A DNA stretch of 64,000 nucleotides from Gemmatimonadota bacterium (GTDB lineage Bacteria > Gemmatimonadota > Gemmatimonadetes > Gemmatimonadales > GWC2-71-9), in NCBI GenBank assembly GCA_003220795.1, contig QHTK01000044.1, positions 14,673 to 78,672 on the forward strand, given 5' to 3'. The translations under genes were made by a program, and so were the position numbers. The notes below the pieces were generated by a model. The model was not told the DNA's origin and made no database searches. It saw nothing but the letters and a program-made list of their open reading frames with translations. This document shows positions 1 through 64,000 of this stretch, in pieces; positions within the stretch are counted from its first letter, which is position 1, and each line of letters opens with the position of its first letter.

Positions 1-1
1 T

Positions 2-1750
2 CAGTCGAGCCCCACGGGTACGCAGCTGCTGCAGGCGGTAGGGTGCGCCGAGGCCTGGCTCCGCTACACCCGGATCGACGACATCGCGGACAAGCCCGTA
101 CACGGCGACGAGCTGGTCTACGTGTCGGTCGGCGACGGCACGACCAGCGAAGGGGAATTCTGGGAAGCGCTCAACACTGCGAGCAACCTGAAGCTGCCGG
201 TGCTGTTCCTCGTCGAAGACAACAAGTACGCGATCTCCGTCCCGGTGGAAGTCCAGACCGCGGGCGGCTCGGTGTCGAAGCTGGTCGCCAACTTCCCCGA
301 CCTCCTGGTCGCGGAAGTGGACGGCTGCGACCCGGTCGCCTCCTACGACGTGCTCGTGCAGGCGGCCGAACACTGTCGTCAGCGCAAAGGCCCCGCACTC
401 GTGCACGCGCACGTCACCCGTCCCTATTCGCACTCCCTCTCCGACGACGAAGTGCTGTACAAGCCGCTCAAGGAGCGCGAGGAGGAGGCGAAGCGTGACT
501 GCACGCTTACCTTCCCGAAGCGGCTGATCGCCGAAGGTGTCGCCACCGAGGCCGAGATCGCCCAGATCCGGCAGCAGGTGGACGAGGAGGTCGAGGTCGC
601 GGCCGACATGGCGCTGGGCTCTCCCCAACCGACGCCGGAATCGGCTCTGCAGTACGTCTACTCTCCGGAGGTGGACCCGACGTCCGAGCAGTTCGACACC
701 GAACACGACCCCCAGTTCTCCGGCGATCCGACCACGATGGTGGACCTCCTCAATGCGTGTCTGAAGGACGAGATGGCGCGCGATCCGCGCATCGTGGTGT
801 TCGGGGAAGACGTGGCCGACGTGAGCCGCGAGCAGTACCTCGGGGACGTGAAGGGCAAGGGCGGCGTCTTCAAGGTCACGTGGGGCCTGCAGCGGCAGTT
901 CGGCAGCGAGCGCGTCTACAACTCGCCCCTCGCCGAGGCCAACATCGTGGGTCGCGCCATCGGGCTCGCCACCCGCGGGCTCAAGCCGGTCGTCGAGGTC
1001 CAGTTCTTCGACTACATCTGGCCCGCCTACCACCAGCTTCGGAACGAGCTCGCCACGATGCGCTGGCGCTCCAACAATGCGTTCAGCGCCCCCGCGGTCG
1101 TGCGCGTCACCTACGGCGGATACTTGAAGGGTGGCGCCATCTACCACTCGCAGACCGGGGCCGTCGTGTTCACGGCCATTCCCGGACTGCGCGTCATCTG
1201 TCCCAGCACGGCGCTCGACGCGAACGGCCTGTTGCGGACCGCCATCCGCTGCGATGACCCCGTCCTCTTCCTCGAGCACAAGCACCTCTACCGCCAGACC
1301 TACAATAAGGCGCCCAACCCGGGCCCGAACTTCATGATTCCGTTCGGCAAGGCGAAAGTAGCGCGGTCGGGCACCGCCCTGACCGTGGTGACGTACGGCG
1401 CCGTGGTGCAGCGCGCCCTGGTCGCGGCCAAGGAGCTCGAGGAGAAGGACGGGGTGAGCGTCGAGGTGATCGATCTGCGCAGCCTGTCGCCGGTGGACTG
1501 GGATGCCATCGGCGCATCCGTGCGCAAGACCAGCCGCGTGCTCGTGGCGTACGAAGACGCGCTCTCCTGGGGCTATGGCGCCGAGATCGCTGCGCAGATC
1601 GCGGGCGAACACTTTTCCTGGCTGGACGCACCGGTGAAGCGCGTGGCTTCGACCGACACGTTCGTCGGCTACGCGCCCGCCCTGGAAGACTTCATCCTGC
1701 CGCAGGTGGAGGATCTCGCGCAGGCGATGCGCGAGTTGCATGCGTTCTAG
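2..1750 (+). CDS. 2-oxoacid dehydrogenase E1, fused alpha/beta (likely branched-chain), 5'-truncated by the window
   Basis: Frame is open from position 2 ([14 protein letters not shown]...). TPP motif GDG..SEG...N, beta-subunit motifs [29 protein letters not shown]. Confidence 0.9.
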
Positions 1751-4700
1751 CGCAGCGCGCGCCTTCGCTTTCCTGTTTTTCCTGTCGGGCGCCACGGGCC
1801 TCGTCTACGAGCTCCTCTGGGTGCGCCTGCTGTACCAGGGGTTCGGGTCCACGATCCAGTCGGTGACGACGGTCGTCGCCGCGTACATGGGAGGCCTCGG
1901 GCTCGGCGCCTGGCTGCTGGGCCGCCGCGCCGACCGCCACCCGCGCCCGGCGGCGCTGTATGGTCGGCTCGAGATCGCCATCGGGGGGTTCGGCCTCGTT
2001 TCGCCGCTCGTCCTCGCGCTCGTGCACCGGGGGTACGTCGCGGCCGCGGCTGCGTGGCATCTGAGCGGCGGCGCCAGCGTCGCCCTCCGGTTCGGCCTCG
2101 CGGGCCTCGCGTTGCTGATCCCGACTACGCTGATGGGAGGGACGCTGCCCGTGCTCACGCGCGCGTTCATGGGCGCGGACCGCGCAGCGCTGAAGCACTC
2201 GCTGGGCCGGCTGTACGGCCTCAACACCCTGGGCGCCGTGCTGGGGACGGCGCTCGCGGGATTCTTCCTCATCGAGTGGGTCGGCATCCGGGCGAGCCTC
2301 TGGGGCACCGCGCTCGTCAACCTGCTCATCGGCGCGAGCGCGCTGCGCCTGCCCGATCCCGGGGCGGCCGGATCGCCCGCCGGCCCGGTGAGCGAGCCCG
2401 AGGTGCACCCCAGCGCGCCGCTGCTGCGGCGCATCGCCCTGATCCTGCTCGCGCTCACGGCGTTCGCGTCGCTGCTCGACGAGATCGCCTGGACCCGCGT
2501 GCTCGTGATGATCGTCGGCGGGTCGACCTACGCCTTCACCCTGGTGCTGCTCGTCTTCCTGCTCGGGATCGGCGCCGGCAGCGCCGTGGTCGCGCGCCGC
2601 AGCGCGCCGGCGTCCGAGACGGCGGCGGACGCCGCCGTCGCGCAGGCAGTGACCGCGGCCGGCGCCGGCGTTCTCTTCGTGGTCTTCGGGGTGCTGCCGC
2701 GCTACATCATCACCGTGTTTCAGGCGCAATCGCTCGGCGCGACCGAACGGCTGCTCGCGATGGGGTTTGCCGTCGGGGCGGTCGTCCTGATCCCCGCACT
2801 CGGCATGGGGATGACGTTCCCCCTGCTCACGGATCTCGTGGCCCCGCGGAACGTGGCGCGCGGCGCCGACGTCGGGCGCGCCTATGCGCTCAACACGCTG
2901 GGCAGCATCGCGGGCGCCGTGCTCACCGGATTCGTCCTGGTCGTGATGCTCGGCACGGATCTGACCCTGCGCATCGGAGTGGCGATCAACGCGGCCGCCG
3001 CCCTGACGCTCGCCGTGCTGGCGGCGCGGGGCGTCGCGGAGGGCTCGGCGCAGCACCGCCGGCTGCGGCTGCGGGTGCTCGGCGCCGGCAGCCTCGCGAG
3101 TGTGGGGCTCGCCGTCGCGCTCGCCGCGCCGCGCTGGAGCACCCGGCTCATCGATCTGGGGCCGAGCATCTATGCTCGGCAGCCGATGAACGCCGCCGCC
3201 GTGGAGGACTTCCTCGCGCATCGCGGCGTACGCCAGCTCGCTTTCAAGGAAGGGTGGAACGCGACTGTCTCCGTGTGGGAGAGCGGCCCCGGGCGCACGC
3301 TCAAGATCAACGGCAAGGCCGACGCTTCCGACCACGGCGACATGGACACCGAGATCTTGCTCGGCCTCGCGCCGGCGGCGGCGCGCCCCGGCGCAGCCAG
3401 GGCACTGGTGATCGGCTACGGCAGCGGTGTGACCACGCGCGTGCTCGCCGGCGTCCCCGGGATGGAGCGCGTGCGCGTGGTCGAGATCGAGCCCGCCGTG
3501 CTGGCGATGAGCCGCTTTTTCCTGCACGTGAACGACACCGTCCTCGCCCGATCGAACGTATCGGTGGCGGTCGACGACGCCCGCAGCGCACTCCAGATCG
3601 ACACCGCGCGCTACGACGTGATGGTCTCCGAGCCTTCGAACCCCTGGCTGGCCGGGGTCGCCACGCTCTACACCCCCGAGTTCTTTCGCATCGTGCGCGG
3701 GCGACTCGCGGACGATGGCGTCTTCTGCCAATGGGTGCAGCTCTACCAGCTGCCGGTATCGGTCGTGGCGGGCATCGTCCGGAACTTCACCGCCGTGTTC
3801 CCACACGTCGAGATCTGGTTCAGCTCGCCGGGCGACGTGATGCTGCTCGGCTCGGCGCGCCCGCTGGCGTACGATCCTGCGTGGCTCGGGCGACTGGTCG
3901 GCCCGCACGGCGCGCTCGGCGAACTCGGCCGGGAGTACCTCGGCGTGGACCAGCCCGCCGACTACTTCGGGCACCTGCTCCTCGGGCCGACCGGCGTCGC
4001 CGAGCTGCTGAAGCGCCCCAGCGTCGCCCATCGCGACGACCTGCCGCGTCTCGAGTTCGTCGCGGCACGCCGCTTCCTCGACAGCCGAGGCACCGAGGGC
4101 GTGTTCGACTCGCTGGTCGGGATGCGCGCGGCGACGCAAGCGGCGGACGGCGCGTCGCCGTTCCTCTTCGCCAAGGCGCTGACCGTGCGGCGCGGTGATC
4201 CCGCCGCCCTGCGCTACATCGACGCCGCACGCCGGGCGCGGCCCGGCGAGCCCCTCTGGACCGTCCACGCCGCCGCAATCCTGCTGGGGCTCGGTGATTC
4301 GACGCTGGCCGACACGGCGCTCGGCCGGCTTGTGCAGACAGGGCGCGACCCCGGTGCGTGGCTGCTCTCCGGGCTCGTCGCGACCCGGCGTGAGCAAGGC
4401 GCGCGCGCGGCTGCCCTGTTGTCCGGGGCGCTCGCGGCGGGGGCCGACAGCGCGGAGGCGCACGCCGGTCTCGCGGTGGTCGCGGCACGCGCGAAGGATT
4501 GGCCCCGGGCGGCGGTGCACGCGCGGGCGGCGTTGGCCGCTGCCCGCGGCACGTTGCGGCACCCCTATCCCCGGGAATGGCTGGGGGACGCACTCACGCA
4601 CTTCGCCCTGGAGGGACCGCCGCGCGTCGCCGACAGCCTGATGCGGGCGGCGGTGGCCGGGCGCGACGGCTGGTCGAAGCTGCACGAGCTCCTCGCCGTC

Positions 4701-4826
4701 GCGGCCTTGCGGGCGGGACGCTGCGAAGACGCGGTGCAGCAGTTCATTTTGCTGCTCGAGTTTGGAATCGAGCGCGACGACGGACCGCCGCTCGTCGCGC
4801 GCTGCCGGCGGGGCGAAGCGCTTTAG
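1740..4826 (+). CDS. Fused MFS-like membrane domain / spermidine synthase-like protein with C-terminal helical (TPR-like) region
   Basis: Hydrophobic N-terminus ([21 protein letters not shown]). SAM-binding [31 protein letters not shown]. Confidence 0.85.
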
Positions 4827-6682
4827 GCGCCGGTCTGCTCTCCCAGCACTTCCCGGATCTCGCCCGCCGCGGCGATCGCGTGGTCGACGTCGCGGGACAA
4901 GGCTCGGGCCTGCTGCGTGGCGTGCGTCAGATCGTCGAGCACCGCCGCCACCCCCGCCGATCGGAGCCGCAGCAGATCGAACCGCACGTTCTGCATCGCG
5001 AGCACGCACGATTCGATCTGATCCTCGACGAGCTGCCGGCGCGTGATCAGGTCCGCGAGGGTCTGCCGCTGCCGCTGGAGCAGGTTGAGCTGGCGGTCGC
5101 GCTCCGCGCTCTCCGGCTCCCGCTTGGTCAGCGCGAGCTTCTCGTCGAGGCGCGCGAGCGCCCTCTGATCCACGTCGCCGCTCATGGCGTGCGCGGCACG
5201 CGCCAGGTCCTCGGCGCGCTTCAGCAGTCCGTCCACCGTGACGATCACGTCCGGGAGCAGCTTCCGTTCGGACTTGGGCACGCGCTCCATGATCTTGAGG
5301 ATCGCCTTGCGGTCGTTCCGCGCCTGCTGTACCGCCGTCGCGAGGCGGCCGAACTCCTCCACCGTGGCGGCCGGGAGGTCCAGGGGGCGTGACCCCGCCG
5401 CAGCGAGCTGCGCCTCGGCCGACTCGGGCGCGGCCGGCCGGCGCAGCACGTCGCGCCACGAATAGCCCGCGCTCCAAAGCTTCATGTACATCGGCAGCAG
5501 GCCGAACGCGCCCCACGGTACCGCCACGAACAACGACCACCCGTGCCACCCCGTCGCCGCGTCGAATAGCAAGCAGCCGCCTGCCACCGACGCCCAGGAC
5601 ACGAAGCTCGACCGCATCTTGCGGACGACGTCGGCTTCCCCCCCCCCGCCGCCCCCCGCCGTGAGCTGCACCGCCTCGCGCTGCGGGCGCGTCGGGCGCC
5701 GCCCACGCCCGCCCCCCACGTCGAACGGGCTGCGAGGGGCCGGGAGGGAGGGCGGCGGCGGGAACCGTGAAGCCCGCGCTGCCGCCCCGGCCGAGGGGCG
5801 GCGCGACCGGTACATGGTTGCGGTGCGCGCTTCCAGCGCCCGCCGCAATGCGTCCGCCGTGGGCCAGCGGTCTTCCGGGTCTTTCTCGAGCGAGCGCATC
5901 ACGCACGCCGCCAGATCGTCGGGGCAATCGTTGCACCGCTCCGTGACGAGCGGTGCCCGCTCCGTGATGTGCTTCATGAGGATGCCCGGCACGGTGGGCG
6001 CTTGGAACGGCAGCTCCCCCGTCAGCATCTGATAGCTCACCACTCCCAGGCTGTAGATGTCCGAGCGGCCGTCGATTTCACGGTCTCCCGCGGCTTGCTC
6101 CGGGCTCATGTAGTGCGGCGTCCCGATCGCCACGCCCGTGGCGGTCAGTGTGGCCGAGCCGGTGGTCGAGGAGAGGGCCTTGGCGATCCCGAAGTCCGTC
6201 ACTACGACGCGGCCCCGGCTTCCCTCGAGCAGAATGTTGTCCGGCTTCACGTCCCGGTGGATGATGCCGAGCGCGTGCGCCGCGCCGAGCGCATCGGACG
6301 TCTCGAGCATGATGCGGCGCGCCTCCTCCGAGGGCAGCCGGCCGCGCCGCTTCAACTTCGCCGCCACCGACTCGCCGTCCACGTACGCCATGACGAAGTA
6401 GACGAGCCCGTCGGGCCCTTCGCCCACCGAATGGATCGGCACGATGTGGGGGTGGGACAACCGCGCCGCGGTCTCCGCCTCGCGCAGGAACCGGATGCGG
6501 ATCTCCTCGCGAAAGGCAAGCTCGGGAGGCAGGACCTTGATCGCCACTTGACGCTTCAGGCGCTCGTCCCGGGCCTTGTAGACGACCCCCATGCCGCCGC
6601 GACCGAGCTCCCCCTCGACGGTGTAGGAGCGTCCCAGCGCTTGGATCAGGCGTCCGGCGAGCGACTTGTCGGCGTCATTCAT
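4823..6682 (-). CDS. Hanks-type Ser/Thr protein kinase with two TM helices and a C-terminal coiled coil
   Basis: GRGGMGVVY, VAIK, HRDVKPDN, DFG, GTPHYMSPEQ motifs. Confidence 0.93.
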   Translation of the reverse strand: MNDADKSLAGRLIQALGRSYTVEGELGRGGMGVVYKARDERLKRQVAIKVLPPELAFREEIRIRFLREAETAARLSHPHIVPIHSVGEGPDGLVYFVMAYVDGESVAAKLKRRGRLPSEEARRIMLETSDALGAAHALGIIHRDVKPDNILLEGSRGRVVVTDFGIAKALSSTTGSATLTATGVAIGTPHYMSPEQAAGDREIDGRSDIYSLGVVSYQMLTGELPFQAPTVPGILMKHITERAPLVTERCNDCPDDLAACVMRSLEKDPEDRWPTADALRRALEARTATMYRSRRPSAGAAARASRFPPPPSLPAPRSPFDVGGGRGRRPTRPQREAVQLTAGGGGGGEADVVRKMRSSFVSWASVAGGCLLFDAATGWHGWSLFVAVPWGAFGLLPMYMKLWSAGYSWRDVLRRPAAPESAEAQLAAAGSRPLDLPAATVEEFGRLATAVQQARNDRKAILKIMERVPKSERKLLPDVIVTVDGLLKRAEDLARAAHAMSGDVDQRALARLDEKLALTKREPESAERDRQLNLLQRQRQTLADLITRRQLVEDQIESCVLAMQNVRFDLLRLRSAGVAAVLDDLTHATQQARALSRDVDHAIAAAGEIREVLGEQTGA

Positions 6683-6888
6683 CAGGGTCCGGCCAGTGAG
6701 CGCCGCATAGATTTAGCCGCACGAGGCCCGCCCTGCAACCAGCCAAATGATTTGCACTTACGTTTCGACCCCTTGGTCTCTGGCGCCAAGCTGGCCGCCC
6801 GGCGCCCGATCGCCGGTGGCTAAACGGCAGCGTCTGCCTTATTGACCGCTCCGAGAGGAACGGACGTGTTCGTCCAAGCGTTGTTTGG

Positions 6889-6904
6889 TGGCACGGACGA
6901 TGCT
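6889..6904 (+). promoter_or_regulatory. Putative sigma54 (-24/-12) promoter of lon
   Basis: TGGCACGGACGATGCT matches TGGCAC-N5-TTGC with exact GG-N10-GC spacing, about 50 nt before the ATG at 6954. Confidence 0.6.
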
Positions 6905-6953
6905 AAGGCAGTCCGGCCGTGAGGCTGTTGTCAACTCTCAACTGGAAGAACCT

Positions 6954-9383
6954 ATGTCTGAACGCCTGACGCTCCCGGTGCTGCCGCTCCGGGAGATCGT
7001 ACTGTTTCCGGGCGTGTCCACGCCGATCGGCGCGGGCCGTCCAACGACTTTGCGCGCCATCGAGGCGGCGTTGAAGGGCGACTCTCGCCTGATCTTCGGC
7101 GTGTCGCAGCGCGAGAACGTCGACCATGTCACGCCGGCCGTGCTGTACACGACCGGGACGATCGCCAAGATCAGCCAGATTCAGCGCGGGCTGGGTGGCG
7201 TGCAGCTGCTGTTGCACGGCGAGAAGCGCGGCGCGGCGGTGCATTATGTCGAGAACCAGGGGCACCTCGAGGCCGTGGTGCGGGAAGTAGAGGACCTGCC
7301 GCCATTGCGCCCCGACGATCCGGCGTTCGTGGGGCTGCACCGGGAGGCGCGCGAGCGTGCCGCGGAGCTGGGGCAGAAGTCCGGGTTGCCGGAAGAGGTC
7401 GTTCGACAGGTGCTCGAGGGCGTCTCCGATCCCGGGCGTCTCGCCGACCTCGTGGCCGGCTACCTAGAGATCGACCCGGCCGAGCGCCAGGCGTTGCTCG
7501 AAACCCTCGAGGTCGAGGAGCGGCTGCGCCGGGTGCTGGTGCACGTGCAGCGTCAGATCGGCGTGCTCGACGCTCAGGAGCACATCAAGTCGCAGGTTCA
7601 GGAGGAGCTGGGCGAGCGCCAGCGGGAGCTGTTCCTGCGCGAGCAGATGAAGGCGATCCGGAAGGAGCTGGGCGAGGGGGACGAGACAAGTGACGTCGAG
7701 GAGCTGCGCAAGCGCCTCGCGGCGCTCCAGCTCCCCGACGCCGCCCAGAAGGAAGTGGAGCGCGAGCTGGCGCGGCTCGAGCGGGCGGCCCGGGACTCGA
7801 TGGAAGCTCAGGTCATCCGCACGTATCTCGAGACTGTGGCCGAGCTCCCGTGGAACAAACGGGCCGAAGAGTCGCTCGACCTGAAGCGGGCGGCCGCCAT
7901 CCTCGACGAGGACCACTACGGCCTGCAGGACGTCAAGGACGAGGTGCTCGAGTTCCTGTCGGTCCGGCAGCTGCGTCAGCGTACGCCGGAAGGCGACGCG
8001 CGCGGTAACGACGACGATAAGCAGTCCAAGGGATCGATCTTGCTGTTCGTCGGGCCGCCGGGCGTGGGTAAGACGTCGATCGCGAAGTCGATCGCCCGGG
8101 CGATGGGCCGGCCGTACGTCCGCATCTCGCTGGGCGGCGCCCGGGACGAGGCCGACATCCGCGGCCATCGCCGCACCTACGTCGGAGCGATGCCGGGCCG
8201 CATCATTCAGGGAATGAAGCAGGCCGGCGCCAAGAACCCCGTGTTCCTGCTCGACGAAGTCGACAAGCTGGGCGTCTCGTTCCAAGGCGACCCGGCGGCC
8301 GCGCTGCTGGAGGTGCTCGACCCGGCGCAGAACGACTCGTTCACCGATCACTACCTCGGGGTGCCGTTCGACCTCTCGGAGGTGTTGTTCGTCGCGACGG
8401 CGAACTTCCTGCAGTACATCCCGGCACCGCTGCTCGACCGGCTCGAGACCGTCAACTTCGCCGGCTACACCGAGCGCGAGAAGCTCGAGATCGCGAAGCG
8501 CTACTTGCTGACGCGCCAGCTGCAGGAGAACGGCCTGGCCCCGGGGCAGCTGACCGTGGACGACGCCGCGCTGAGCAAGATCATCACGAGCTACACGCGC
8601 GAAGCGGGCGTGCGCCAGCTGGAGCGCGAGATCGGCAAGCTGGCCCGCAAGGTGGCGCGTAGGGTGGCGGTGGGAGAGGTGGAGCGCCTCGCCGTGGACG
8701 CGTCTGATGTCGACGACTTGATCGGGCGGCCCAAGGTGCATCCGGAGCGCATGGCGCGCGAGGACGACTTGGGCGTCGCGACCGGCATGTACTACACGCC
8801 GGTCGGAGGCGACATCATGTTCGTCGAGGCGAGCGTGATGCGGGGCAAGGGCGAACTGGTGCTCACCGGCCAGCTGGGAGACGTGATGAAGGAATCGGCG
8901 CGCGCGGCGCTGACGTACGCGAAGAGCCACGCCGATCAGCTCGGCATTCCGGAGGAGGCGCTCGCCGAAACGGACGTGCATATCCACGTCCCCGCCGGCG
9001 CGATCCCGAAGGACGGTCCGTCCGCGGGCGTGACGATGGCCACGGCGCTGGTGTCCGCGCTGTCGCGGCGGCCGGCGCGCCACGACGTGGCGATGACCGG
9101 CGAAATCACGCTGCGCGGCCGGGTGCTGCCCATCGGAGGCGTCAAGGAGAAGGTGCTGGGCGCGGTCCGCGCGGGCCTTCGGACCATCGTGCTCCCTAAG
9201 GAGAACGCGGCCGACCTGGAGGACCTCCCCGAGGATGTGCGGAAGTCGCTCGAGGTGCACCTGGTTGAGGATTTGGGCGAGGTGCTGAGCCTGGCGCTGC
9301 GCGGCGCCCGGTTCGAAGCGGGCCACCTGGTATTCGAGGGACCCGTGCCGATCGAGCCCAGTCTCGTGGCGAAGCAAAACTAG
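6954..9383 (+). CDS. lon: ATP-dependent protease La
   Basis: LPVLPLR N-domain, Walker [17 protein letters not shown], catalytic PKDGPSAG and GGVKEK. ATG 6954 preferred over TTG 6885. Confidence 0.97.
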
Positions 9384-9401
9384 CCGCTGCGCCGGTCGGA
9401 G

Positions 9402-9438
9402 CAGGGCCCCCGGGAGTTCCCCGGGGGCCCTGACGTTT
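9402..9438 (+). terminator. Rho-independent terminator after lon
   Basis: Perfect 13-bp stem CAGGGCCCCCGGG / CCCGGGGGCCCTG, 5-nt loop, followed by ACGTTT. Confidence 0.75.
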
Positions 9439-9499
9439 GTGCAACCTTTTCCGGGGGGCGCGCGTCTAAATCCCGGTATCCCAGACCAAAGGTCCCGGT

Positions 9500-12043
9500 A
9501 TGCCGGTGGCTGTTCCCATGCTCGCCCTCATGATCGTCGTGCAGGCGAACGGCAGCTCCGGCGCCGAGACCCCGCCGGCCCGGACGCCTCCCCCCACGTC
9601 CAACAGCGTCGCCGCCCGGCGGGCCGTGCGCGCGGTCGTCATCGACGGCAAGGACGACGACGAGGTGTGGCGCGAGGCACCGGCGATCACGGCGTTTCGC
9701 GAGTTCTCGCCGCGCGAGGACGGCCCCCCCCGATTCCCCACGGAAGCCAAAGTCGCCTATGACGATCACAACTTCTACGCCTTCATTCGCGCCTTCGATC
9801 CGCATCCCGACAGCATCCTGAAGATTCTCGCCCGCCGCGACGTCCGCGCTCCGACCGACCAGCTCAAGATCGTCATCGACTCCTACCACGACCGCCGCAC
9901 CGGGTACGAGTTCGCGGTCAACCCCGCCGGGGTGAAGCGCGATTATGCGATCTACAACGACAATAACGAGGACGATGCCTGGGACGGCGTGTGGGAGGTG
10001 GCGGCGACAGTTGACTCACTCGGTTGGACAGCGGAGTTCCGGATTCCGCTGTCGCAGCTGCGGTACGCTCACGCCGACACCAACACCTTCGGCTTCGCCG
10101 TGTGGCGTGACATTCAGCGCTACACCGAGCGGGTCAGCTGGCCGGTATACCGGCAGTCCCAGTCGGGTTTCGCGTCCCAGCTCGGGGATGTGACGGGCCT
10201 CGTGGGACTGCCGGCGCCGCGTCGGCTGGAAGTCGCGCCGTACATGGTGACGAAGAACGTCTCCGTTCCCGTGGGCCCCGCTTTCGACCGTTCACAGAAG
10301 CTCACCGCGGGCGCCGACTTGAAGTATGGGCTCACGTCCAACGTGACACTCGACGCCACGGTCAACCCCGACTTCGGGCAGGTGGAGGCGGATCCCGCGG
10401 TCTTAAACCTCACGGCCTTCGAGACGTTCTTCCAGGAACGGCGCCCGTTCTTCGTCGCGGGAACGGGCGTGTTTCGCTTCGACGTCAATTGTAGCCAGGT
10501 GAATTGCAACGGGGAGCGGCTGTTTTATTCGCGCCGCATCGGGCGGGCGCCGCAGCTCCCCGGGAACGACCCAAGCTCGCCCATCGCCACCACCATCTAC
10601 GGCGCAGCGAAGGTGACCGGCCGGTTGCCAGGTGGTCAGACCGTGGGTGTGCTCGACGCCATCACGCAGCGCGCCACGGGCAGCTCCGATCGCACCACCG
10701 AGCCCGCCACCAACTACGCGGTGCTGCGCGGGCAGCAGGATTTCCGCAAGGGCCAAAGCGGCGTCGGCATGATGTTCACGGCAGTGAACCGCAGCCTCGA
10801 CCCGCTGACGGAGGGCGGGCTGCGCCACAACGCGTACGTCGGCGCGGTGGACTTCCGGCACCGGTTCCTGGGAAGCCGCTATCAGGTCTCGGGCTCGCTC
10901 GACTTGAGCCGGGTGACGGGCACGGCGGCGGCCATCACCGCGACGCAGCGCGACGCGGTGCACTACTACCAGCGGCCCGATGCCGGCCTGCCGTTCGACT
11001 CGACCAGGACCTCACTGGCGGGGGACGCGGAAGAGCTGCTGTTCGGCAAAGTGGGTGGAGGGATTACCCGGTTCGAGACGAGCTATCAGCGCCGGTCCCC
11101 GGGCTTCGAGGTGAACGACTTGGGCTTCCTGCTGCGCGCCGACCAGCAGAGCTGGAATACCTGGTTCGGAGTGCAGTCGCTCCATCCGAGCTCTCTGTAT
11201 CAGACCGCGTTCTGGAACTTCAACTGGTGGCAATTCTGGACGGGCGCCGGGCTGCCGGTCGAGCGCGCCGCCAACACCAATGTCCACGTCCAGCTCAACA
11301 ACCGCTGGTGGCTGCACGCCGGCACGACACTGGGCCACCTCGGCACGACCCTCGACGACCGCCGGGCTCGGGGGGGCCCGGCCGTGCGGGTCGATCCGAT
11401 CGTCTCTTCCTGGGCGGAGTGGGATGGCGACAGCCGGCCGGTTGTAGTGCCCGCACTGTGGACGAATTATTGGCGCGGGGACGGCGGCCGGTCCGAGTCG
11501 GTCAACCTGGGCTCGCAGGTATCGGTCCGCATCGCGTCGCAGTTCAACACGACGATCGGGGTGAGCGCCACCCACAATATCGACAACACCCAGCCCTTCG
11601 ACCCCGTCACCGACTCCACCGGCGCCAGGCACTATCCCGTGGCCCACCTGAACCAAAAGACCCTGTCACTGACAGGCCGGGTGGACTACACGATAACGCC
11701 CGACCTCACACTCCAGGTCTATGCACAGCCGTTCGTGAGCAAGGGCAACTATTCGAACGCGCGCGAGCTCGCTGCTCCGCGCGCCGCGGCGTACGACGAC
11801 CGGTTCAAGCCGTACACCGGCACGCTCCAGAGCGGGTTCAACTTCAAGCAGTTCAATTCCAACGTCGTGCTGCGATGGGAATATCGGCCCGGCTCGACTC
11901 TGTTCGTCGTCTGGACGCAAGGGCGGCGCGACTTCCTCGGGGCGACGGGGCCGCGGTCGCTCGCCGGTGATTTCGGCGACCTCTTCACGCTCCACCCCAA
12001 TAACACCTTCCTCGTGAAGGCGTCCTACTGGCTGAACTGGTGA
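9500..12043 (+). CDS. DUF5916-family outer-membrane protein with N-terminal CBM9-like domain
   Basis: Signal peptide, IDG..DD..W, WTAEFRIP, TVNPDFGQVEAD, FFQERRPFF, C-terminal KASYWLNW barrel signature. Confidence 0.85.
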   Translation: MPVAVPMLALMIVVQANGSSGAETPPARTPPPTSNSVAARRAVRAVVIDGKDDDEVWREAPAITAFREFSPREDGPPRFPTEAKVAYDDHNFYAFIRAFDPHPDSILKILARRDVRAPTDQLKIVIDSYHDRRTGYEFAVNPAGVKRDYAIYNDNNEDDAWDGVWEVAATVDSLGWTAEFRIPLSQLRYAHADTNTFGFAVWRDIQRYTERVSWPVYRQSQSGFASQLGDVTGLVGLPAPRRLEVAPYMVTKNVSVPVGPAFDRSQKLTAGADLKYGLTSNVTLDATVNPDFGQVEADPAVLNLTAFETFFQERRPFFVAGTGVFRFDVNCSQVNCNGERLFYSRRIGRAPQLPGNDPSSPIATTIYGAAKVTGRLPGGQTVGVLDAITQRATGSSDRTTEPATNYAVLRGQQDFRKGQSGVGMMFTAVNRSLDPLTEGGLRHNAYVGAVDFRHRFLGSRYQVSGSLDLSRVTGTAAAITATQRDAVHYYQRPDAGLPFDSTRTSLAGDAEELLFGKVGGGITRFETSYQRRSPGFEVNDLGFLLRADQQSWNTWFGVQSLHPSSLYQTAFWNFNWWQFWTGAGLPVERAANTNVHVQLNNRWWLHAGTTLGHLGTTLDDRRARGGPAVRVDPIVSSWAEWDGDSRPVVVPALWTNYWRGDGGRSESVNLGSQVSVRIASQFNTTIGVSATHNIDNTQPFDPVTDSTGARHYPVAHLNQKTLSLTGRVDYTITPDLTLQVYAQPFVSKGNYSNARELAAPRAAAYDDRFKPYTGTLQSGFNFKQFNSNVVLRWEYRPGSTLFVVWTQGRRDFLGATGPRSLAGDFGDLFTLHPNNTFLVKASYWLNW

Positions 12044-12050
12044 TACGCGC

Positions 12051-12644
12051 TTAGCGGGCGGCCACCCCCTCCAGCACCAGCTTCACGGCGGCTTCCTTCC
12101 AGCGCTCGCGCAGCGCGGGCTCGTCCGCGCCGAGCGGCGGCGCGCTCGCCGCTATCAGGGACTCGAGGCCGAGGTATGCGACCATCAGCACCAGCGCTTG
12201 CGCCGCCGCTAGGTGAGGGTCCACGTCGTCCCGCACCTGACCCCGCCCCTGACCTTCCGCGAGCAGGATGACCAAGCGCTTGATCGCCGGCGCGAACGGG
12301 CGCGCGTCGGATCGGCCGGCTTGCGTGAGCAGCGTGACGAGGTCGGGATGGGCGGCGAGGAAGTCGAACTGCGCCGCCAGGGCGCCGGCAATGCGATCGA
12401 GCGGGCCGTCCCCGGCGATGGCGAGCGAGCCGAGCGCCTGCTCCAGCTGGGCGGCGCCACGCGTTAGCACGGCATTGAACAGCCCGCGCTTGGAGTGAAA
12501 GTAGTAGAACAACAGCTGCTTGTTGACGCCGGCCCGCCGGGCAATGTCGTCTACCCGCGCGCCGTCGAAGCCGCGTCTCGCGAACTCGTCTTGGGCAGCG
12601 GTGATGATCCGTAATGCTCTGGGGTTGCTGAGCTTAGGTTTCAG
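12051..12644 (-). CDS. TetR/AcrR family regulator (start uncertain: CTG 12644, or a frameshifted ATG at 12652)
   Basis: The frame extends upstream of the listed ORF and gives the complete HTH RIITAAQDEFARRGFDGARVDDIARRAGVNKQLLFYYFHSK. Confidence 0.85.
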   Translation of the reverse strand: MKPKLSNPRALRIITAAQDEFARRGFDGARVDDIARRAGVNKQLLFYYFHSKRGLFNAVLTRGAAQLEQALGSLAIAGDGPLDRIAGALAAQFDFLAAHPDLVTLLTQAGRSDARPFAPAIKRLVILLAEGQGRGQVRDDVDPHLAAAQALVLMVAYLGLESLIAASAPPLGADEPALRERWKEAAVKLVLEGVAAR

Positions 12645-12656
12645 GGCGTCATTTTC

Positions 12657-13646
12657 TCAACCATATGGTTGATGAAATCTACACTTCCCGTCATGGGGGC
12701 GCCACCCCGCCCACGCGAGGTTCCCCGGAACCCGGGGCAAGCCCTCCTCGAGGAACTTGATCACCAGCCGATTCACCTCGTCGGGCACTTCTTCCTGCAC
12801 CGAGTGCCCGGCGTGCCGCACCGAAAGGAACGCCGACCGATTGAGCTGAGCCGCCAGCGCCCGGCCCAAGGCGATGGGGATCCACCGGTCAGCCTCACCC
12901 CACAGCACCAGGGTGGGCGCGCCGATGGCGTCGAGGCGCCCCTCCAGCCCACCGAAACGGAACTCGCGCAACACGCCCCGCAGCGCGCGGCCGTAGGCGG
13001 CCTCGGCCACCGGCGCGTAATACTGATCGACGTCGGACTCTGTCACCTTGCGGGGGTCGGCGTACGTCGACCTGAGGAGCCGGGCTGCCAGGGCCCGACC
13101 CCGGAATGCGAGCATCAACGGGCCGACCACGGGCCAGCGACCGACCCGGAACAGCAGCGGCTCGCGGGTGCCGAGCCCCGCCGCCGCCATCAGGACGAGT
13201 CCGCGCACGCGCGTCGGGAACGCGATCGCGACTTCCGCAGCGATCTCGCCTCCCATGGAGTGGCCGACCAGCACGGCGTCGGGGAGGTGCAGGGAGTCCA
13301 TCAGCGCGACGACGAGGTGGGCGTAGGCCGCGTTGGTGTAACCGTGCGCCGGCTTGTCGGAGGAGCCGAATCCCAGCAGGTCGAGCGCGACGACCCGGAA
13401 CCCGGCCGCCATGACCGGGGCGAGGTTCTTACGCCAGGCGTACATCGACGCACCGAGACCGTGGATGAAGAGTACCGGCGTTCCTGCGCCGGCATCGATG
13501 TAGCGGATCCTGAGATCGTCGATCCGCGCGAAGTGGGCCGTGAACGGCGTTCCCGTGGGGAACCGTTGGCCGTCTGGAATCGGGGCGGCGCGGCACGCGA
13601 CTCCGAGCGTCACTAGAAGGGCGACCGCGGTGTGACGGCTGCTCAC
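12657..13646 (-). CDS. Alpha/beta-fold hydrolase, probable lipoprotein
   Basis: HGLG, nucleophile elbow GHSMGG, WGEAD, AGH. Lipobox-like LGVAC. GTG 13646 overlaps the upstream TGA. Confidence 0.88.
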   Translation of the reverse strand: MSSRHTAVALLVTLGVACRAAPIPDGQRFPTGTPFTAHFARIDDLRIRYIDAGAGTPVLFIHGLGASMYAWRKNLAPVMAAGFRVVALDLLGFGSSDKPAHGYTNAAYAHLVVALMDSLHLPDAVLVGHSMGGEIAAEVAIAFPTRVRGLVLMAAAGLGTREPLLFRVGRWPVVGPLMLAFRGRALAARLLRSTYADPRKVTESDVDQYYAPVAEAAYGRALRGVLREFRFGGLEGRLDAIGAPTLVLWGEADRWIPIALGRALAAQLNRSAFLSVRHAGHSVQEEVPDEVNRLVIKFLEEGLPRVPGNLAWAGWRPHDGKCRFHQPYG

Positions 13647-14305
13647 GCGAGGTTGCGCAACGCGACCTGGGCGAGCGTGATGAGCAGTGGATGGGAGCTC
13701 CACAGCGCCGTAATCTGCTCGCCCGCGCCCGCGGCGGTCAGGAGCTGGGAGTCATCGATCAACAGTACGGTGGGGGTGGCCGCCGCGACCGTGCCTTTCA
13801 CGATGCCCTCCGTTTCCGCGGACTCGCCCGCGAGCCGGACGTCGATCGCGGCCCGCGTTGCTGCGCGCCGCCACGCAGGGAGGGTGGGGCGCCACAACTC
13901 GGCGCTGAGAATGCCCTGGACGCTCCCGGTCGCCCGGGCGACGAGCTGTTGCACCACGTTCGCCACGGCCCGGGCGCCGGCCACGATCCGGGTCTCGGGC
14001 TCAGCGGGGTGGCTCGCGTCCTGGAGCGCGCGGCTCAGCCGGTCGAGCGCTTCTCCCTGCTCGGCGGCGAGCCGGGCGAGCAATGCGCCGGGGTCGGCGG
14101 GCCGGTAACGGGCCGGGCGCCCGGCTGCGCGCTGCGCGGCCCCCCGGCTGACCAGACCCTCGAGCGCCGCGTACGCGTTCGCTCGGGCGAGCCGCGTGAC
14201 CCGGCCGACGCCGTACCCGGTCGCGGGGCCGAGGCGAAGCAACGCCGAATACACGACCGACTCGGTAGCCGTGAATCTGAACGGGGTGAGGTCGACGGTC
14301 GCCAT
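13643..14305 (-). CDS. TrmB family transcriptional regulator
   Basis: FTATESVVYSALLRLGPATGY..RANAYAALEGLVSRG..PARYRP winged HTH. Confidence 0.85.
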   Translation of the reverse strand: MATVDLTPFRFTATESVVYSALLRLGPATGYGVGRVTRLARANAYAALEGLVSRGAAQRAAGRPARYRPADPGALLARLAAEQGEALDRLSRALQDASHPAEPETRIVAGARAVANVVQQLVARATGSVQGILSAELWRPTLPAWRRAATRAAIDVRLAGESAETEGIVKGTVAAATPTVLLIDDSQLLTAAGAGEQITALWSSHPLLITLAQVALRNLA

Positions 14306-14308
14306 ACA

Positions 14309-14328
14309 GTAGTAGTAATTACTACTAC
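14309..14328. promoter_or_regulatory. Perfect 20-bp palindrome, likely TrmB auto-operator
   Basis: GTAGTAGTAATTACTACTAC, AT-rich, 3 nt from the trmB ATG. Confidence 0.7.
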
Positions 14329-14376
14329 GTAATCCCGGCTGCTACCGCAAGATGGCGCTGCCTACTGCGGCCGTGC

Positions 14377-15633
14377 TCAGGCAATCTCGACGGGAAGGCC
14401 CATCAACCGGGCGATCAGCGCCAGCCGGAACGTGACGTCGGTCTGCCGCTGCGCGGGGCTCTTGCCCGGCCCCTCCAGCGGGAAGTAATGGGCCGAGACG
14501 GGACTGATCGCCTTCGGCAACGCCCGCAGGCTCTTGGGGCTCCAGATCCCCTGCTCGTCGCACTCATTGAAGAGCCGCGCCAGCACGCGGCCGGCGCTCG
14601 GGATATTGCGTACCAGCCCGAGCCGGGTCAGAAGCTCGAGCCAGTACAGGGCGAACGGAACGTCGCTGATGTGGCCCTGGGCGTCCGAGCGCAGCGGGTC
14701 GCCCAGCAGCTCGAAGATCGGCTTGAACAGCTTCTTGCCGGCCAGGATGAAAAACGCACGGCGGGGCGCCGGGGTGGAGAAGTATTGCCCGAGCCGCTCG
14801 ATGAATCCCGCACGCTCCCGCTGCACCGGCGGGAGGAAGGCGAGCATCTCGACGGCGAAGACCGTGGGTGGGTAGGCCGCGGGCTCGAGCACCGTCCTGC
14901 CTTGCGCCTTCTTGAAGGGCTTGACCGCTAGCTCGCTCCGCAGGTACTGGGAGATGTTGCTGGCGATCGTGTGCGCGGTCCCGCGCACGCGCGGGTCGTC
15001 GATGTGGCCGGCCCGCGCGAGGGCGCATGCCGCCGCTTCCCGGCCCAGCCGCCGCGCCCAGCGCCCCAGCCCCGCGTCGGACTTGGCTGGCTTCTGATAC
15101 TCGATCAGCAGCTCCTGCGCCCGTTGCGCGACTCCACGGTCGGGGTCGTCCGGCTCGATGCGTGACAGCAGCTGGAATAACAAGCGGTCCGCCAGTCGGA
15201 ACGGCCGCTCGGTCGGGGGCCAGCCCAGCTCGATCAAGCGCCGGTACTGATAGACCGTGCCCGGCTCGCTCCAGCCGTGCGCTTTCGAGGCCACGGGCCC
15301 GAGCAGGTTGCCTCCCCACAGCCCCGTGGGCTTCTGCTTCCGCGCGATCGCCTGGGCGACCTTGTACTCGACCACCGCTTGGCGCAGCGCCGCGAGTCGC
15401 TCCGGATCGCGGTCGCTCTCGCGCACAACTTCGGCATACGCCCGATACTGAAGCGGTGGGCTCGCGGCCTCGAGCAGCCAGGACAAGGGGAACCGATGCG
15501 ACGTCGGGAGTTCCAGGGTGCTCGCTCCGCGGTGACGAGTGCGGCAGACCCGGCTGTCAAAAAGCGGCGCAAACCTAGTCGGCGGCGTCCCAATCGGCCA
15601 GAGGCCCTCGGGCGCTGACCAGCCCGCCATCAA
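14377..15633 (-). CDS. Conserved hypothetical helical protein, possibly prenyltransferase/terpene-cyclase-like toroid. Start may be CTG 15516.
   Basis: Long ORF with genome-typical codon use and QW-like motifs KQKPTGLW and CDEQGIW. Confidence 0.6.
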   Translation of the reverse strand: MMAGWSAPEGLWPIGTPPTRFAPLFDSRVCRTRHRGASTLELPTSHRFPLSWLLEAASPPLQYRAYAEVVRESDRDPERLAALRQAVVEYKVAQAIARKQKPTGLWGGNLLGPVASKAHGWSEPGTVYQYRRLIELGWPPTERPFRLADRLLFQLLSRIEPDDPDRGVAQRAQELLIEYQKPAKSDAGLGRWARRLGREAAACALARAGHIDDPRVRGTAHTIASNISQYLRSELAVKPFKKAQGRTVLEPAAYPPTVFAVEMLAFLPPVQRERAGFIERLGQYFSTPAPRRAFFILAGKKLFKPIFELLGDPLRSDAQGHISDVPFALYWLELLTRLGLVRNIPSAGRVLARLFNECDEQGIWSPKSLRALPKAISPVSAHYFPLEGPGKSPAQRQTDVTFRLALIARLMGLPVEIA

Positions 15634-15680
15634 TAACTGCTTTTGTCACCGTGCACTAGACGCGCTGCAACGGCTTGCAC

Positions 15681-17324
15681 TCAGGGCACCACTCGGCTGG
15701 TTTGGCGTTGGAACTCGGAGCTCGGGAGCCAGCGCGGCAGCTCCGGGGCGTTCGCGACCGCCAGGGCCAGGCGCATGGTGACACGGACTTCCTGCGCTAG
15801 CCCTGCGTAGCTGAACGTTGCGCGGTACTCATCGCTCGGCTGGTGATAGCGCGTGCGGTTGTAGAGCTCGTCCTGCTCATTCCCCCATCCGGCGGGCCGT
15901 CCCACGAAGTCTCGTCCCGGATGGATCGACAGCGCGGGCACGCCGGCCCGCGCAAACGGGAAATGATCCGAGCGGTAGAACGACCCGCGGACGTCGGGTT
16001 CGTGAATAACGGTGAGCGATTCGAGCTTCGCGGCAGCCTGGAACATTGCCCCGAGCGTGGAACGGTCGATCCCGAGCGCATCGATGTCCCGGGTGGCGCC
16101 GCGTACGTTGGCGACGTCGAGGTTGAGCACGGCGGCCGTGCGCTCGAGCGGTACCAGCGGGCTCGCGACGTACGCCTCGCTCCCGAGCAACCCACTCTCT
16201 TCGGCCGTCGTCGCGACGAACAGCAGCGTGCGTCGCGGTCGCGGGGCCACCTGAGTGAGCGCCTGCGCTGCCGCCAGCAGCGCGGCCACGCCGGACGCGT
16301 TGTCTTCGGCGCCGTTGTAGATCGAGTCGCCATGAATCACGGGGCCGATCCCTTTGTGGTCCCAATGCGCGGTGAACAGCACGACTTGTTTCGCGAGTGT
16401 GGGGTCGCTCCCCGGGAGCTTCGCGACCACGTTCTCCGAGCTGACCCGGCGCACGCCGCTGACGATGTTCACGGCGACGTGCAGACCCGTAGCGACCGGT
16501 CGGAAGTCGCGCCGCGCAGCAGTGCGTGTCAGAGAATCGAGGCTCAAGCCCGCGCGCGCGAGCGCCGCTTGCGCCGCGTCGGCGGTGACCCACCCGGCGA
16601 ACGCGAGGCTCTGCGCCGCCGGGCGGTCGAGCTTGAACTGCTCCACCGACCACGACCCCCGTACCACTTCCCACGGATACGTCGCGCTCTCGGTGGTGTG
16701 GATCAGCAGCGCGCCCAGCGCACCGCGTCGCGCCGCCTCCTCGAGTTTGTAGGTCCAGCGGCCGTAGTAGGTCAGCGCGCGGCCGTTGAACACGGTCGAG
16801 TCTTGCAGCCCAGGGTCGTTCACGAGCATGAGCACGACCTTGCCGCGCACGCCGGTGTCTTTATAGTCGTCCCACCGCCATTCGGGCGCGCGGATGCCAT
16901 AACCCACGAACACCACTTCACCGTCGGCGGTGATCTCGGGGTCCGGTCGCTCGGCCCACGCGACAACGTCGTCGAGATACTTGAGGGACTGCGGTGCGCC
17001 GCTCGGACCCCACACCAGAGAGGGATGAGACGTCAAACCGAGGAGGGCGACCGGCTGAAAGTACGAGCTGTCGGGGCCGGCAGGCTCGAGCCCGAGCGTC
17101 GCGAACTGCGCGGCGATGTATCGGGCGGCGAGCCGGCCGCCCCGCGTGCCGGGGGCGCGTCCCTCGAGCAAGTCGTCGGCGAGGTAACGGATGTGCGCGT
17201 CCATCGCCGCCCCGCTCACCGGTGGCAGGGATGGCGGCGCAGGGGCGGGTCGCTGCCCCCAGAGCGGGGCCTCCAACGTGACGAGCAGCATCGTGACAGC
17301 AAGTCGACATGTCGTGGACAGCAT
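15681..17324 (-). CDS. M28 family metallopeptidase with PA domain
   Basis: LEGRAPG, TAHWDH, NGAEDNASG, TAEESGLLGS, RSDHFPF, YHQPSD, plus a signal peptide. Confidence 0.92.
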   Translation of the reverse strand: MLSTTCRLAVTMLLVTLEAPLWGQRPAPAPPSLPPVSGAAMDAHIRYLADDLLEGRAPGTRGGRLAARYIAAQFATLGLEPAGPDSSYFQPVALLGLTSHPSLVWGPSGAPQSLKYLDDVVAWAERPDPEITADGEVVFVGYGIRAPEWRWDDYKDTGVRGKVVLMLVNDPGLQDSTVFNGRALTYYGRWTYKLEEAARRGALGALLIHTTESATYPWEVVRGSWSVEQFKLDRPAAQSLAFAGWVTADAAQAALARAGLSLDSLTRTAARRDFRPVATGLHVAVNIVSGVRRVSSENVVAKLPGSDPTLAKQVVLFTAHWDHKGIGPVIHGDSIYNGAEDNASGVAALLAAAQALTQVAPRPRRTLLFVATTAEESGLLGSEAYVASPLVPLERTAAVLNLDVANVRGATRDIDALGIDRSTLGAMFQAAAKLESLTVIHEPDVRGSFYRSDHFPFARAGVPALSIHPGRDFVGRPAGWGNEQDELYNRTRYHQPSDEYRATFSYAGLAQEVRVTMRLALAVANAPELPRWLPSSEFQRQTSRVVP

Positions 17325-17380
17325 CGCGTTTCTCCTGATTCGCCTTGCTCGGCACCGAGCGAGCGGTGCAATTTTCGCTC

Positions 17381-19414
17381 ATGTTGCAAGCGTTGCAGTC
17401 CCGCCGGGTCGAGCGACTCCCCGATCTCGTCCGGCTCCAGGGCCGCATCCTGTTTCTGACTGAAGAACCTGCGCTCGTCCGCACCCAACTCGACGGGCAA
17501 GACCTGGACTGGACCCCCGCCAGCAAGCTACGCGACAACATCTCGACCGACGAGATCACCCCTGCCTACATCTGCTACTACTACGACGAAACCCTCGGCG
17601 ACTTCCCCTACCTCGGCTTGAAGTGCGGCGAAGAGTTCCCGATCGCCCGGGGGTCGGTGAAGCGCGGCGGCTTCGTCGCCTCGGTCAGCGGCCAACGACG
17701 GGGCAAGGGCTCGTCGCGCGAGCAGTCTCCCTACGCCGAGATGTGCGCCGGCATCAAGCTGGTGGTGGCCGAGAACATCGAGCGGATCTACCGGGAGAAC
17801 TGCCAGAACCTGGGCGTCCTCACGACCACCGACTTCTCGATCATCGACCGGGTGCGGCGGGGCGAGGCGATCCCGCTCGCGGCCTTCACCCAGGGTGAGG
17901 GTGAGATCACACGTGGTATCATCGAGTACGGGGGGCTGTTCAACTTCAACGTCGCCCGGCTCCAGGGCAAGGTCGTGCTCGCGCCGCCCCGGACAGCCGG
18001 GCGGCCCATGACGCTCGGCGAAAAGATCATCGCGCGCCACTGGGTGGTCGACCCCGCGCGCGGCAAGATCGGCGTGCCCGCCGTCAAGCCGGGAGACGAA
18101 GGATTCGTGGTCACCGACATCCGGTTCAGCCACGAATACGTGACCCCGATGGCGGCGATCTTCTTCGAGCAACTCGTGGGCCACGAGGAGCAGGTGGTCG
18201 ATCCCGGCTCCATCCTCATGTTTCGCGATCACCTCACGTTCCTTCCCGAAGCGATGACCCCCGAGCGCGTTAAGGAGGGGCTGCTCGAGGTAGCGCTGCA
18301 GCTCGAAAAGAAGCAGCGCGCCTTCGCCCAGAAACAGGGAATCAAGCTGTACGGCGAGCTACGCCTCGGCCACCATGGTGGCGCACGGGGCTCGGAGGCG
18401 ATCTGCCACTCCAAGATCCTCGAGGGACATGCGGAGCCCGGCATGGTGATTATCGGCTCGGACTCGCACACGCCCCATGCCGGTGCGGTCGGGTGTGTCG
18501 CATTCGGCGTGGGAACGACCGCGATCTTCAATTCCTGGATCACGAAGGACGTGCGGCTCACCGTTCCTGAAACCGTGAGGATCGTGGTGCGCGGCAGGAA
18601 GCCGGACAACGTGACGGCCAAGGACTTCATGCTCGAAGTGTTGCGCCAGCCGTACGTGAAGAGCGGCCGCGCCATCGGCAAGCTGGTGGAATACTGTGGG
18701 GATGCTGTCGAATCGCTGTCAGTAGACGAGCGCGCCACCATGACCAACATGACAGCGGAGGTAGGAGGTTTTACCGGCTACGTGGCTCCGGACGGGAAGA
18801 CGGTTGAGTATCTCGTGGCATATCGCGGCATGCCGCGCGGCGAGGCCGAGCGGTTGTGTGCCGGTTTGGCGAGCGACGCCGGCGCCGAGTATTGCGAGGT
18901 CATCGAGATCGACGCCGCCGCGATTCGGCCGATGATGGCGCTCCCCGGCGATCCCGGGAACGGCCAGTACATCGACGCCGCGGCGCGGATCCGCGTGGAC
19001 ATCGCGTACGCCGGCTCGTGCACCGCGGGCAAGAAGGAAGACATGGACATGTATGCCCGGGTGCTGGCGGAGGCGGCGGAGCGAGGGGCGCGCGTCGCCC
19101 CGTGGGTGCGGTTCTACATTCAGTGCGGATCGCAGGACGTGAAGCGCTACTGCGAGGAGCGGGGCTACCTCGAGCTGTTCCAGAAGGTCGGAGCGACGTT
19201 CCTCGAGCCCTCGTGCGGCGCCTGTATCAACGCGGGGCCCGGCGTGTCGAAAACGCGGGACGAAGTGACCATCAGCGCGATCAACCGAAACTTTCCCGGC
19301 CGCTCGGGTCCGGGGCAGCTCTACCTCGCCAACCCGTACAGCGTCGCGGCGTCTGCCATCACCGGTTACATCACCGAGTGGCAGCCCGGGATGGCGCTGG
19401 CTCCTGTCGAGTGA
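17381..19414 (+). CDS. Aconitase-family hydratase, fused LeuD-like swivel domain + LeuC-like Fe-S domain
   Basis: NISTDEITP, GKGSSREQ, DSHT, GSCT, CGACI, NRNFPGR. Confidence 0.88.
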   Translation: MLQALQSRRVERLPDLVRLQGRILFLTEEPALVRTQLDGQDLDWTPASKLRDNISTDEITPAYICYYYDETLGDFPYLGLKCGEEFPIARGSVKRGGFVASVSGQRRGKGSSREQSPYAEMCAGIKLVVAENIERIYRENCQNLGVLTTTDFSIIDRVRRGEAIPLAAFTQGEGEITRGIIEYGGLFNFNVARLQGKVVLAPPRTAGRPMTLGEKIIARHWVVDPARGKIGVPAVKPGDEGFVVTDIRFSHEYVTPMAAIFFEQLVGHEEQVVDPGSILMFRDHLTFLPEAMTPERVKEGLLEVALQLEKKQRAFAQKQGIKLYGELRLGHHGGARGSEAICHSKILEGHAEPGMVIIGSDSHTPHAGAVGCVAFGVGTTAIFNSWITKDVRLTVPETVRIVVRGRKPDNVTAKDFMLEVLRQPYVKSGRAIGKLVEYCGDAVESLSVDERATMTNMTAEVGGFTGYVAPDGKTVEYLVAYRGMPRGEAERLCAGLASDAGAEYCEVIEIDAAAIRPMMALPGDPGNGQYIDAAARIRVDIAYAGSCTAGKKEDMDMYARVLAEAAERGARVAPWVRFYIQCGSQDVKRYCEERGYLELFQKVGATFLEPSCGACINAGPGVSKTRDEVTISAINRNFPGRSGPGQLYLANPYSVAASAITGYITEWQPGMALAPVE

Positions 19415-19450
19415 ACTCCCCGGCCTAACGGCTGGGGCTAATGGCCGGGG

Positions 19451-20710
19451 CTAACGACCGCCGGTCGTGCTGGAGAGGTCCCGGCCGGCGGACCGCTCGC
19501 CGCTGTGCTTGGGACGAAGCGACTCGCGCTGGTACACGCTGCGCGGGTTCCACAGCACCCACGACGTGATGCCCAAGTCTTCCGCCGCGCGGATCTGATC
19601 GCGGATTTGTGATGGCGCGTAGCGAGGCAGCCGGCGGCCGAGCGTGAACGCCTGCAAGAACGGCCGGATCTCCGCGGCGGCGGGGTGCGGCCGCGAGCGC
19701 TGGAGGGCGTCGCTCAAGGCGTATCGGACGACGCGATAAGGCTCGCCGTTGGGCCACGCCAGGCCGAAGGCGCCGCGATAGTAGTGACTGGGATAGACCA
19801 TCGGCAGCACCACGTCCGCGACGTTGATGAAATCTTCCCACACCTGGCCGATGCCGAGGTCGCCGGTCGTCGCCGAGGCGGTGAGGCCGAAGATGTCGAA
19901 CGTGACCGGGACGCCGAGCGGCCTGAGGCGGTTCCGGAGCAGCGTGATGTGCTCGCGCACCGCCTCGCGCTGCGTTTCTCCATGGTGGGCCGGAAAGATC
20001 GCCGTCGCCATACGCTCGCGCGGCTCGTCGGGGAAGCGTACGTAATCGAACTGCACCTCGCTGAACCCCAACCGCACGGCTTCCGCGGCCAACTGGGCCG
20101 AGTAGATCCACACGGAATCGTTGTACGCATCCACCCAGGCGCTGTGGATCCGGTCGCGCCACAGCCCACCGGTGGTGCGATCCTTCACCGACCAGCTGGG
20201 CTTGCGCTCCGCGAGCAACGGGTCCTTCGCGACCACGATGCGGGCGATCGCGTAGATCCCGTGGGCCGCCAGCGTGTCGAGCCGCGCCTTCGCGTCCTTG
20301 GCGCGGGTGCACGCGTTCGCGCCGATCTGCTGGGCGGTGGGAACGGCCGATGGATACAGCAGGCAGCCGGTGTCGTCCTTCACGTCCACGACGAAGGCAT
20401 TGATCTCGGTCTCGTCGGCCAGCCGCACGAGGTGCCACAGCTTCGGCGATCCGAACGCCCAGGCATTCACGTACAACCCTTTGATCGCCGACGTCTGCGG
20501 GACGAGGAGCGTCTCCTGCTGCACGTAGCGCAGCTCGATCGGTCGCAGCGTTACGTGGGCTTGATCGGCGGGCGCCGGCGGCAGCGCGCCCGGCACTTCC
20601 GGCGGTGCGGGGGGCGCGGGCGGCGGCGGCACGCTATCCTGCGCAAAAAGGCCGCGACTCATGAAGAGCGCGGCCAGCAAGAGGGCACTCGCCTGCCGGA
20701 CCACAGCCAT
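19451..20710 (-). CDS. Putative glycoside hydrolase (DUF4015-like)
   Basis: KGLYV, INAFVVDVKDDTG, IARIVVAKD, EVQFDYVRFP, PMVYPSHY, signal peptide. Confidence 0.8.
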   Translation of the reverse strand: MAVVRQASALLLAALFMSRGLFAQDSVPPPPAPPAPPEVPGALPPAPADQAHVTLRPIELRYVQQETLLVPQTSAIKGLYVNAWAFGSPKLWHLVRLADETEINAFVVDVKDDTGCLLYPSAVPTAQQIGANACTRAKDAKARLDTLAAHGIYAIARIVVAKDPLLAERKPSWSVKDRTTGGLWRDRIHSAWVDAYNDSVWIYSAQLAAEAVRLGFSEVQFDYVRFPDEPRERMATAIFPAHHGETQREAVREHITLLRNRLRPLGVPVTFDIFGLTASATTGDLGIGQVWEDFINVADVVLPMVYPSHYYRGAFGLAWPNGEPYRVVRYALSDALQRSRPHPAAAEIRPFLQAFTLGRRLPRYAPSQIRDQIRAAEDLGITSWVLWNPRSVYQRESLRPKHSGERSAGRDLSSTTGGR

Positions 20711-20763
20711 AGGGGGCTACACGATAGGAATCCCCGGTCAACCAGACAAGAGACGGGGATCAC

Positions 20764-23139
20764 CTATTGCGCCGTCAGCTGTAAGCTATTGAACAGCAAC
20801 GGGTAAGTGGCGATGCTCTGGCCGCGGTACTGGGGCCGGAACCCGAACAGCACCACCCGGCCGGACCCCTGCTTCACCTCGACGAGAGCGGCCTTGCCCG
20901 CGATGCGCTCGGGGTGCAGCACCCAGCCGGAGAGCAGCACCTTGTCGGCATCGGTCGGGTAGCGGCCGATGACCCGCACGGCGCTGGAATCGAGCGCTTC
21001 GAACGCCGGACCACCTTCATACCAGGCGACGCTCTGAGCCGGCATCCCACGCGCCAGCGGCGCGGCCGTGTCGAGTTCGAGACGAAAGATCGATCCCGGG
21101 GCATAGAACTCGTCGTCGGCCACGCCCGCCAGCACGTTGCGCACGGGGAGCAGCAGCTGCTCGGCAGCGAACCGGCTGGCGTCGTTGAGCGCGACCAGCG
21201 TCCCGCCGTCCTGCACGAACTGACGCAGCGCCTTGACTCCGTCCGCGCCGAGACCGCCCGCGTACGGGGCGGGATACTCGTGTGGCAGGCCGTTGAGCAG
21301 CTCGTCGGGCGCCTGATCGGGCAGGATGATCACGGTGAATTGCGCAGCGAGCTTGCCGGCGCGCACCACGGAGTCCACCACGGAGACGTACGGTACGTGC
21401 CACGTGTCGAAGACCCAGCGCGTCCATCCCTCGTCCATGGAAGCGTCGTACGAGCGGTACAGCCCGATGCGCGGGCCCTCCGGGCCGGCGACGCCGCTGT
21501 AGGCTGGGGTGGTGGCGGGCGGCTCGACGGGCGCTGAGAGGCCGATCCGCAGCGAGTCGCGCGCCGGCACGGCCGTCACGCCCATAAGGAGCGGCAGCGT
21601 GTGGGCCGTGACGTCGTACGGGGGCAGGGGCGGACCGGCTGGGTAGAGCCGCAGATCGGGATAGTGCTGCGGCTCGAGCAGGGTCTTGGCGAACGCCGCA
21701 TACGGCTGCCGCAGCACCACGACGTAGCTCCCGGCGGCATAGCGCTGCCCGGCGAGCGTGACGGGGTGGAGGGCCGTGCGGATCTCCACCTGCCCGCGAT
21801 GCAGGATCCCGAGCAGCGTCGCGAGCCCCACGGTGTCCCGCTGCTGGCGGGGGATCACGTACGCGTACGGCCAGCCGCGCCAGCCGTGCACGCCGCGCTC
21901 CTCCACCGTGAGGAAGTTGGCGAGCCAGATATCGCGGTACCGCGCCGCGCTCTCGAGCAGAGCGTAGGCGGCGTCGGTCTGGTAGCTCACGATGTCGCGC
22001 AGCGTCCAGCGGCCACCGGGCCACGGGTTGGTGAAGTTCCAGGAGCGCTCGCGCGGGTTGAAGCCGCGCGCCCGAGTCGCGAGGTGGTCGAACGGAATGT
22101 CGATCGGCGAGGCCAGATTGGCGCTCGCCGCCTCGGAGAGAATGCGCACGCCCCCGTGATAGTGCTGGTAGGCGCGGGCGGGCGTCCACGCGTCGTAGAT
22201 CGCATTGATCGAGATTCCCGTCTTCCCCTCGCCCGCGAGCTGCCACGCCATGTCGGCCCCCAAGGCGTTCACTCCGTCCACGAGCAACGGGTCCACGTTC
22301 GGCTCGACCGGGTCGAGGTAGGGAGGCAGAAAGAGTCGCGAGCCGTCCGTGTCCTGCTGGTGAATGTCGTGCACGATCTCGGGATGCCACACGTTGTGCA
22401 GCGAATCGACCACCAGCTGGGTCTCGACCTGCGTGAAAGCGTACCAGTCACGATTGTTGTCGTGTCCGGCGTAATGGTGGTACAGCTCGGGCGGGTCGGT
22501 GCCTTCGGCGGCCGTGCCGAGCGTGCGGTTGTACCAGTGCGTGACGATGGAAACGCCGTCCGGGTTGAGCGACGGCACGAGCAGCAGAATCACGTTGTCG
22601 AGGATCCTGCGGGTGGCGGCGGCGGTGTCGCTCGCGAGGCGGTAGGCGAGCAGCGCGGGCGTCAGGTGCCCGCCCACTTCGTTCGAGTGAATGCCCGACG
22701 TGATGAGCACGATGGCGCGGCCGTCACGCAGCGCCTCCTGCTGCTCGCGGCCGTTGTGGATGATGCGCGGGTCGGCGAGCCGGGCGTTGAGCTGCCGGTA
22801 GCGCTCGAGGCTCTTCAAGTTGGACGGACTCGAAATCACCAGCGCGACGAGCGGCACGCCCAGCGTGGTCTTCCCCAGCTCGCGGTAGCGCACCCGGTCG
22901 CTGGTCTGCGCCAGCGCCTGGTAATAGTGCAGTAACGCCGGCCAGTCGGCGAGCTTCCGGTCCTCGCCGGGCTCGAAGCCGAGGATCGATTTGGGAGTCG
23001 GCACGCGGGAGCCGGTAACGGGGGCAGGCGGGCGCGGCTTCGCCGCCTGCCGCGGCCGGTGGCGCTGCTGCGCGGCGAGCGCCGCGGGCAGGGCGACGAG
23101 CCCCGCCGCGAGCAGGGCGACGAGCGCGCGCGGCGCCAC
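20764..23139 (-). CDS. M14 family zinc carboxypeptidase-like secreted protein with C-terminal GATase-like domain
   Basis: GIHSNE, NPDG, DNNRD, HDIHQ. Start GTG 23139 or CTG 23148, which overlaps the upstream stop. Confidence 0.85.
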   Translation of the reverse strand: MAPRALVALLAAGLVALPAALAAQQRHRPRQAAKPRPPAPVTGSRVPTPKSILGFEPGEDRKLADWPALLHYYQALAQTSDRVRYRELGKTTLGVPLVALVISSPSNLKSLERYRQLNARLADPRIIHNGREQQEALRDGRAIVLITSGIHSNEVGGHLTPALLAYRLASDTAAATRRILDNVILLLVPSLNPDGVSIVTHWYNRTLGTAAEGTDPPELYHHYAGHDNNRDWYAFTQVETQLVVDSLHNVWHPEIVHDIHQQDTDGSRLFLPPYLDPVEPNVDPLLVDGVNALGADMAWQLAGEGKTGISINAIYDAWTPARAYQHYHGGVRILSEAASANLASPIDIPFDHLATRARGFNPRERSWNFTNPWPGGRWTLRDIVSYQTDAAYALLESAARYRDIWLANFLTVEERGVHGWRGWPYAYVIPRQQRDTVGLATLLGILHRGQVEIRTALHPVTLAGQRYAAGSYVVVLRQPYAAFAKTLLEPQHYPDLRLYPAGPPLPPYDVTAHTLPLLMGVTAVPARDSLRIGLSAPVEPPATTPAYSGVAGPEGPRIGLYRSYDASMDEGWTRWVFDTWHVPYVSVVDSVVRAGKLAAQFTVIILPDQAPDELLNGLPHEYPAPYAGGLGADGVKALRQFVQDGGTLVALNDASRFAAEQLLLPVRNVLAGVADDEFYAPGSIFRLELDTAAPLARGMPAQSVAWYEGGPAFEALDSSAVRVIGRYPTDADKVLLSGWVLHPERIAGKAALVEVKQGSGRVVLFGFRPQYRGQSIATYPLLFNSLQLTAQ

Positions 23140-23144
23140 GCGGG

Positions 23145-25250
23145 TCAGCGCAAGGTGCCGGCGGCGGGCGGCGTCTCGCCGCCGCCGAGCCAGTGCGCGA
23201 ACCAGGTACGGATGCGCTCCAGCCGGTCCACGAGCAGCCACGGCGGGCCGGTACGCGACAAGCCGTGGTACGAGCGCGGGTACCGCACGAACTCCGCCGG
23301 TATCCCCCGCTTGCGCAGCATGACGAACAGCTGCTCGCCGTCCGTGACGGGCGTGCGCCGGTCGTCTTCGGAGTGCACGATGAGCAGCGGGGTGCGGATG
23401 CGCGTCGCGTAGGTCATCGGGGAGAGTACGCGGTACAGCGAGTCCGCCTCCCACGGCGGCCCGGCGAACTCGTAGTCCGTGAGGCCCTGAGCGTCCGACG
23501 AGCCGTACCACGAGTACCAGTCGTAGATCGAACGATCGGTCTCCGCGGCCGCGAAGCGGTGCGTCTGCCCCACCACCCAGTTGGTCATGAAGCCGCCGTA
23601 GGAGCCCCCGGCAACGCCCAGGCGCGTCGTATCCACGCCGCCCCGGGCGATCGCGACGTCAACCGCTTTCATCAGGTCCTGGTAGTCTTCCATCCCCCAC
23701 CGCCCGCGCGTCGCGAACGTGAAGTCGTGCCCGTACCCGCTCGAACCGCGCGGATTGACGAGCAGTACCCAGTACCCCTGTCCCGCGAGCAGCTGCATCT
23801 CGGGGAAGAACACGTTGCCGTAGTTCCAGTGCGGGCCGCCGTGAATGTACAGGATCAAGGGGTAGCTCTTCCCCGAGCGGTAGCCGTAGGGGCGCATCAC
23901 AAACGCCTCGATGGCGAGCCCCCCCACACTCGTGAACCAGAACGTGTCGGCCGGGATCGTCACCAGCTGCGCGAGCAGCGAGTCGTTGAAAGACGTGAGC
24001 CGCTTCTCGGGCCCGGCCCCGGCGCGCCCGAGCGGAGCGACGAACAGTTCCGCCGCGTGCGTGGCGTCGCTCGCCGAGTAGGTGAGCCATTTCCCGTCAC
24101 GCGTGATCGCCGGTCCGCCGAGCTGCCGCTCGCCGGTCGTGATCTGGCGGACGGTGCCCCCCGTCGCCGGCGCCGCGAACACGTGAATGTTGCCGCGCGT
24201 CTCGGCACTGAAGTACACGGTCTTCGAGTCCGGAGACCACGCCGGTCCGGACGGATCCAGGGCCCAGGTGCTCGTGACATTGCGCACGGCCCCGCCCGCC
24301 GCGGGCATCACGCACACGTCGTTCTCTTCACCGCGACCTTTGGAGCAGATGAAGGCGATGGCGTTGCCGTCGGGCGACCAGGCTGGCGCGAAGTTCTCAA
24401 CGTAGGGCGTCACGAGTCGGCGCACCGCGCCGTCCGCCACATTGAGCACATGCAGCTGTGGTCGGACCTGGCTCCTCACCTCGCTCGTGTCGGTCGAGTC
24501 CTGCACGAACACGATCGCCCGACCGTCGGGAGACCAATCCGGCGCCCGCTGGCTCAAGTCGCCGCCGGTAAGCTGCTTGGGCTCGCCGCCGCCCGTTGGC
24601 GCGAGGTACAGGTGGCTGGCGCGACGGGTCTCGCGCGGCGGCACGAGCCCGCGCTCATCCTCCACGAACGGCAACGACGTGTACACCCGGCCGTCGAACC
24701 GCTTGGGGTCCGGCCCGCGGGTGATCGCGCTCGGCGACACCCGGCTCCGCCACGAATCCTTCTTCATGCTGTCGGGCTCCGGGCCGCGCCAGCTGTACAA
24801 CAGCCACTTGCCGTCGCCTGAAAACAGCGGGAGCGCGTGGACACCCCGCACCTGGAACGCCTCGCCGCCGGGCGCCCAAGTCCGCAGAAACCACACGTCG
24901 TCGTCGAACCCCTCGCGCTTGCTCGTGAAGGCGAGTAGCGAGCCGTCCGGGGACCAGACCGGATTGGACGCCTCGGTGGCCGGGCTGGTGTAGCGGAACG
25001 CGGGCGCCGAGCCGTCCGCGGGCGCCATCCAGATCTCGGAATGGCGCCGATCATTGTCTTCCACGACCGTCGTCACGACGAAGGCGATGCGCCGCCCGTC
25101 GGGCGCGGGCCGCGGCTCGCCGACGCTGGTGAGCTTGTAGTAATCCGTGGCCTGGAAGGGACGGGGGGAAGATTGGGCGGACAGGCGGTCAGGCGGACTG
25201 GCGGTCAGAAGGCCAGTCGCGACGAAGGACGGCAGCCAGCGGGCTTTCAT
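23145..25250 (-). CDS. S9 family (prolyl oligo/acylaminoacyl) peptidase
   Basis: WSPDG propeller repeats, IHGGP, GGSYGG, HSEDD, H in YHGL. ATG 25250 precedes a signal peptide. Confidence 0.93.
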   Translation of the reverse strand: MKARWLPSFVATGLLTASPPDRLSAQSSPRPFQATDYYKLTSVGEPRPAPDGRRIAFVVTTVVEDNDRRHSEIWMAPADGSAPAFRYTSPATEASNPVWSPDGSLLAFTSKREGFDDDVWFLRTWAPGGEAFQVRGVHALPLFSGDGKWLLYSWRGPEPDSMKKDSWRSRVSPSAITRGPDPKRFDGRVYTSLPFVEDERGLVPPRETRRASHLYLAPTGGGEPKQLTGGDLSQRAPDWSPDGRAIVFVQDSTDTSEVRSQVRPQLHVLNVADGAVRRLVTPYVENFAPAWSPDGNAIAFICSKGRGEENDVCVMPAAGGAVRNVTSTWALDPSGPAWSPDSKTVYFSAETRGNIHVFAAPATGGTVRQITTGERQLGGPAITRDGKWLTYSASDATHAAELFVAPLGRAGAGPEKRLTSFNDSLLAQLVTIPADTFWFTSVGGLAIEAFVMRPYGYRSGKSYPLILYIHGGPHWNYGNVFFPEMQLLAGQGYWVLLVNPRGSSGYGHDFTFATRGRWGMEDYQDLMKAVDVAIARGGVDTTRLGVAGGSYGGFMTNWVVGQTHRFAAAETDRSIYDWYSWYGSSDAQGLTDYEFAGPPWEADSLYRVLSPMTYATRIRTPLLIVHSEDDRRTPVTDGEQLFVMLRKRGIPAEFVRYPRSYHGLSRTGPPWLLVDRLERIRTWFAHWLGGGETPPAAGTLR

Positions 25251-25350
25251 GCGGTGCTCAAGCGGTTGCGGGACGGAGAAAACTATGCGCTGGGGCCCAC
25301 CGACGCGACGGGCGGTCAGCAAATGCCGACCGCCCGACCGCCCGACCGCC
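25176..25350. repeat. Oppositely oriented 8-bp tandem arrays (GGCGGxCA at 25176-25208; CCGACCGC at 25326-25350)
   Basis: Directly visible. The first array lies in frame in the S9 signal region. Confidence 0.6.
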
Positions 25351-25362
25351 CCACCCCTGCAG

Positions 25363-26952
25363 TTAGGGCAGCTTGTGCAGCTCCACCCGCCGGTTCTGCG
25401 CCCGGCCCCCGGCCGTGGTGTTGGGAGCGATGAATCCGCTCGCCCCGTACCCCTTCGCGACCATCCGCTCGGGGGACACACCCTTGCGCGCCAGGTACGC
25501 CCGCACCGAAGCGGCCCGGGCCTGCGACAGCCGGACGTTGAGCGGTGCCGATCCCGTGTTGTCGGTGTAGCCCGCGATCTCGATCCGGATCTCCGGATTG
25601 GCGACCAGCGAGCCCGCCACCTGGTCGAGCACGGCGTAGGAATCGCGCGTCAGCGCCGACCGGCCCCACTCGAAGTTCACGCCCCGCAGAATCAGCGTCG
25701 GCCGGGCCGGCGCGCCGGGTGCGCCTGGCACGATTTCCGGTTGGAACAGGATGATGCAGCCGTTGGCATCCACCTTGGAGCCGGCGGGCGTGTTGGGGCA
25801 CTTGTCGCGGTCGTCCGGGACGCCGTCGCCGTCCGAGTCGCGGATCAGCTGTCGCGGCAGCGGGCAACCGGCGGTGTCGACGGGCGTGCCGGCGGGCGTG
25901 TTGGGACACTTGTCGAGGCCGTCCGGCACGCCGTCCAAGTCCGAATCCATCGGGCAGCCCTTCGCGTCGACGAGCGCGCCGGCTGGCGTGTTGGGGCACT
26001 GATCGAGCCCGTCGGGCACGCCGTCTTTGTCCGAGTCCGACGGGCACCCCACGGCGTCCACGGTCGCGCCGGCGGGGGTGTTGGCGCATTGATCGATGCC
26101 GTCGGGCACGCCGTCGCCGTCCGAGTCGAGGGGGCAGCCCTTCGGGTCCACGTGCACCCCGGCCGGGGTGTTGGGACACTGATCGATGCCGTCCGGCACG
26201 CCGTCCGAGTCGGAGTCGGCAGGGCAGCCGCTCGCGTCGACGGTAGCGCCGGCCGGCGTGCCCGGGCACTTGTCGAGCCCGTCATACACGCCGTCCTTGT
26301 CCGAGTCCGTGGGGCAGCCGCGCGCGTCGACCGTGGCCCCGAGCGGCGTGTTGGGGCAGGCGTCTTTCTTGTCGGGGACGCCGTCCTTGTCCGAGTCCTG
26401 CGGCGGCCCGCCCAGATGGAAGACCGAGAGGCCCGCGGTAACGACGACATGCGTTGCCGTGGTGGATCCCACGGCGTACTTGGTGCTGGGCACGTAGACG
26501 CCGCGGCCTTCGACGCGCAGCGCCACGCGCGGCGTGAGGAAGATGCGGGCGCCCGCGCCGCCGTGGACCGCGTTGTCGGTGAAGCGGTACGGCGCCCGTG
26601 TGCCGAAATCGAGCAGCGAGTAGCCCCCCAACACGTAGAGCATGAGGCGGCTGGCGTGAATGGCGTTGAACACCAGGCTGGCGCTCCCGATGAGCGGCTG
26701 AAGTGTGGTGGGCGTGCCGCTGGGCGCGACCGTGTATTGCGGCTGGAACAGCACGTCGGCCTCGAGCCCGACCGCATCACCGAAGAAGTAGCCGAGCCGG
26801 CCGCCCCCGCCCAGCTTGTTCGCGAGCCCGAGGGCGGCGTCGTAACGGGTATAGCCGCCGAAGGCGCCGGCCTCGAACTGTCCGGCGTGCTGGGCAGCGA
26901 GATTCGCTGCCGGCAACATGACCAGGATCGCCAGCACCCCGAAGCCTCTCAT
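25363..26952 (-). CDS. OmpA family protein: beta-barrel, 7 TSP3-like Ca-binding repeats, OmpA C-domain
   Basis: DSDxDGVPDxxDxCPNTP repeats, IAGYTD, LSQARA, NRRVEL. Confidence 0.92.
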   Translation of the reverse strand: MRGFGVLAILVMLPAANLAAQHAGQFEAGAFGGYTRYDAALGLANKLGGGGRLGYFFGDAVGLEADVLFQPQYTVAPSGTPTTLQPLIGSASLVFNAIHASRLMLYVLGGYSLLDFGTRAPYRFTDNAVHGGAGARIFLTPRVALRVEGRGVYVPSTKYAVGSTTATHVVVTAGLSVFHLGGPPQDSDKDGVPDKKDACPNTPLGATVDARGCPTDSDKDGVYDGLDKCPGTPAGATVDASGCPADSDSDGVPDGIDQCPNTPAGVHVDPKGCPLDSDGDGVPDGIDQCANTPAGATVDAVGCPSDSDKDGVPDGLDQCPNTPAGALVDAKGCPMDSDLDGVPDGLDKCPNTPAGTPVDTAGCPLPRQLIRDSDGDGVPDDRDKCPNTPAGSKVDANGCIILFQPEIVPGAPGAPARPTLILRGVNFEWGRSALTRDSYAVLDQVAGSLVANPEIRIEIAGYTDNTGSAPLNVRLSQARAASVRAYLARKGVSPERMVAKGYGASGFIAPNTTAGGRAQNRRVELHKLP

Positions 26953-26993
26953 GCGAGCCCCTGCGCGTCTAGGCGTCTGCGCGTTGTGTGCGT

Positions 26994-28436
26994 CTAGGGT
27001 AATTGGTGGAGCTCCACCCGCCGATTCTGCGCGCGCCCCTCGACCGTGGTATTCACCGCGATCGGATTGCTTGCCCCGTACCCCCGGGCGACCATGCGCG
27101 TAGGCGTGACGCCCTTGCTCACCAGATACGCACGTACCACCTCGGCGCGCGCCTGGGAGAGCCGCAGGTTCGTGGCCGCCGAGCCCGTGCCGTCGGTGTA
27201 TCCCGCGATCTCGATCCGGATCGCGGGATTCGCCACCAACGACTGCGCCACGATGTTGAGCACCGTGAAGGATTCGAGCTGCAGCACCGCTCGGCCTGGC
27301 TCAAACGTCACCCCGCGCAGGATGACGGGCGTCCGCTCCGGCGTAAACAGGATCACGCAGCCGTTCGCGTCCACGCGGCTGCCGGGCGGCGTGCCGGGGC
27401 ATTTGTCGCGGTCGTCGGGCACGCCGTCGCCGTCGGAATCCTTGAAGCGGGGGCACCCGGTGCTGTCCACTTCAGTGCCGGGCGGCGTGTTGGGGCATTT
27501 GTCGATTCCGTCCGGGACGCCGTCCTTGTCGGAATCGAGCGGGCATCCGGCCGCGTCGACGATCGCCCCGGTGGGGGTGTTCGGGCACTGGTCGATCCCG
27601 TCCGGGACTCCGTCGCCGTCGGCGTCGGTGGGGCAGCCCTTGGCATCCACGTGCGCGCCGACGGGCGTGTTGGAGCACTGGTCGAGCCCGTCGTACACGC
27701 CGTCATGGTCCGAGTCCATCGGACAGCCCTTGGCATCCACCCGCGCACCCACCGGCGTGCCGGGGCACTGATCGATCCCGTCGTACACGCCGTCGTGATC
27801 CGAGTCGATCGGGCACCCGTGCACGTCGACCGTGGCACCGAGCGGCGTGTTGGCGCAGACATCCCGTTTGTCCGGCACCCCGTCGTGGTCCTCGTCCGCC
27901 AGCGTCCCCGCGCCGGTGAAGATCGACAGGCCGAGCGAGCCCACCAGATGACCGGCCCAGTCGGTGCCGGGGAAGCCGCTATTGGGCGCGTAGAGGCCGC
28001 GGACCTCGACCCGCAGAGCCGCGTGGTCACCCAGAAACAACCGTTCGCCGATCGCCCCGTGGACCGCGGCATCGGTGAAGCGGTACGGCGCCCCGCTCTC
28101 GAAGTCGAGGCGCGAGTAGCCGCCGAGGATGTAGAACAGGTGGCGCGCGTTTCCGAAATTGAGGCTGAGGCTCGCACCGCCCAGCGTCAGCGAGGGCGAG
28201 GCGGTTCCCGTGCTGGGGCGCAGGTCCTGGTAGCCGGCGTCGAGTTCGGCGCCGACGACGTCGGTAAAGAAGTAACCGAGCCGTGCGCCGCCGCCCACGC
28301 GACTCTCGAGCCCGAACGTCTTGTCGTAGTGCGTGAACGAGCCGAAAGCGCTGAGTTCGAACTGATGCGCGCGTTGCGCGCCGGCGGTGCCGACGGCAGT
28401 CGTAAGCGCCAATCCCAGGATCGCGAGCGTGCGCAC
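26994..28436 (-). CDS. OmpA family protein paralogue with 6 TSP3-like repeats
   Basis: Same architecture as the neighbouring gene, ending NRRVELHQLP. Confidence 0.92.
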   Translation of the reverse strand: MRTLAILGLALTTAVGTAGAQRAHQFELSAFGSFTHYDKTFGLESRVGGGARLGYFFTDVVGAELDAGYQDLRPSTGTASPSLTLGGASLSLNFGNARHLFYILGGYSRLDFESGAPYRFTDAAVHGAIGERLFLGDHAALRVEVRGLYAPNSGFPGTDWAGHLVGSLGLSIFTGAGTLADEDHDGVPDKRDVCANTPLGATVDVHGCPIDSDHDGVYDGIDQCPGTPVGARVDAKGCPMDSDHDGVYDGLDQCSNTPVGAHVDAKGCPTDADGDGVPDGIDQCPNTPTGAIVDAAGCPLDSDKDGVPDGIDKCPNTPPGTEVDSTGCPRFKDSDGDGVPDDRDKCPGTPPGSRVDANGCVILFTPERTPVILRGVTFEPGRAVLQLESFTVLNIVAQSLVANPAIRIEIAGYTDGTGSAATNLRLSQARAEVVRAYLVSKGVTPTRMVARGYGASNPIAVNTTVEGRAQNRRVELHQLP

Positions 28437-28487
28437 GAAACGGTCCCCCCCAAAGGCGTGGCCCTACGGTAATAAGTCGGGCTCCAG

Positions 28488-29915
28488 TTAGAAACCCCAG
28501 ACGCCTGATTTCCGCCGGCCCGTGCTCAAGTCGATCCCCCCGATGACGAGCGCGTGCCGCGCCCCGTCCGCCTCGCGCCAGGTGACGCCCGCCGGACCGA
28601 CCAGCGTGCCGCCGCCCTGTCCGGCGATGGTGGCCGCACCGACTGGCCCCGTAAACGGGCCGAGCGAGTCGCCGATCACTCGGGCGGCGATCGCTTCCGC
28701 CGCGTTCGTGGCGGCGCCTCCGTACATCCCGCCGACCAGCAGGACCACATCGCCCAGGTCGAGCGTGGCAAACTGCGAGCGGGGAGCGGGGAACAGCGTA
28801 GCGCCGGAGGCCCACGAGCCGATAAAGAAGCCCGAGATGAGACTCACGGGAGCCGTGTCGCTCGAGGCGAGCCGGGTGGTCGCGGCGTCGAGGCCGCCGC
28901 CCGGCGGGACGCTGTCCGCCACACCGCCGAACGTGATCGCGCGGTCGTCCAGGACGACGCCGCCGCCGTAGGCGCGCGGCGTCGGGAGCAAAGGCTGCCC
29001 GTACCACCCATCGATGTGCCCGTCGGCGGCGACGCGTCCGACGAACACGAAGCGTTGCGGACGCCCGAGTGAGTCGGTTCCGCCGATGACGTAGATCCGT
29101 CCCCGCCGCACCACTGCGGTCGCGCCTGCGACCGGGGTGGGGAGCGGCTCGATCGGCGCGAACCGCGCCGCGACGCCGTCGGGAGTGACGTCGGCGGCGA
29201 ACACGGACGGCTGCGGCCGGCCGGCGGAGTCGACGCCCCCGATCACGTACAGGGCGCTCCCCGTGAAGTGGGAGTTGTAGCGCGTGGCGACGGCAGCGGC
29301 GGCGAAGGCGCGCGGCACGGGGAGGGCCCGGCTCCGAACCGGGTCCGGGTTGTCTGGCTGCCGCACCCAGTCGGCGACCGCACCACCGGCCAGCGCGCGC
29401 GCGACGTAGACGCCGGAGTCGGGGATGAGACGCGCGCCGATCAGCTCGGCGCCACCCGCCGCGTACAACGTGGTGGCGACGACGTCGCCGGCGGCGATCT
29501 CCGCTGCCGCGGCGCCTACGCCGACGGGCGCGCTCGGGAAGGCGGCGCGCGGCTGCCAGCGCAGCGTATCCGTCACAAACGAGACGCGGGGAATCACGTG
29601 CACCGTGGCGGTGAGGTGGAGCCCGGCCGGCGTAGTCAGGGTGAGCGGTCCCGCAACCGCACCGTCCGGGACGGTGACACGGACCGCGAGGTCGCTCCAG
29701 CCGCCTGCCCCGACCACGGCGGCCGGGATGGTGCCGCCGCCCGCACCGGCGAAGGTGACCCCCCCCGTCGCCTGCGCGGCGCCGAACCCGAAGCCCTCGA
29801 TCACCGCCGTCCCACCGCGCTCCAGGATGGGCTCGATCGCGCCATCGACGTAGTCGATGCGGGGCGCGGCGTGCGCGGGCGGCCCGATCGCGCTGCCGCA
29901 CGCCCCGAGCAGCAC
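28488..29915 (-). CDS. Lipoprotein with IPT/TIG-like domain and Kelch repeats (true start probably slightly upstream)
   Basis: LLGAC lipobox, IEGFGFG, repeated LY(V)IGG and VPRAF Kelch motifs. Confidence 0.7.
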   Translation of the reverse strand: MLLGACGSAIGPPAHAAPRIDYVDGAIEPILERGGTAVIEGFGFGAAQATGGVTFAGAGGGTIPAAVVGAGGWSDLAVRVTVPDGAVAGPLTLTTPAGLHLTATVHVIPRVSFVTDTLRWQPRAAFPSAPVGVGAAAAEIAAGDVVATTLYAAGGAELIGARLIPDSGVYVARALAGGAVADWVRQPDNPDPVRSRALPVPRAFAAAAVATRYNSHFTGSALYVIGGVDSAGRPQPSVFAADVTPDGVAARFAPIEPLPTPVAGATAVVRRGRIYVIGGTDSLGRPQRFVFVGRVAADGHIDGWYGQPLLPTPRAYGGGVVLDDRAITFGGVADSVPPGGGLDAATTRLASSDTAPVSLISGFFIGSWASGATLFPAPRSQFATLDLGDVVLLVGGMYGGAATNAAEAIAARVIGDSLGPFTGPVGAATIAGQGGGTLVGPAGVTWREADGARHALVIGGIDLSTGRRKSGVWGF

Positions 29916-29934
29916 GGCCAGAGCCGGCGCGAGC

Positions 29935-32055
29935 TTAAGGGCGACCGTTCTCCCCCCGAACGAAGCGCACGGCCTTCGCGAGGTTGTCGGCGAGCTGCGT
30001 CAACTCGGTCGCGCCGTGGGTGAGCTCGGCAATCGCCTTGAGCTGCTCCGTCGCCGCGGCGGCCACGGCCTCGGCCTCCGCGGCCGACGCCTGAGCGCCC
30101 ACCCGCGCCTGTCCGAGCGACGTGCCGATGCGACCGGACAGATCCGCGATGCCGCGCGCCAGCTCGGCGACCCGTTTGCCGGCGCGGGCGGTACCCGTGG
30201 CCGCCGCGGCGATCTGGCTCAGGTCGGCGACCCAGGCGGACGACCCCTGGACGACCTCGGTCAGGTCCTCGCGGACTCGTTCGAGCAGCTGGGCGGCCTG
30301 GTCGAGGGCCCCGCGCGTGTCCTGCGCCGATTTGCCCACGGCGCGGGCCTCACGCCCGCTCGCCTCCGCGAGCTTGTGCACTTCGTCGGCCACCACGGCG
30401 AAGCCGCGCCCGTGTACGCCCGCGCGCGCCGCTTCGATCGTGGCGTTCAAGGCGAGCAGGTTGGTCTGGTTCGCGATGAATCCGATCGTCTCGGAGAACT
30501 TCTCCACCTGCTCGGCGACATCGCGCAGCCGCCGCACTTCGGACGCGCTTTGCGCGGTCGTCACGCCCAGTTCGGTGAGCCGGCGGACGGCGTCCTCGGT
30601 CGCGTGGCGCACCTTGTCGGTCGTCTTCTCCATCTCGGCGCCCGACTCGCGCGTCTGGTCCCCGGCCGTGGCGACCTCGCCGGCGTGCTGCTTGAGCTGG
30701 TCGGACTCGCGCGTCACGGCGCTCACCAGGCTCGCCGCCTGCTGGGCACCGTGGCTGGCGCGCTGCGCCGCCGCGGCCACCTCCTGGCTCGACGCATGAA
30801 TCTGCTGCGTCGTGGCGGTGAGCGTCTCGATGTAGCTGGTGGTGCGCTCGGAGGCGCCGACCACGGGCTGGACCGACGCCTCGATCGCGAGCATCAGGGC
30901 GAGCTGGGGCGCGAGCAGCGCCAGCACCTCCCCGTCGGTCTCGCGGTACATCAGGGGATCGGAGTGACGTACGCTCCACAAGCCGACGAGCTGGCCGGCG
31001 TGATAGAGCGGGACGAGCACCTCCGCGCCGGGGCGCTCCCCTCCGGGGACGACGACCTGGTCGGGCCGGAGGGCGTGCGCCACGACGGGACGCCGCAGCC
31101 GCACCGCCTCACCGGTCAGTCCGGCGTTCGCGTCGAAGCGGAAGCTGGTCCGGCCGCCGGCGGCGGTGTCGGCTACCAGCTCCATTTCGTTGGTGTGAGC
31201 GTCATACCGCGCAAACCCCATCTGCTCCCACGGCACCAGCCGGCGGGTGAGCTCCTGGATGCGCCCGAAGCTCTTCGCGAGCGAGATGTCCCGGGCGATG
31301 ACCTGCGACAGCCCTTGGATCAGGGCGAGCTCGTCGGCCCGCACCCCGAGCCGAATGACGTAGACGCTGGTCGCGGTCGCTGCGGCGAGGGCCGCCCCCA
31401 CCACCAGCGTCTCGAGCGGGGCGAGCCCGGCGTGGCTGAGACGCAGCCAGGCGAGCGCCAGCCCGACGGAGCAGGCGTAGACGATCGTCTCCCAGCGCGC
31501 CGTGAGCCACGCGTCCACCCAGGCGAGCGAGCGGCCGAGTGCGAGCTCGAGGTAAAAGGTGGCGTTGACGACGACGGGAAGGAGGGTGAGCAGCGCGACG
31601 AGCGGCCCGAGGTTGGCCGGGTCGAACGTATCCGGGCCCGCGACGCCCCCCAGTCGGTCGTACATGAGGCCGACCACGGCGGTGCCGGCCGTGAGGTGGG
31701 CGGCGTTGACGAGCGCCGCCCGCGGCGGCAGCCGCCGCAACATGAGATCGCCGGCCACCATCGCCGTCGGGCCCACCAGCACCGCGCAGGCCCAGCCGCG
31801 GTCGAGTACGGCGAACGCCGTGACGCCGAGGATGTAAGACGAGAAGCCGTTCCCGGGGAGCGCCACGCCGTAGCGCCGTGCCAGGGCGCCGATCACCACC
31901 AGCGTCGCGAATTCGGCGCCGAATCCGGGGCCCGGAACCGCCCGCCCGGCGACGTAGGCGGCCAGCGCCGCCGCCACGGCCCACACGGCGCCCAGCGACA
32001 CGAGCGCCCGCACCAGCACGCCGGGCGAAGGCTTGGGGCGAGGAAGGGGGCTCAT
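29935..32055 (-). CDS. Methyl-accepting chemotaxis protein with multi-TM N-terminus and GAF domain
   Basis: [36 protein letters not shown] motifs GLTGEAV and [11 protein letters not shown]. Confidence 0.9.
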
Positions 32056-32146
32056 GAGGGGTCGCTGTCGCGCAAGCTCGGGCGTGTGGCGTGGCGTGTC
32101 AAGCGCGACTATCCTTCACGCAACCGAGCCCGCTCGCTCCCAACGT

Positions 32147-32386
32147 ATGCGCGTCACCATCGAATACTGTGTCGTCTGAAACTACGAGCCTCGGGCCGCC
32201 GGTCTGGCGGCCGAAATTCGTAAGGCCCACCCGCACGCGGACGTCAAGCTGATTCAATCCTCGGGCGGCGTGTTCGAAGTCGAGGTCGATGGGCGCCGCG
32301 TGTTCTCCAAGAAGGCCGTCGGGCGCCACGCCGAGGCTGGGGAAGTGCTGCGCCTGATTGAGAAGATGGCGCCGCCCGCGAGTTGA
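32147..32386 (+). CDS. SelW/SelT/SelH (Rdx) family selenoprotein, Sec at TGA 32177-32179
   Basis: MRVTIEYCVVU-NYEPRA...SSGGVFEVEVDG..VFSKK, 79 aa, with a hairpin downstream of the TGA. Confidence 0.88.
32191..32214 (+). promoter_or_regulatory. Putative bacterial SECIS element
   Basis: Stem GGCCGCC / GGCGGCC with a G-starting GGTCT loop about 22 nt after the UGA. Confidence 0.7.
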
Positions 32387-33453
32387 GAATCGCGATCTCC
32401 ACCGGCGGCGGCGACGCCCCGGGGTTGAACGCCGTGATCCGCGGGGCGGTGCTCGCCGCGATCCACCGCGGCTGGGAATGCGTCGGCATCCGGCGCGGCT
32501 ACGACGGGCTGCTCGATGAGGACCGCGTCGTGCTGCTCGACGCCAACGCCGTCCGCGGCATCACCCACCTGGGCGGCACGATCCTCGGCACGACCAACCG
32601 CGGCGACCCGTTTCGCTGGCGGAGACAGCGCGCCGACGGCACGGCTATCGAGCACGATCGGGCCGACGAGCTGGTTGCGGCGTTCCACCGAAAGGGCATC
32701 GACGCCCTCATCGCGATCGGGGGGGACGGCTCGCTGCGCATAGCGCAGCGGCTGTTCCGCGAGAAGGGGATTTCCGTCGTGGGCGTTCCCAAGACGATCG
32801 ACAACGACGTCGGCGGGACCCAGCTCACGTTCGGATTCGACACCGCAGTCCAGACGGCCACCGAGGCGATCGACAAGGTCCACTCCACCGCCGAGAGCCA
32901 CGAACGCGTGATGGTCGTGGAGGTCATGGGTCGCTACGCCGGGTGGATCGCCTTGCACTCCGGCATCTCCGGCTCCGCCGACGTGATCCTGATGCCCGAG
33001 ATCCCGTTCGACATGGGCAAGGTGTGCGAGAAGATCGCGCGGCGCGAAGCGGAAGGACGCCACTTCAGCATTGTCGTCGTGGCCGAAGGCGCCGCTCCCC
33101 GGGGCGGGACCGTTTCGCTCATCGACCCGGAGCACCAGCGCCTGGGCGGTATCGGCGACAAGGTCGCGCACTCCATCCAGGAAATGACGGGCAAAGAGAC
33201 GCGCAGCCTGGTGCTCGGGCACCTGCAGCGCGGCGGCAGCCCCACGACGTTCGACCGCCTGCTGGGCTTGCGCTTCGGCGCCGCGGCGGTGCGCGTCATC
33301 GCCGACGGGAAGTTCGGCACCATGGTGGCGCTCCGTCCCCCTACTATCGCCCCGATCTCGATCGACGAAGCGCTCGCCGCTCCGAAGACCGTACCACTCG
33401 ACTCCGACACTATCGCGACCGCGCGCGACCTGGGGATCTCCCTGGGAGACTGA
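32383..33453 (+). CDS. pfkA: 6-phosphofructokinase (probably ATP-dependent)
   Basis: TGGGDAPGLN, GGDGS, PKTIDND, EVMGR, LGHLQRGG. Confidence 0.93.
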   Translation: MRIAISTGGGDAPGLNAVIRGAVLAAIHRGWECVGIRRGYDGLLDEDRVVLLDANAVRGITHLGGTILGTTNRGDPFRWRRQRADGTAIEHDRADELVAAFHRKGIDALIAIGGDGSLRIAQRLFREKGISVVGVPKTIDNDVGGTQLTFGFDTAVQTATEAIDKVHSTAESHERVMVVEVMGRYAGWIALHSGISGSADVILMPEIPFDMGKVCEKIARREAEGRHFSIVVVAEGAAPRGGTVSLIDPEHQRLGGIGDKVAHSIQEMTGKETRSLVLGHLQRGGSPTTFDRLLGLRFGAAAVRVIADGKFGTMVALRPPTIAPISIDEALAAPKTVPLDSDTIATARDLGISLGD

Positions 33454-33494
33454 GGCACGCCGGCCGGCGCGACCAACCTATCTATATTGCGGGC

Positions 33495-36047
33495 GTGCGA
33501 GTGTCGCGCGACCACTTTCTTCCTCCCGATCCCCAGGCCTTCCTCGCCGCCGAGCCCTCGACCGGGCGGGTCGTCGTCATCGCCCCGACCCGTGCGGCGT
33601 GCGAGACGATCGAGCTGGCGTTCGGCCTGAACATCGACACCCTACTCGCGCGGGAGCACGGTGCCGACATCGACCGCCTGGCCGCCTCGGGGCGGGGGTT
33701 CGGCATCGTGGCCGGCACCGGCACTGGGAAGACGCTCGCGATCCGCTCGATCGCCCAGACCATCCTGCGGGCGCCCCTCAAGGTCGGCGTGGTGAACCGC
33801 GAGCGCGAAGCGACGCCCGAAACGCCGACCTGGAACGTGGTGATCGTCACCACGGGCATCGCCCGCCGCTGGTTCGAGGACGGCCTGATCACCGCGCGCG
33901 ACACGCTCGTCGTGGACGAAATCCATCAGACGTCGGCGGAGCTCGAGCTTTGCCTCGCGCTCGGCAAGCGGGCCCGATGCCGCTTCATCTGGCTCTCGGC
34001 GACCGTGGATCCGGCCTTCTACGCCCGCTACCTCGGCTCGGTCGAGGTGCTCGAGACCCGGGCGTTCGACCCGGCGAAGGCCGCCCAGGTGCGCGTGCTC
34101 CCCCAACAGCCGCTCGAGTTCCTGAACGAGCGCTTCGTCAAGCAGGTCATGGGGGAGCGGCGCGGCGTGGCCGTCTTCGTGCCGACCCGCGCCGAAGTCG
34201 AGCAGATCGCGCGGGAGCTGGGTGCCCGTTGGCCGGCCCTGCCCACGGCGTTCTACCACGGCGGCGAGCCGATCCGGGTCATCCGCCCCTTTCTGGACGG
34301 GGAGGTGCGGCGGCCGTTCCTCTTGGCGATGACGGCGGCCGGCCAGTCCGCCCTGAACATCCGTGGGCTCGACACGGTGGTGATCTACGACGCCCGCTAT
34401 ACCAACGTCGTGGAGCGGGGCCGCAACGTGCTGACCCGCCTGTACCTCGGGGCGAATGAAATTCTCCAGATGGCGGGCCGGGTGCACGGCCGCGTCGCAG
34501 CGGGCGAAGTGTACATCCTCTCGGACCGCGCGCTCGATTTCGAGCGGCTGGTGCCGACCCCGCCGGAATTTCAGCTCGCGGGGGACGCGGAGCGCGTCGC
34601 GATCACCTGCGCCGCGCTGGGTGTGGACGCGCAAGACCTCGACTTGCCCGTCCCGCTCGATCGGCGGGCGTATCGCGAGGCGCTGCAGCTCTTGACGGAG
34701 CGAGGCCTCATTGAGCGAGGCCGGCTGACGCGCTATGGTCGCGAGGTCGAGGCGATGCCGGTGGAGCGGCCTTGGGGCGAGCTGCTGTATCACGCGGACG
34801 GCGAGCTGACGCCCATCGTGGCGGTCGCGGCCAACATCGAGTCACTGCACCGCATGACTCGCGAGGAGCGGGAGCTGAAAGGGCTGATCGTGGCCGGGAG
34901 CGATCATCTCACGGCCTACAACGTGTTCGCCGAGGCGGTCAACAAACACGGCTACCTGGGGGAGGTCTACGGCCTGCCGCGTCACCTGTTCCGCGAGAGC
35001 GTGGATTCCTGGGCCGAGGGCCGCGGGGTGCTGGTCAAGGCGATCGAGGACGTGGCGCTCGGCACCGCGTCGGTGTACCGGCAGCTGGAGCTCGCGCTCC
35101 CCGAAAAGCTCCCCTACGCCGGCGACAAAACGCTGGCGGCCTTCGCCGACCTGGTCGCGAAGATCATGCCGTTCGACCTGGTGATCGACGAGGAGACGGC
35201 GGACGGACGCGAGGCACGGGTGAGCCGCGGGTCGGTGGCCGGCAGCTGGGGGGCGGTCGCGGGAACGCTGCGCTACTTCGCGGACCGGTTCGGCGTGCCG
35301 CGCGCGAGCATCGAAGGCACCCAGCTCCCCGAGCGTGCCTTGCGCCGCTACGCGCGGCGGGGCGCCCCCGGCGTGGTGTTCGAACGGCAGCGCCGGCGTG
35401 AGGGCCTCATGGTGGTGCGCACCGTCGAGTACTTCGGCTTCGTGCTCGAGCGTGAAGTCGAGCCGCTGCGGAGCCCGTTTCCCCCCGATCTCGCCGCTGC
35501 CGCCCGGGCGGCGCTCGTGCAGGCCCTGCTGGCGGGAGAAACGCCGCATCCCGACCAGGGGCGGATACGGAAAGCGCTCGAGCGCTTCGGCTTCTATTGG
35601 CGACGCTCGGGGGGACGGCTTGCGGACGCGGCCGGCGAGCGACTGACGGCCCGCCTCGCGGCTCAGCTCGAGGGTGTGACCTCGTGGGACGAGTTCATCA
35701 ATACGCGCCTCGCGCTCGACGTCGATGCGGCGATTCCCGAGGGCGTGCGTCATGAGCTCGACGCGCTGCCGTCCTCGATCCACTTGTACGGCGACCGCGT
35801 CCCCGTGGATTACGACGTGGATCAGGGCGCCGGCGTGATCCGGCTGCGACTCAAGGAGGGGCAGGCGCGCCGGCTCCAGCCGCGCGACCTGCCGCCGCTC
35901 GATCGTCCGGTGCGTTTTACGGTGCTGCGGGGCAAGCGTGAGGCGGTGCGAGCCGACACGCTGGAGGACCTGCGGCGCCAGCTCAGCAGTCTGTCGCGCG
36001 AGGAACGGGTGCGCCTGGTACGCGGTGGGCGGCGGCGGCGGCGCTAG
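33495..36047 (+). CDS. HrpB/DEAH-like SF2 helicase, divergent
   Basis: GTGTGKT, DEIH, SAT, QMAGR. GTG 33495 chosen because the listed ORF overlaps pfk. Confidence 0.8.
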   Translation: MRVSRDHFLPPDPQAFLAAEPSTGRVVVIAPTRAACETIELAFGLNIDTLLAREHGADIDRLAASGRGFGIVAGTGTGKTLAIRSIAQTILRAPLKVGVVNREREATPETPTWNVVIVTTGIARRWFEDGLITARDTLVVDEIHQTSAELELCLALGKRARCRFIWLSATVDPAFYARYLGSVEVLETRAFDPAKAAQVRVLPQQPLEFLNERFVKQVMGERRGVAVFVPTRAEVEQIARELGARWPALPTAFYHGGEPIRVIRPFLDGEVRRPFLLAMTAAGQSALNIRGLDTVVIYDARYTNVVERGRNVLTRLYLGANEILQMAGRVHGRVAAGEVYILSDRALDFERLVPTPPEFQLAGDAERVAITCAALGVDAQDLDLPVPLDRRAYREALQLLTERGLIERGRLTRYGREVEAMPVERPWGELLYHADGELTPIVAVAANIESLHRMTREERELKGLIVAGSDHLTAYNVFAEAVNKHGYLGEVYGLPRHLFRESVDSWAEGRGVLVKAIEDVALGTASVYRQLELALPEKLPYAGDKTLAAFADLVAKIMPFDLVIDEETADGREARVSRGSVAGSWGAVAGTLRYFADRFGVPRASIEGTQLPERALRRYARRGAPGVVFERQRRREGLMVVRTVEYFGFVLEREVEPLRSPFPPDLAAAARAALVQALLAGETPHPDQGRIRKALERFGFYWRRSGGRLADAAGERLTARLAAQLEGVTSWDEFINTRLALDVDAAIPEGVRHELDALPSSIHLYGDRVPVDYDVDQGAGVIRLRLKEGQARRLQPRDLPPLDRPVRFTVLRGKREAVRADTLEDLRRQLSSLSREERVRLVRGGRRRRR

Positions 36048-36096
36048 GGAACCTGCGGGGCGGGTGTGACCTCGGCGCGATAGGGGGGTCCTCTCT

Positions 36097-36624
36097 ATGA
36101 CGGCGGTGCTGGCTGAAACTCTGACCCTGCATCCGAGTATGCAATCAGGTATGGCACAACGAGACAAGACTACCAGCGTTCCACCTCCGCTCTCCTTCGC
36201 GCCCCTCGGCCAGGCGGTCTTGGAGTCGTTCGGCGAGGGCGTGGTGGTGTTCGACGCCTACGGCCGGATGATCTACGCGAACCAGCGCGCGCGCCGAGTA
36301 GTGGACAGTCTGGGCGACCAGACGTTCCTGCGCGGCGGTGCCCTGCGAGAGCGGCTCGTCAGCTTGGGCGGCCGGCCCCGCTCGCTGAAGCAGGGCGCGG
36401 CGGAGCTCGGTGAGGCGATCTTCCTGCCCGACGGTGATCACGCGGCGACGCTCGCGGAGCGCGAACGGCTGGCGATCCTCGACACCCTGGAGCAGACGCA
36501 CGGCAAGCTGGCCGAGACGGCCCGCCGGCTCGGCATCAGCCGCACCACTCTGTGGCGACGGCTGCGCGCCTACGGCCTCCGGCCTGACGCGCATGACAGC
36601 CGCGGACCGACGGTGCGCGCGTAA
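36097..36624 (+). CDS. PAS-like + Fis-type HTH protein (start may be 36151)
   Basis: EGVVVFDAYGRMIYAN and TLAERERLAIL..ARRLGISRTTLWRRL. Confidence 0.8.
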   Translation: MTAVLAETLTLHPSMQSGMAQRDKTTSVPPPLSFAPLGQAVLESFGEGVVVFDAYGRMIYANQRARRVVDSLGDQTFLRGGALRERLVSLGGRPRSLKQGAAELGEAIFLPDGDHAATLAERERLAILDTLEQTHGKLAETARRLGISRTTLWRRLRAYGLRPDAHDSRGPTVRA

Positions 36625-36703
36625 CGGCGCCGGGCGCGCCGCGCGGCTGGCGTCGTAGTTTCAGGTCCTCTAGCTTCCCGCTCAGGCCACCGCCCGGGAA
36701 GCT

Positions 36704-37192
36704 ATGCGCGTCGCGCCGTACGTCATCGAAGAGTATGTCCGCTGGTCGGACGTGGATTTCGCGGGCATCATCTTCTACGGCTCCTACGTGCGCTTCTTCG
36801 AGATCGCCGAGACGGAGCTGTTCCGCGCCTGCGGGCTCGCCTACGCGCAGGTGTTCGATCGCTATGACGTGTTTCTGCCCCGCAAGGCGGTGCACAGCGA
36901 GTTCTATTCGCCCGCCCGTCTGGACGACCGGCTGCGCGTCGCCACATACGTCGGGCGGATCGGCACCACGTCGCTCACGCTGAACTTCGATGTGTTCCGT
37001 GGCACCGGACGGGCTCTCATCGCGGCGGGCTGGATGGTGCTCGTCTGTGTGGACCGGAAGCAGTTGAAGCCCCGGCGGCTCCCTGCGGAGTTGGTCGAGG
37101 CGCTCGCGCCCCACACCCTGTCGCTCGAAGCCGCGCGCGCGCAGCTCGGCGCGCCGGCCCCCGCCCCCGCCCCCGCCCCCCCAACCCCCTGA
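36704..37192 (+). CDS. Acyl-CoA thioesterase (4HBT/YbgC family)
   Basis: VRWSDVDFAGIIFYGSY..FE, PARLDD. Confidence 0.88.
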   Translation: MRVAPYVIEEYVRWSDVDFAGIIFYGSYVRFFEIAETELFRACGLAYAQVFDRYDVFLPRKAVHSEFYSPARLDDRLRVATYVGRIGTTSLTLNFDVFRGTGRALIAAGWMVLVCVDRKQLKPRRLPAELVEALAPHTLSLEAARAQLGAPAPAPAPAPPTP

Positions 37193-37206
37193 ACGCGCGC
37201 GCGCTC

Positions 37207-37695
37207 GTGCTGCTGGCGCTCGGCGCCACGGCGTGCGGCAGCCGCGGAGCGGGGCCGGCGGCGCGGTTGAGCGCCCGCATCATTCGTCAGTCCCGCGACA
37301 CGCTGCGCTTCGAGGTCCCCGCCGTCGCCAACCGCTGCGGGCGTGCCATCGGAGACGGCGTGGTGCTGCAAGGCAGCGAGCACGGCAACGGCGTCCTCAT
37401 CTACCTCCGGTCCAGCGACTCGGCCGCGAGCGTTGAATTCCCGCTCATGGCACGCGCCGACAGCTCTACGCCGCGCGGCGCGATCGTTACGGCGCGCTTC
37501 CAGGCGGGTGACCTGGCGCGCGGCGTCGTCCTCGACAGCGGCACGGTGGCGGTGACGCGGGCCGGGGACGTGCTCACGGCCATCGTCCGAGGCGCGGGCG
37601 CTGAGGTCGCCGGGACGGGGCGCGTGGCCCTCGACGCGTCGTTCCAGATGCTGCGCCTGGGAGCGGACACGGTGCCGTGCACGGCGCAGCTGTGA
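37207..37695 (+). CDS. Hypothetical lipoprotein (start possibly CTG 37189)
   Basis: LGATAC lipobox and operon position. Confidence 0.55.
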   Translation: MLLALGATACGSRGAGPAARLSARIIRQSRDTLRFEVPAVANRCGRAIGDGVVLQGSEHGNGVLIYLRSSDSAASVEFPLMARADSSTPRGAIVTARFQAGDLARGVVLDSGTVAVTRAGDVLTAIVRGAGAEVAGTGRVALDASFQMLRLGADTVPCTAQL

Positions 37696-37718
37696 TCGCC
37701 CGGCGTTAGATTCCCCCC

Positions 37719-38921
37719 GTGGAGCAGACCTACTTCCGGAGAGGGTTCGGGCTGAAGGGGCGCATCGAAGGCGCCCTGACGGCCGACTACCACAGCCACG
37801 TGGTGGATCGAATCCGCGAGCACGGCTACGTGCTCGCGCTGGGTGACCTCACCTTCAAGTTGGCCGGCGAATTCGGGTTCTGCTACGGCGTCGACCGCGC
37901 CGTCGAGTACGCGTACGAGACCCGCACCAAGTTCCCCGACAAGCGCATCTTCCTCGTGGGCGAGATCATCCACAACCCGCACGTGAACTTGAAGCTGCGC
38001 GCGATGGGCGTGACGTTCCTCGAGCGCCCCGACGGGGCCGAGCTCGAGCTGAGTGGCGTGACCCCTGACGACGTCGTCATCCTTCCCGCCTTCGGCGTGA
38101 CGGTGCGCGACTTCGAGCGGCTGCGCGCGATCGGCTGCGTGCTCGTCGACACGACCTGCGGCTCCGTGCTCAACGTGTGGAAGCGGGTCGAGTCGTACGC
38201 CAAGGACGGCTTCACGGCGATCATCCACGGCAAGTCATACCACGAGGAGACGAAGGCCACCTCGAGCCAGGTGACCAAGTACACCGAGGGCCGCTACCTC
38301 GTAGTACGGGACATGGCGCAGGCACGGGACGTGTGCGACTACATCGAGTCAGCGGGGAGCAGGGAGCGGTTTCTGCAGAGCTTCGCCGGCAAGGTGTCGC
38401 CCGGCTTCGACCCGGATCGCGACCTCGTTCGGGTGGGGGTCGCGAATCAGACGACCATGCTGTCGGGTGAGTCGCTCGCCATCGCCGCGGAACTCCGGAA
38501 AAGCATGTCAAAACGTTACGGCGAAGCCGCGCTCGCCGGGCACTTCCGCACGTTCGACACGATCTGTTCGGCCACGCAAGACCGTCAGGACGCGGTCCTC
38601 AAGCTGATCGCCGAGCCGCTCGACCTGATGGTGGTGATCGGCGGCTACAACTCGAGCAATACGACTCACCTGGCCGCGATCTGCCACGAGAAGGTGCCGA
38701 CCTATCACGTCGAGGACGCGGCCTGCATCGACCCGGCAGCGGGCGCCATCCGGTTCCGCCCGGTGGGCGACCAGGAAGAGCAGCGCCGCGACGCGTGGCT
38801 GCCTGCCGGGCCGGTCACGATCGGGATCACCGCCGGCGCCTCGACCCCGAACAACAAGATCGGGGAGACGATCGTCCGGATCGCCGCGTCGCGGGGGGTC
38901 TCGCTCGACGGCGTGGCCTAG
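37719..38921 (+). CDS. ispH: 4-hydroxy-3-methylbut-2-enyl diphosphate reductase
   Basis: GFCYGVDRA, IIHN, DTTC, TICSATQDRQ, SSN, TAGASTP. Confidence 0.95.
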   Translation: MEQTYFRRGFGLKGRIEGALTADYHSHVVDRIREHGYVLALGDLTFKLAGEFGFCYGVDRAVEYAYETRTKFPDKRIFLVGEIIHNPHVNLKLRAMGVTFLERPDGAELELSGVTPDDVVILPAFGVTVRDFERLRAIGCVLVDTTCGSVLNVWKRVESYAKDGFTAIIHGKSYHEETKATSSQVTKYTEGRYLVVRDMAQARDVCDYIESAGSRERFLQSFAGKVSPGFDPDRDLVRVGVANQTTMLSGESLAIAAELRKSMSKRYGEAALAGHFRTFDTICSATQDRQDAVLKLIAEPLDLMVVIGGYNSSNTTHLAAICHEKVPTYHVEDAACIDPAAGAIRFRPVGDQEEQRRDAWLPAGPVTIGITAGASTPNNKIGETIVRIAASRGVSLDGVA

Positions 38922-38926
38922 CCAGT

Positions 38927-38948
38927 TTCGGGAAATCTTCGCCATATT
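38927..38948 (+). promoter_or_regulatory. TTCG-N7-TTCG box abutting a -10 element upstream of lhr
   Basis: TTCGGGAAATCTTCGCCATATT resembles the boxes at 49947 and 54619. Confidence 0.55.
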
Positions 38949-38954
38949 TCGTCT

Positions 38955-41900
38955 GTGCCACTCTCCGGCTTTCACCCGACGATCGCGCGCTGGTTCGGCG
39001 ACCGGTTCGCGGAGCCCACCGAACCGCAGCGGGGCGCGTGGCCCGTCATTCAGGCGGGCCGTAACGCCCTGATCGCGGCGCCTACCGGCTCGGGGAAGAC
39101 GTTCGCCGCCTTCCTGGCGGCGATCGATTCCCTGCTGCGCCAGGGACTCGAGGGGACGCTGCGGGACGAAACGCAGGTGGTGTACGTGTCGCCGCTGAAG
39201 GCGCTCTCCAACGACGTTCAGAAGAACCTGGCCGAGCCGCTCGCCGAGATCCGGCGCACGCTCGAGGGGATGTGCCTTCCCGACGTAGAAATCCGGACGG
39301 TGGTTCGTACCGGTGACACGCCGGCGGCGGAGCGGCAAGCGATGGTGCACCGGCCGCCTCACATCCTCGTCACCACGCCCGAGTCGCTGTTTCTGATCCT
39401 TACGTCCGAACGCGCGCGCGAGATGCTCCGCAGCGTGCGCACGGTGATCGTCGACGAGATCCACGCGGTGGCGCGCGACAAGCGCGGCAGCCACCTCGCG
39501 CTGTCGCTCGAGCGGCTCGAGCACCTCGCGGGCCGGCGGCTGCAGCGCATCGGGCTCTCGGCGACACAAAAGCCGATCGAAGACATCGCCCAGTTCCTGG
39601 TCGGCGCCAATCGAGCCTCGAGCCCCGACTCAGGAGCCCCAACGATCATCGACTCCGGGCACGCCCGGGCGCTCGATCTCGCCATCGAGATCCTGTCCTC
39701 CCCGCTCGAAGCCGTGATGGCGGGTGAAGTGTGGGACGAGCTGTACGACCGGCTGGCGCAGTTGATCGGCGAGCACCGCACGACGCTCGTCTTCGTGAAC
39801 ACGCGGCGCTTGGCCGAGCGGCTCACGTTGCACCTGTCCGAGCGGCTCGGCGCGGAGCACGTGACCTCGCACCACGGCAGCCTGTCCAAAGAGAAGCGGC
39901 TCGACGCGGAGACCCGGCTCAAGGAGGGCAAGCTCAAGGCGCTCGTCGCGACGGCGTCGCTCGAGCTGGGGATCGACATCGGCACGGTGGACCTGGTGTG
40001 CCAGATCGGCTCGACGCGCTCGATTGCGACGCTGCTGCAGCGCGTGGGACGCGCGGGGCATCACCTCCAGGCAATCCCCAAGGGGCGGCTGTTCCCGCTG
40101 TCGCGCGACGAGCTGATCGAATGTGCGGCGCTGCTGCGGGCGACGGCGGAGCGCCGGCTGGACCGGCTGGTGATCCCCGACCACCCGCTCGACATCCTGG
40201 CTCAGCAGATCGTCGCGGCCGCCGCGGGCGACGAATGGGACGAAGCAGCGCTGTATGACCTGGTGCGCGGCGCGTATCCGTATCGCGACCTGTCCCGCAA
40301 GGACTTCGACGACGTAGTGCAGATGTTGGCGGAGGGGTTCACCACGCGCCGGGGCCGGCGCGGCGCGTACATCCACTACGACGGGGTGAACCACCGGCTG
40401 CGCGGCCGGCGCGGCGCCCGGCTCGCCGCCATCACCTCCGGCGGCGCGATCCCCGACATTGGGGACTACCGCGTGATCCTCGAACCGACCGAGACGTTCG
40501 TCGGCACGCTGAACGAGGATTTCGCGATCGAGAGCATGCCGGGCGATATCTTCCAGCTCGGCAACAGCTCGTACCTGATCAACAGGATCGAGTCGGGGCA
40601 GGTACGGGTGGTCGACGCGCAGGGCCAGCCGCCCAGCATTCCGTTCTGGTTGGGTGAAGCGCCGGCGCGCACGCCGGAGCTCTCGGAGGAAGTCTCCCGG
40701 CTCAGGCAGGACATCGCGGACCGTCTGGGCGATCCGCCCGGCGCGATCGCCTGGCTCGTGGGCGCCGTGCCGGGGCTCCCCGAGGCGGCGGCCCGCCAGA
40801 TGGTGGAGTACCTGGACGCCGCGCAGCGGATCCTCGGCGTCATTCCGACGCAGCAGACGCTCGTGCTCGAGCGGTTCTTCGACGAGGCGGGCGGGATGCA
40901 ACTGGTGCTGCACGCGCCGTTCGGCAGCCGCGTGAACCGGGCGTGGGGCCTGGCGCTGCGCAAGCGCTTCTGTCGCAGCTTCAACTTCGAGCTGCAGGCG
41001 GCGGCAACCGAAGATGCCATTGTTTTGTCGCTCGGGCCGCAGCACAGCTTCCCACTGGATGACGTGTTTCACTACCTCAAGCCCGACACCGCCGAGCACC
41101 TCTTGGTGCAGGCGATGCTGGACGCGCCCATGTTCGGCTCGCGGTGGCGCTGGAACGCAACGCGCGCGCTCGCGGTGCTGCGCTCGCGCGGCGGCAAGAA
41201 GGTGCCGACGCCGCTGCAGCGTATGGACGCGGAGGACCTGGTCGCCGCCGTCTTCCCCGACCAGCTCGCGTGCCCCGAGAATCTGGTAGGTGACCGGGAG
41301 ATCCCCCACCATCCGCTGGTGCAGCAGACGATCGCCGACTGCCTGCTCGAGGCGATGGACTTCCCCGGTCTGAAGCGGGTGCTCGAAGGCATGGATGCGG
41401 GACGCTTCACGCTGGTGGCGCGCGACACGCCGGAGCCGTCGCCCCTGTCGCACGAGGTGTTGAACGCCAAGCCGTACGCGTTCCTGGACGACGCCCCGCT
41501 GGAAGAGCGCCGCACCCAAGCCGTGATCACCCGCCGCGGCCTCGACGTGAAGACGGCCGACGAGCTCGGCACGCTCGACCGGGATGCGATCGACCGGGTG
41601 AAGGACGAGGCGTGGCCAGAGGTCACGAGCGCCGACGAACTTCACGACGCTCTACTCGTGATCGGTGCCGTCCCGAGTGCGGAATGCGGAGTGCGGAATG
41701 CGGAATGGCAGGGCCATTTCGATGAGCTGGCCGGGCAGCGGCGGGCAGGCCAGCTCATGACGGAGCGGCCCCTGTGGGTCGCGGCCGAGCGACTGCCGAT
41801 GCTCGAGGCGGTGTTCCCCGGGGCGGCATGCGAGCCGGCGCTGGTACCGCCCGAGCGGGAGCGCGCGAAGAGCTGGACCCGCGAGGACGGGATGCGTGAG

Positions 41901-43313
41901 CTGGTGCGCGGGCGGCTCGAGGCCGTGGGCCCGACGACGGCCGGGGCGATCGCGACGGCCCTCGGCGTCCCCGCGCCCGACGTCGATTTCGCCCTCGGGG
42001 CGCTCGAGCACGAGGGCTTCGTGCTGCGGGGCCGGTTCACCCCGGGCACCACCGAGCTCGAGTGGTGCGAGCGGCGGCTGCTCGCGCGCATCCACCGCTA
42101 CACGCTCGACCGGCTGCGCAAGGAGATTGAGCCGGTCACCGCGGCTGACTTCATGCGGTTCCTGCTGCGCTGGCAGCGGGTTGCCGAGGATGCGCGTGCC
42201 GAGGGGCCGGAGGGGCTCGCCGCCGTGCTCGACCTGCTCGACGGTTTCGAGCTGCCGGCGGGCGCGTGGGAGACCGACGTCCTTCCCGCCCGCATGCGGG
42301 AGTACGACCCGCTGTGGCTCGATGGGCTCTGCCTCTCGGGGGAGGTGGCGTGGGGGAGACTCAGTCAAACGCGGAACGTGGAAGGTGGAACGCGGAACAG
42401 AAAGACCGGCCCCATTCGCACGACGCCCGTTGCGCTGTTTCGACGGGAGAGGGGAGCCATCTGGCGGTCTTTGTCCACGCCGCCTGACACGGCGGATGGA
42501 GCGTTGTCCCATACGGCGGGCGCGGTGCTGGGCGTGCTCGATGAGCGCGGGGCATCGTTCTTTGGCGATCTCGTCAACGCGACCGGCCTGCTGCGTACCG
42601 AGGTGGAAAAGGGGCTGGGCGAGCTCGTCGCGTGGGGGCTCGTCACGTCCGACAGCTTCGCCGGGTTACGCGCGCTGCTGGTGCCGTCGGACCGGCGGCG
42701 TCCGATCGGGGCGGGGACGTTTCGACGGCGCGGCCGCGTGGCACCGTTCGGCGTCGAGACGGCGGGCCGCTGGTCGCGCGTGCGGCCGGGTTCGGTGCTG
42801 CCCGAGGACCAGCTCGCCGAAGCGGTCGCCCGGCAACTGCTGCGGCGCTACGGCGTCGTGTTCCGCCGCGTGGTGACGCGCGAAGCCTTGCTGGTGCCGT
42901 GGCGCGATCTGCTGCGCGTATACCGCCGCCTCGAGGCGCGCGGCGAGATCCGCGGCGGCCGCTTCGTCGGGGGGTTTTCGGGCGAGCAGTACGCCCTCCC
43001 CGAGGCGATCGGGCTCCTCCGCCAGGTGCGCCGCCAGGAGGCGAGCGGTGCGCTCGTCACGTTGAGCGGCGCCGACCCGCTCAACCTCGTCGGCATCGTC
43101 ACGCCGGGCGACGCGGTGCCCGCCTTCGCGACCAACCGGATCCTGTACCGGGACGGCATCCCGGTGGCGGTGAAAGAGGGAGAGGGGAGAGGCGAGCGGT
43201 TCCTGCTGGACGTGGGGCCCGAGGAGGCGCAGCTGCTGCGATCCGCCCTGGTGCGGCGGCGGGTGGCCCCGCTCGTGCGGACGTATCTCGGCAAGACGAG
43301 GGCGGGGACCTAG
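38955..43313 (+). CDS. lhr: Lhr family ATP-dependent DNA helicase (full length, with C-terminal domain)
   Basis: [36 protein letters not shown]-terminal [13 protein letters not shown]. Confidence 0.92.
41676..41708 (+). repeat. In-frame 7-bp GCGGAAT tandem array within lhr
   Basis: AGTGCGGAATGCGGAGTGCGGAATGCGGAATGG, identical to 48282-48314, encodes [11 protein letters not shown]. Confidence 0.85.
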
Positions 43314-43318
43314 GGTCG

Positions 43319-43825
43319 TCACGTCGATCGGCGCGAGCCGAATCGGCGCCACGCGTGATTCGCCAGCCGGCGCAGCGTCCCCTGGCGCTGCGAGAGAGTG
43401 GATGCTTTCAGACGCACGTCCGCCAGCACCCGGTCGAAGCCCGCCGCCCGATCGGCACGGTTGCGCACCCAGGCGAGCCCCCCGAACAATCGCACCGCCC
43501 CATACAGCACGTACTTGACCGGCGCGCTCACGGCGAGCACGCCCATCGCTTCGAGGAAGATCGCGTCGGCCTGGCGCCGCGGCCGGGTCTGTGTCCAGTA
43601 CAGCCAGTCGTGAATGACGCTCGCGTTGCCGTAGCGCCCCCACTTCGGCAGGATCACCCAGAAGGGTCGGGGGATGGTGGCGAAGTCGGTCTGGAAGCCG
43701 ATCGCCACCTCGATGTGGTCGCCGCTGCCCTCCGAGCCGACGTCGTAACCGAACGCGCGCACGATCACCCAGGTGGTGCCGTCGGCGAGCGGCGTCACCA
43801 CGAGCGCGTCGGTGAAGCAGCTCAC
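43319..43825 (-). CDS. DUF1353 domain protein
   Basis: GFQTDFATIPR, ASVIHDWLY, ADAIFLEAM, AVRLFG. The GTG overlaps the msrA stop. Confidence 0.8.
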   Translation of the reverse strand: MSCFTDALVVTPLADGTTWVIVRAFGYDVGSEGSGDHIEVAIGFQTDFATIPRPFWVILPKWGRYGNASVIHDWLYWTQTRPRRQADAIFLEAMGVLAVSAPVKYVLYGAVRLFGGLAWVRNRADRAAGFDRVLADVRLKASTLSQRQGTLRRLANHAWRRFGSRRST

Positions 43826-44376
43826 GCCGGCTGTTTCAACTTGTCCAGAAAGAGCTTCCGGACCTTCGCCACCTTGGGCGCGATCACCGCGCTGCAGTAC
43901 CCCTGGTTCGGGTTGCGACGGAAGTAGTCGCGGTGGTACTCCTCGGCCGGATAGAACGACTCGAGCGGCTTGAGCTCCGTGACGATGGCGTCGTCCCACA
44001 CGTGCTCGCGTTGCAGCTCCGCGATCACCCGCTCGGCCGCGGCCCGCTGCTCGGGTGTGTGATAATAGATCGCGGAGCGATACTGGGTCCCGACATCCGC
44101 CCCCTGCCGGTTCAGGGTCGTCGGGTCGTGGATCGTGAAGAAGACATGCAGCAAGTCGTCGAACGAGACGACCCGGGGATCGAACGTGATCTGCACGACC
44201 TCGGCGTGGCCGGTGGTCCCCGTGCACACCTGCTCGTATGACGGGTTCGCCACGCGACCGCCCGCGTATCCGGACTGGACGCGCTCGACGCCCCTCAGAT
44301 CCTGGAACGCCGCTTCGAGGCACCAGAAACAGCCGCCGGCGAGGGTGGCGACTTCGCGCTGGGGAGTGGCAGTCAC
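43822..44376 (-). CDS. msrA: Peptide-methionine (S)-S-oxide reductase
   Basis: GGCFWC, GYAGG, TGHAEVV, QYRSAIY, AEEYH. Confidence 0.96.
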   Translation of the reverse strand: MTATPQREVATLAGGCFWCLEAAFQDLRGVERVQSGYAGGRVANPSYEQVCTGTTGHAEVVQITFDPRVVSFDDLLHVFFTIHDPTTLNRQGADVGTQYRSAIYYHTPEQRAAAERVIAELQREHVWDDAIVTELKPLESFYPAEEYHRDYFRRNPNQGYCSAVIAPKVAKVRKLFLDKLKQPA

Positions 44377-44455
44377 GAACAAGGTCCTTTCGAAGGCGTG
44401 CGCCGAATGATAATCGTGATACGCGCCGGATGGTTCCCCCGCCGGCTCGTGGCGC

Positions 44456-44944
44456 TCAAAACGCCCACCCGGCAAGGAAGCGCAACGTTATGCCGCCGCC
44501 ATGGCCGCCCGGGGTCTCGCCGCCGATCGTCCCGACGACGCCACACCCAAAGTCGAAGAAAAGCCCCGGCCTCGTGTCGGGCCACAGCTCCGATCCCAGC
44601 AGCGCGGCCCATTCCACGCGTGCGACGCCCGGTTCGTTGCGGCCGAAGAGGCGGGCGAGACCGACGCTGAGGTAGAGCAAGGGCTCGTGGTCCGCGCGCC
44701 GCGGCAGGAATGGATCGGGCAGTTGAACCTGGGCGTGGGCGCCCACGCCGCCGCCCCCGAGCGCGACGCCGAGGCCGATGGGAGCATCCGGCAAGCGGTG
44801 CAGCAGCGCGAGCGCAGTCCCGTAGCCGGTGACGTCGGACCAGCCGAACGCAAAGGCGGTATGAGTGGGTCGGAGATCCCCGAGCTGGGCAGCGACGGGA
44901 TGGATGGAGGTGAGGGCGAGCGCGACAGTCCAGAGTGCCCGCAT
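44456..44944 (-). CDS. Hypothetical secreted/outer-membrane protein
   Basis: Signal peptide and C-terminal aromatic LAGWAF. Confidence 0.55.
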   Translation of the reverse strand: MRALWTVALALTSIHPVAAQLGDLRPTHTAFAFGWSDVTGYGTALALLHRLPDAPIGLGVALGGGGVGAHAQVQLPDPFLPRRADHEPLLYLSVGLARLFGRNEPGVARVEWAALLGSELWPDTRPGLFFDFGCGVVGTIGGETPGGHGGGITLRFLAGWAF

Positions 44945-44953
44945 GGGGTAATC

Positions 44954-47900
44954 TTACCCCCAATCTTTCGACTCGGGCGCGACACGGCGCATGGACTTGA
45001 GGAATGCCATTGCGGATTGCGGATTGTGGATTGCGGATTCGACGGGCGGGTCTTCAAATCCGCAATGCAGTCCTTTCGCTTCCTCCGCCAGCACGTTCAC
45101 CGTCCCATCGTCTTTCGCGAGCTTACCCCGCACCCATAGGAGCGGCTCGCCGCGGATCGCCGTGCGGTGCTCCCGGTATACATCGGGCCGCACGATCACG
45201 TTCACCATCCCCGCTACGTCCTCGACCAGCACGAAGACGAATCCCTTGGCGGTCTCTGGGCGCTGGCGCGCGACGACCAGGCCCGCCACCTCGACTCTCG
45301 CCCCGTGCTCGAGCCGGGGAAGCGCGTCGCTCTGCACCACTCCGGGCGGCAGCACGTCGCGCAGGAGCGCGAGCGGATGGCCGCTCGCCGCGAACCCCAG
45401 CACCGCGTACTCGGCGAGCAGCCGCTCGTCCGCCGCGAGACCGCCGAAGCGCAGTCGCTCGAACGGGTGGTCGAGAGCGAGCTCGAGCTGGCGCCGGCCG
45501 CGTGCCTCGCCGCCCTGCTCCGCTTCGGGCGGGAGCCACAGCCCCACTTGCCACAACAGCTCGCGCCGCGTCAGGCCGAAGCCGTCGCACCCGCCGACCC
45601 ACACCAGGTGCTCGATCGCGCTGCGCTTGAGCTTGGGGGGAGCCCGCCTCACGAAATCACCGACGCTCCGGAACGGGCCGCGCGCGCGCTCGTCCACGAC
45701 CGCGGTCGCCGTCTCCTCGCTCCAATCCCGGATGAACCCGAGCCCTACTCGCACGGCATCTGCTCCCCTTCCCCCTTCCCCGGCCTTCAACCGGCCTTTT
45801 CCCCCTTCCACCGTGCACCACACGTCGCTCAGGTTCACATCGGGGAGCCGGATCTCGACCTCGTTGCGTTTGGCGTCCCGCCCCAGCGCGTCGAGCGAGT
45901 AGAACCCCATCGGCTGATTGTTGAAGAGCGCGCAGTAGTACTCGGCCGGGTGATAATGCCTGAGCCACGCCGACTGGTAGGCGAGCAGCCCGAACGCCGC
46001 GGCGTGCGACTTGGGGAACCCGAACTCCGAGAACGCGATCACCTGGGTGAAGACGCGTTCGGCGACCGGCTCGGGGACGCCGCGCGCCGCCGCCCCCTCA
46101 CGGAACTCGTCCCAGAATCCCGCCATCAGCTCGCGGCTACGCCGGCGGCTCATGGCGCGTCGCAGCGCCTCCGCCTGCCCCGGCGTGAACCCCGCGAGCG
46201 CCTGGCACACCTGGAGCACCTGGTCCTGATAGAGGATCACCCCCAGGGTCTCCGCGAGCGCGTCTTTCAGGAGCGGGTGGTCCACCGGTGGCTCGTAGCG
46301 GCGGCCGCGGGCCCGGGCGCGGCGCTCGTCCTCGCGCCGCCGCACGTAGGGATTCACCGCGCCGCCCACGATGGGGCCGGGCCGCACGATCGCCACTTCG
46401 ACCGCGAGATCCTCGAGATTGCGCGGCCGGGTGCGGCGCAGCATCTGGATCTGCGCCCTGCTCTCGATCTGGAACAGCCCCACGGTGTCGCCGCGGCAGA
46501 TGCGGTCGTACACCGCCTGGTCGGCGAAGTCGATGCGCGACAGATCGGGCGGCGCCCCCTGGCGCGTCGCGATCAGCTCGACGCTCTCCTCGACCAGCGA
46601 CAGCATGCCGAGCGCCAGGAAGTCGATCTTCACGAAGCGCGCGTCGTCGCAGGAGTCCTTGTCCCACTGGCACACGACGCGGTCTTCCATCGCCGCCCGC
46701 TCGAGCGGCACGACTTCGACGAGCGGCCGGCTCGAGATGATCATCCCGCCGACGTGCTGCGACACGTGGCGCGGCAGCCCGGCGATTTCCTCGGCTAGCT
46801 CGCACAGCTCCTTCCAGAGCGGGGCGGCGCGCCGCCCCGCGAAGCCGGGCAGCTGATCCAGCTCGTCCGCCAGCTCCCCCGACCGCCGGTCCGCCAGCTT
46901 GGCGACTTGCTCGATCTCTCCCAACGGCAGATCGAGCGCCTTGCCGATCTCGCGCACCGCGGAGCGGAGCCGGTAGGTGGGGAAGGCGCAGACCAGCCCC
47001 ACGTGCTCGTCGCCGTAGCGCTTGTAGACCCGCCGGATCAGCTCCTCGCGGATCTCGCGCGGGAAGTCGAGGTCGATGTCGGGTACCGATGCGAGGCTCT
47101 CGTTCAGGAACCTGCCCAGGAACAGGCGGTTGGCGATCGGGTCGATGTGCGACAGGCCGAGCAGGTAGCAGACGATGGACGACACCGACGAGCCGCGCCC
47201 GCGGCCGGGGAGCAGGTTTCCGAGGGCCCGCCGGGTGCCCCGGCGCACGTCGGCCGCCACCTCGCGTGCCAGGTCGAACAGGTCGTGATAGACCAGGAAG
47301 AACCCACTGAGTCGATGGTGTTCGATTAGTGTCAGCTCTTCCGCGAGCCGCCGCTCCGCCTCGCCCCGGGGCTCGGAGCCCGCCGGATAGCGCTCGTCGA
47401 GGCGGGCACGGCACAGCTCGGCGAGCGCCTGCGGGGCGGGCGACCGGTCGGCCCCGCGGAAGTCCGGAAAGCCGTAACCCAGGTCCCGGGTGAGGTCGAA
47501 CGCCCGGCAGCGCTCGGCGAGCGCGAGCGTGTTGGCGACAGCATCGGGACAGTCCGCGAACAGTTCGGCGACTTCCGCGGGCGGCCGCAGGTAGAACTCG
47601 CTGTTCGGCCGCCGCACACCGTGCGACCCGTCGAGGGTGGTGCGGTGGCGGATCGCTGTGAGCACGTCGTGCAGCCGGTGGCGGGCGCGGACGTGATAAT
47701 GCACGTTGCCGGACGCCACAACGCCAAGCCGCGCGGCGTCCGCCACATCCATCAGGGAGCGTGTCAGGGCCCGATCGCCCCGCACGTAGTTGCGCTGCAG
47801 CTCGACGTAGAACCGCTCGGCGCCGAACACGGCGCGACAGCGTTCGGCGAACGCTCGGGCGGCGGTCACGCCTTCGTGCATCAGGATCCGCGGCAGCAGG

Positions 47901-48280
47901 CCCGTGCGGCAGCCGGACAGCACGATGAGCCCGGCGTGGCGCGCCTCGAGCGACGCGAAGTCGAGCCGCGGATCGCGCCGGTCGGCGCTACCGAGATGCG
48001 CCTCGGTGATCAGCCGGCACAGGTTCGCGTATCCGTCGGGCGTCTCGGCGAGCAGCGTCACGTGGGAGCCGTCGCGCAGCGTCAGCTCCGCGCCGGTGAT
48101 CGCCTGGAGGCCGAGCTGCTTCGCTTCGTGCGCGAACGCCAGCGAGCCGTACAGGCCGTTGTGGTCGGTGAGCGCCAGCCCTGCGTAGCCGAGCTGCGAC
48201 GCCGTGAGCGCGAGCTGCTCGGGGAGAGATGCACCGTCGAGGAAAGAAAACGCCGAGTGGCAGTGGAGCTCGATATACAT
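44954..48280 (-). CDS. dnaE2: Error-prone DNA polymerase III alpha (DnaE2/ImuC)
   Basis: PHP domain YIELHCHSAFSFLDGAS, GRGS, PDIDLD, KIDFLALGML, QIESRAQ, GFPKSHAAAF, OB fold RQRPETAKG. Confidence 0.93.
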   Translation of the reverse strand: MYIELHCHSAFSFLDGASLPEQLALTASQLGYAGLALTDHNGLYGSLAFAHEAKQLGLQAITGAELTLRDGSHVTLLAETPDGYANLCRLITEAHLGSADRRDPRLDFASLEARHAGLIVLSGCRTGLLPRILMHEGVTAARAFAERCRAVFGAERFYVELQRNYVRGDRALTRSLMDVADAARLGVVASGNVHYHVRARHRLHDVLTAIRHRTTLDGSHGVRRPNSEFYLRPPAEVAELFADCPDAVANTLALAERCRAFDLTRDLGYGFPDFRGADRSPAPQALAELCRARLDERYPAGSEPRGEAERRLAEELTLIEHHRLSGFFLVYHDLFDLAREVAADVRRGTRRALGNLLPGRGRGSSVSSIVCYLLGLSHIDPIANRLFLGRFLNESLASVPDIDLDFPREIREELIRRVYKRYGDEHVGLVCAFPTYRLRSAVREIGKALDLPLGEIEQVAKLADRRSGELADELDQLPGFAGRRAAPLWKELCELAEEIAGLPRHVSQHVGGMIISSRPLVEVVPLERAAMEDRVVCQWDKDSCDDARFVKIDFLALGMLSLVEESVELIATRQGAPPDLSRIDFADQAVYDRICRGDTVGLFQIESRAQIQMLRRTRPRNLEDLAVEVAIVRPGPIVGGAVNPYVRRREDERRARARGRRYEPPVDHPLLKDALAETLGVILYQDQVLQVCQALAGFTPGQAEALRRAMSRRRSRELMAGFWDEFREGAAARGVPEPVAERVFTQVIAFSEFGFPKSHAAAFGLLAYQSAWLRHYHPAEYYCALFNNQPMGFYSLDALGRDAKRNEVEIRLPDVNLSDVWCTVEGGKGRLKAGEGGRGADAVRVGLGFIRDWSEETATAVVDERARGPFRSVGDFVRRAPPKLKRSAIEHLVWVGGCDGFGLTRRELLWQVGLWLPPEAEQGGEARGRRQLELALDHPFERLRFGGLAADERLLAEYAVLGFAASGHPLALLRDVLPPGVVQSDALPRLEHGARVEVAGLVVARQRPETAKGFVFVLVEDVAGMVNVIVRPDVYREHRTAIRGEPLLWVRGKLAKDDGTVNVLAEEAKGLHCGFEDPPVESAIHNPQSAMAFLKSMRRVAPESKDWG
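45008..45067. repeat. In-frame GCGGATT heptamer array with inverted partner, in the dnaE2 C-terminus
   Basis: CATTGCGGATTGCGGATTGTGGATTGCGGATT and AATCCGCAATG, encodes SAIHNPQSAM. Confidence 0.75.
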
Positions 48281-48281
48281 A

Positions 48282-48631
48282 AGTGCGGAATGCGGAGTGC
48301 GGAATGCGGAATGGATGCGCGTGCTTCGATGCCGCGTTCCGGCAACCGTGTTCGCTAAGGCTTTTGTAAGAACCACTCCTGTGTCACGTGATCAACGAAT
48401 AACACTGCCCGTTGCCCACCCTCCAGAAGCACTTCGTAGTACGTCCGCGTGATCGGATCCCTCCACCACTCATCATCGATCCGCCATGTCTCCCGGACAG
48501 CCTCGATCGGCCCCACTCCGGTTCGCGAGGGCAATCCACATGCATCGAGTTCTACCTGCACGCGTTGTGGAACGTTGAGGGCTCGAAGTCGGTCAGTTCC
48601 ATTCCGCATTCCGCACTCCGCATTCCGCACT
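48282..48631. repeat. Perfect 34-bp inverted repeats (48282-48315, 48598-48631) made of GCGGAAT units
   Basis: AGTGCGGAATGCGGAGTGCGGAATGCGGAATGGA and its exact reverse complement. Confidence 0.9.
48355..48630 (-). CDS. Small DUF6504-like protein of the imuB-dnaE2 cassette
   Basis: ETWRIDDEWWR..I.RTYYEV...W motif and position between imuB and dnaE2. Confidence 0.75.
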   Translation of the reverse strand: MRNAECGMRNGTDRLRALNVPQRVQVELDACGLPSRTGVGPIEAVRETWRIDDEWWRDPITRTYYEVLLEGGQRAVLFVDHVTQEWFLQKP

Positions 48632-49931
48632 AGGTTTCATACTCGATCAACGCGTACCGCCGCTCCGGGAGCCGCGACCACGGCTGTACCTCGATGATGC
48701 GGTAGAGCAGCGTGCGCTTGAGCCGGAGCCGGATCTCCTGCAGGGCGGTGCGGAGGGCGCGCCGCCGGCCGGCCCGCGCAGCCGCGTTCGCGTCGCGGGC
48801 GAAGAGTTGCAGCTCGGCGGTGCCCGGCGCGAAGGCGGTGAACTCGACGGCGAGCCGCTCCACCGCGCCCGCGGGTGGCGCCTGCTCGAGCCGGGTCCGG
48901 AGCGGCGCGGCGATGCGATCCCGGTCGGCGGTCGGATCCTTCAGGGTCGCTGCGATCATCCACGATGCCCCATGCTCGAGCTCAGCACGGACGCGCACTA
49001 CCTGCACCCGCCAGCCGATGCGACGGGGATGCTGGAGCGCGCGCTCGATCAGCCGGTCCAGCGCGTGTGCGAGCATCGCGCGATCGACGACGGGAGAGAA
49101 AAACGCGAGCGCGGCGACGATCGGCTCGGGCGCTTCGCGGCCCACGACCCGCTCGACCACCTCCCCCGCCGCGAGCCGCCACATGCGGCGGCCGGCCGCG
49201 CCGAACTGCGAGACGACCGCTTCCTGCGGCAGCGCGGCGAGCCGGCCGAGGGTGGTGAGCCCGAGCTGGCGGAGCCGGCGGTGCGTGTCGGGATCGAGCG
49301 AGAGGGCGGCGAGCGGTTGGGAGGAGAGAAATGCCCCCTCCTCCCCCGGCTGTACGATCACGGCTTCCCCCGGGCGCGCGCGTGTGGCGGCGACCCAGGA
49401 GACGAACTTGCCGCGGCCCCACCCAACGCGGAGTGCGGAATGCGGAATGCGGAATGCGGAGTGTAAGTGCGAGTCTCGTGTGGCGAACGACCCTTCACTG
49501 AAATTCCGCATTCCGCATTCCGCACTCCGCATTTGTATGATTTCGACGATCTGCTGTGGCGAACCGTATAACTTTTCCAAGCCGTCAGTTCCTACGTATG
49601 CCCGCCCCAGCTCCGCCGGCTCCACCACCGGGCTCACCTCGCTCAGCGCTGCCAGCAGTCGCGCGAACTGCTCGTCGTAATGGACCGGGTCGGGCTCACA
49701 CAGCCGCAGCGACGAGCAGAGACCGATCGCCTGGCTGACCGTCATTCCCGGCTTTACTCCCGCGCGGTGAGCGAGTGGCGAGACCTGCCAGATCCGGCGG
49801 GTGGTGTCGGGGGCGAGTAAGGCGCACGGCTGGGACGCGAGCTCGGGTCGCCGCGCCTCTTCGCAGCGCAGGGCGAAGAGGGGGATCCAGCAGCAGGCGG
49901 CGGTCGAGCTCGCGAGATGATTGTGCGGCAT
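48630..49931 (-). CDS. imuB: ImuB-like catalytically inactive Y-family polymerase
   Basis: AGVKPGMTVSQA IMS motif. Catalytic acidic residues replaced (CCWIPLF; ELGRAY). LRQLGLTTLG HhH and ELQLF. Confidence 0.85.
   Translation of the reverse strand: MPHNHLASSTAACCWIPLFALRCEEARRPELASQPCALLAPDTTRRIWQVSPLAHRAGVKPGMTVSQAIGLCSSLRLCEPDPVHYDEQFARLLAALSEVSPVVEPAELGRAYVGTDGLEKLYGSPQQIVEIIQMRSAECGMRNFSEGSFATRDSHLHSAFRIPHSALRVGWGRGKFVSWVAATRARPGEAVIVQPGEEGAFLSSQPLAALSLDPDTHRRLRQLGLTTLGRLAALPQEAVVSQFGAAGRRMWRLAAGEVVERVVGREAPEPIVAALAFFSPVVDRAMLAHALDRLIERALQHPRRIGWRVQVVRVRAELEHGASWMIAATLKDPTADRDRIAAPLRTRLEQAPPAGAVERLAVEFTAFAPGTAELQLFARDANAAARAGRRRALRTALQEIRLRLKRTLLYRIIEVQPWSRLPERRYALIEYET
49428..49532. repeat. 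Inverted pair of GCGGAAT arrays in frame inside imuB
   Basis: 49428-49463 and 49503-49532, encode RSAECGMRN...HSAFRIPHSALR. Confidence 0.85.
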
Positions 49932-49946
49932 GCGGTGTTTTCAGGG

Positions 49947-49965
49947 ACCCGAATATATCCCGAAG
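49947..49965 (-). promoter_or_regulatory. Putative SOS-like operator overlapping a TATATT -10, upstream of imuB
   Basis: CTTCGGGATATATTCGGGT on the minus strand, identical copy at 54619-54637. Confidence 0.75.
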
Positions 49966-50026
49966 ATCGCAGGGGTCGCAAGGCTGGTTCCTGAGCAGAT
50001 AAACCATTGATATATTTCGACTTCTA

Positions 50027-50971
50027 ATGACCAGTCGTAACCAACCGAGTCTGTTCGAAGACATCGCCTCGCTCCCGCCACCTCCGCAGGAGCTCGTCGC
50101 GCTCGGCCGCCACATTCCTCCGTCCATTCGGTTTGGCACTTCGACCTGGACCTACGACGGCTGGGCGGGCGACGTCTATCATCGGAGCTACCGGGGAGCG
50201 CAGCCGGCACGCCGGCTCGAGGAGTACGCGCGCTACCCGTTGTTCCAGACGGTGGGGATCGACAGCGCGTACTACGAGCCACCCGAAGAACCGGTGCTCG
50301 CCGCGTACGCGAAGGCCTTACCGCCGGGCTTCCCCTGTGTCAGCAAGGTGTGGGATCGCATCACCGCGCGGCGGCTCGAGAGTGAGCGGAACCCCGATTT
50401 CCTGAACGCGGATCTCTTCAAGGATGCGGTGCTGGGGCCCTACCAGCGCGCCTTCTCGGACCACGCGGGGTGTTTCGTGTTCGAGTTCCAGCCGATGCGC
50501 GGCAAGGACCTCCCCGATCCCGCGCGTTGGCCGGACGACCTCGACGACTTCCTGCGACAGCTGCCGCGCGATGTCCGCTATGCGGTCGAATTGCGGAACC
50601 GCGAGCTGCTGAGCGACGGGCACGGCGCCGTCCTGGCGCGCCATGGGGTGGCGCACGTCTTCAATTCTTGGACCGAGATGCCCACCATCGGCGAGCAGCT
50701 CGAGCTGCCGTGGACCTTTCCGGCGCCCTTCACCGTCGCGCGGGCATTGCTCCGACCGGGACGCCGCTACGCCGACGCGGTGAAGCTGTTCGAGCCGTAC
50801 GATCGGATTCGCGATCCGCAGCCCGAGCTGCGGCAGGACCTGCTGCGGCTGGTCGCCGAGGCGCTCAGGCGACGGGTGGAGGCGTTGATCCTCGTCAACA
50901 ACCGGCTCGAGGGAAATGCGCCGGGGACGATCCGCGCGCTGGTCGACGCATTGACCGGGGAGCGGTCGTGA
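50027..50971 (+). CDS. DUF72 (YecE-like) protein 1
   Basis: FGTSTWTYDGW, TVGIDSAYY, YAVELRN, NNRLEGNAP. Confidence 0.9.
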   Translation: MTSRNQPSLFEDIASLPPPPQELVALGRHIPPSIRFGTSTWTYDGWAGDVYHRSYRGAQPARRLEEYARYPLFQTVGIDSAYYEPPEEPVLAAYAKALPPGFPCVSKVWDRITARRLESERNPDFLNADLFKDAVLGPYQRAFSDHAGCFVFEFQPMRGKDLPDPARWPDDLDDFLRQLPRDVRYAVELRNRELLSDGHGAVLARHGVAHVFNSWTEMPTIGEQLELPWTFPAPFTVARALLRPGRRYADAVKLFEPYDRIRDPQPELRQDLLRLVAEALRRRVEALILVNNRLEGNAPGTIRALVDALTGERS

Positions 50972-51930
50972 ACGGCGGCCGCCCCTCCCCGGCGGAGCCG
51001 CTGCCGCCGCCGCGTGCCGAGCTCGTCGCGCTCGCCGCGGCGGTGCCGCCTGGGATCAAGTTCGGGACGGCGAGCTGGACCGTGGACGGCTGGGCGGGCG
51101 ACGTGTACCACCGGAGTTATCGAGGAGCCCAGCCGGCGGCGCGGCTCGAGGAATACGTGCGGTACCCGCTGTTCCGCACCGTGGGGATCAACTCCGCCTT
51201 CTACGAGTCTCCCTCCGAGCGGATTCTCGATGCGTACGCCCGCGCGCTGCCCGAGGGGTACTCCTGCGTCGTGAAGGTGTGGGACCGGATCACGGCCCGC
51301 CGCTTCATCCGGGACCGGCGCTGGGGACCGCTGGCGGGCCAGCTCAACCCCGATTTCCTGGACGCGCGCCTGTTTCTCGGCAGTGTGCTGGCGCGCTACG
51401 CGCGGGTGTTCAGCCGGCACTCGATCTGTTTCGTGTTCCAGTTCCAGGCGATGCGGGGCGCGGACCTGCTCGATGCCGCAGCGTGGGCCGAGCGACTCGA
51501 TCGATTCTTCGGGCAGCTGCCGCAGGATTTCCGCTACGCGGTCGAGCTGCGGAACGCCGAGCTCCTGACGGACCACCACGGCGCCGTGCTCGAGCGGCAC
51601 GGCGTGGCACACGTGTTCAACTCCTGGACCGAGATGCCGCCAATCGGCACGCAACTGCATCTTCCCTGGACCCTCGCGGCGCCGTTCACCGTCGCGCGCG
51701 CACTCCTCAAGCCGGGGCGGAAGTATGCCGAGGCGGTGCGGGCGTTCGAGCCGTACGACCGTGTGAAAGAAGTGTTACCCGAGTTGCGCCGCGATCTGCT
51801 GCGCCTCATGGGGGAAGCCGAGCGGCGGGGCATCGAGGCACTGATACACGTGAACAACCGGGCCGAGGGGAACGCGCCGGGGACGATCCGGGAGCTGGCC
51901 GAGCAATGGATCAACGGGCGGGGGCCCTGA
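50968..51930 (+). CDS. DUF72 (YecE-like) protein 2, tandem paralogue
   Basis: FGTASWTVDGW, TVGINSAFY, YAVELRN, NNRAEGNAP. GTGA overlap with the upstream gene. Confidence 0.9.
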   Translation: MNGGRPSPAEPLPPPRAELVALAAAVPPGIKFGTASWTVDGWAGDVYHRSYRGAQPAARLEEYVRYPLFRTVGINSAFYESPSERILDAYARALPEGYSCVVKVWDRITARRFIRDRRWGPLAGQLNPDFLDARLFLGSVLARYARVFSRHSICFVFQFQAMRGADLLDAAAWAERLDRFFGQLPQDFRYAVELRNAELLTDHHGAVLERHGVAHVFNSWTEMPPIGTQLHLPWTLAAPFTVARALLKPGRKYAEAVRAFEPYDRVKEVLPELRRDLLRLMGEAERRGIEALIHVNNRAEGNAPGTIRELAEQWINGRGP

Positions 51931-51940
51931 TGCGGGGGCG

Positions 51941-51986
51941 GCCTGCGGCGCGTGGAGTTGCCACGCGTCCGCAGGCGTGCTAGCGT
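51941..51986 (+). promoter_or_regulatory. Hairpin (51941-51976) overlapping a sigma70-like promoter TTGCCA-N17-TAGCGT
   Basis: GCCTGCGGCGCGTGG / CCACGCGTCCGCAGGC inverted repeat, -35 at 51958, -10 at 51981. Confidence 0.5.
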
Positions 51987-52040
51987 ATCATGGTGTAACC
52001 CCCGGAAAACCGCACAAACCGCACGCCGCGGGGGCGGTGC

Positions 52041-52463
52041 ATGAGCGCTAGTCGTCGGGGTGTTCCGACGCTCCCGGTCGAGTTGTTGCGGGACGCCGTC
52101 GGACGGGAAGTCGCGCGGTTGTCGTTACGCGGCGCGGCCAAGGCCATTGCGGTCAGCCCGAACGGGCTGCGCAACTTTTTGAACGGCTCGGCTCCCCGCA
52201 GCGCCACCCGCGCAAAGTTGGAACGCTGGCTCGCCACCCAGGACCGCCCCTCGCGCCCGCCGGGCGTGGGTCAGCTCGTTCGGCTGCTGAGCGAGCTCTC
52301 GGCGGACCTCTCTCCCCAACAGACGGAGCAGCTCGGGCGCGCCATCACGGTGCTGCTCGCCGACGCCTACACGGCGCGTCGGCTCGCGTCGCCCCGGTGG
52401 GTGCAGGAGCTGCTCCGGCATTACCAAACGCGCCGGGGCAAGAGCTCGAGCGAAGTCGCCTAG
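52041..52463 (+). CDS. Hypothetical XRE-like HTH protein, paralogue A
   Basis: SLRGAAKAIAVSPNGLRNFLNG HTH-like pattern, clear similarity to 52835-53254. Confidence 0.75.
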   Translation: MSASRRGVPTLPVELLRDAVGREVARLSLRGAAKAIAVSPNGLRNFLNGSAPRSATRAKLERWLATQDRPSRPPGVGQLVRLLSELSADLSPQQTEQLGRAITVLLADAYTARRLASPRWVQELLRHYQTRRGKSSSEVA

Positions 52464-52519
52464 GGCAGCCCTTGCGGGGGATGCACCCCGGTGGTAGGTA
52501 GTAGGGGAAGACGTGCAGT

Positions 52520-52834
52520 TTGTGCAGTTGTCCCGGAGCCGCGTGGGGAAGCCCACATGTCTGGAGCCTGTTGAAGCGCCGCGCCGCGCGCAGCACCGCA
52601 AGGACAAAGTCCCCCCGCGCGCGGGAGACCGAGCAGAGCTCGAGTGCGAAGGTCAGGGAGATCGTGCGTCTCGTAGAGGCGTTGAGCGGCGATCTCGGCT
52701 CCCATGACGGGGTGGTCGTAGGCCGGGGTATGGCGCAGCTGTTGGTCGAAGCGTATGGGGAGCGACGCGAGCCGGTGCCGAGCTGGGTCAGGGAGCTGCT
52801 CGCCCAATTCGCCCCGGGGACGCCGCGCGTTTGA
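52520..52834 (+). CDS. Paralogue B with the C-terminal domain only (start uncertain, possibly TTG 52571)
   Basis: VREIVRLVEALSGDL..GRGMAQLLVEAY.ERR..P.WVRELL aligns with the C-halves of both neighbours. Confidence 0.6.
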   Translation: MCSCPGAAWGSPHVWSLLKRRAARSTARTKSPRARETEQSSSAKVREIVRLVEALSGDLGSHDGVVVGRGMAQLLVEAYGERREPVPSWVRELLAQFAPGTPRV

Positions 52835-53254
52835 GTGCCACGCCCCCGTGGTAGCGTCGTCCCGACGCTGCCGATAGGCTTGTTGCGCGACGCGGTCGCG
52901 CGGGAAGCCGCGCGCTCCTCCTTGAGAAGCGTTGCGCGAGAGCTTGCCATGAGCCCGAATGGCGTGCGCGACTTCGTGCAGGGTGCGATGCCGCGGGGCG
53001 CCACCCGGCTGAAGGTCGAGCGGTGGCTCGTGTCGCAGGGACGAATCGCCCGACCACCCAACGTCGGCCAGTTCGTCCGGTTATTGAACGAGTTGGCGGG
53101 AGACCTCTCCCCCACGCAAGCGGTTCAGATGGGCCGCCACCTCGCTGCGTTGCTCGTCGAGTCGTACGAGGAGCGCCGACTGGCGCCGCCGCCCTGGGTG
53201 CGGCAGCTGGTTCGCTATTACGAGCCCCCCCGAACCGCGGGCGACGTCGCGTGA
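52835..53254 (+). CDS. Hypothetical XRE-like HTH protein, paralogue C
   Basis: VPTLPIGLLRDAVAREAARSSLRSVARELAMSPNGVRDFVQG. Confidence 0.75.
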   Translation: MPRPRGSVVPTLPIGLLRDAVAREAARSSLRSVARELAMSPNGVRDFVQGAMPRGATRLKVERWLVSQGRIARPPNVGQFVRLLNELAGDLSPTQAVQMGRHLAALLVESYEERRLAPPPWVRQLVRYYEPPRTAGDVA

Positions 53255-53294
53255 GGCGTGCTGCGCGGTCGCCGACCGCTACAACGGGCGGCCG

Positions 53295-54386
53295 TCATAA
53301 CGCCAGCTCGCCCTGCGACGCGGGCAGCCGGCGCTCGTAGCGATCCTGCATTCCTTCGTTCACCGGGAAGCCGTACTTCTGTTGCAGCCGCTGGACGCGT
53401 TGCCGCAGCGCCGCCGCGTATTGTCGCGGTGCGCCCAGCGAGCGCGCGTAGGCGCGACGATACCGCTGCTCCAGCCCGGGAAACTGCTCGCGCAGGAGCG
53501 GCAGGAAGCGATCCCGCACGGCAGGGTAGAGCCGCAGCGCCCCCGCGTGCACGAACCGGGCGCCGGCCTCGCGGGCCGCCTGAAAGAGCGCTTCCAGGTG
53601 GGCCACGTCGTCCGTGATCCCCGGCAGCACCGGCGCCACGATCAGCCCCGCCCGCACGCCCGCGTCGGTGAGCCGTTTCAGCGCGCGCAGCCGGACGCCG
53701 GGCACCGGGGAGCGAGCCTCGATCTTGCGGATCAGCCCAGCGTCGACCGAGATCAGCGAGACGTATACCTCGAGATCGTTCGCATCCTGCAGACGGCGCA
53801 GCACGTCGCGGTCGCGCGCCACGAGCGGGCTCTTCGTGATGAGGCCGACGTTCAAGCCCTCGCAGCGCGCCAGCCGCTCGAGCACGCGGCGCGTGAGCCG
53901 GAAGCGACGCTCGGCGGGCTGGTAGGGGTCCGTCGCGGTGCCGATGACGAGCGGGGCGGTCCCTAAAGGACTGGGCGAGCCGTCAGGCGGACGCGCGGAC
54001 CGGAAGTACCGCTGCAGGTCCCGCTCCAGCGCGGCAAGCAGCCCCTCCTTCACGAAGATGCGCCGCTCAAACGCCTCCCAGCCATGCGGCCCGCGGAAAT
54101 CCTGAAACTCGCTGTCCGAGAGCTTCCCTGCATCGCGCGCGCGCTCGACCACGTAGCGATGTGCGTAGCGCGCATAGCAGTAGCTGCATCCGAACTCGCA
54201 CCCCACGTACGGGTTCAGCGACCAGAAGTCCACGCCCGTTTGCTGCGGGGAATTGAGGATCGACTTGGGCGTGAGCGACACGAACCTCGTGCCGCGCAGG
54301 CGCTCGTCGAGCACCGGCAGCGCCGACGGGCGCATCGCCGGATAGTCGGATAGATGAAGCCCGATCTGCTCGCTGTTACTGTGCAT
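53295..54386 (-). CDS. Radical SAM protein, spore photoproduct lyase-like (Rv2578c/SplB-like)
   Basis: NPYVGCEFGCSYCYAR, TATDPYQPAE, ITKS, APVLPGITD. Confidence 0.9.
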   Translation of the reverse strand: MHSNSEQIGLHLSDYPAMRPSALPVLDERLRGTRFVSLTPKSILNSPQQTGVDFWSLNPYVGCEFGCSYCYARYAHRYVVERARDAGKLSDSEFQDFRGPHGWEAFERRIFVKEGLLAALERDLQRYFRSARPPDGSPSPLGTAPLVIGTATDPYQPAERRFRLTRRVLERLARCEGLNVGLITKSPLVARDRDVLRRLQDANDLEVYVSLISVDAGLIRKIEARSPVPGVRLRALKRLTDAGVRAGLIVAPVLPGITDDVAHLEALFQAAREAGARFVHAGALRLYPAVRDRFLPLLREQFPGLEQRYRRAYARSLGAPRQYAAALRQRVQRLQQKYGFPVNEGMQDRYERRLPASQGELAL

Positions 54387-54392
54387 TGTCGA

Positions 54393-54424
54393 TCCGCCTA
54401 CCCGTCTACCCGTCTATCCGTCTA
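54393..54424. repeat. Intergenic 8-bp tandem array (CCGTCTA-type)
   Basis: TCCGCCTACCCGTCTACCCGTCTATCCGTCTA. Confidence 0.6.
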
Positions 54425-54428
54425 GCAG

Positions 54429-54575
54429 TTACCCGCACCGCGCCCAGCCACACTGCACGCACACCAGGCACCCGGACTGTCGGGTGAGACCCGCGCCGCA
54501 GTCGGGACAGGGTGCCGTCCGAGCGGGTGGAGACGGCGGGGGTACGGGCTTGGGCAACTCGAGCGGCGCGTGCAT
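54429..54575 (-). CDS. 48-aa zinc-ribbon microprotein, absent from the ORF track
   Basis: MHAPLELPKPVPPPSPPARTAPCPDCGAGLTRQSGCLVCVQCGWARCG, with a GGAG RBS upstream. Confidence 0.75.
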   Translation of the reverse strand: MHAPLELPKPVPPPSPPARTAPCPDCGAGLTRQSGCLVCVQCGWARCG

Positions 54576-54618
54576 TCGGAGCTCCGCGATGTTCGCTGCT
54601 CTTGGTTCTGTCTCGCGT

Positions 54619-54637
54619 ACCCGAATATATCCCGAAG
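54619..54637 (-). promoter_or_regulatory. Putative SOS-like operator upstream of the Zn-ribbon / radical SAM operon
   Basis: 19/19 identical to 49947-49965. Confidence 0.75.
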
Positions 54638-54677
54638 CTCTCTATCGGCAAGGCCTGTTACCGGTTAGCGTAAGCGG

Positions 54678-55514
54678 ATGCCAAGCAAGAAGATAGCATT
54701 CCAGGGCGAGCCGGGGGCGTACAGCGAGGAAGCGCTGTTCTTATTGGCTCCTGATGCCGAGTCGCAGCCACACCGTGAGTTCCGCGACGTGGCGCAAGCG
54801 GTGCTCGACCGGCGCGCGCAGTACGGCCTGCTGCCGATCGAGAACTCGCTCGTGGGCTCGATTGCCACCAACTTCGACCTGATCGCCGAGTCGGGCTTGG
54901 CGATCGTGGGCGAGGTGGTGAGCGCGGTGCATCACTGCCTGCTCGGCATACCCGGCGTCGAGCGCGCGGCATTGCGCCGGGTGTTGTCGCACCCGGTAGC
55001 GCTGGCGCAGTGCGAGCGGTTCCTGCGTGAGTTGTCGGGCGTCGAGATCGTCGCGTTCTACGACACGGCGGGTGCGGCGGCGGAGGTCGCCCGGCGCCGC
55101 GATGCGTCGCTCGGCGCCGTGGCGGGCGCGCTCGCGGCGCACCGCTACGGTCTCGACGTGGTGGCGGAGCGGATCGAAGACGAGCCGCACAACCAGACCC
55201 GCTTTTTGCTGGTGGCGCGCGAGGCCACGGCGCCGCCCCCCGACGTCGCGGCGAAAACCACGCTGCGTCTCAAGCTGCCGCACCGTCCCGGGACGCTGGC
55301 GCGCGCGCTCGCGCCGTTCGCCGAGGCGGGGCTCAACCTCACCAAGCTCGAGAGCCGGCCCGACCGTTCGACCCCGTGGGAGTACCTCTTCTATCTCGAC
55401 GTGGAAGCGCGGGCCGACGAGCCCGCGATGCGCGCCGCGCGCGCCGCACTGGCGGCGCAGGGAGCGGTGATCACACTGCTCGGGGAGTACGCGCGCTTCG
55501 CCCCGCGCGCCTGA
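54678..55514 (+). CDS. pheA: Prephenate dehydratase
   Basis: AFQGEPGAYSE, PIENS, SHPVALAQC, NQTRF, LTKLESRP ACT domain. Confidence 0.94.
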   Translation: MPSKKIAFQGEPGAYSEEALFLLAPDAESQPHREFRDVAQAVLDRRAQYGLLPIENSLVGSIATNFDLIAESGLAIVGEVVSAVHHCLLGIPGVERAALRRVLSHPVALAQCERFLRELSGVEIVAFYDTAGAAAEVARRRDASLGAVAGALAAHRYGLDVVAERIEDEPHNQTRFLLVAREATAPPPDVAAKTTLRLKLPHRPGTLARALAPFAEAGLNLTKLESRPDRSTPWEYLFYLDVEARADEPAMRAARAALAAQGAVITLLGEYARFAPRA

Positions 55515-55523
55515 CGCGCGACC

Positions 55524-56969
55524 TCACGTCGTGGGGGTGGGAGCGGGGGCAGGGGTGCCGCCCGCGAACCGCCGCCACGCGAAATACACCGGGACGCCGA
55601 GCGCGACGATGATCAATCCCAACCCCGCGTAGCGCGTCTGCTGGAACAGCAGGTTCACACACAGCACGCCGGTGCCCACCACGTACAGCGCCGGGAGCCA
55701 GGGATAGCCGGCGGCCCGGACCGGGCGCTCGGCGTTGGGGCGCTTCGCCCGCAGCAGGAACAGCCCGATGGCGGTCAGCATGTAGAACAGCAGTGCCGCG
55801 AAGATGACGTAGTTGAGCAGCTCGCTGTAGGTACCGGAGAGGCACAGCAGGCCGGTCCACACCGCCTGCACGACGAGCGCGACGGCGGGGGTCTTGTGTC
55901 CCGGATGCAGCACGCCGATCGAGCGGAAGAACAGATTGTCCTGGGCCATCGCGTAGTAGACCCGGGCGCCCGACAGGATGAGGCCGTTATTGCAGCCGAA
56001 CGTCGAGATCATGATTGCGCCCGCCATCAAATACAGTCCCGCGTTGCCGAACATCGCCTGCAGCGCCGCCGTGCCGACCCGGTCCTGCGGCGCGTGGGCG
56101 ATCGCGTCCGCGGGGAGGACGTTCAGGTAACTCACGTTCGCGAGCAGGTACAGCACCGTCACGATCAGTGTACCGGCCGCCATGGCGATCGGCAGATCGC
56201 GCTTGGCGTCCTTCAGCTCCGAGCCGGCGAAGCCCACGTTATTCCAGGCGTCCATCGAGAACAGCGACCCGACCATCGCCGCGCCGATCACGGGCCACAG
56301 CGCCGCCCCGAGGCCGCCGGCCGGCCAGAACCCGGGCCCGAAGTTTGCCTCGATCGCGGCGGCGTTGCGCCCGATCGTGATCCCGAGGAGAATGAGCGCG
56401 GCGAGCGCCGTCGTCTTGATGGCGGTGAGCGACGTCTGGATGACGGCTGCGGTCTTCACGCCACGTACGTTGATCCCTGTCAACACGATCACCGAGAGGA
56501 TCGCGAGGAGCCGTTGGGGGGAGAGTCCCACCTGGATGGGGCCGCTGCCCAGGTTGATCGTCGTGCCCAGGAAGACGTCGGGGGAGAGGGACGGGAAGAA
56601 CACCGCCGTGAAGCGGGCGAACGCCACGGCCACGGCGGCGATCGTCCCCGTCTGGATCACGAGGAACAGGGTCCACCCGTACAGGTAGCCGAACAGCGGC
56701 GAGATCCCCTCGCGCAGATAGACGTACTGGCCGCCTGCCCGGGGGAACATGGCGGCGAGCTCGCCGTAGCTGAGGGCTCCCATCAGCGTCACGACACCGG
56801 AGAGCGTCCAGACGAGGAGCAGCACGCCGGGAGCGTGCACCTGCCGCAGGATGTCCGCCGAGACGATGAAGATCCCGGAGCCGATCATGGAGCCGACCAC
56901 GAGGGCCGTGGCATCGAGCCGGGAGAGCGCTTTGACGAAGTCGGTCCGCGGCTGTTGCGTGGTCGCCAT
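55524..56969 (-). CDS. APC family amino acid permease
   Basis: GSMIGSGIF, ELAAMFPRAGGQYVYL, multiple TM helices. Confidence 0.92.
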   Translation of the reverse strand: MATTQQPRTDFVKALSRLDATALVVGSMIGSGIFIVSADILRQVHAPGVLLLVWTLSGVVTLMGALSYGELAAMFPRAGGQYVYLREGISPLFGYLYGWTLFLVIQTGTIAAVAVAFARFTAVFFPSLSPDVFLGTTINLGSGPIQVGLSPQRLLAILSVIVLTGINVRGVKTAAVIQTSLTAIKTTALAALILLGITIGRNAAAIEANFGPGFWPAGGLGAALWPVIGAAMVGSLFSMDAWNNVGFAGSELKDAKRDLPIAMAAGTLIVTVLYLLANVSYLNVLPADAIAHAPQDRVGTAALQAMFGNAGLYLMAGAIMISTFGCNNGLILSGARVYYAMAQDNLFFRSIGVLHPGHKTPAVALVVQAVWTGLLCLSGTYSELLNYVIFAALLFYMLTAIGLFLLRAKRPNAERPVRAAGYPWLPALYVVGTGVLCVNLLFQQTRYAGLGLIIVALGVPVYFAWRRFAGGTPAPAPTPTT

Positions 56970-57071
56970 CGGGCGGCTCCTTGTGGGTTGTCGGGCCGTG
57001 GTTAACCTAGTTGCTGCCGCCGGAGGCCGCCATATTCTCCGGCGCCGCTCTCTTCAACCTCGAGGTTCTTC

Positions 57072-57686
57072 GTGCGTCTACTGCCGCGGGAAGAGGAATT
57101 CTTCGACCTGTTCGTCGAGGTCGCCAATCGCAACAAGGAAGCGGCGCACCACCTCCGCGAGCTGTTCGCGGCGCCGCCGGAGCGCCGCACGCCGCACATC
57201 GAGGCGCTCAAGCGGCTCGAGCACGAGGCCGACCAGATCACGCACGAGGTCGTGAACCGGCTGGACCGCACGTTCATCACGCCGCTCGACCGGGAGGACA
57301 TCCATCAACTCGCCTCGGATCTGGACGACGTGATGGACGCGATGGACGGGACCGCGCGGCGCTCGCAGATATTCCGGCTCGGCCTCGCGCCGCAGGGCGT
57401 CAAGCAGCTCACCGAGGTGATCGAGCGGATGGTGGCGGTGCTCGGCGAAGGGGTGGGCCGGCTCAAGAAGGGCGACGACGTGATGCGGTACTGCATCGAG
57501 GCAAAGCAGCTGGAAGAGGAAGGCGACGCGATCTACCACGAGTCGCTCGGCCAGCTGTTCGAGAAGGAGCGCGACGCCCTCGAGATCATCAAGTGGAAAG
57601 AGATCTACGACAACCTCGAGCAGACCCTCGATCAGTCCGAGGACGTCGCCAACGTGCTGGAGTCCATCACGCTCAAGCACGCCTGA
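57072..57686 (+). CDS. DUF47 / PhoU-like phosphate transport regulator
   Basis: EHEAD, TFITPLDREDI, LEEEGD, IKWKEIY. Confidence 0.9.
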   Translation: MRLLPREEEFFDLFVEVANRNKEAAHHLRELFAAPPERRTPHIEALKRLEHEADQITHEVVNRLDRTFITPLDREDIHQLASDLDDVMDAMDGTARRSQIFRLGLAPQGVKQLTEVIERMVAVLGEGVGRLKKGDDVMRYCIEAKQLEEEGDAIYHESLGQLFEKERDALEIIKWKEIYDNLEQTLDQSEDVANVLESITLKHA

Positions 57687-58723
57687 TGACGCACGGCGCG
57701 TCGTTCGTGCTCGCGGTCGTCGTGATCGCGCTCGCCTTCGATTTCATCAACGGATTCCACGACGCGGCGAACTCCATCGCCACGGTCGTCTCGACGCGTG
57801 TGCTGTCGCCCTCCGCCGCCGTCGTCTGGGCGGCGGCGTTCAACTTCATCGCCGTCTTCCTGTTCGGGACGGCGGTCGCGAAGACCATGGGGAAAGGGCT
57901 GGTGGATCTCGCGGTCGTTGATGCCAACGTCATCCTCGCCGGACTCGTGGGGGCGATCGTGTGGGACGTCATCACGTGGTGGCTGGCGCTGCCGACGTCG
58001 TCGTCCCATGCGATCATCGGCGGCTACGGAGGGGCGGCCGTGGCGAAGGCGGGCTTCACCGCGCTGTTGTTCCCCGGCAAGTGGATCTCCACCTTGGAGT
58101 TCATCGTCATCGCGCCGGTGATGGGCCTGACGATCGCGCTGGTGCTCACCGTCGCGCTGTCTTGGATGCTGCGGCGCTCGCTGCCGCGTCGGGTGGACCG
58201 CGTGTTTCGCGTGCTGCAGCTCGGGTCGGCCGCCGCATATTCCCTGGGGCACGGGTCCAACGACGCGCAGAAGACGATGGGCATCATCGTCGGCTTGTTG
58301 GTCGCCGAGCAGCAGTTGTTCGCGGGCTCGCCGATCAGCGCACTCCATTTGACGGATGCAGCCGTGGTGCCGGCGTGGGTCATCGTCGCGTGTGGCGCGG
58401 CGATGGGGCTCGGCACCATGTCGGGCGGCTGGCGCATTGTGAAGACCATGGGCCAGCGCCTCACCAAGCTCACGCCGTTCGGGGGCTTCTGCGCCGAGAC
58501 GAGCGGCGCCATCACCCTGTTCGTGGCGTCGCACTTCGGCATCCCCGTCAGCACGACGCACACCATCACCGGCGCGATCTCGGGCGTCGGCGCGGCACAG
58601 CGGCTGTCGGCGGTGCGCTGGGGCGTCGCGGGACGGATCGTCTGGGCGTGGCTGCTGACGATCCCCGCGTCGGCGGGCATCGCGGGGCTGGCCTATCTGG
58701 TCTTGCGCGGCTTAATCCGCTGA
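57686..58723 (+). CDS. pit: Inorganic phosphate transporter (PiT)
   Basis: NGFHDAANSIAT, HGSNDAQK, PVSTTH. Confidence 0.93.
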   Translation: MTHGASFVLAVVVIALAFDFINGFHDAANSIATVVSTRVLSPSAAVVWAAAFNFIAVFLFGTAVAKTMGKGLVDLAVVDANVILAGLVGAIVWDVITWWLALPTSSSHAIIGGYGGAAVAKAGFTALLFPGKWISTLEFIVIAPVMGLTIALVLTVALSWMLRRSLPRRVDRVFRVLQLGSAAAYSLGHGSNDAQKTMGIIVGLLVAEQQLFAGSPISALHLTDAAVVPAWVIVACGAAMGLGTMSGGWRIVKTMGQRLTKLTPFGGFCAETSGAITLFVASHFGIPVSTTHTITGAISGVGAAQRLSAVRWGVAGRIVWAWLLTIPASAGIAGLAYLVLRGLIR

Positions 58724-58735
58724 CGGCGACGTGCG

Positions 58736-59683
58736 CTACAGTCCCAGCACCTCCACGACGGCCTGCGCGATGGCGGCGTCCTGCACACCCACGCCGGTCA
58801 GGTCCGCGACGGTGATTTCACTCGCTGCTTCGCGTCCCGCGAGCCGGCCCACGGCCAGATCGCCGAGCTCGCCATACACGGTCTCTCTGGTCACCACGCC
58901 GGCGGCGAGGGCGTGGTGCAGGTTGCCGTAGCGCTCCGCCTGAGACACCCGATCGGCGATCAGCTTGTCGGCCTTCCGCAACACGTCCGGCTCGAGCTCC
59001 ATCTTTTCCGGGCTCCCCGTGCCGACGGAGGTGATGTGCATCCCCGGCGTCACCCAGGCGGCCTTGATGAGCGGCGTGGTGCTCGCCGTCGCGGTCACGA
59101 CGATGCGGTGGTCGCGCACCGCGTGCTCCAGCGCGGGGGCAACGCTCGTGGCGACGACCGACGCGAGCTCTTTGGCGAGCGCGTCGGCCCGCTCCGGCGT
59201 GCGGTTCCACAGGGTGAGCCGCTCGAGCGGCAGCTCGGCGATCATCGCGCGCGCCGTGAGCCGGGCGAGGGCGCCCGCGCCCACCAGCAGCGCGTCGCGC
59301 GCGTCCTGCGGGGCCAGGTACTTGAGCGTGAGCGCGACCGCCGCCGCCGTGCGGAGATCGGTGAGGTAGCCGTGCTCCTCGAGCAACAGGTCGGGCGCGC
59401 CGGTCTCGGCGTCGAGCAGCAGAAACATGCCGTCGCCCGACGGTAGCCCGCGGGCGCGGTTCTGGTAGAAGCCGGTCGCCAGCTTGAGGACGATGTGCCG
59501 CGCGCCGCGCAGGTGCGCGCCCTTCACGTGCACCTCGGCGCGCTGCTCGGCGAGCTCGACGACCATCGGATCGGGCAGCGTGGCCTCGCCCAGCGCCAGG
59601 GCCCGGAACCCCCGCTCCACCGCGCGCACGGCGACGGCGAAGGAGATCCTGTCCCGGAACGCCTCGAGCGGGACGACCCGCAT
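58736..59683 (-). CDS. Ornithine cyclodeaminase / mu-crystallin family protein
   Basis: LTDLRTAAA, VGAGALA, DLTGVGVQD. Confidence 0.88.
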   Translation of the reverse strand: MRVVPLEAFRDRISFAVAVRAVERGFRALALGEATLPDPMVVELAEQRAEVHVKGAHLRGARHIVLKLATGFYQNRARGLPSGDGMFLLLDAETGAPDLLLEEHGYLTDLRTAAAVALTLKYLAPQDARDALLVGAGALARLTARAMIAELPLERLTLWNRTPERADALAKELASVVATSVAPALEHAVRDHRIVVTATASTTPLIKAAWVTPGMHITSVGTGSPEKMELEPDVLRKADKLIADRVSQAERYGNLHHALAAGVVTRETVYGELGDLAVGRLAGREAASEITVADLTGVGVQDAAIAQAVVEVLGL

Positions 59684-59684
59684 C

Positions 59685-60809
59685 TCAGTCGGCGAACACG
59701 CGCTTCAGGCCGCGCTCCGTCTCGGCCAGCGCCTCCTGGAAGTGGTGCAGCTCTTCGCCGTAGCCGAAGCGGATGTGATTGGGCAGACCGAAATGCTCGC
59801 CCGGCACGAGCAGCACGGAGTGCTCGGCGCGCACTTTCTCCACGAGTTCGAGCGCGGAGATCGCCTGGCGGTACTTGACGAGACAGATGGCGCCGGCCTG
59901 AGGCGGATTCCAGGTAAAGGTGTCCCCGAAGCGCTGCAGCCAGGCCTCGAGCACGGGGTAGTTCGTCTTGAGGATGCGCCGCGTGCGGTCGAGCAGCTTC
60001 TCGCGCACCCGGGGCTCGAGCGCGACCGCGGCGAGGTGGTCGCTCGCTCCCGCGGGCCCGATCGTAGTGTAGTCGTGTCGTGCCCACGCCTCGGCCGAGA
60101 ACGCCGGCGGCGCGACGATCCACCCGATCCGCAGCCCCGGCAGCCCGTACGCTTTGGAGAGGCCGTTCACGACGATCATCCGCTCGTAGCCGCCCCAGAA
60201 GGACGGCGTCGTGCGGCCGTCGAGCTCGGCGCCCTGGTACACCTCGTCGGCGAGCAGCCAGGCGCCGACTTCGGCTGAGCGCTCGAGGATCAGGCGGCGC
60301 ATCTCGTCCGTCAGCACGTGGCCCGTGGGGTTGTGGGGGTTCGTCACCACCACGAGCTTCGTCCCCGGCGCGATCGCCGTGCGGATCTCCTCGGCCGTCG
60401 GCTCCCACTGGCGCTCGGGGCGGAGCGGGAAGCCGAGCACTTGGGCGCCGAAGTTCTGCGCCAGCCCCCAGGTTTGCAGGTAGTTCGGGAGCATGACCGC
60501 CACCTTGTCCCCCGGCTCGATCAGGCGCCAGCACGCACAGAAGTTCGCCTCGGAGCTGCCGGAGGTGACGAGGATCTGGTCGGGGGAGACGCCGGGGTAG
60601 AGCGCGGCGATTCGACCGCGCAGCAGGTCGGTGCCGTTGGATTGGCTGTAGCCGAGCCGCACCTCGAGCAGCGGGAGCGCCGAGGCGCCGGCGAGGCCGA
60701 GCAGCTCCTGGATCGAGAGGGGGTGGACGCCCGATTCGGAGAGGTTGAACCGCACCCGGTGTTCCCAGGTGCTCTGCCAGCGCTCGAGCTCGAACGGAAC
60801 GAAACGCAC
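59685..60809 (-). CDS. PLP-dependent aminotransferase class I/II
   Basis: NPHNPTG, DEVY, SKAYGLPGLRIGW. GTG 60809 with a GGAGG RBS. Confidence 0.92.
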   Translation of the reverse strand: MRFVPFELERWQSTWEHRVRFNLSESGVHPLSIQELLGLAGASALPLLEVRLGYSQSNGTDLLRGRIAALYPGVSPDQILVTSGSSEANFCACWRLIEPGDKVAVMLPNYLQTWGLAQNFGAQVLGFPLRPERQWEPTAEEIRTAIAPGTKLVVVTNPHNPTGHVLTDEMRRLILERSAEVGAWLLADEVYQGAELDGRTTPSFWGGYERMIVVNGLSKAYGLPGLRIGWIVAPPAFSAEAWARHDYTTIGPAGASDHLAAVALEPRVREKLLDRTRRILKTNYPVLEAWLQRFGDTFTWNPPQAGAICLVKYRQAISALELVEKVRAEHSVLLVPGEHFGLPNHIRFGYGEELHHFQEALAETERGLKRVFAD

Positions 60810-60817
60810 AGGCCCTC

Positions 60818-61459
60818 CTAAGGGGTCAATAAGGTGAGGTCTTCCGGGCGTTCCAGCCAGTAATCGGGGTGGAGGTCTTCCAGGTCCGACCGGCCGAACG
60901 GCCCCCACAGCACCGCGGCGGTCTTCACGCCGGCGGCCCGCCCGCATGCGATGTCATGGCGCGAATCGCCGATGAACACCGCGCCCGTGGCCGGCGCGTC
61001 GAGCAGCTCGAGCGCCTTGAGCACGGGCTCGGGGTGGGGCTTCGGATGCGTCACCTCGTCCGCGCCCACGATCGCGGTGAACGCGTCCTCGAGCCCCGCC
61101 AGGCGCAGGCCGCGCAGCGCACCGCTCCGCATCTTGCTCGTCACGAGGCCGAGCGTCTTGCCCTTGCGCTGCAGTGTCTGCACCGCCGCGACGACGCCCT
61201 CGTACGGCCGCACCAGCGCGTCGTGATGCTCGAGGTTGTAGGCGCGATACGTGGCTACCATCGCCTCGATCTCGGCGGGATCGTCGGTCCAGTCCCGGAA
61301 CTGCACCCACAGCGGCGTGCCGAGGCCCTTCATCCATACTTCATCCGGCGGCTCGAGCCCGCGATGCGCGCGCATGGTGTGGCGATACGAGCGGAGGATC
61401 AACTCGATCGAGTCGATTAGCGTGCCGTCCAGGTCGAACAGGAAAGTGGAAAGCGCCAC
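60818..61459 (-). CDS. HAD-superfamily hydrolase (PpaX/Gph-like)
   Basis: FDLDGTLIDS, KPHPEP, IGDSRHD. Confidence 0.9.
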   Translation of the reverse strand: MALSTFLFDLDGTLIDSIELILRSYRHTMRAHRGLEPPDEVWMKGLGTPLWVQFRDWTDDPAEIEAMVATYRAYNLEHHDALVRPYEGVVAAVQTLQRKGKTLGLVTSKMRSGALRGLRLAGLEDAFTAIVGADEVTHPKPHPEPVLKALELLDAPATGAVFIGDSRHDIACGRAAGVKTAAVLWGPFGRSDLEDLHPDYWLERPEDLTLLTP

Positions 61460-61467
61460 GCCGGAAG

Positions 61468-63798
61468 CTAACCCGGCTCGAACAGCACCGCCGTCACGAG
61501 CGCCGCGCCCGGCGGGTCGCCGTCGTGGTGCCACGGCGCCAACCCCTCGTGCCAGGCCAGGACGGCCCGGACGGTCAGGGGGGTGCGCCGCGCCAGGATG
61601 TGCTCGAGCGACAGCTCCTCTCCCGCCGTCATCCCCAGTGCCAGGCGTGACACGAGCGCGTCGAGGCGGTCGAGCTCGGCGGCCGCTCCGCGCCGGGCCG
61701 CCCGGCGTGCGGCGTCGAGCACCCAAGGGATGAGCCGCCGGCTGAGGCGGTCGGGGTCAGCCGCGCGCCAGCGCACGTCCCCGAGCGCGGCCAACCGGGC
61801 CCGCACGAGCGGGGCAGCGCGGTGAACGGCGCGCGCGAGCCGCTCCCGCGCCACCGGGACCGCCTCCCCTGGGGCGGCGTGCTCCAGCAGGCGGGTCGCC
61901 TCGTCGGGATCGGCCCGGGCGTCGTGCTCGGTCACGACGAACGCTTCGACGAGCGACCCGATCCGTACGACCAGCACGGCGGCGCTCACGGGGGCTCGCA
62001 CTGCCGCCACCGCTCCCTCCGCGGGCGTCGCGACGCCTAGGTACAAACGCTGGAGCCGGTCGCACCAGTCGAGCCGGCCCTGGGCCGCCGCGGGTCCCGC
62101 CACTGATTCAAGCTGGGCGGCGCCGCCCGCGGTCTGCATGCCGAGCTTAGTCGCGAGCCGCCGCTCGAGGGCGAGCGCGCGCTCGAGCCCCGCGGGCGGA
62201 AGAAACGTCACGGTCTCGACCCACGCGTGGGGCGATCCCAGCCGGTCGACCCGTCCCACTCGCTGTGCCAGCCGGGCGGGCGTCCAGGGCAGGTCGTAGT
62301 GCACCACCCGGGTCGCGTCCTGCAGGTTGAGACCCTCGCTCAGGAGGTCGGTCGCGATCAGGACGTCGGTCTCGAGCGCGGGGACGGGTGGCGGCGCGCG
62401 TTGCGCCAGCGGCGCGAACGCCGCCAGCACCTCGGCCCGGCTCGCAGCCTCGGCCCCGAACAGGCCGGCGTCTCCCACGACCGCCGCGACGCGAAGTCCC
62501 CGCAGCCGCCGCAACAGGTACCGCACCGTGGCGCGCGGTTGCACGAATACGATGGTCTTGCCCGCATGCCCGGCGAGCAGGCGCTCGAGGAGAGCGGCCT
62601 TGGGGTCCGGTGCGCCGTCTGCGAGTTCGCGGAGGCGACACACGACGTCGCGGTCCCGCCCGAGCGCGACCCCGGGCCCCGGCTCCAGGAGCAGCGGGAA
62701 CAACGCCAGCTGCAGCTCCTCGCCGTCGGCGCGCGGGAACCAGCGCTGGAACTCCCGCCGCGTGAGGGCGCGACCCTCGACGCCCGCGTCCCGCGCAAGA
62801 TCGAGGAACGCTTCGTAGCGTCGCACACTGGCGCGAAACGCCGGCAGGCTCGACGCCAGGCGGGATAAGAGGACGAGCCGGAACAAGGCTGCCGCGCCGC
62901 CCGGCGGCTCGAGCCGCTGGATCTCCGCGATCACGCCGGCGAGCTGGTCGTCGGGCAGCGGGCCCGCCCGCACGATCTCGCCTTGCCAGCGGGCCGGGAA
63001 TGTCAGCGCGAGCGGTCCCCGCCCGTACGCCGCCTGCACCCGGCCGCGGGAGCGCGCGACGATGAGGCGGGCGGCGACGTTGGCGAGCGTGCCGGCGTCG
63101 AGCGCACCGCGCGCCGCACGGCGCAGCGACGCGATGCCCAGCGCGGCGAGATCGTGATCGCGCAGAAACAGATGGAACAGATTGAAGAGGTCGGCGATGC
63201 GATTGTGTACCGGCGTCGCCGTGACGAGCAGTACGCGCGCACCGACGATCAGTCGGGCGAGGGCCCGATAGCGGTTGGTGGCGGGATTCCGGAAGCGATG
63301 GGCTTCGTCGACGATGAACAGGCAGGACCGTGCAGGACGGTGGAGGGTGGTGGAGGGCGATCGGCTGAGCGACTCGTGTGTCACGATCGCAGCCTCGGCA
63401 TCGTGTGCCGCGAGCAGCGCTCGCCATTGAGGGGCCAGCACGGCGGGTACGACGAGCGCGAAGGGCTCTCCCAGCGCCAGCGCCACCGCGAGCGCGACGT
63501 ACGACTTCCCCAGGCCCACGGCATCCGCGAGCAAGGCGCCCCCGTAACGCCGCATGATGGCGACCAGGCGCTCGGCGGCGGGGACCTGATGTGGCGCGAG
63601 CCACTGCGGCCACGCGGCCTGCGGCGCCGCCAGCGGCGCCAGGTCGAGCAGCGCCCGCGCGCTTGCCGCCGCGACGAGCCCGGGCGGCGCTTCCGCGCCG
63701 GGGCGGAGCAAGCAGGCGAGCGGCTCGGAGAGCGGCGCGAGCTGCTCAGAAAGAATCCGCGGCGCCCGCTGCCAGGGGGGCGAGAGGTGCCAGCACAC
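61468..63798 (-). CDS. SNF2-like helicase (start uncertain)
   Basis: LADAVGLGKS, DEAH, TATP, SEGLNLQ, YDLPW..QRVGRVDR. Confidence 0.85.
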   Translation of the reverse strand: MCWHLSPPWQRAPRILSEQLAPLSEPLACLLRPGAEAPPGLVAAASARALLDLAPLAAPQAAWPQWLAPHQVPAAERLVAIMRRYGGALLADAVGLGKSYVALAVALALGEPFALVVPAVLAPQWRALLAAHDAEAAIVTHESLSRSPSTTLHRPARSCLFIVDEAHRFRNPATNRYRALARLIVGARVLLVTATPVHNRIADLFNLFHLFLRDHDLAALGIASLRRAARGALDAGTLANVAARLIVARSRGRVQAAYGRGPLALTFPARWQGEIVRAGPLPDDQLAGVIAEIQRLEPPGGAAALFRLVLLSRLASSLPAFRASVRRYEAFLDLARDAGVEGRALTRREFQRWFPRADGEELQLALFPLLLEPGPGVALGRDRDVVCRLRELADGAPDPKAALLERLLAGHAGKTIVFVQPRATVRYLLRRLRGLRVAAVVGDAGLFGAEAASRAEVLAAFAPLAQRAPPPVPALETDVLIATDLLSEGLNLQDATRVVHYDLPWTPARLAQRVGRVDRLGSPHAWVETVTFLPPAGLERALALERRLATKLGMQTAGGAAQLESVAGPAAAQGRLDWCDRLQRLYLGVATPAEGAVAAVRAPVSAAVLVVRIGSLVEAFVVTEHDARADPDEATRLLEHAAPGEAVPVARERLARAVHRAAPLVRARLAALGDVRWRAADPDRLSRRLIPWVLDAARRAARRGAAAELDRLDALVSRLALGMTAGEELSLEHILARRTPLTVRAVLAWHEGLAPWHHDGDPPGAALVTAVLFEPG

Positions 63799-64000
63799 GG
63801 CGGTCCGAGGCGTCGAGGTGAAGGAGGTCCGCGACGAAGTCGTCGTCGGCGCCGCCGCTCGAACCGGCCGCAGCGAGCGTGTGCCAGGCGGGCGACTCGG
63901 CGGGCGGGATGGGGAGCTCGCGCACCACCCGCGCGTTGAAGCGATGGAACCCCCCGCGTGCGGGATCCGCCACGAGACGCGCCAGCGCCGTGAGCCAGCG
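63746..64000 (-). CDS. C-terminal end of a probable Eco57I/TaqI-like N6-adenine DNA methyltransferase (truncated by the window)
   Basis: Frame open to the window end. ARGGFHRFNARVVRELPIP resembles a TaqI-C-like tail, and the gene is adjacent to an SNF2 helicase. Confidence 0.5.
   Translation of the reverse strand, partial: RWLTALARLVADPARGGFHRFNARVVRELPIPPAESPAWHTLAAAGSSGGADDDFVADLLHLDASDRRVLAPLAPLAAGAADSF

Follow-up and report, generated by a model that had tools for sequence, protein, structure and literature searches.

Introduction

Direct-repeat LexA boxes are already known from the Alphaproteobacteria and from the Balneolaeota, the latter belonging to the same FCB group as the Gemmatimonadota. 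The alphaproteobacterial LexA box is reported as the direct repeat GTTC-N7-GTTC (PMC3323433), and the same source cites Mazon et al. 2006 for the presence of this motif in Acidobacterium capsulatum. The Balneolaeota motif is the direct repeat TTACACATATTTTWTACATA, which was validated by EMSA and which defines a small regulon in which lexA and recA are described alongside translesion polymerases, a helicase and a radical SAM protein (PMC7739468). Cassettes encoding DnaE2 are described as typically LexA-regulated (PMC3919608), cassette variants that lack ImuA are in print (PMC6511836), and SplB radical SAM genes are reported to come under SOS regulation in a number of species (PMC8565304). No paper that describes the box analysed here in Gemmatimonadota, or that deals with the DNA-damage response of this phylum, was found.

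The DNA examined, referred to as the window, was a stretch of 64,000 nucleotides from a Gemmatimonadales bacterium. A first-pass annotation had proposed that a TTCG-N7-TTCG box shared by the imuB promoter, the promoter of a Zn-ribbon/radical SAM operon and, as a variant, the lhr promoter was the LexA operator of the lineage. The box resembles that of the Alphaproteobacteria in being an 11-bp direct repeat with a TTC-N8-TTC core that precedes lexA, recA and imuA-imuB-dnaE2-type cassettes; LexA binds it there and is predicted to do so here (PMC3323433). It differs in having TTCGG arms rather than GTTC arms, and the G before TTC was not conserved in either arm. The likeness to GTTC-N7-GTTC that had been pointed out therefore extends to the 11-bp direct repeat, but this is not a GTTC box. 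The regulon composition reported for the Balneolaeota is very close to that found here and the motif is again a direct repeat, but its sequence is entirely different, and EMSA data support it whereas the present operator is predicted from sequence (PMC7739468).

In agreement with the literature on dnaE2 cassettes and with the general statement in the first-pass annotation that these are usually LexA-controlled, an inactive-looking Y-family protein followed by DnaE2 was found behind a LexA-type operator (PMC3919608, PMC6511836). In contrast to the imuA-imuB-dnaE2 cassette, there was no imuA at the head of the operon, only 15 nt separated operator and imuB, and the place upstream was in many relatives filled by a SplB-like radical SAM gene together with a Zn-ribbon ORF. 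A radical SAM-imuB-dnaE2 arrangement was not found in those parts of the cassette literature that were available (PMC3919608, PMC6511836).

Results

Two operons in the window share an extended direct repeat

The 19-mer CTTCGGGATATATTCGGGT had exactly two exact copies, which both lay on the minus strand of the window (Table 1), one before imuB and the other before the Zn-ribbon/radical SAM operon, as originally noted. None of 100 dinucleotide shuffles contained any match to it at up to three mismatches. Genome-wide there were three copies; their flanks differed and the identity ended at the edges of the 19-mer. The loose pattern TTCG-N7-TTCG gave five matches in the window compared to 2.2 expected, with at least five in 11 of the 100 shuffles, and by itself was not significant. 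The significance of the box comes from the longer identity together with the genome-wide and cross-genome evidence.

The conserved unit was TTCGG-N6-TTCGG, a direct repeat with an 11-bp period, which places both half-sites on one face of the helix. The original description of the box as TTCG-N7-TTCG was right as to the repeat and its period but fell short of the conserved unit. An unbiased count of 4-N-4 dyads in three gene sets ranked sub-words of TTCGG-N6-TTCGG in positions 1 to 4; these sub-words occurred in 100%, 100% and 82-86% of the sequences, compared to 0-2% of coding controls. Among 109 distinct lexA sites the two G's 3' of TTC were invariant, and the base 5' of TTC was variable in both the first arm (A 14, C 44, G 33, T 18) and the second (A 24, C 34, G 21, T 30).

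Table 1. Predicted operators and associated genes in the window, with the evidence for each assignment.
Feature	Position	Strand	Evidence
Imperfect box TTCGGGAAATCTTCGCC before lhr, TTCGG-N6-TTCGC	38927..38943	+	Sequence; one arm mismatch
lhr, large helicase-related protein, 1452 aa	38955..43313	+	Pfam DEAD, Helicase_C, DEAD_assoc, WH_Lhr, WH3_Lhr, WH4_Lhr
dnaE2, error-prone DNA polymerase, downstream of imuB	44954..48376	-	NF004225, 965.9 bits vs cut-off 939; Pfam PHP, DNA_pol3_alpha, finger, HHH_6
imuB, Y-family polymerase homologue, first gene of operon	48630..49931	-	Pfam IMS, IMS_C
Predicted LexA operator, imuB-dnaE2 promoter	49947..49965; core TTCGG-N6-TTCGG 49949-49964	-	Exact 19-mer, promoter scan, orthologues
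SplB-like radical SAM protein	53295..54386	-	Pfam Radical_SAM
Small Zn-ribbon ORF, 48 aa, CPDCG...SGC..C..CGWARCG, first gene of operon	54429..54575	-	ORF list
Predicted LexA operator, Zn-ribbon/radical SAM promoter	54619..54637; core 54621-54636	-	Exact 19-mer, promoter scan, orthologues

The imuB-dnaE2 and Zn-ribbon/radical SAM operons

A promoter scan placed the imuB promoter at a -35 hexamer TTGCGA (49981-49976) and a -10 hexamer TATATT (49957-49952), the latter inside the box. The distance of 15 nt between the box and the imuB ATG (49931) was as previously stated. No imuA separated the operator from imuB, and the nearest gene further upstream was a divergent DUF72 gene. Exact boxes were present within 250 nt upstream of imuB orthologues in 15 of 22 loci; in three more the box headed an upstream Zn-ribbon/radical SAM-imuB operon, giving a total of 18/22. 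The same box sequence before imuB was kept in many genera, at 60-87% protein identity.

When compared to the NCBIfam Pol IV models, ImuB scored below the cut-off and matched in two pieces. Y-family polymerases have a DMD-type catalytic motif at the N-terminus, in place of which the ImuB translation has WIP; judging from its sequence, ImuB appears to be an inactive-looking Y-family protein. For dnaE2, a crude gene caller preferred a start at 48280.

The promoter of the Zn-ribbon/radical SAM operon was similarly organised, with a -35 hexamer TTGCCG (54651-54646) and a -10 hexamer TATATT (54629-54624) inside the box. The box lay 43 nt from the start of the Zn-ribbon ORF (54575), again the distance initially given. 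Radical SAM orthologues carried an exact box within 600 nt upstream in 27 of 29 loci, and in 27 of the 29 relatives' loci tblastn located the Zn-ribbon cysteine motif immediately before the radical SAM gene. In many relatives the radical SAM gene was itself directly upstream of imuB. Model NF006417, for class II ribonucleotide reductase, has a C-terminal Zn ribbon that the Zn-ribbon ORF resembled, at a score far below the cut-off. The radical SAM protein matched NF038135 (183.7 bits) and NF033668 (179 bits), in both cases below the cut-off; it is related to the Rv2578c and PA0069 families while falling under their cut-offs.

Boxes upstream of lexA and recA

Consistent with the first-pass annotation, no lexA gene was found in the window; the only match to LexA_DNA_bind (PF01726) above the cut-off in the entire genome (86.5 bits) was on contig C1. 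The encoded protein scored 210.3 bits against TIGR00498 (cut-off 110.95) and could be aligned with E. coli LexA from end to end; the aligned motifs VAAGEP, GQSM and TVKRF correspond to the Ala-Gly cleavage site and the active-site Ser and Lys. By these sequence features the genome encodes a single canonical LexA that is intact and predicted to be cleavable. A search of the genome, which is 92% complete, returned no WYL-domain regulator.

Since the first-pass annotation had proposed that the motif be sought upstream of lexA, recA, uvrA, ssb and recN, these genes were inspected. Exact boxes were located 9 and 35 nt upstream of lexA, and one box was located upstream of recA; both genes kept their boxes in relatives. 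The lexA set comprised 80 Gemmatimonadota loci with a LexA identity of 70-93%, and all 79 with upstream DNA had a box, 76 of them two exact boxes. Two exact boxes were also present at lexA in 14/14 genomes sampled from seven further families within the class. The arms of the lexA boxes were invariant and the spacers variable. By eye, one lexA box lay between the conserved hexamers TTGC(G/A) and TA(G/C)ATT and the other just downstream; the spacer was not TATATT-like. For recA, the spacer contained a -10-like TATATT, and a box was found in 28/28 relatives' loci with upstream DNA. Across 111 kb of recA loci from other genomes, all 28 exact boxes fell inside the 200 nt upstream windows. In this genome, lexA, recA and lhr were all without a promoter call in the scan.

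By comparison, the two uvrA genes, ssb and dinB/Pol IV of this genome had no box at up to two arm mismatches within 300 nt upstream, and recN had a two-mismatch match only over the same distance. The expectation for uvrA, ssb and recN was therefore not borne out. Because uvrA, ssb, recN and dinB were without a box, the regulon is small, and it is centred on translesion synthesis.

Genome-wide distribution of the repeat

The exact TTCGG-N6-TTCGG repeat occurred at 13 sites in the genome, ten of which were intergenic although non-coding DNA made up 7.6% of the sequence by a crude gene call (binomial P = 1.6e-9); the other three were in coding DNA. The intergenic sites were in the promoters of lexA (two), recA-recX, imuB, the Zn-ribbon/radical SAM operon and a DinB-family gene (one each) and at four other places. 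Outer-membrane beta-barrel genes were found downstream of two of the exact sites in the genome. The box of the DinB-family gene was present at none of five loci of distant homologues, one of which had no upstream DNA, and the genome's own paralogue of this gene had no box upstream.

The pattern alone is not very specific. Sites with one mismatch showed no intergenic enrichment in this genome (9/190), and in five relatives the counts of the exact pattern against its reversed control were 19/12, 15/7, 10/1, 24/4 and 22/12, so that the margins varied. When metagenomes were scanned for paired boxes, 80 loci were obtained and a LexA gene adjoined the boxes in only 14; most of the others were low-GC loci without any SOS gene, and none of these low-GC loci had a LexA gene.

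An imperfect box upstream of lhr

At lhr, the box variant listed in the first-pass annotation was present and was abutted by CATATT (38944-38949), with the GTG start at 38955. The associated claim that the boxes overlap or abut TATATT/CATATT elements was correct, given the -10 TATATT that the scan placed inside both identical boxes. The lhr box was one of just nine intergenic sites among the 190 with one mismatch. In relatives, exact boxes were found at -21 to -29 in three of 23 lhr loci, that is, at the same place in three genera other than that of the source; three of the 23, including that of the window, had a one-mismatch box, and 17, a same-genus genome among them, had no box. The site is a candidate weak LexA operator. 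Because the box is imperfect and patchily conserved, lhr counts as a probable member of the regulon and not as a firm one.

Proposed assignment of the box to LexA and alternative explanations

We put at about 90% the probability that this bacterium's single canonical LexA uses the box as its operator. The lexA and recA boxes, the conservation upstream of orthologues across the family, and that at lexA across the class all support the LexA assignment made in the first-pass annotation. From the logic of the regulon we infer that LexA is the binder, that its binding represses, and that the dimer would lie head-to-tail on the direct repeat. With the -10 hexamer TATATT of the imuB-dnaE2 and radical SAM promoters lying within the operator, bound LexA would block RNA polymerase at both. 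DNA damage would then lead to RecA-stimulated self-cleavage of LexA and to the release of both window operons, along with lexA, recA-recX and the DinB-family gene elsewhere in the genome. Repression of lhr, which has a one-mismatch box beside its -10 element, would probably be weaker. Four soil RNA-library runs, from material not treated with a damaging agent, yielded contigs that were all short.

The link between LexA and the box follows from regulon logic, so a different damage regulator, XRE/DdrO-like or of an unrecognised type, might own the operator and also control lexA and recA, with LexA acting elsewhere or having no role here. In Deinococcus a repressor other than LexA runs the radiation response, its motif also being found before recA, and the window does encode an HTH_31 protein (52041-52463), albeit with a weak Pfam match below the cut-off. 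This explanation is nevertheless unlikely. The two boxes in nearly all lexA promoters across the class (76/79 and 14/14) are a signature of LexA autoregulation, and the regulon content (lexA, recA, imuB-dnaE2 and a SplB-like radical SAM gene) matches what LexA regulons contain in other bacteria. Furthermore, LexA is intact and predicted to be cleavable, the genome search returned no WYL regulator, and in other classes of the phylum a change in the lexA-promoter repeat goes with a change in the LexA recognition helix, although this is one event on the tree and only suggestive.

It is less probable still that the repeat belongs to the promoter proper, for example as an element read by an alternative sigma factor for damage genes, rather than a repressor site. 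The box was always in promoter regions, and a -10-like TATATT was present in its spacer at imuB, the radical SAM operon and recA. However, its position relative to the sigma-70-like hexamers was not constant: it covered the -10 hexamer at imuB and the radical SAM operon, and at lexA it lay between the hexamers and downstream of them. Boxes were also found inverted and in pairs, some relatives having them in either orientation at the imuB and radical SAM loci, and the lexA arms were invariant even though their spacer was not TATATT-like. Variable position and orientation fit an operator, not a promoter element. Nor do the two identical 19-mers appear to be leftovers of a recent duplication of a promoter segment without shared regulatory meaning. 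Three copies of the 19-mer in the genome would agree with such an origin, and since radical SAM and imuB form one operon in many relatives, a split with promoter duplication could have produced the arrangement in the window. In contrast, the flanks of the copies differ right up to the 19-mer edges, imuB is preceded by this sequence in many genera, at the protein identities given above, and the arms recur before lexA and recA with different spacers. With the box present before orthologues, duplication is essentially excluded.

Possible covariation of LexA and its operator

Within the class Gemmatimonadetes, the LexA recognition helix was ATVHEHL and the operator TTCGG-N6-TTCGG. Sampled genomes of other classes (families f9-f11) had the helix ATVHKHL, or ATAHKHL in one of six, a change from Glu to Lys at the position aligned with Glu45 of E. 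coli LexA. The lexA promoters of these families had TTCG(C/T)-N6-TTCGC repeats in five of seven genomes. LexA and its operator may tentatively be taken to have changed specificity together within one phylum, a pattern that represents one event on the tree and is only suggestive. If they did, recognition of the fifth base in each arm would depend on one residue, and the lhr box, the second arm of which is TTCGC, would be a tuned low-affinity site.

Among soil phyla the Gemmatimonadota rank with the most abundant, and the box provides a searchable definition of their SOS regulon, which would be built around mutagenic translesion synthesis (imuB-dnaE2), the SplB-like radical SAM enzyme with its Zn-ribbon partner, and recA, with the Lhr helicase included in some genera. 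It also supplies predicted damage-inducible promoters, ready-made for the few cultured members of the phylum. A LexA that reads this box would be one more independent case of direct-repeat recognition, which bears on how a dimeric repressor changes the geometry of its site. The same TTCGG repeat is possibly used by the LexA of Patescibacteria; such sharing would point either to an old lineage of direct-repeat LexA proteins or to the transfer of lexA between phyla.

The shared box in the window

The 19-mer CTTCGGGATATATTCGGGT, previously annotated as an identical sequence upstream of both imuB and the Zn-ribbon/radical SAM operon, was located exactly at both positions. Its two exact copies in the window both lie on the minus strand, and none of 100 shuffles of the window contained a match, even when three mismatches were allowed. 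The coordinates of the boxes and their genes are listed in the table. A consensus promoter scan placed a TATATT -10 element within both identical boxes, with a -35 element of TTGCGA (18 nt) or TTGCCG (16 nt). The first-pass annotation had a -10 element overlapping or abutting the box in all three cases; this held for the imuB and radical SAM boxes, but at lhr, where a CATATT hexamer does abut the box, no promoter was called in the upstream region.

Candidate operator boxes and associated genes in the window
Feature	Coordinates	Strand	Remarks
imuB-side box	49947-49965	-	15 nt upstream of the ATG of the Y-family protein gene
imuB (Y-family protein, 433 aa)	48630-49931	-	followed by dnaE2
dnaE2	44954-48376	-	downstream of imuB
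radical SAM-side box	54619-54637	-	43 nt upstream of the Zn-ribbon ORF
Zn-ribbon ORF (48 aa)	54429-54575	-	followed by the radical SAM gene
radical SAM gene	53295-54386	-	downstream of the Zn-ribbon ORF
lhr box variant TTCGGGAAATCTTCGCC	38927-38943	+	CATATT adjoins; lhr GTG 6 nt further on

The radical SAM operon and imuB-dnaE2, each with its own copy of the identical putative operator and -10 element, are 4.7 kb apart in the window (49966-54618 between the boxes), with two DUF72 genes and an HTH gene among those that separate them. The DUF72 genes (50027-51930) are in tandem and divergent from imuB; they have their own TATATT approximately 35 nt beyond the box and are therefore probably outside its control.

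A palindromic dispersed repeat of approximately 100 nt (REP/MITE-like) was found in frame within imuB (49434-49531, residues ~134-166), at the position where several imuB orthologues match in two separate pieces. Partial copies were present in the window at ~41675-41707, 48282-48321 and 48594-48631, copies of 74-84% identity were found on at least six other contigs of the genome (C68, C29, C26, C13, C89 and C36), and similar pieces occurred in several related genomes.

Four soil metatranscriptomes, all from one study, contained 7-11% of the sampled words, in short contigs only. One 244-nt contig spanned 54366-54609, covering the Zn-ribbon ORF and the first part of the radical SAM gene; strand, transcription starts and induction are not readable from it, and DNA carry-over is possible.

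Distribution of the box in the genome

The genome from which the window derives comprises 3.30 Mb in 103 contigs (69% GC). A mismatch-tolerant scan with the 17-base core of the box returned three exact copies, the third of which was 25 nt upstream of a DinB-family gene on contig C16. Two further sites had one mismatch, one of them 41 nt upstream of recA-recX, and two sites with three mismatches were located 9 and 35 nt upstream of lexA. The element common to these sites was TTCGG-N6-TTCGG. The box had originally been defined by the looser pattern TTCG-N7-TTCG, which alone was not significant in the window (5 matches compared to 2.2 expected). Of the 13 exact copies of the longer repeat genome-wide, 10 were intergenic (binomial P = 1.6e-9) according to our own crude gene caller (2856 genes, 92.4% coding). 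One-mismatch boxes showed no intergenic enrichment (9/190 genome-wide), and among the nine that were intergenic only the lhr site adjoined a repair gene.

Four other intergenic exact boxes remained: one with a DNA polymerase III delta'-like gene 114 nt away, two upstream of outer-membrane beta-barrel genes and one between convergent genes. The first of these (TTCGGCATATATTCGG, contig C51:2062-2077, retrieved locus L249 163-178) lies within an AT-richer gap of 224 nt and is oriented opposite to the polymerase gene; the gap yielded no ORF, Rfam match or promoter call, and its predicted fold was not unusual (z = -0.57). The boxes before the outer-membrane genes (C11:20699-20714 and C20:14345-14360) have the spacer TAAATG or CATTTG. 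Identical 16-mers recur within the class in two further genomes (G095:C6:273439; G105:C1:2736907 and 3025553), and in the latter genome they adjoin DUF222/HNH endonuclease genes.

When the scan was extended to other SOS genes, as the first-pass annotation had proposed, lexA and recA were found to have the box, but uvrA (two genes), ssb and recN did not; dinB also had none. The box of the DinB-family gene was seen in none of five loci of distant homologues (one of which had no upstream DNA), and the genome's own paralogue of this gene had no box upstream.

Conservation of the box in relatives

Conservation before recA, the radical SAM gene, imuB and lhr was assessed in a family sample of 60 same-family genomes, one per genus, to which the window's own was added to give 61; genomes G014, G104 and G139, which are flagged as unpublished, were left out of all box counts. 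For lexA, 80 Gemmatimonadota loci at 70-93% LexA identity were used, and the box was present in all 79 that had upstream DNA (L041 had none). Two exact boxes 25-31 nt apart were found in 76 of these loci and one in the other three, with invariant arms and variable spacers. By eye, the first box occupies the interval that separates two conserved hexamers, TTGC(G/A) and TA(G/C)ATT, and the second box comes after TA(G/C)ATT; the promoter scan did not call the lexA promoter of the window's genome. In all 14 genomes sampled across seven further families of the class, lexA was likewise preceded by two exact boxes.

For recA, 30 loci were returned, of which 28 were scored (L204, from G014, was left out and L224 had no upstream DNA). 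All 28 had an exact box within 200 nt upstream, in the orientation of the gene. In the 28 recA loci from genomes other than the window's own (111 kb), all 28 exact boxes fell in the upstream windows and none elsewhere. When all 4-N(0-12)-4 dyads were counted in the upstream regions of three gene sets, the top four were sub-words of TTCGG-N6-TTCGG, which occurred in 100%, 100% and 82-86% of sequences compared to 0-2% of coding controls.

The radical SAM gene was preceded by an exact box within 600 nt in 27 of 29 loci of the family sample (30 returned; L138, from G014, was left out), and the Zn-ribbon ORF was present in the same 27. For imuB, 22 of 30 returned loci were examined, the remainder being partial or contig-end matches (L096, L097, L106, L107 and L108), a locus from G014 (L105) or DinB-like matches of 29-30% identity (L109 and L110). 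An exact box was found within 250 nt upstream in 15 of the 22; in a further three, whose imuB belongs to a Zn-ribbon/radical SAM-imuB operon, the boxes were 1200-1400 nt upstream, at the operon's head, and four had none in the available upstream DNA (≤1100 nt). A single row of Zn-ribbon ORF, radical SAM gene, imuB and presumably dnaE2, preceded by one or two boxes, is the arrangement in many members of the family (for example G049:C20, G013:C5, G025:C56, G008:C18 and G052:C18).

The lhr box

Conservation at lhr was sparse. Of 24 returned loci 23 were scored (the match in L131 was cut at a contig end), and three of them had an exact box, 21-29 nt upstream of the start. One-mismatch boxes were present in three more: the window's own genome, one whose TTCGCC arm is identical and one whose box is on the opposite strand. 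The other 17 loci, including that of the same-genus genome G027, had no box. Control of lhr by the box in the window's genome has roughly even odds, because the site is well placed and mirrored in other genera, but in its second arm a C replaces the G present in 108 of 109 distinct lexA sites, and its first arm is lost in the closest relative.

In the lhr upstream regions L112-L134, many relatives have a TATATT or CATATT hexamer whose end lies 5-7 nt upstream of the start codon, and the CATATT of the window is likewise 6 nt before the GTG (38944-38957). With the hexamer so near the start codon, the lhr mRNA would be leaderless or nearly so.

LexA and its putative operator

The genome encodes a single LexA, which scored above the TIGR00498 cut-off and aligned over its full length with Escherichia coli LexA; the cleavage site and both catalytic residues (Ser and Lys) were matched. 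In the recognition helix it has S-L-A-T-V-H-E-H-L, compared to S-P-N-A-A-E-E-H-L in E. coli, and relatives at 70-93% identity were found only under the names Gemmatimonadetes, Gemmatimonadota, Gemmatimonadales, Gemmatimonadaceae and Gemmatimonas. No WYL-domain regulator was found in the genome. A second, distant LexA-like gene (32-36% identity) was observed in genomes G088, G096, G116, G118, G121, G140 and G081, from a neighbouring family and, in one case, another order.

The box had been proposed to be the operator of LexA or of another damage repressor. The LexA reading was supported by the occurrence of the box before lexA (79/79), recA (28/28), the radical SAM gene (27/29) and imuB (18/22). 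On the best-supported reading of these sequences, the box is a putative LexA operator at which bound LexA would repress by occluding the -10 element or the transcription start. Since the half-sites are in tandem, one helical turn apart, the LexA dimer would have to bind head-to-tail, by analogy with the alphaproteobacterial GTTC-N7-GTTC direct repeat (PMC3323433). As a regulatory motif the box is well supported and useful, but was to be expected.

The predicted regulon, again as the best-supported reading, would be small: lexA, recA-recX, imuB-dnaE2, the Zn-ribbon/radical SAM operon, one DinB-family gene and probably lhr. This composition agrees with studies in which SplB-like radical SAM genes are reported to be SOS-regulated or SOS-associated (PMC8565304, PMC3765255). 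It is also similar to that of the EMSA-validated Balneolaeota regulon, where a helicase is found together with a radical SAM protein (PMC7739468). Direct-repeat LexA motifs have been published for Alphaproteobacteria and Balneolaeota and are said to have several independent origins (PMC3323433, PMC7739468). No LexA box of Gemmatimonadota was found in a non-exhaustive search of the literature, in coverage that excluded most subscription journals.

Other classes of the phylum and metagenomes

None of the lexA genes of six sampled genomes from other classes had an exact or one-mismatch box. Among these other-class loci (L181-L186, with G067 and G069 added), the lexA promoters of G074, G070, G064, G067 and G069 instead had TTCG(C/T)-N6-TTCGC repeats; in G070, G074 and G064 one such repeat is flanked by a -35 TTGACT and a -10 element. 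The total of this repeat in the five genomes was not above that of a reversed control, and outside the lexA promoters only one site, before the dinB-like gene that adjoins lexA in G070, was associated with an SOS gene. Helix 3 of LexA has Lys in 6/6 of the other-class proteins examined and Glu in class Gemmatimonadetes (ATVHKHL, in one protein ATAHKHL, compared to ATVHEHL). The helix and the lexA-promoter repeat appear to change together between classes; as this represents a single change on the tree, it offers a lead but does not amount to a test.

A metagenome scan for paired boxes listed 80 loci: 14 were lexA promoters on high-GC contigs, one had an imuA-like gene, and the other 65, which included many low-GC tandem repeats, were unrelated. 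Patescibacteria lexA was absent from the 80 loci listed. On one metagenome contig of 70% GC, a RecA-like ORF of 228 aa that looks like imuA (L271:4731-5414) starts 115 nt from a TTCGG-N6-TTCGG pair.

Follow-up and report, generated by a model that had tools for sequence, protein, structure and literature searches.

A gene island of a Gemmatimonadota bacterium, probably switched by DNA damage, with an error-prone polymerase set lacking ImuA and a photoproduct-lyase-like enzyme

The island described here is a gene set of a Gemmatimonadota bacterium that is probably switched by DNA damage, comprising an error-prone polymerase set without ImuA and a photoproduct-lyase-like enzyme. It is real, well conserved and mostly of a known kind. 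The island was found within the window, i.e. the whole 64,000-nucleotide stretch of DNA analysed, and every gene named in an earlier, sequence-only reading was located where it had been placed. Its features are as follows:

44954..48280, minus strand: dnaE2, error-prone C-family polymerase, 1108 aa from the ATG at 48280 (NF004225)
48285..48310, plus strand: heptad array between ImuB-C and dnaE2
48355..48609, minus strand: predicted stand-alone ImuB-C protein, 84 aa, labelled DUF6504 earlier (profile comparisons)
48603..48628, minus strand: heptad array between iPolY and ImuB-C
48630..49931, minus strand: predicted inactive Y-family polymerase iPolY ('imuB'), 433 aa (Pfam IMS, IMS_C)
49425..49533, minus strand: palindromic GCGGAAT heptad element in iPolY, in frame
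49947..49965, minus strand: operator 1, TTCGGG-ATATA-TTCGGG, imuB promoter
50027..50971, plus strand: DUF72 copy a, divergent from imuB (PF01904)
50968..51930, plus strand: DUF72 copy b (PF01904)
52041..52463, plus strand: small XRE-like HTH protein, 140 aa (HTH_31)
52520..52834, plus strand: truncated HTH paralogue, C-terminal domain only (alignment to the first HTH paralogue)
52835..53254, plus strand: second full-length HTH paralogue, 139 aa
53295..54386, minus strand: radical SAM protein with spore-photoproduct-lyase (SPL) fold, relatives Rv2578c and PA0069 (PF04055)
54429..54575, minus strand: six-cysteine Zn-ribbon microprotein, 48 aa (cysteine motif)
54619..54637, minus strand: operator 2, same sequence as operator 1, Zn-ribbon/radical SAM promoter

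Judged from the sequence, this is likely to be a LexA-controlled SOS island encoding a split-ImuB mutasome, with RecA as the substitute for ImuA, together with co-regulated but separate repair enzymes. LexA would bind the repeat and, when cleaved upon DNA damage, release both operons. iPolY, ImuB-C and DnaE2 would together form the 'split ImuB' mutasome, in which the dead Y-family polymerase would act as a scaffold that holds the beta clamp through its ELQLF motif and docks on RecA, the substitute for ImuA, through a RecA-N-terminus-like helix. ImuB-C, a beta-barrel made separately, would hold DnaE2 by the PHP domain, in line with the model for ImuB-C in a section of PMC12926913, and DnaE2 would then copy across lesions. 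The radical SAM enzyme is predicted to reverse a lesion of the thymine-dimer type and DUF72, with its UVDE-like TIM barrel, is probably a nuclease acting on damaged DNA; both would be co-regulated repair enzymes in their own right rather than mutasome subunits.

Inactive polymerase, stand-alone ImuB-C and DnaE2

The cassette had been read as imuB-DUF6504-dnaE2. The gene positions were retained, but the DUF6504 label was not confirmed directly, and the reading as a canonical ImuB needed correction. The product of 'imuB' carries the Pfam domains IMS and IMS_C, all its matches to NCBIfam Pol IV models fall below their cut-offs, and in the alignment with E. coli Pol IV the SLDE motif stands opposite AELG, so the catalytic D103 and E104 are lost. 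A search for the ImuB-C domain in this protein detected none. It is thus predicted to be a catalytically dead Y-family polymerase devoid of the ImuB C-terminal domain (iPolY) and not a canonical ImuB. Its own C-terminus is conserved and carries ELQLF, a RecA-N-terminus-like helix and a EVQPWSRLPERRYAL tail. ELQLF was matched to the clamp motif by eye (alignment to ImuB, E 0.27). In hhalign, positions 34-57 of the C-terminus fell opposite RecA 18-41, the expected place, but with E 0.59, and BLASTP for the RecA-like motif found nothing; the motif is without statistical support.

PF20114 (DUF6504) had no genomic match at E <= 10 and hit 0 of 27 members of the ImuB-C family; against 31 distant relatives there were nine weak matches, two of them above the cut-off. 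In hhalign the 84-aa protein aligned with residues 417-458 of the 461 of a canonical ImuB (probability 83%, E 9e-6), and elsewhere in the phylum the ImuB-C profile also picks up fused ImuBs at their C-termini. Among 151 genomes sampled from the phylum, this profile found 34 stand-alone ORFs and 32 weaker matches, 31 of the latter in open frames 442 aa or longer. Four of these long frames were fetched and all bear imuB-like matches, two having an imuA-like match upstream and two being followed by dnaE2. The ImuB-C family is conserved (127 matches; 1144 clusters at 50% identity), and its AF2 model is all-beta (pLDDT 90), with no match in PDB. The 84-aa ORF is, on these profile comparisons, the missing C-terminal domain of ImuB predicted to be made as a separate protein, hence a split ImuB.

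DnaE2 matched the 'error-prone DNA polymerase' model NF004225 with 965.9 bits (cut-off 939) and contains the Pfam domains PHP, DNA_pol3_alpha, finger and HHH_6. A longer ORF reaches the GTG at 48376, its 32 extra residues being repeat-coded and outside the family match, which begins at residue 32-33. The protein ends with ...APESKDWG, the SKDWG terminus pointed out earlier being plain in the sequence, and of 70 related DnaE2 ORFs, 67 share an [SA][KR]xW[GA]-type end.

The density of 7-base hairpin repeats in the cassette is 11 times that of its flanks. The element inside iPolY spans about residues 136-168, in a loop of variable length among homologues; its arrays at 49428-49460 and 49505-49530 fold into a 31-bp stem (-69.2 kcal/mol, z -10.4). 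The two intergenic arrays are inverted partners, and that at 48603-48628 spans the ImuB-C start codon.

Genes linked to the cassette

The radical SAM protein scored 183.7 bits with NF038135 and 179 bits with NF033668, both below the equivalog cut-offs, and its profile found none among the PDB sequences. The six best PDB matches of its AF2 model (pLDDT 86.6) are all SPL (E 5.6e-9 to 2.9e-8, TM 0.56-0.62), and C63, C67 and C70 are invariant. In the microprotein encoded upstream, CPxC...C..C..CGW..CG is invariant in 35 sequences and the N-terminus is variable; a class II RNR model was matched over its last 30 positions (E 3.4e-7), and an RNR PHROG with E 0.004.

Tandem DUF72 genes occupy the divergent position, as had been noted. 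Copies a and b scored 95.2 and 94.6 bits with PF01904 (cut-off 25.3), share 67.6% identity and overlap at GTGA, the GTG start of b and the TGA stop of a. A DUF72 orthologue adjoins imuB divergently in 27 of 45 loci, and a second copy is present in only two of the 45. No separate box serves DUF72, which is tied to the regulon solely through the common intergenic region. Three paralogous small HTH genes had been reported beyond them; two are full-length copies, but the third matches the first over residues 45-128 alone (37% identity) and is thus truncated, lacking the HTH part. Similar partial copies lie between full copies in relatives. The first HTH protein matched HTH_31 below the cut-off (E 1.9e-4); its closest Atlas clusters are from Gemmatimonadota and its family occurs mostly there.

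The synteny survey of relatives bore out the conserved linkage of the radical SAM gene and DUF72 to the cassette. The radical SAM gene lies upstream of the cassette, on the same strand and within 8 kb, in 40 of 45 loci, and 22 of the phylum sample's 34 split-type genomes have it within 10 kb; by coordinates it is also found 2-3 kb from a fused imuB in four genomes (G040, G092, G104, G131). It is followed immediately by imuB in 14 loci, the Zn-ribbon, radical SAM, iPolY, ImuB-C and DnaE2 genes there forming one string with a single box, which is absent before imuB (0/14) and present before the Zn-ribbon/radical SAM pair in 13.

Such arrangements, and the proposal of ImuB-C as a recruiter in operons with SplB-like genes in part of PMC3765255, favour a single repair-or-bypass machine, in which ImuB-C would be a damage sensor or adaptor bringing DnaE2 and the SPL-fold radical SAM enzyme, perhaps also DUF72, to one lesion. 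We regard this as unlikely, though it is the strongest competitor of the reading with separate repair enzymes. Radical SAM orthologues occur in 63 of 71 family genomes and ImuB-C in only 29 (tally including the unpublished genome G057), no radical SAM orthologue is linked to the split cassettes in families f6 and f7, and in the window five opposite-strand genes part the two operons. What is shown is co-regulation of the radical SAM gene and the cassette, not a joint module; the former is far commoner in the family than the latter. The earlier idea of an ImuA-independent mutasome connected to a lesion-processing module was right as to the missing imuA, the linkage and the co-regulation, and went too far as to the module.

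The TTCGGG direct repeat

The window contains exactly two copies of the sequence CTTCGGGATATATTCGGGT, one at 49947-49965 and one at 54619-54637, each on the minus strand; in 100 shuffles the 19-base operator had 0 matches. It is a direct repeat, TTCGGG-N5-TTCGGG, overlapping a -10 box. Operator 1 overlaps the -10 TATATT of the imuB promoter in the intergenic region common to the divergent DUF72 and ends 16 nt before the imuB ATG, so that, as claimed, imuA has no space there. Operator 2, the exact 19-mer, precedes the Zn-ribbon/radical SAM pair, which agrees with the convergent operon described as carrying the same operator. Only two sigma-70-like promoters were found in 44800-54800, each with its -10 within an operator; the first transcribes iPolY, ImuB-C and DnaE2 and the second the six-cysteine microprotein and the radical SAM enzyme.

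The genome holds four exact operator cores, located 5' of lexA, a DinB-family (DinB/YfiT) gene, the Zn-ribbon/radical SAM pair and imuB, and a genome search also revealed a one-mismatch site 24 nt 5' of the recA ATG; the reversed control motif had 0 exact matches in the genome. The repeat precedes lexA in 28 of 28 family loci, as two tandem sites in 26. In all 28 the TTCGG half-sites are kept and the spacer varies freely, as expected of a site bound by a protein rather than of a -10 box. Since the repeat precedes lexA in every one of these relatives and also recA, it is most likely a LexA box, as predicted from sequence. Among the 51 loci with imuB not directly behind the radical SAM gene, the same 17-mer lies 5' of imuB in 46 and some operator site in 50.

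The spacer ATATA is almost invariant 5' of imuB (46/51), and the imuB site by itself is readable as a promoter element only.

The LexA box of Alphaproteobacteria is the direct repeat GTTC-N7-GTTC; the repeat described here shares with it the direct orientation, the 11-bp period and the TTC core, and differs in the half-site, TTCGG(G). A literature search found no description of such a LexA box for Gemmatimonadota.

It is considerably less probable that the repeat is the site of another damage regulator or a plain conserved promoter. Such a reading draws on the -10 hexamer inside the spacer and the near-invariance of the latter before imuB, on the XRE-like HTH genes of the island and on LexA-independent XRE-family damage regulators of other phyla, treated in parts of PMC12288472 and PMC8072749. 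It is opposed by the conserved half-sites and changeable spacer before lexA, by the combination of lexA, recA and mutasome, i.e. the classical SOS core, and by the presence of HTH genes in only 11 of 45 loci against a near-universal box.

Absence of ImuA and relation to known systems

Searches of the genome with NF033429 and PF00154 brought only recA above noise, and recA was likewise the sole match of two ImuA queries, in agreement with the absence of imuA proposed earlier; no imuA elsewhere under the same box was found. In this genome (completeness 92.4%, 103 contigs) imuA is thus not detectable, and RecA itself is most likely used in place of ImuA, so the cassette lacks ImuA but is probably not free of a RecA-fold partner. 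That an ordinary imuA lies in the unassembled 8%, the mutasome being canonical with imuA displaced, is allowed for by the incomplete, fragmented assembly and by imuA-like genes beside imuB in other families of the phylum, but is very improbable, given that such genes (two of the four fetched loci) accompany ImuB fused to ImuB-C, that the imuA position is taken by the box with a DUF72 gene, or else by the radical SAM gene, in 65 related split-type loci (those with the imuB 5' end and at least 260 nt upstream), and that DnaE2X genomes are reported to be without ImuA in a section of PMC12926913.

The architecture is already published (PMC3765255, 2013; PMC12926913, 2026), and an association between stand-alone ImuB-C and SplB-like radical SAM genes is on record too; with DUF72 also reported near other mutasomes, the novelty is much below the earlier estimate. 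A section of PMC12926913 (Nucleic Acids Res 2026) describes a putative 'split ImuB' mutasome, DnaE2X-iPolY-ImuB-C-RecA. In both cases a stand-alone ImuB-C is strung together with DnaE2 and an inactive Y-family polymerase, the genome is without ImuA, and ImuB-C is all-beta without a PDB relative; the likeness is one of gene set and does not imply the DnaE2X clade. Gemmatimonadota have 0 occurrences in the main text of that article, and the Zn-ribbon/radical SAM pair, DUF72 and the TTCGGG operator are features of the island unmentioned in its passages on this mutasome. In the relevant part of PMC3765255 (Biol Direct 2013), solo ImuB-C (prototype GSU0042) is found in two SOS-linked contexts, one with DnaE2 and inactive DinB and the other with radical SAM photolyase genes of the SplB-like kind. 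The island unites the two, in 14 relatives as one gene string, and adds to those operons the six-cysteine microprotein 5' of the radical SAM gene.

The canonical ImuA(ImuA')-ImuB-DnaE2 systems of Caulobacter, Pseudomonas and Mycobacterium likewise combine SOS-controlled DnaE2 (control being predicted here) with a dead Y-family partner and a conserved DnaE2 C-terminal tail motif, but here ImuA is missing, ImuB is split into two genes and the tail is SKDWG instead of SRDF[H/R], present in about 77% of DnaE2 (PMC3919608). SPL-like radical SAM genes behind a LexA-type box, predicted here, have counterparts in splB, SOS-regulated in alpha- and beta-proteobacteria according to part of PMC3323433, in Rv2578c, with a LexA ChIP site given in part of PMC3381160, and in PA0069; the present protein stays under both equivalog cut-offs, follows a Zn-ribbon microprotein and adjoins a mutasome.

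Four elements are possibly new: the TTCGGG direct-repeat box, the 7-base hairpin repeats of the cassette, the microprotein resembling a class II RNR tail and DUF72 next to a split-ImuB cassette. In the class II RNR NrdJd, as described in a section of PMC5704485, a zinc-binding six-cysteine array at the very C-terminus relays electrons to the active site; the array locally matched here belongs to a free protein of 36-59 aa before the radical SAM gene, with a possible metal-binding and redox role. According to part of PMC11791011, DUF72 is enriched next to PolB2 mutasome operons and has a TIM barrel closely resembling UV-damage endonuclease. In both settings it adjoins an error-prone polymerase operon, damage-inducible there and predicted to be so here; in the island the operon is DnaE2-based, and DUF72 is divergent from the common operator region and duplicated in this genome.

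Gene content of the mutagenesis island

The source genome comprises 3.3 Mb in 103 contigs, is 92.4 % complete and carries the window on contig C81. The near relatives of the window are labelled Gemmatimonadota or Gemmatimonadales, apart from a contig of 2 kb that carries a different label and an entry named 'uncultured bacterium'. The expanded mutagenesis island proposed in the sequence-only reading was confirmed as a whole. Its minus-strand genes are transcribed in the order microprotein, radical SAM gene, iPolY (the inactive Y-family polymerase previously named imuB), ImuB-C and dnaE2, with five plus-strand genes lying between the radical SAM gene and iPolY. The genes and the twin operator had been described correctly, except that the third of the small HTH genes proved to be a truncated copy.

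Genes of the island
54429..54575, minus strand: six-cysteine microprotein ORF, 48 aa
53295..54386, minus strand: radical SAM gene
52835..53254, plus strand: XRE-like HTH paralogue 2, full-length
between the two full-length HTH genes, plus strand: third HTH-family copy, truncated, C-terminal domain only
52041..52463, plus strand: XRE-like HTH paralogue 1, full-length
50968..51930, plus strand: DUF72 copy b (PF01904, 94.6 bits, cut-off 25.3)
50027..50971, plus strand: DUF72 copy a (PF01904, 95.2 bits, cut-off 25.3)
48630..49931, minus strand: Y-family polymerase homologue (iPolY, 'imuB')
48355..48609, minus strand: ImuB-C ORF, 84 aa
44954..48280, minus strand: dnaE2

The DUF72 copies are 67.6 % identical and the start of copy b overlaps the stop of copy a. 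The DUF72 protein had no match among PDB sequences; such proteins are described in PMC11791011 as UVDE-like TIM barrels enriched beside PolB2 mutasome operons. The HTH family was seen mostly in Gemmatimonadota, with 0 to 3 full-length copies per locus upstream of imuB, and the order full-length, truncated, full-length was also seen at the related loci L011, L012, L022, L032 and L048. A DUF1353 gene lies downstream of dnaE2 (window 43319-44323, minus strand) and may be a loosely linked neighbour; among the best 80 of at least 552 loci, 33 of 56 have a same-strand homologue no more than 6 kb away, and in 12 of the 56 the distance is at most 1.3 kb.

The dnaE2 product matched the 'error-prone DNA polymerase' model NF004225 with 965.9 bits (cut-off 939). 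The unusual SKDWG end pointed out earlier is indeed present, and this type of tail is kept in 67 of 70 ORFs. The C-terminal motif SRDF[H/R] is found in about 77 % of DnaE2 proteins (PMC3919608) and SKDWG is a form that this motif takes in the lineage.

In iPolY the Pfam domains IMS and IMS_C were recognized and Pol IV models matched only below threshold. When iPolY was aligned with E. coli Pol IV, the catalytic SLDE stood opposite AELG and D8 corresponded, by ungapped extension, to C14; the relatives are alike in both respects. On the grounds of these two replacements iPolY is considered an inactive PolY. Its last 60 residues are near-invariant and contain ELQLF, followed by RRRALRTALQEIRLRLKR and then by EVQPWSRLPERRYAL. 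ELQLF is similar by eye to the clamp motif, whose consensus is QL[SD]LF (PMC3919608). The top hhalign match of the conserved RRRALRTALQEIRLRLKR helix was to RecA residues 18-41 and was non-significant (E 0.59), and BLASTP gave no match; we infer some resemblance of this helix to the RecA N-terminus.

The heptad GCGGAAT forms 23 arrays in the genome, four of which lie within 1.3 kb of the cassette (iPolY, ImuB-C and dnaE2). Hairpins of high stability arise from these arrays both within the mutasome genes and between them.

Heptad repeats in the window
41679-41704: further heptad array
45012-45023: partial heptad copy
48285-48310: GCGGAAT array
48603-48628: GCGGAAT array
49428-49460: GCGGAAT array
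49505-49530: GCGGAAT array

Two of the cassette arrays, in frame in a loop of iPolY, fold as a 31-bp stem (-69 kcal/mol, z -10.4), and another two bracket the ImuB-C ORF in inverted orientation, with 292 nt between them. In loci L009-L088, the best 80 of at least 552, period-7 arrays were 11 times denser in the cassette than in its flanks (101 in 362 kb versus 21 in 826 kb), a ratio that overstates independence because the loci are related. At least one such array was present in 46 of these 80 loci. Arrays of period 8 were 3.2 times denser in the cassette, and those of periods 5, 6 and 9 were rare. In the 55 complete loci, 25 arrays were located in dnaE2, 23 in iPolY, 6 in ImuB-C, 9 at junctions and 15 outside, and at least 15 distinct array units were recognized. 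The crowding of heptad hairpins inside mutasome genes is a testable question raised by the island.

The peptide VESAIHNPQSA near the DnaE2 C-terminus (window 44954-45060, C-terminal linker) is identical to the palindrome-coded iPolY loop peptide of relatives L034 and L048, which suggests a leftover of a heptad array inside dnaE2. The possibility that the ImuB-C ORF is cargo of the inverted arrays flanking it was rejected, since many relatives have overlapping or abutting genes with no such arrays and the family of the protein extends far beyond the repeats.

A candidate LexA box and the genes behind it

The operator, a 19-mer CTTCGGGATATATTCGGGT, occurs exactly twice in the window and in none of 100 shuffles. 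The two copies lie 16 nt 5' of the imuB ATG and 44 nt 5' of the microprotein ATG, and their core is the direct repeat TTCGGG-N5-TTCGGG. Only two sigma-70-like promoters were found in 44800-54800, both at the operators, with the -10 motif TATATT within the operator. Genome-wide, four exact cores were detected: 5' of lexA, 5' of a DinB/YfiT-family gene and at the two window sites. Sites with one mismatch included a second one 5' of lexA and another 24 nt 5' of the recA ATG. The control motif, read backwards, gave 0 exact and 8 one-mismatch sites in the genome versus 4 and 25 for the true motif. The exact operator copy outside the window (contig C16:21724-21742, L001) is situated 23 nt before the gene of a 162-aa protein with a Pfam DinB match (E 4e-8), and because of this copy the gene was counted as the fifth member of the inferred regulon.

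All 28 lexA loci of the family, among them that of the source genome, have the motif upstream on the gene's strand (at most 2 mismatches, at most 150 nt upstream), with two tandem sites in 26 of the 28. In these lexA-upstream sites the TTCGG half-sites are constant and the spacer changes. Among 80 related loci (the best 80 of at least 552) the operator position tracks operon structure. Where imuB does not directly follow the radical SAM gene (51 loci), a site precedes imuB in 50 and an identical 17-mer is kept in 46; where imuB lies no more than 300 nt behind the radical SAM gene (14 loci), the box precedes imuB in none and the Zn-ribbon/radical SAM pair, i.e. the microprotein and radical SAM genes, in 13.

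We read the repeat as a candidate LexA box of this lineage. No description of a Gemmatimonadota LexA box was found among the papers listed by a literature search. The phylum is here supplied with a candidate one. The regulon inferred from it is very small and comprises lexA, recA, the mutasome, the radical SAM pair and the DinB-family gene. The HTH genes were also considered as a source of the box's regulator and judged unlikely, being present in only 11 of 45 loci.

Two further arrangements of operator-like sites were observed. In the source genome, contig C51:2060-2078 (L006) carries an operator-like site with an AT-rich spacer and a single mismatch in the core; relative to a DNA polymerase III delta' (holB-like) gene it is placed some 110 nt upstream, on the opposite strand. 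Upstream of the Zn-ribbon/radical SAM pair of many relatives, a second box about 40 nt downstream on the opposite strand creates an inverted pair of direct repeats (L028, L037, L049, L054, L074, L076-L078, L080, L084, L086 and others); the corresponding region of the window has a single copy.

The radical SAM enzyme and the six-cysteine microprotein

The linkage of the accessory genes to the cassette was counted at loci with sufficient upstream sequence.

Genes accompanying imuB where 6 kb or more of upstream sequence was available (45 loci, from the best 80 of at least 552; as the 80 are closely related, the counts lack independence)
Radical SAM gene, same strand, within 8 kb: 40/45
Radical SAM gene directly upstream: 11/45
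DUF72 gene, divergent and adjacent: 27/45
Two DUF72 genes: 2/45
Microprotein, by tblastn: 30/45
At least one HTH gene: 11/45

In the phylum sample the linkage was counted manually from coordinate tables. Among the 34 genomes with the split type of ImuB, the radical SAM orthologue lay within 10 kb in 22 and on another contig in 5; the remaining 7, of which 6 come from other families, had no orthologue or a distant paralogue elsewhere. In four genomes with fused-type matches the orthologue was situated 2-3 kb from the ImuB-C match. Within the family, 63 of 71 genomes carry the radical SAM orthologue (a tally that includes the unpublished genome G057) versus 29 of 71 with ImuB-C, and the radical SAM gene is therefore independent of the cassette. 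The conserved linkage anticipated for this gene is thus real and recurrent, without the gene being dependent on the cassette.

The radical SAM protein matched PF04055 with 50.6 bits (cut-off 29.5), and C63, C67 and C70 of its CxxxCxxC motif are invariant in 46 sequences. It stayed below the equivalog cut-offs of the NCBIfam models of the Rv2578c and PA0069 families (NF038135, 183.7 versus 430; NF033668, 179 versus 360), and its profile had no match among PDB sequences. All six top PDB matches of its AF2 model (pLDDT 86.6) were to spore photoproduct lyase (SPL), aligned over 322-325 columns at TM 0.56-0.62 (E 5.6e-9 to 2.9e-8); PFL-activating enzyme came next (E 4e-6). The predicted fold is that of SPL over the whole length of the protein. 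SOS control is known for splB-like genes (PMC3323433), and a site at Rv2578c was located by LexA ChIP (PMC3381160). In one sampled genome (G041, contig C73:4783-5861) the orthologue is present as two abutting pieces, covering profile positions 5-174 and 173-362, and looks like a frameshifted or broken copy.

The microprotein has a proline-rich, variable N-terminus and, at its extreme C-terminus, the pattern CPxC-x9-C-x2-C-x2-CGW-x2-CG, kept in 35 sequences; C23, C26, C36, C39, C42 and C47 are invariant in all of them and the protein ends at G48. Its local match to the class II RNR model NF006417 (E 3.4e-7) covers the final 30 positions of that model. PHROGs yielded a weak RNR match for the microprotein and otherwise nothing but families without a known function. 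The six-cysteine tail of NrdJd is described in PMC5704485 as binding zinc and carrying electrons to the active site. It could be hypothesized that the microprotein is a redox partner of the radical SAM enzyme. The island also offers a possible partner protein of the SOS-regulated SplB-like radical SAM enzymes, which have long been uncharacterised. Complex prediction for the two proteins (score 0.00, with an uncertain fold of the microprotein itself) speaks neither for nor against an interaction.

A far-reaching joint reading is unlikely in our view. It would make the microprotein a free-standing class II RNR cysteine-rich tail, a zinc/thiol electron shuttle reserved for an SPL-fold radical SAM repair enzyme that the SOS response induces. 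This pair and the split-ImuB mutasome would constitute an ancestral five-gene operon under one LexA box that serves to reverse the lesion or copy across it, and the heptad hairpins, far from being junk, would act as an intrinsic brake or sensor in expressing the mutagenic polymerase. A physical repair-or-bypass machine appears improbable. The overall reading with co-regulated, separately acting enzymes is favoured over such a machine and is probably correct. Four elements may be new: the candidate LexA box of the phylum, the six-cysteine protein that accompanies the radical SAM gene, the presence of DUF72 next to a cassette of DnaE2 type, and the heptad hairpins.

The ImuB-C domain and the class of mutasome

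The small ORF between iPolY and dnaE2 had been labelled DUF6504. Pfam and NCBIfam assigned it to no family, PF20114 (DUF6504) had no match in the genome at E <= 10, and none of 27 sequences (the small ORF and 26 close relatives) matched this model. Among distant relatives 9 of 31 matched, 2 of the 9 above the cut-off. No paper on DUF6504 turned up in the literature search. As only the distant members match PF20114, the link to DUF6504 is transitive, and the label held at a distance but failed for the ORF directly. Since Pfam left DUF6504 unmarked on two canonical ImuBs as well, the link to ImuB-C, a domain defined in PMC3765255, was made by profile comparison.

A 76-member profile of the family matched the C-terminal 42 residues of a canonical ImuB from Rhodanobacter, encoded in a string of lexA-like, imuA, imuB and dnaE2 genes, with an hhalign probability of 83 % and E 9.3e-6; the control comparison with the window's own iPolY gave nothing (E 0.57). 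In the 151-genome phylum sample the profile found 34 strong stand-alone matches and 32 weaker ones, 31 of the latter within open frames of at least 442 aa, and on fused ImuB C-termini of the same phylum it reached E 1.9e-12. All four long frames examined had imuB-like matches; dnaE2 follows in L094 and L097, and an imuA-like match lies upstream in L094 and L095. The family itself is large and consists of stand-alone proteins, with 127 matches in one search and 1144 clusters at 50 % identity, the best 150 being all 66-197 aa long. AF2 models ImuB-C with confidence as an all-beta domain (pLDDT 90.2), for which Foldseek found no PDB match below E 0.4, and a PDB sequence search with the profile gave 0 matches; the all-beta model without a PDB match agrees with the account of ImuB-C in PMC12926913, where an AlphaFold model of the M. 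tuberculosis mutasome places ImuB-C on the DnaE2 PHP domain. The small ORF is the missing ImuB C-terminal domain, and the cassette thus encodes ImuB in split form, as iPolY and ImuB-C.

The tblastn search of plasmids with iPolY returned only 5 distant Pol IV-like matches and no canonical imuB, so canonical cassettes were located through DnaE2 instead. With 40 % identity, the plasmid sequence matching the window's DnaE2 best was on Thermomicrobium roseum plasmid NC_011961.1 (L089). It is preceded there by a 357-aa RecA-like gene and a 416-aa ImuB-like gene, the latter annotated 'hypothetical protein', whose C-terminus aligned weakly with ImuB-C (E 0.0036).

On the genome, 92.4 % complete, the ImuA model NF033429 recovered only recA (44 bits), as did the Rhodanobacter and Thermomicrobium ImuA queries. 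PF00154 gave one RecA above the cut-off and two weak matches in other ORFs. The window's iPolY was the only ImuB-related protein recovered, with no canonical ImuB in the genome. The genome search for imuA thus bore out its proposed absence.

The canonical ImuA-ImuB-DnaE2 system has a gene for the RecA-fold ImuA, whereas none was found in the window's genome, and its ImuB-C is fused to ImuB, whereas the window's iPolY has no ImuB-C domain. [quoted passage not shown] DnaE2, a disrupted Y-family homologue, a stand-alone ImuB-C and a genome lacking ImuA and a canonical ImuB are four features that the window shares with that set. On these features the window fits the split-ImuB class. The ImuA-independent mutasome suggested in the sequence-only reading was right in substance, though systems of this kind have been published. 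The phylum contains split as well as fused forms, so the proposed evolutionary step between split iPolY plus ImuB-C and fused ImuB with ImuA can be compared directly among relatives. As a natural example of the split-ImuB mutasome, which was proposed recently, the island is clean and well conserved.
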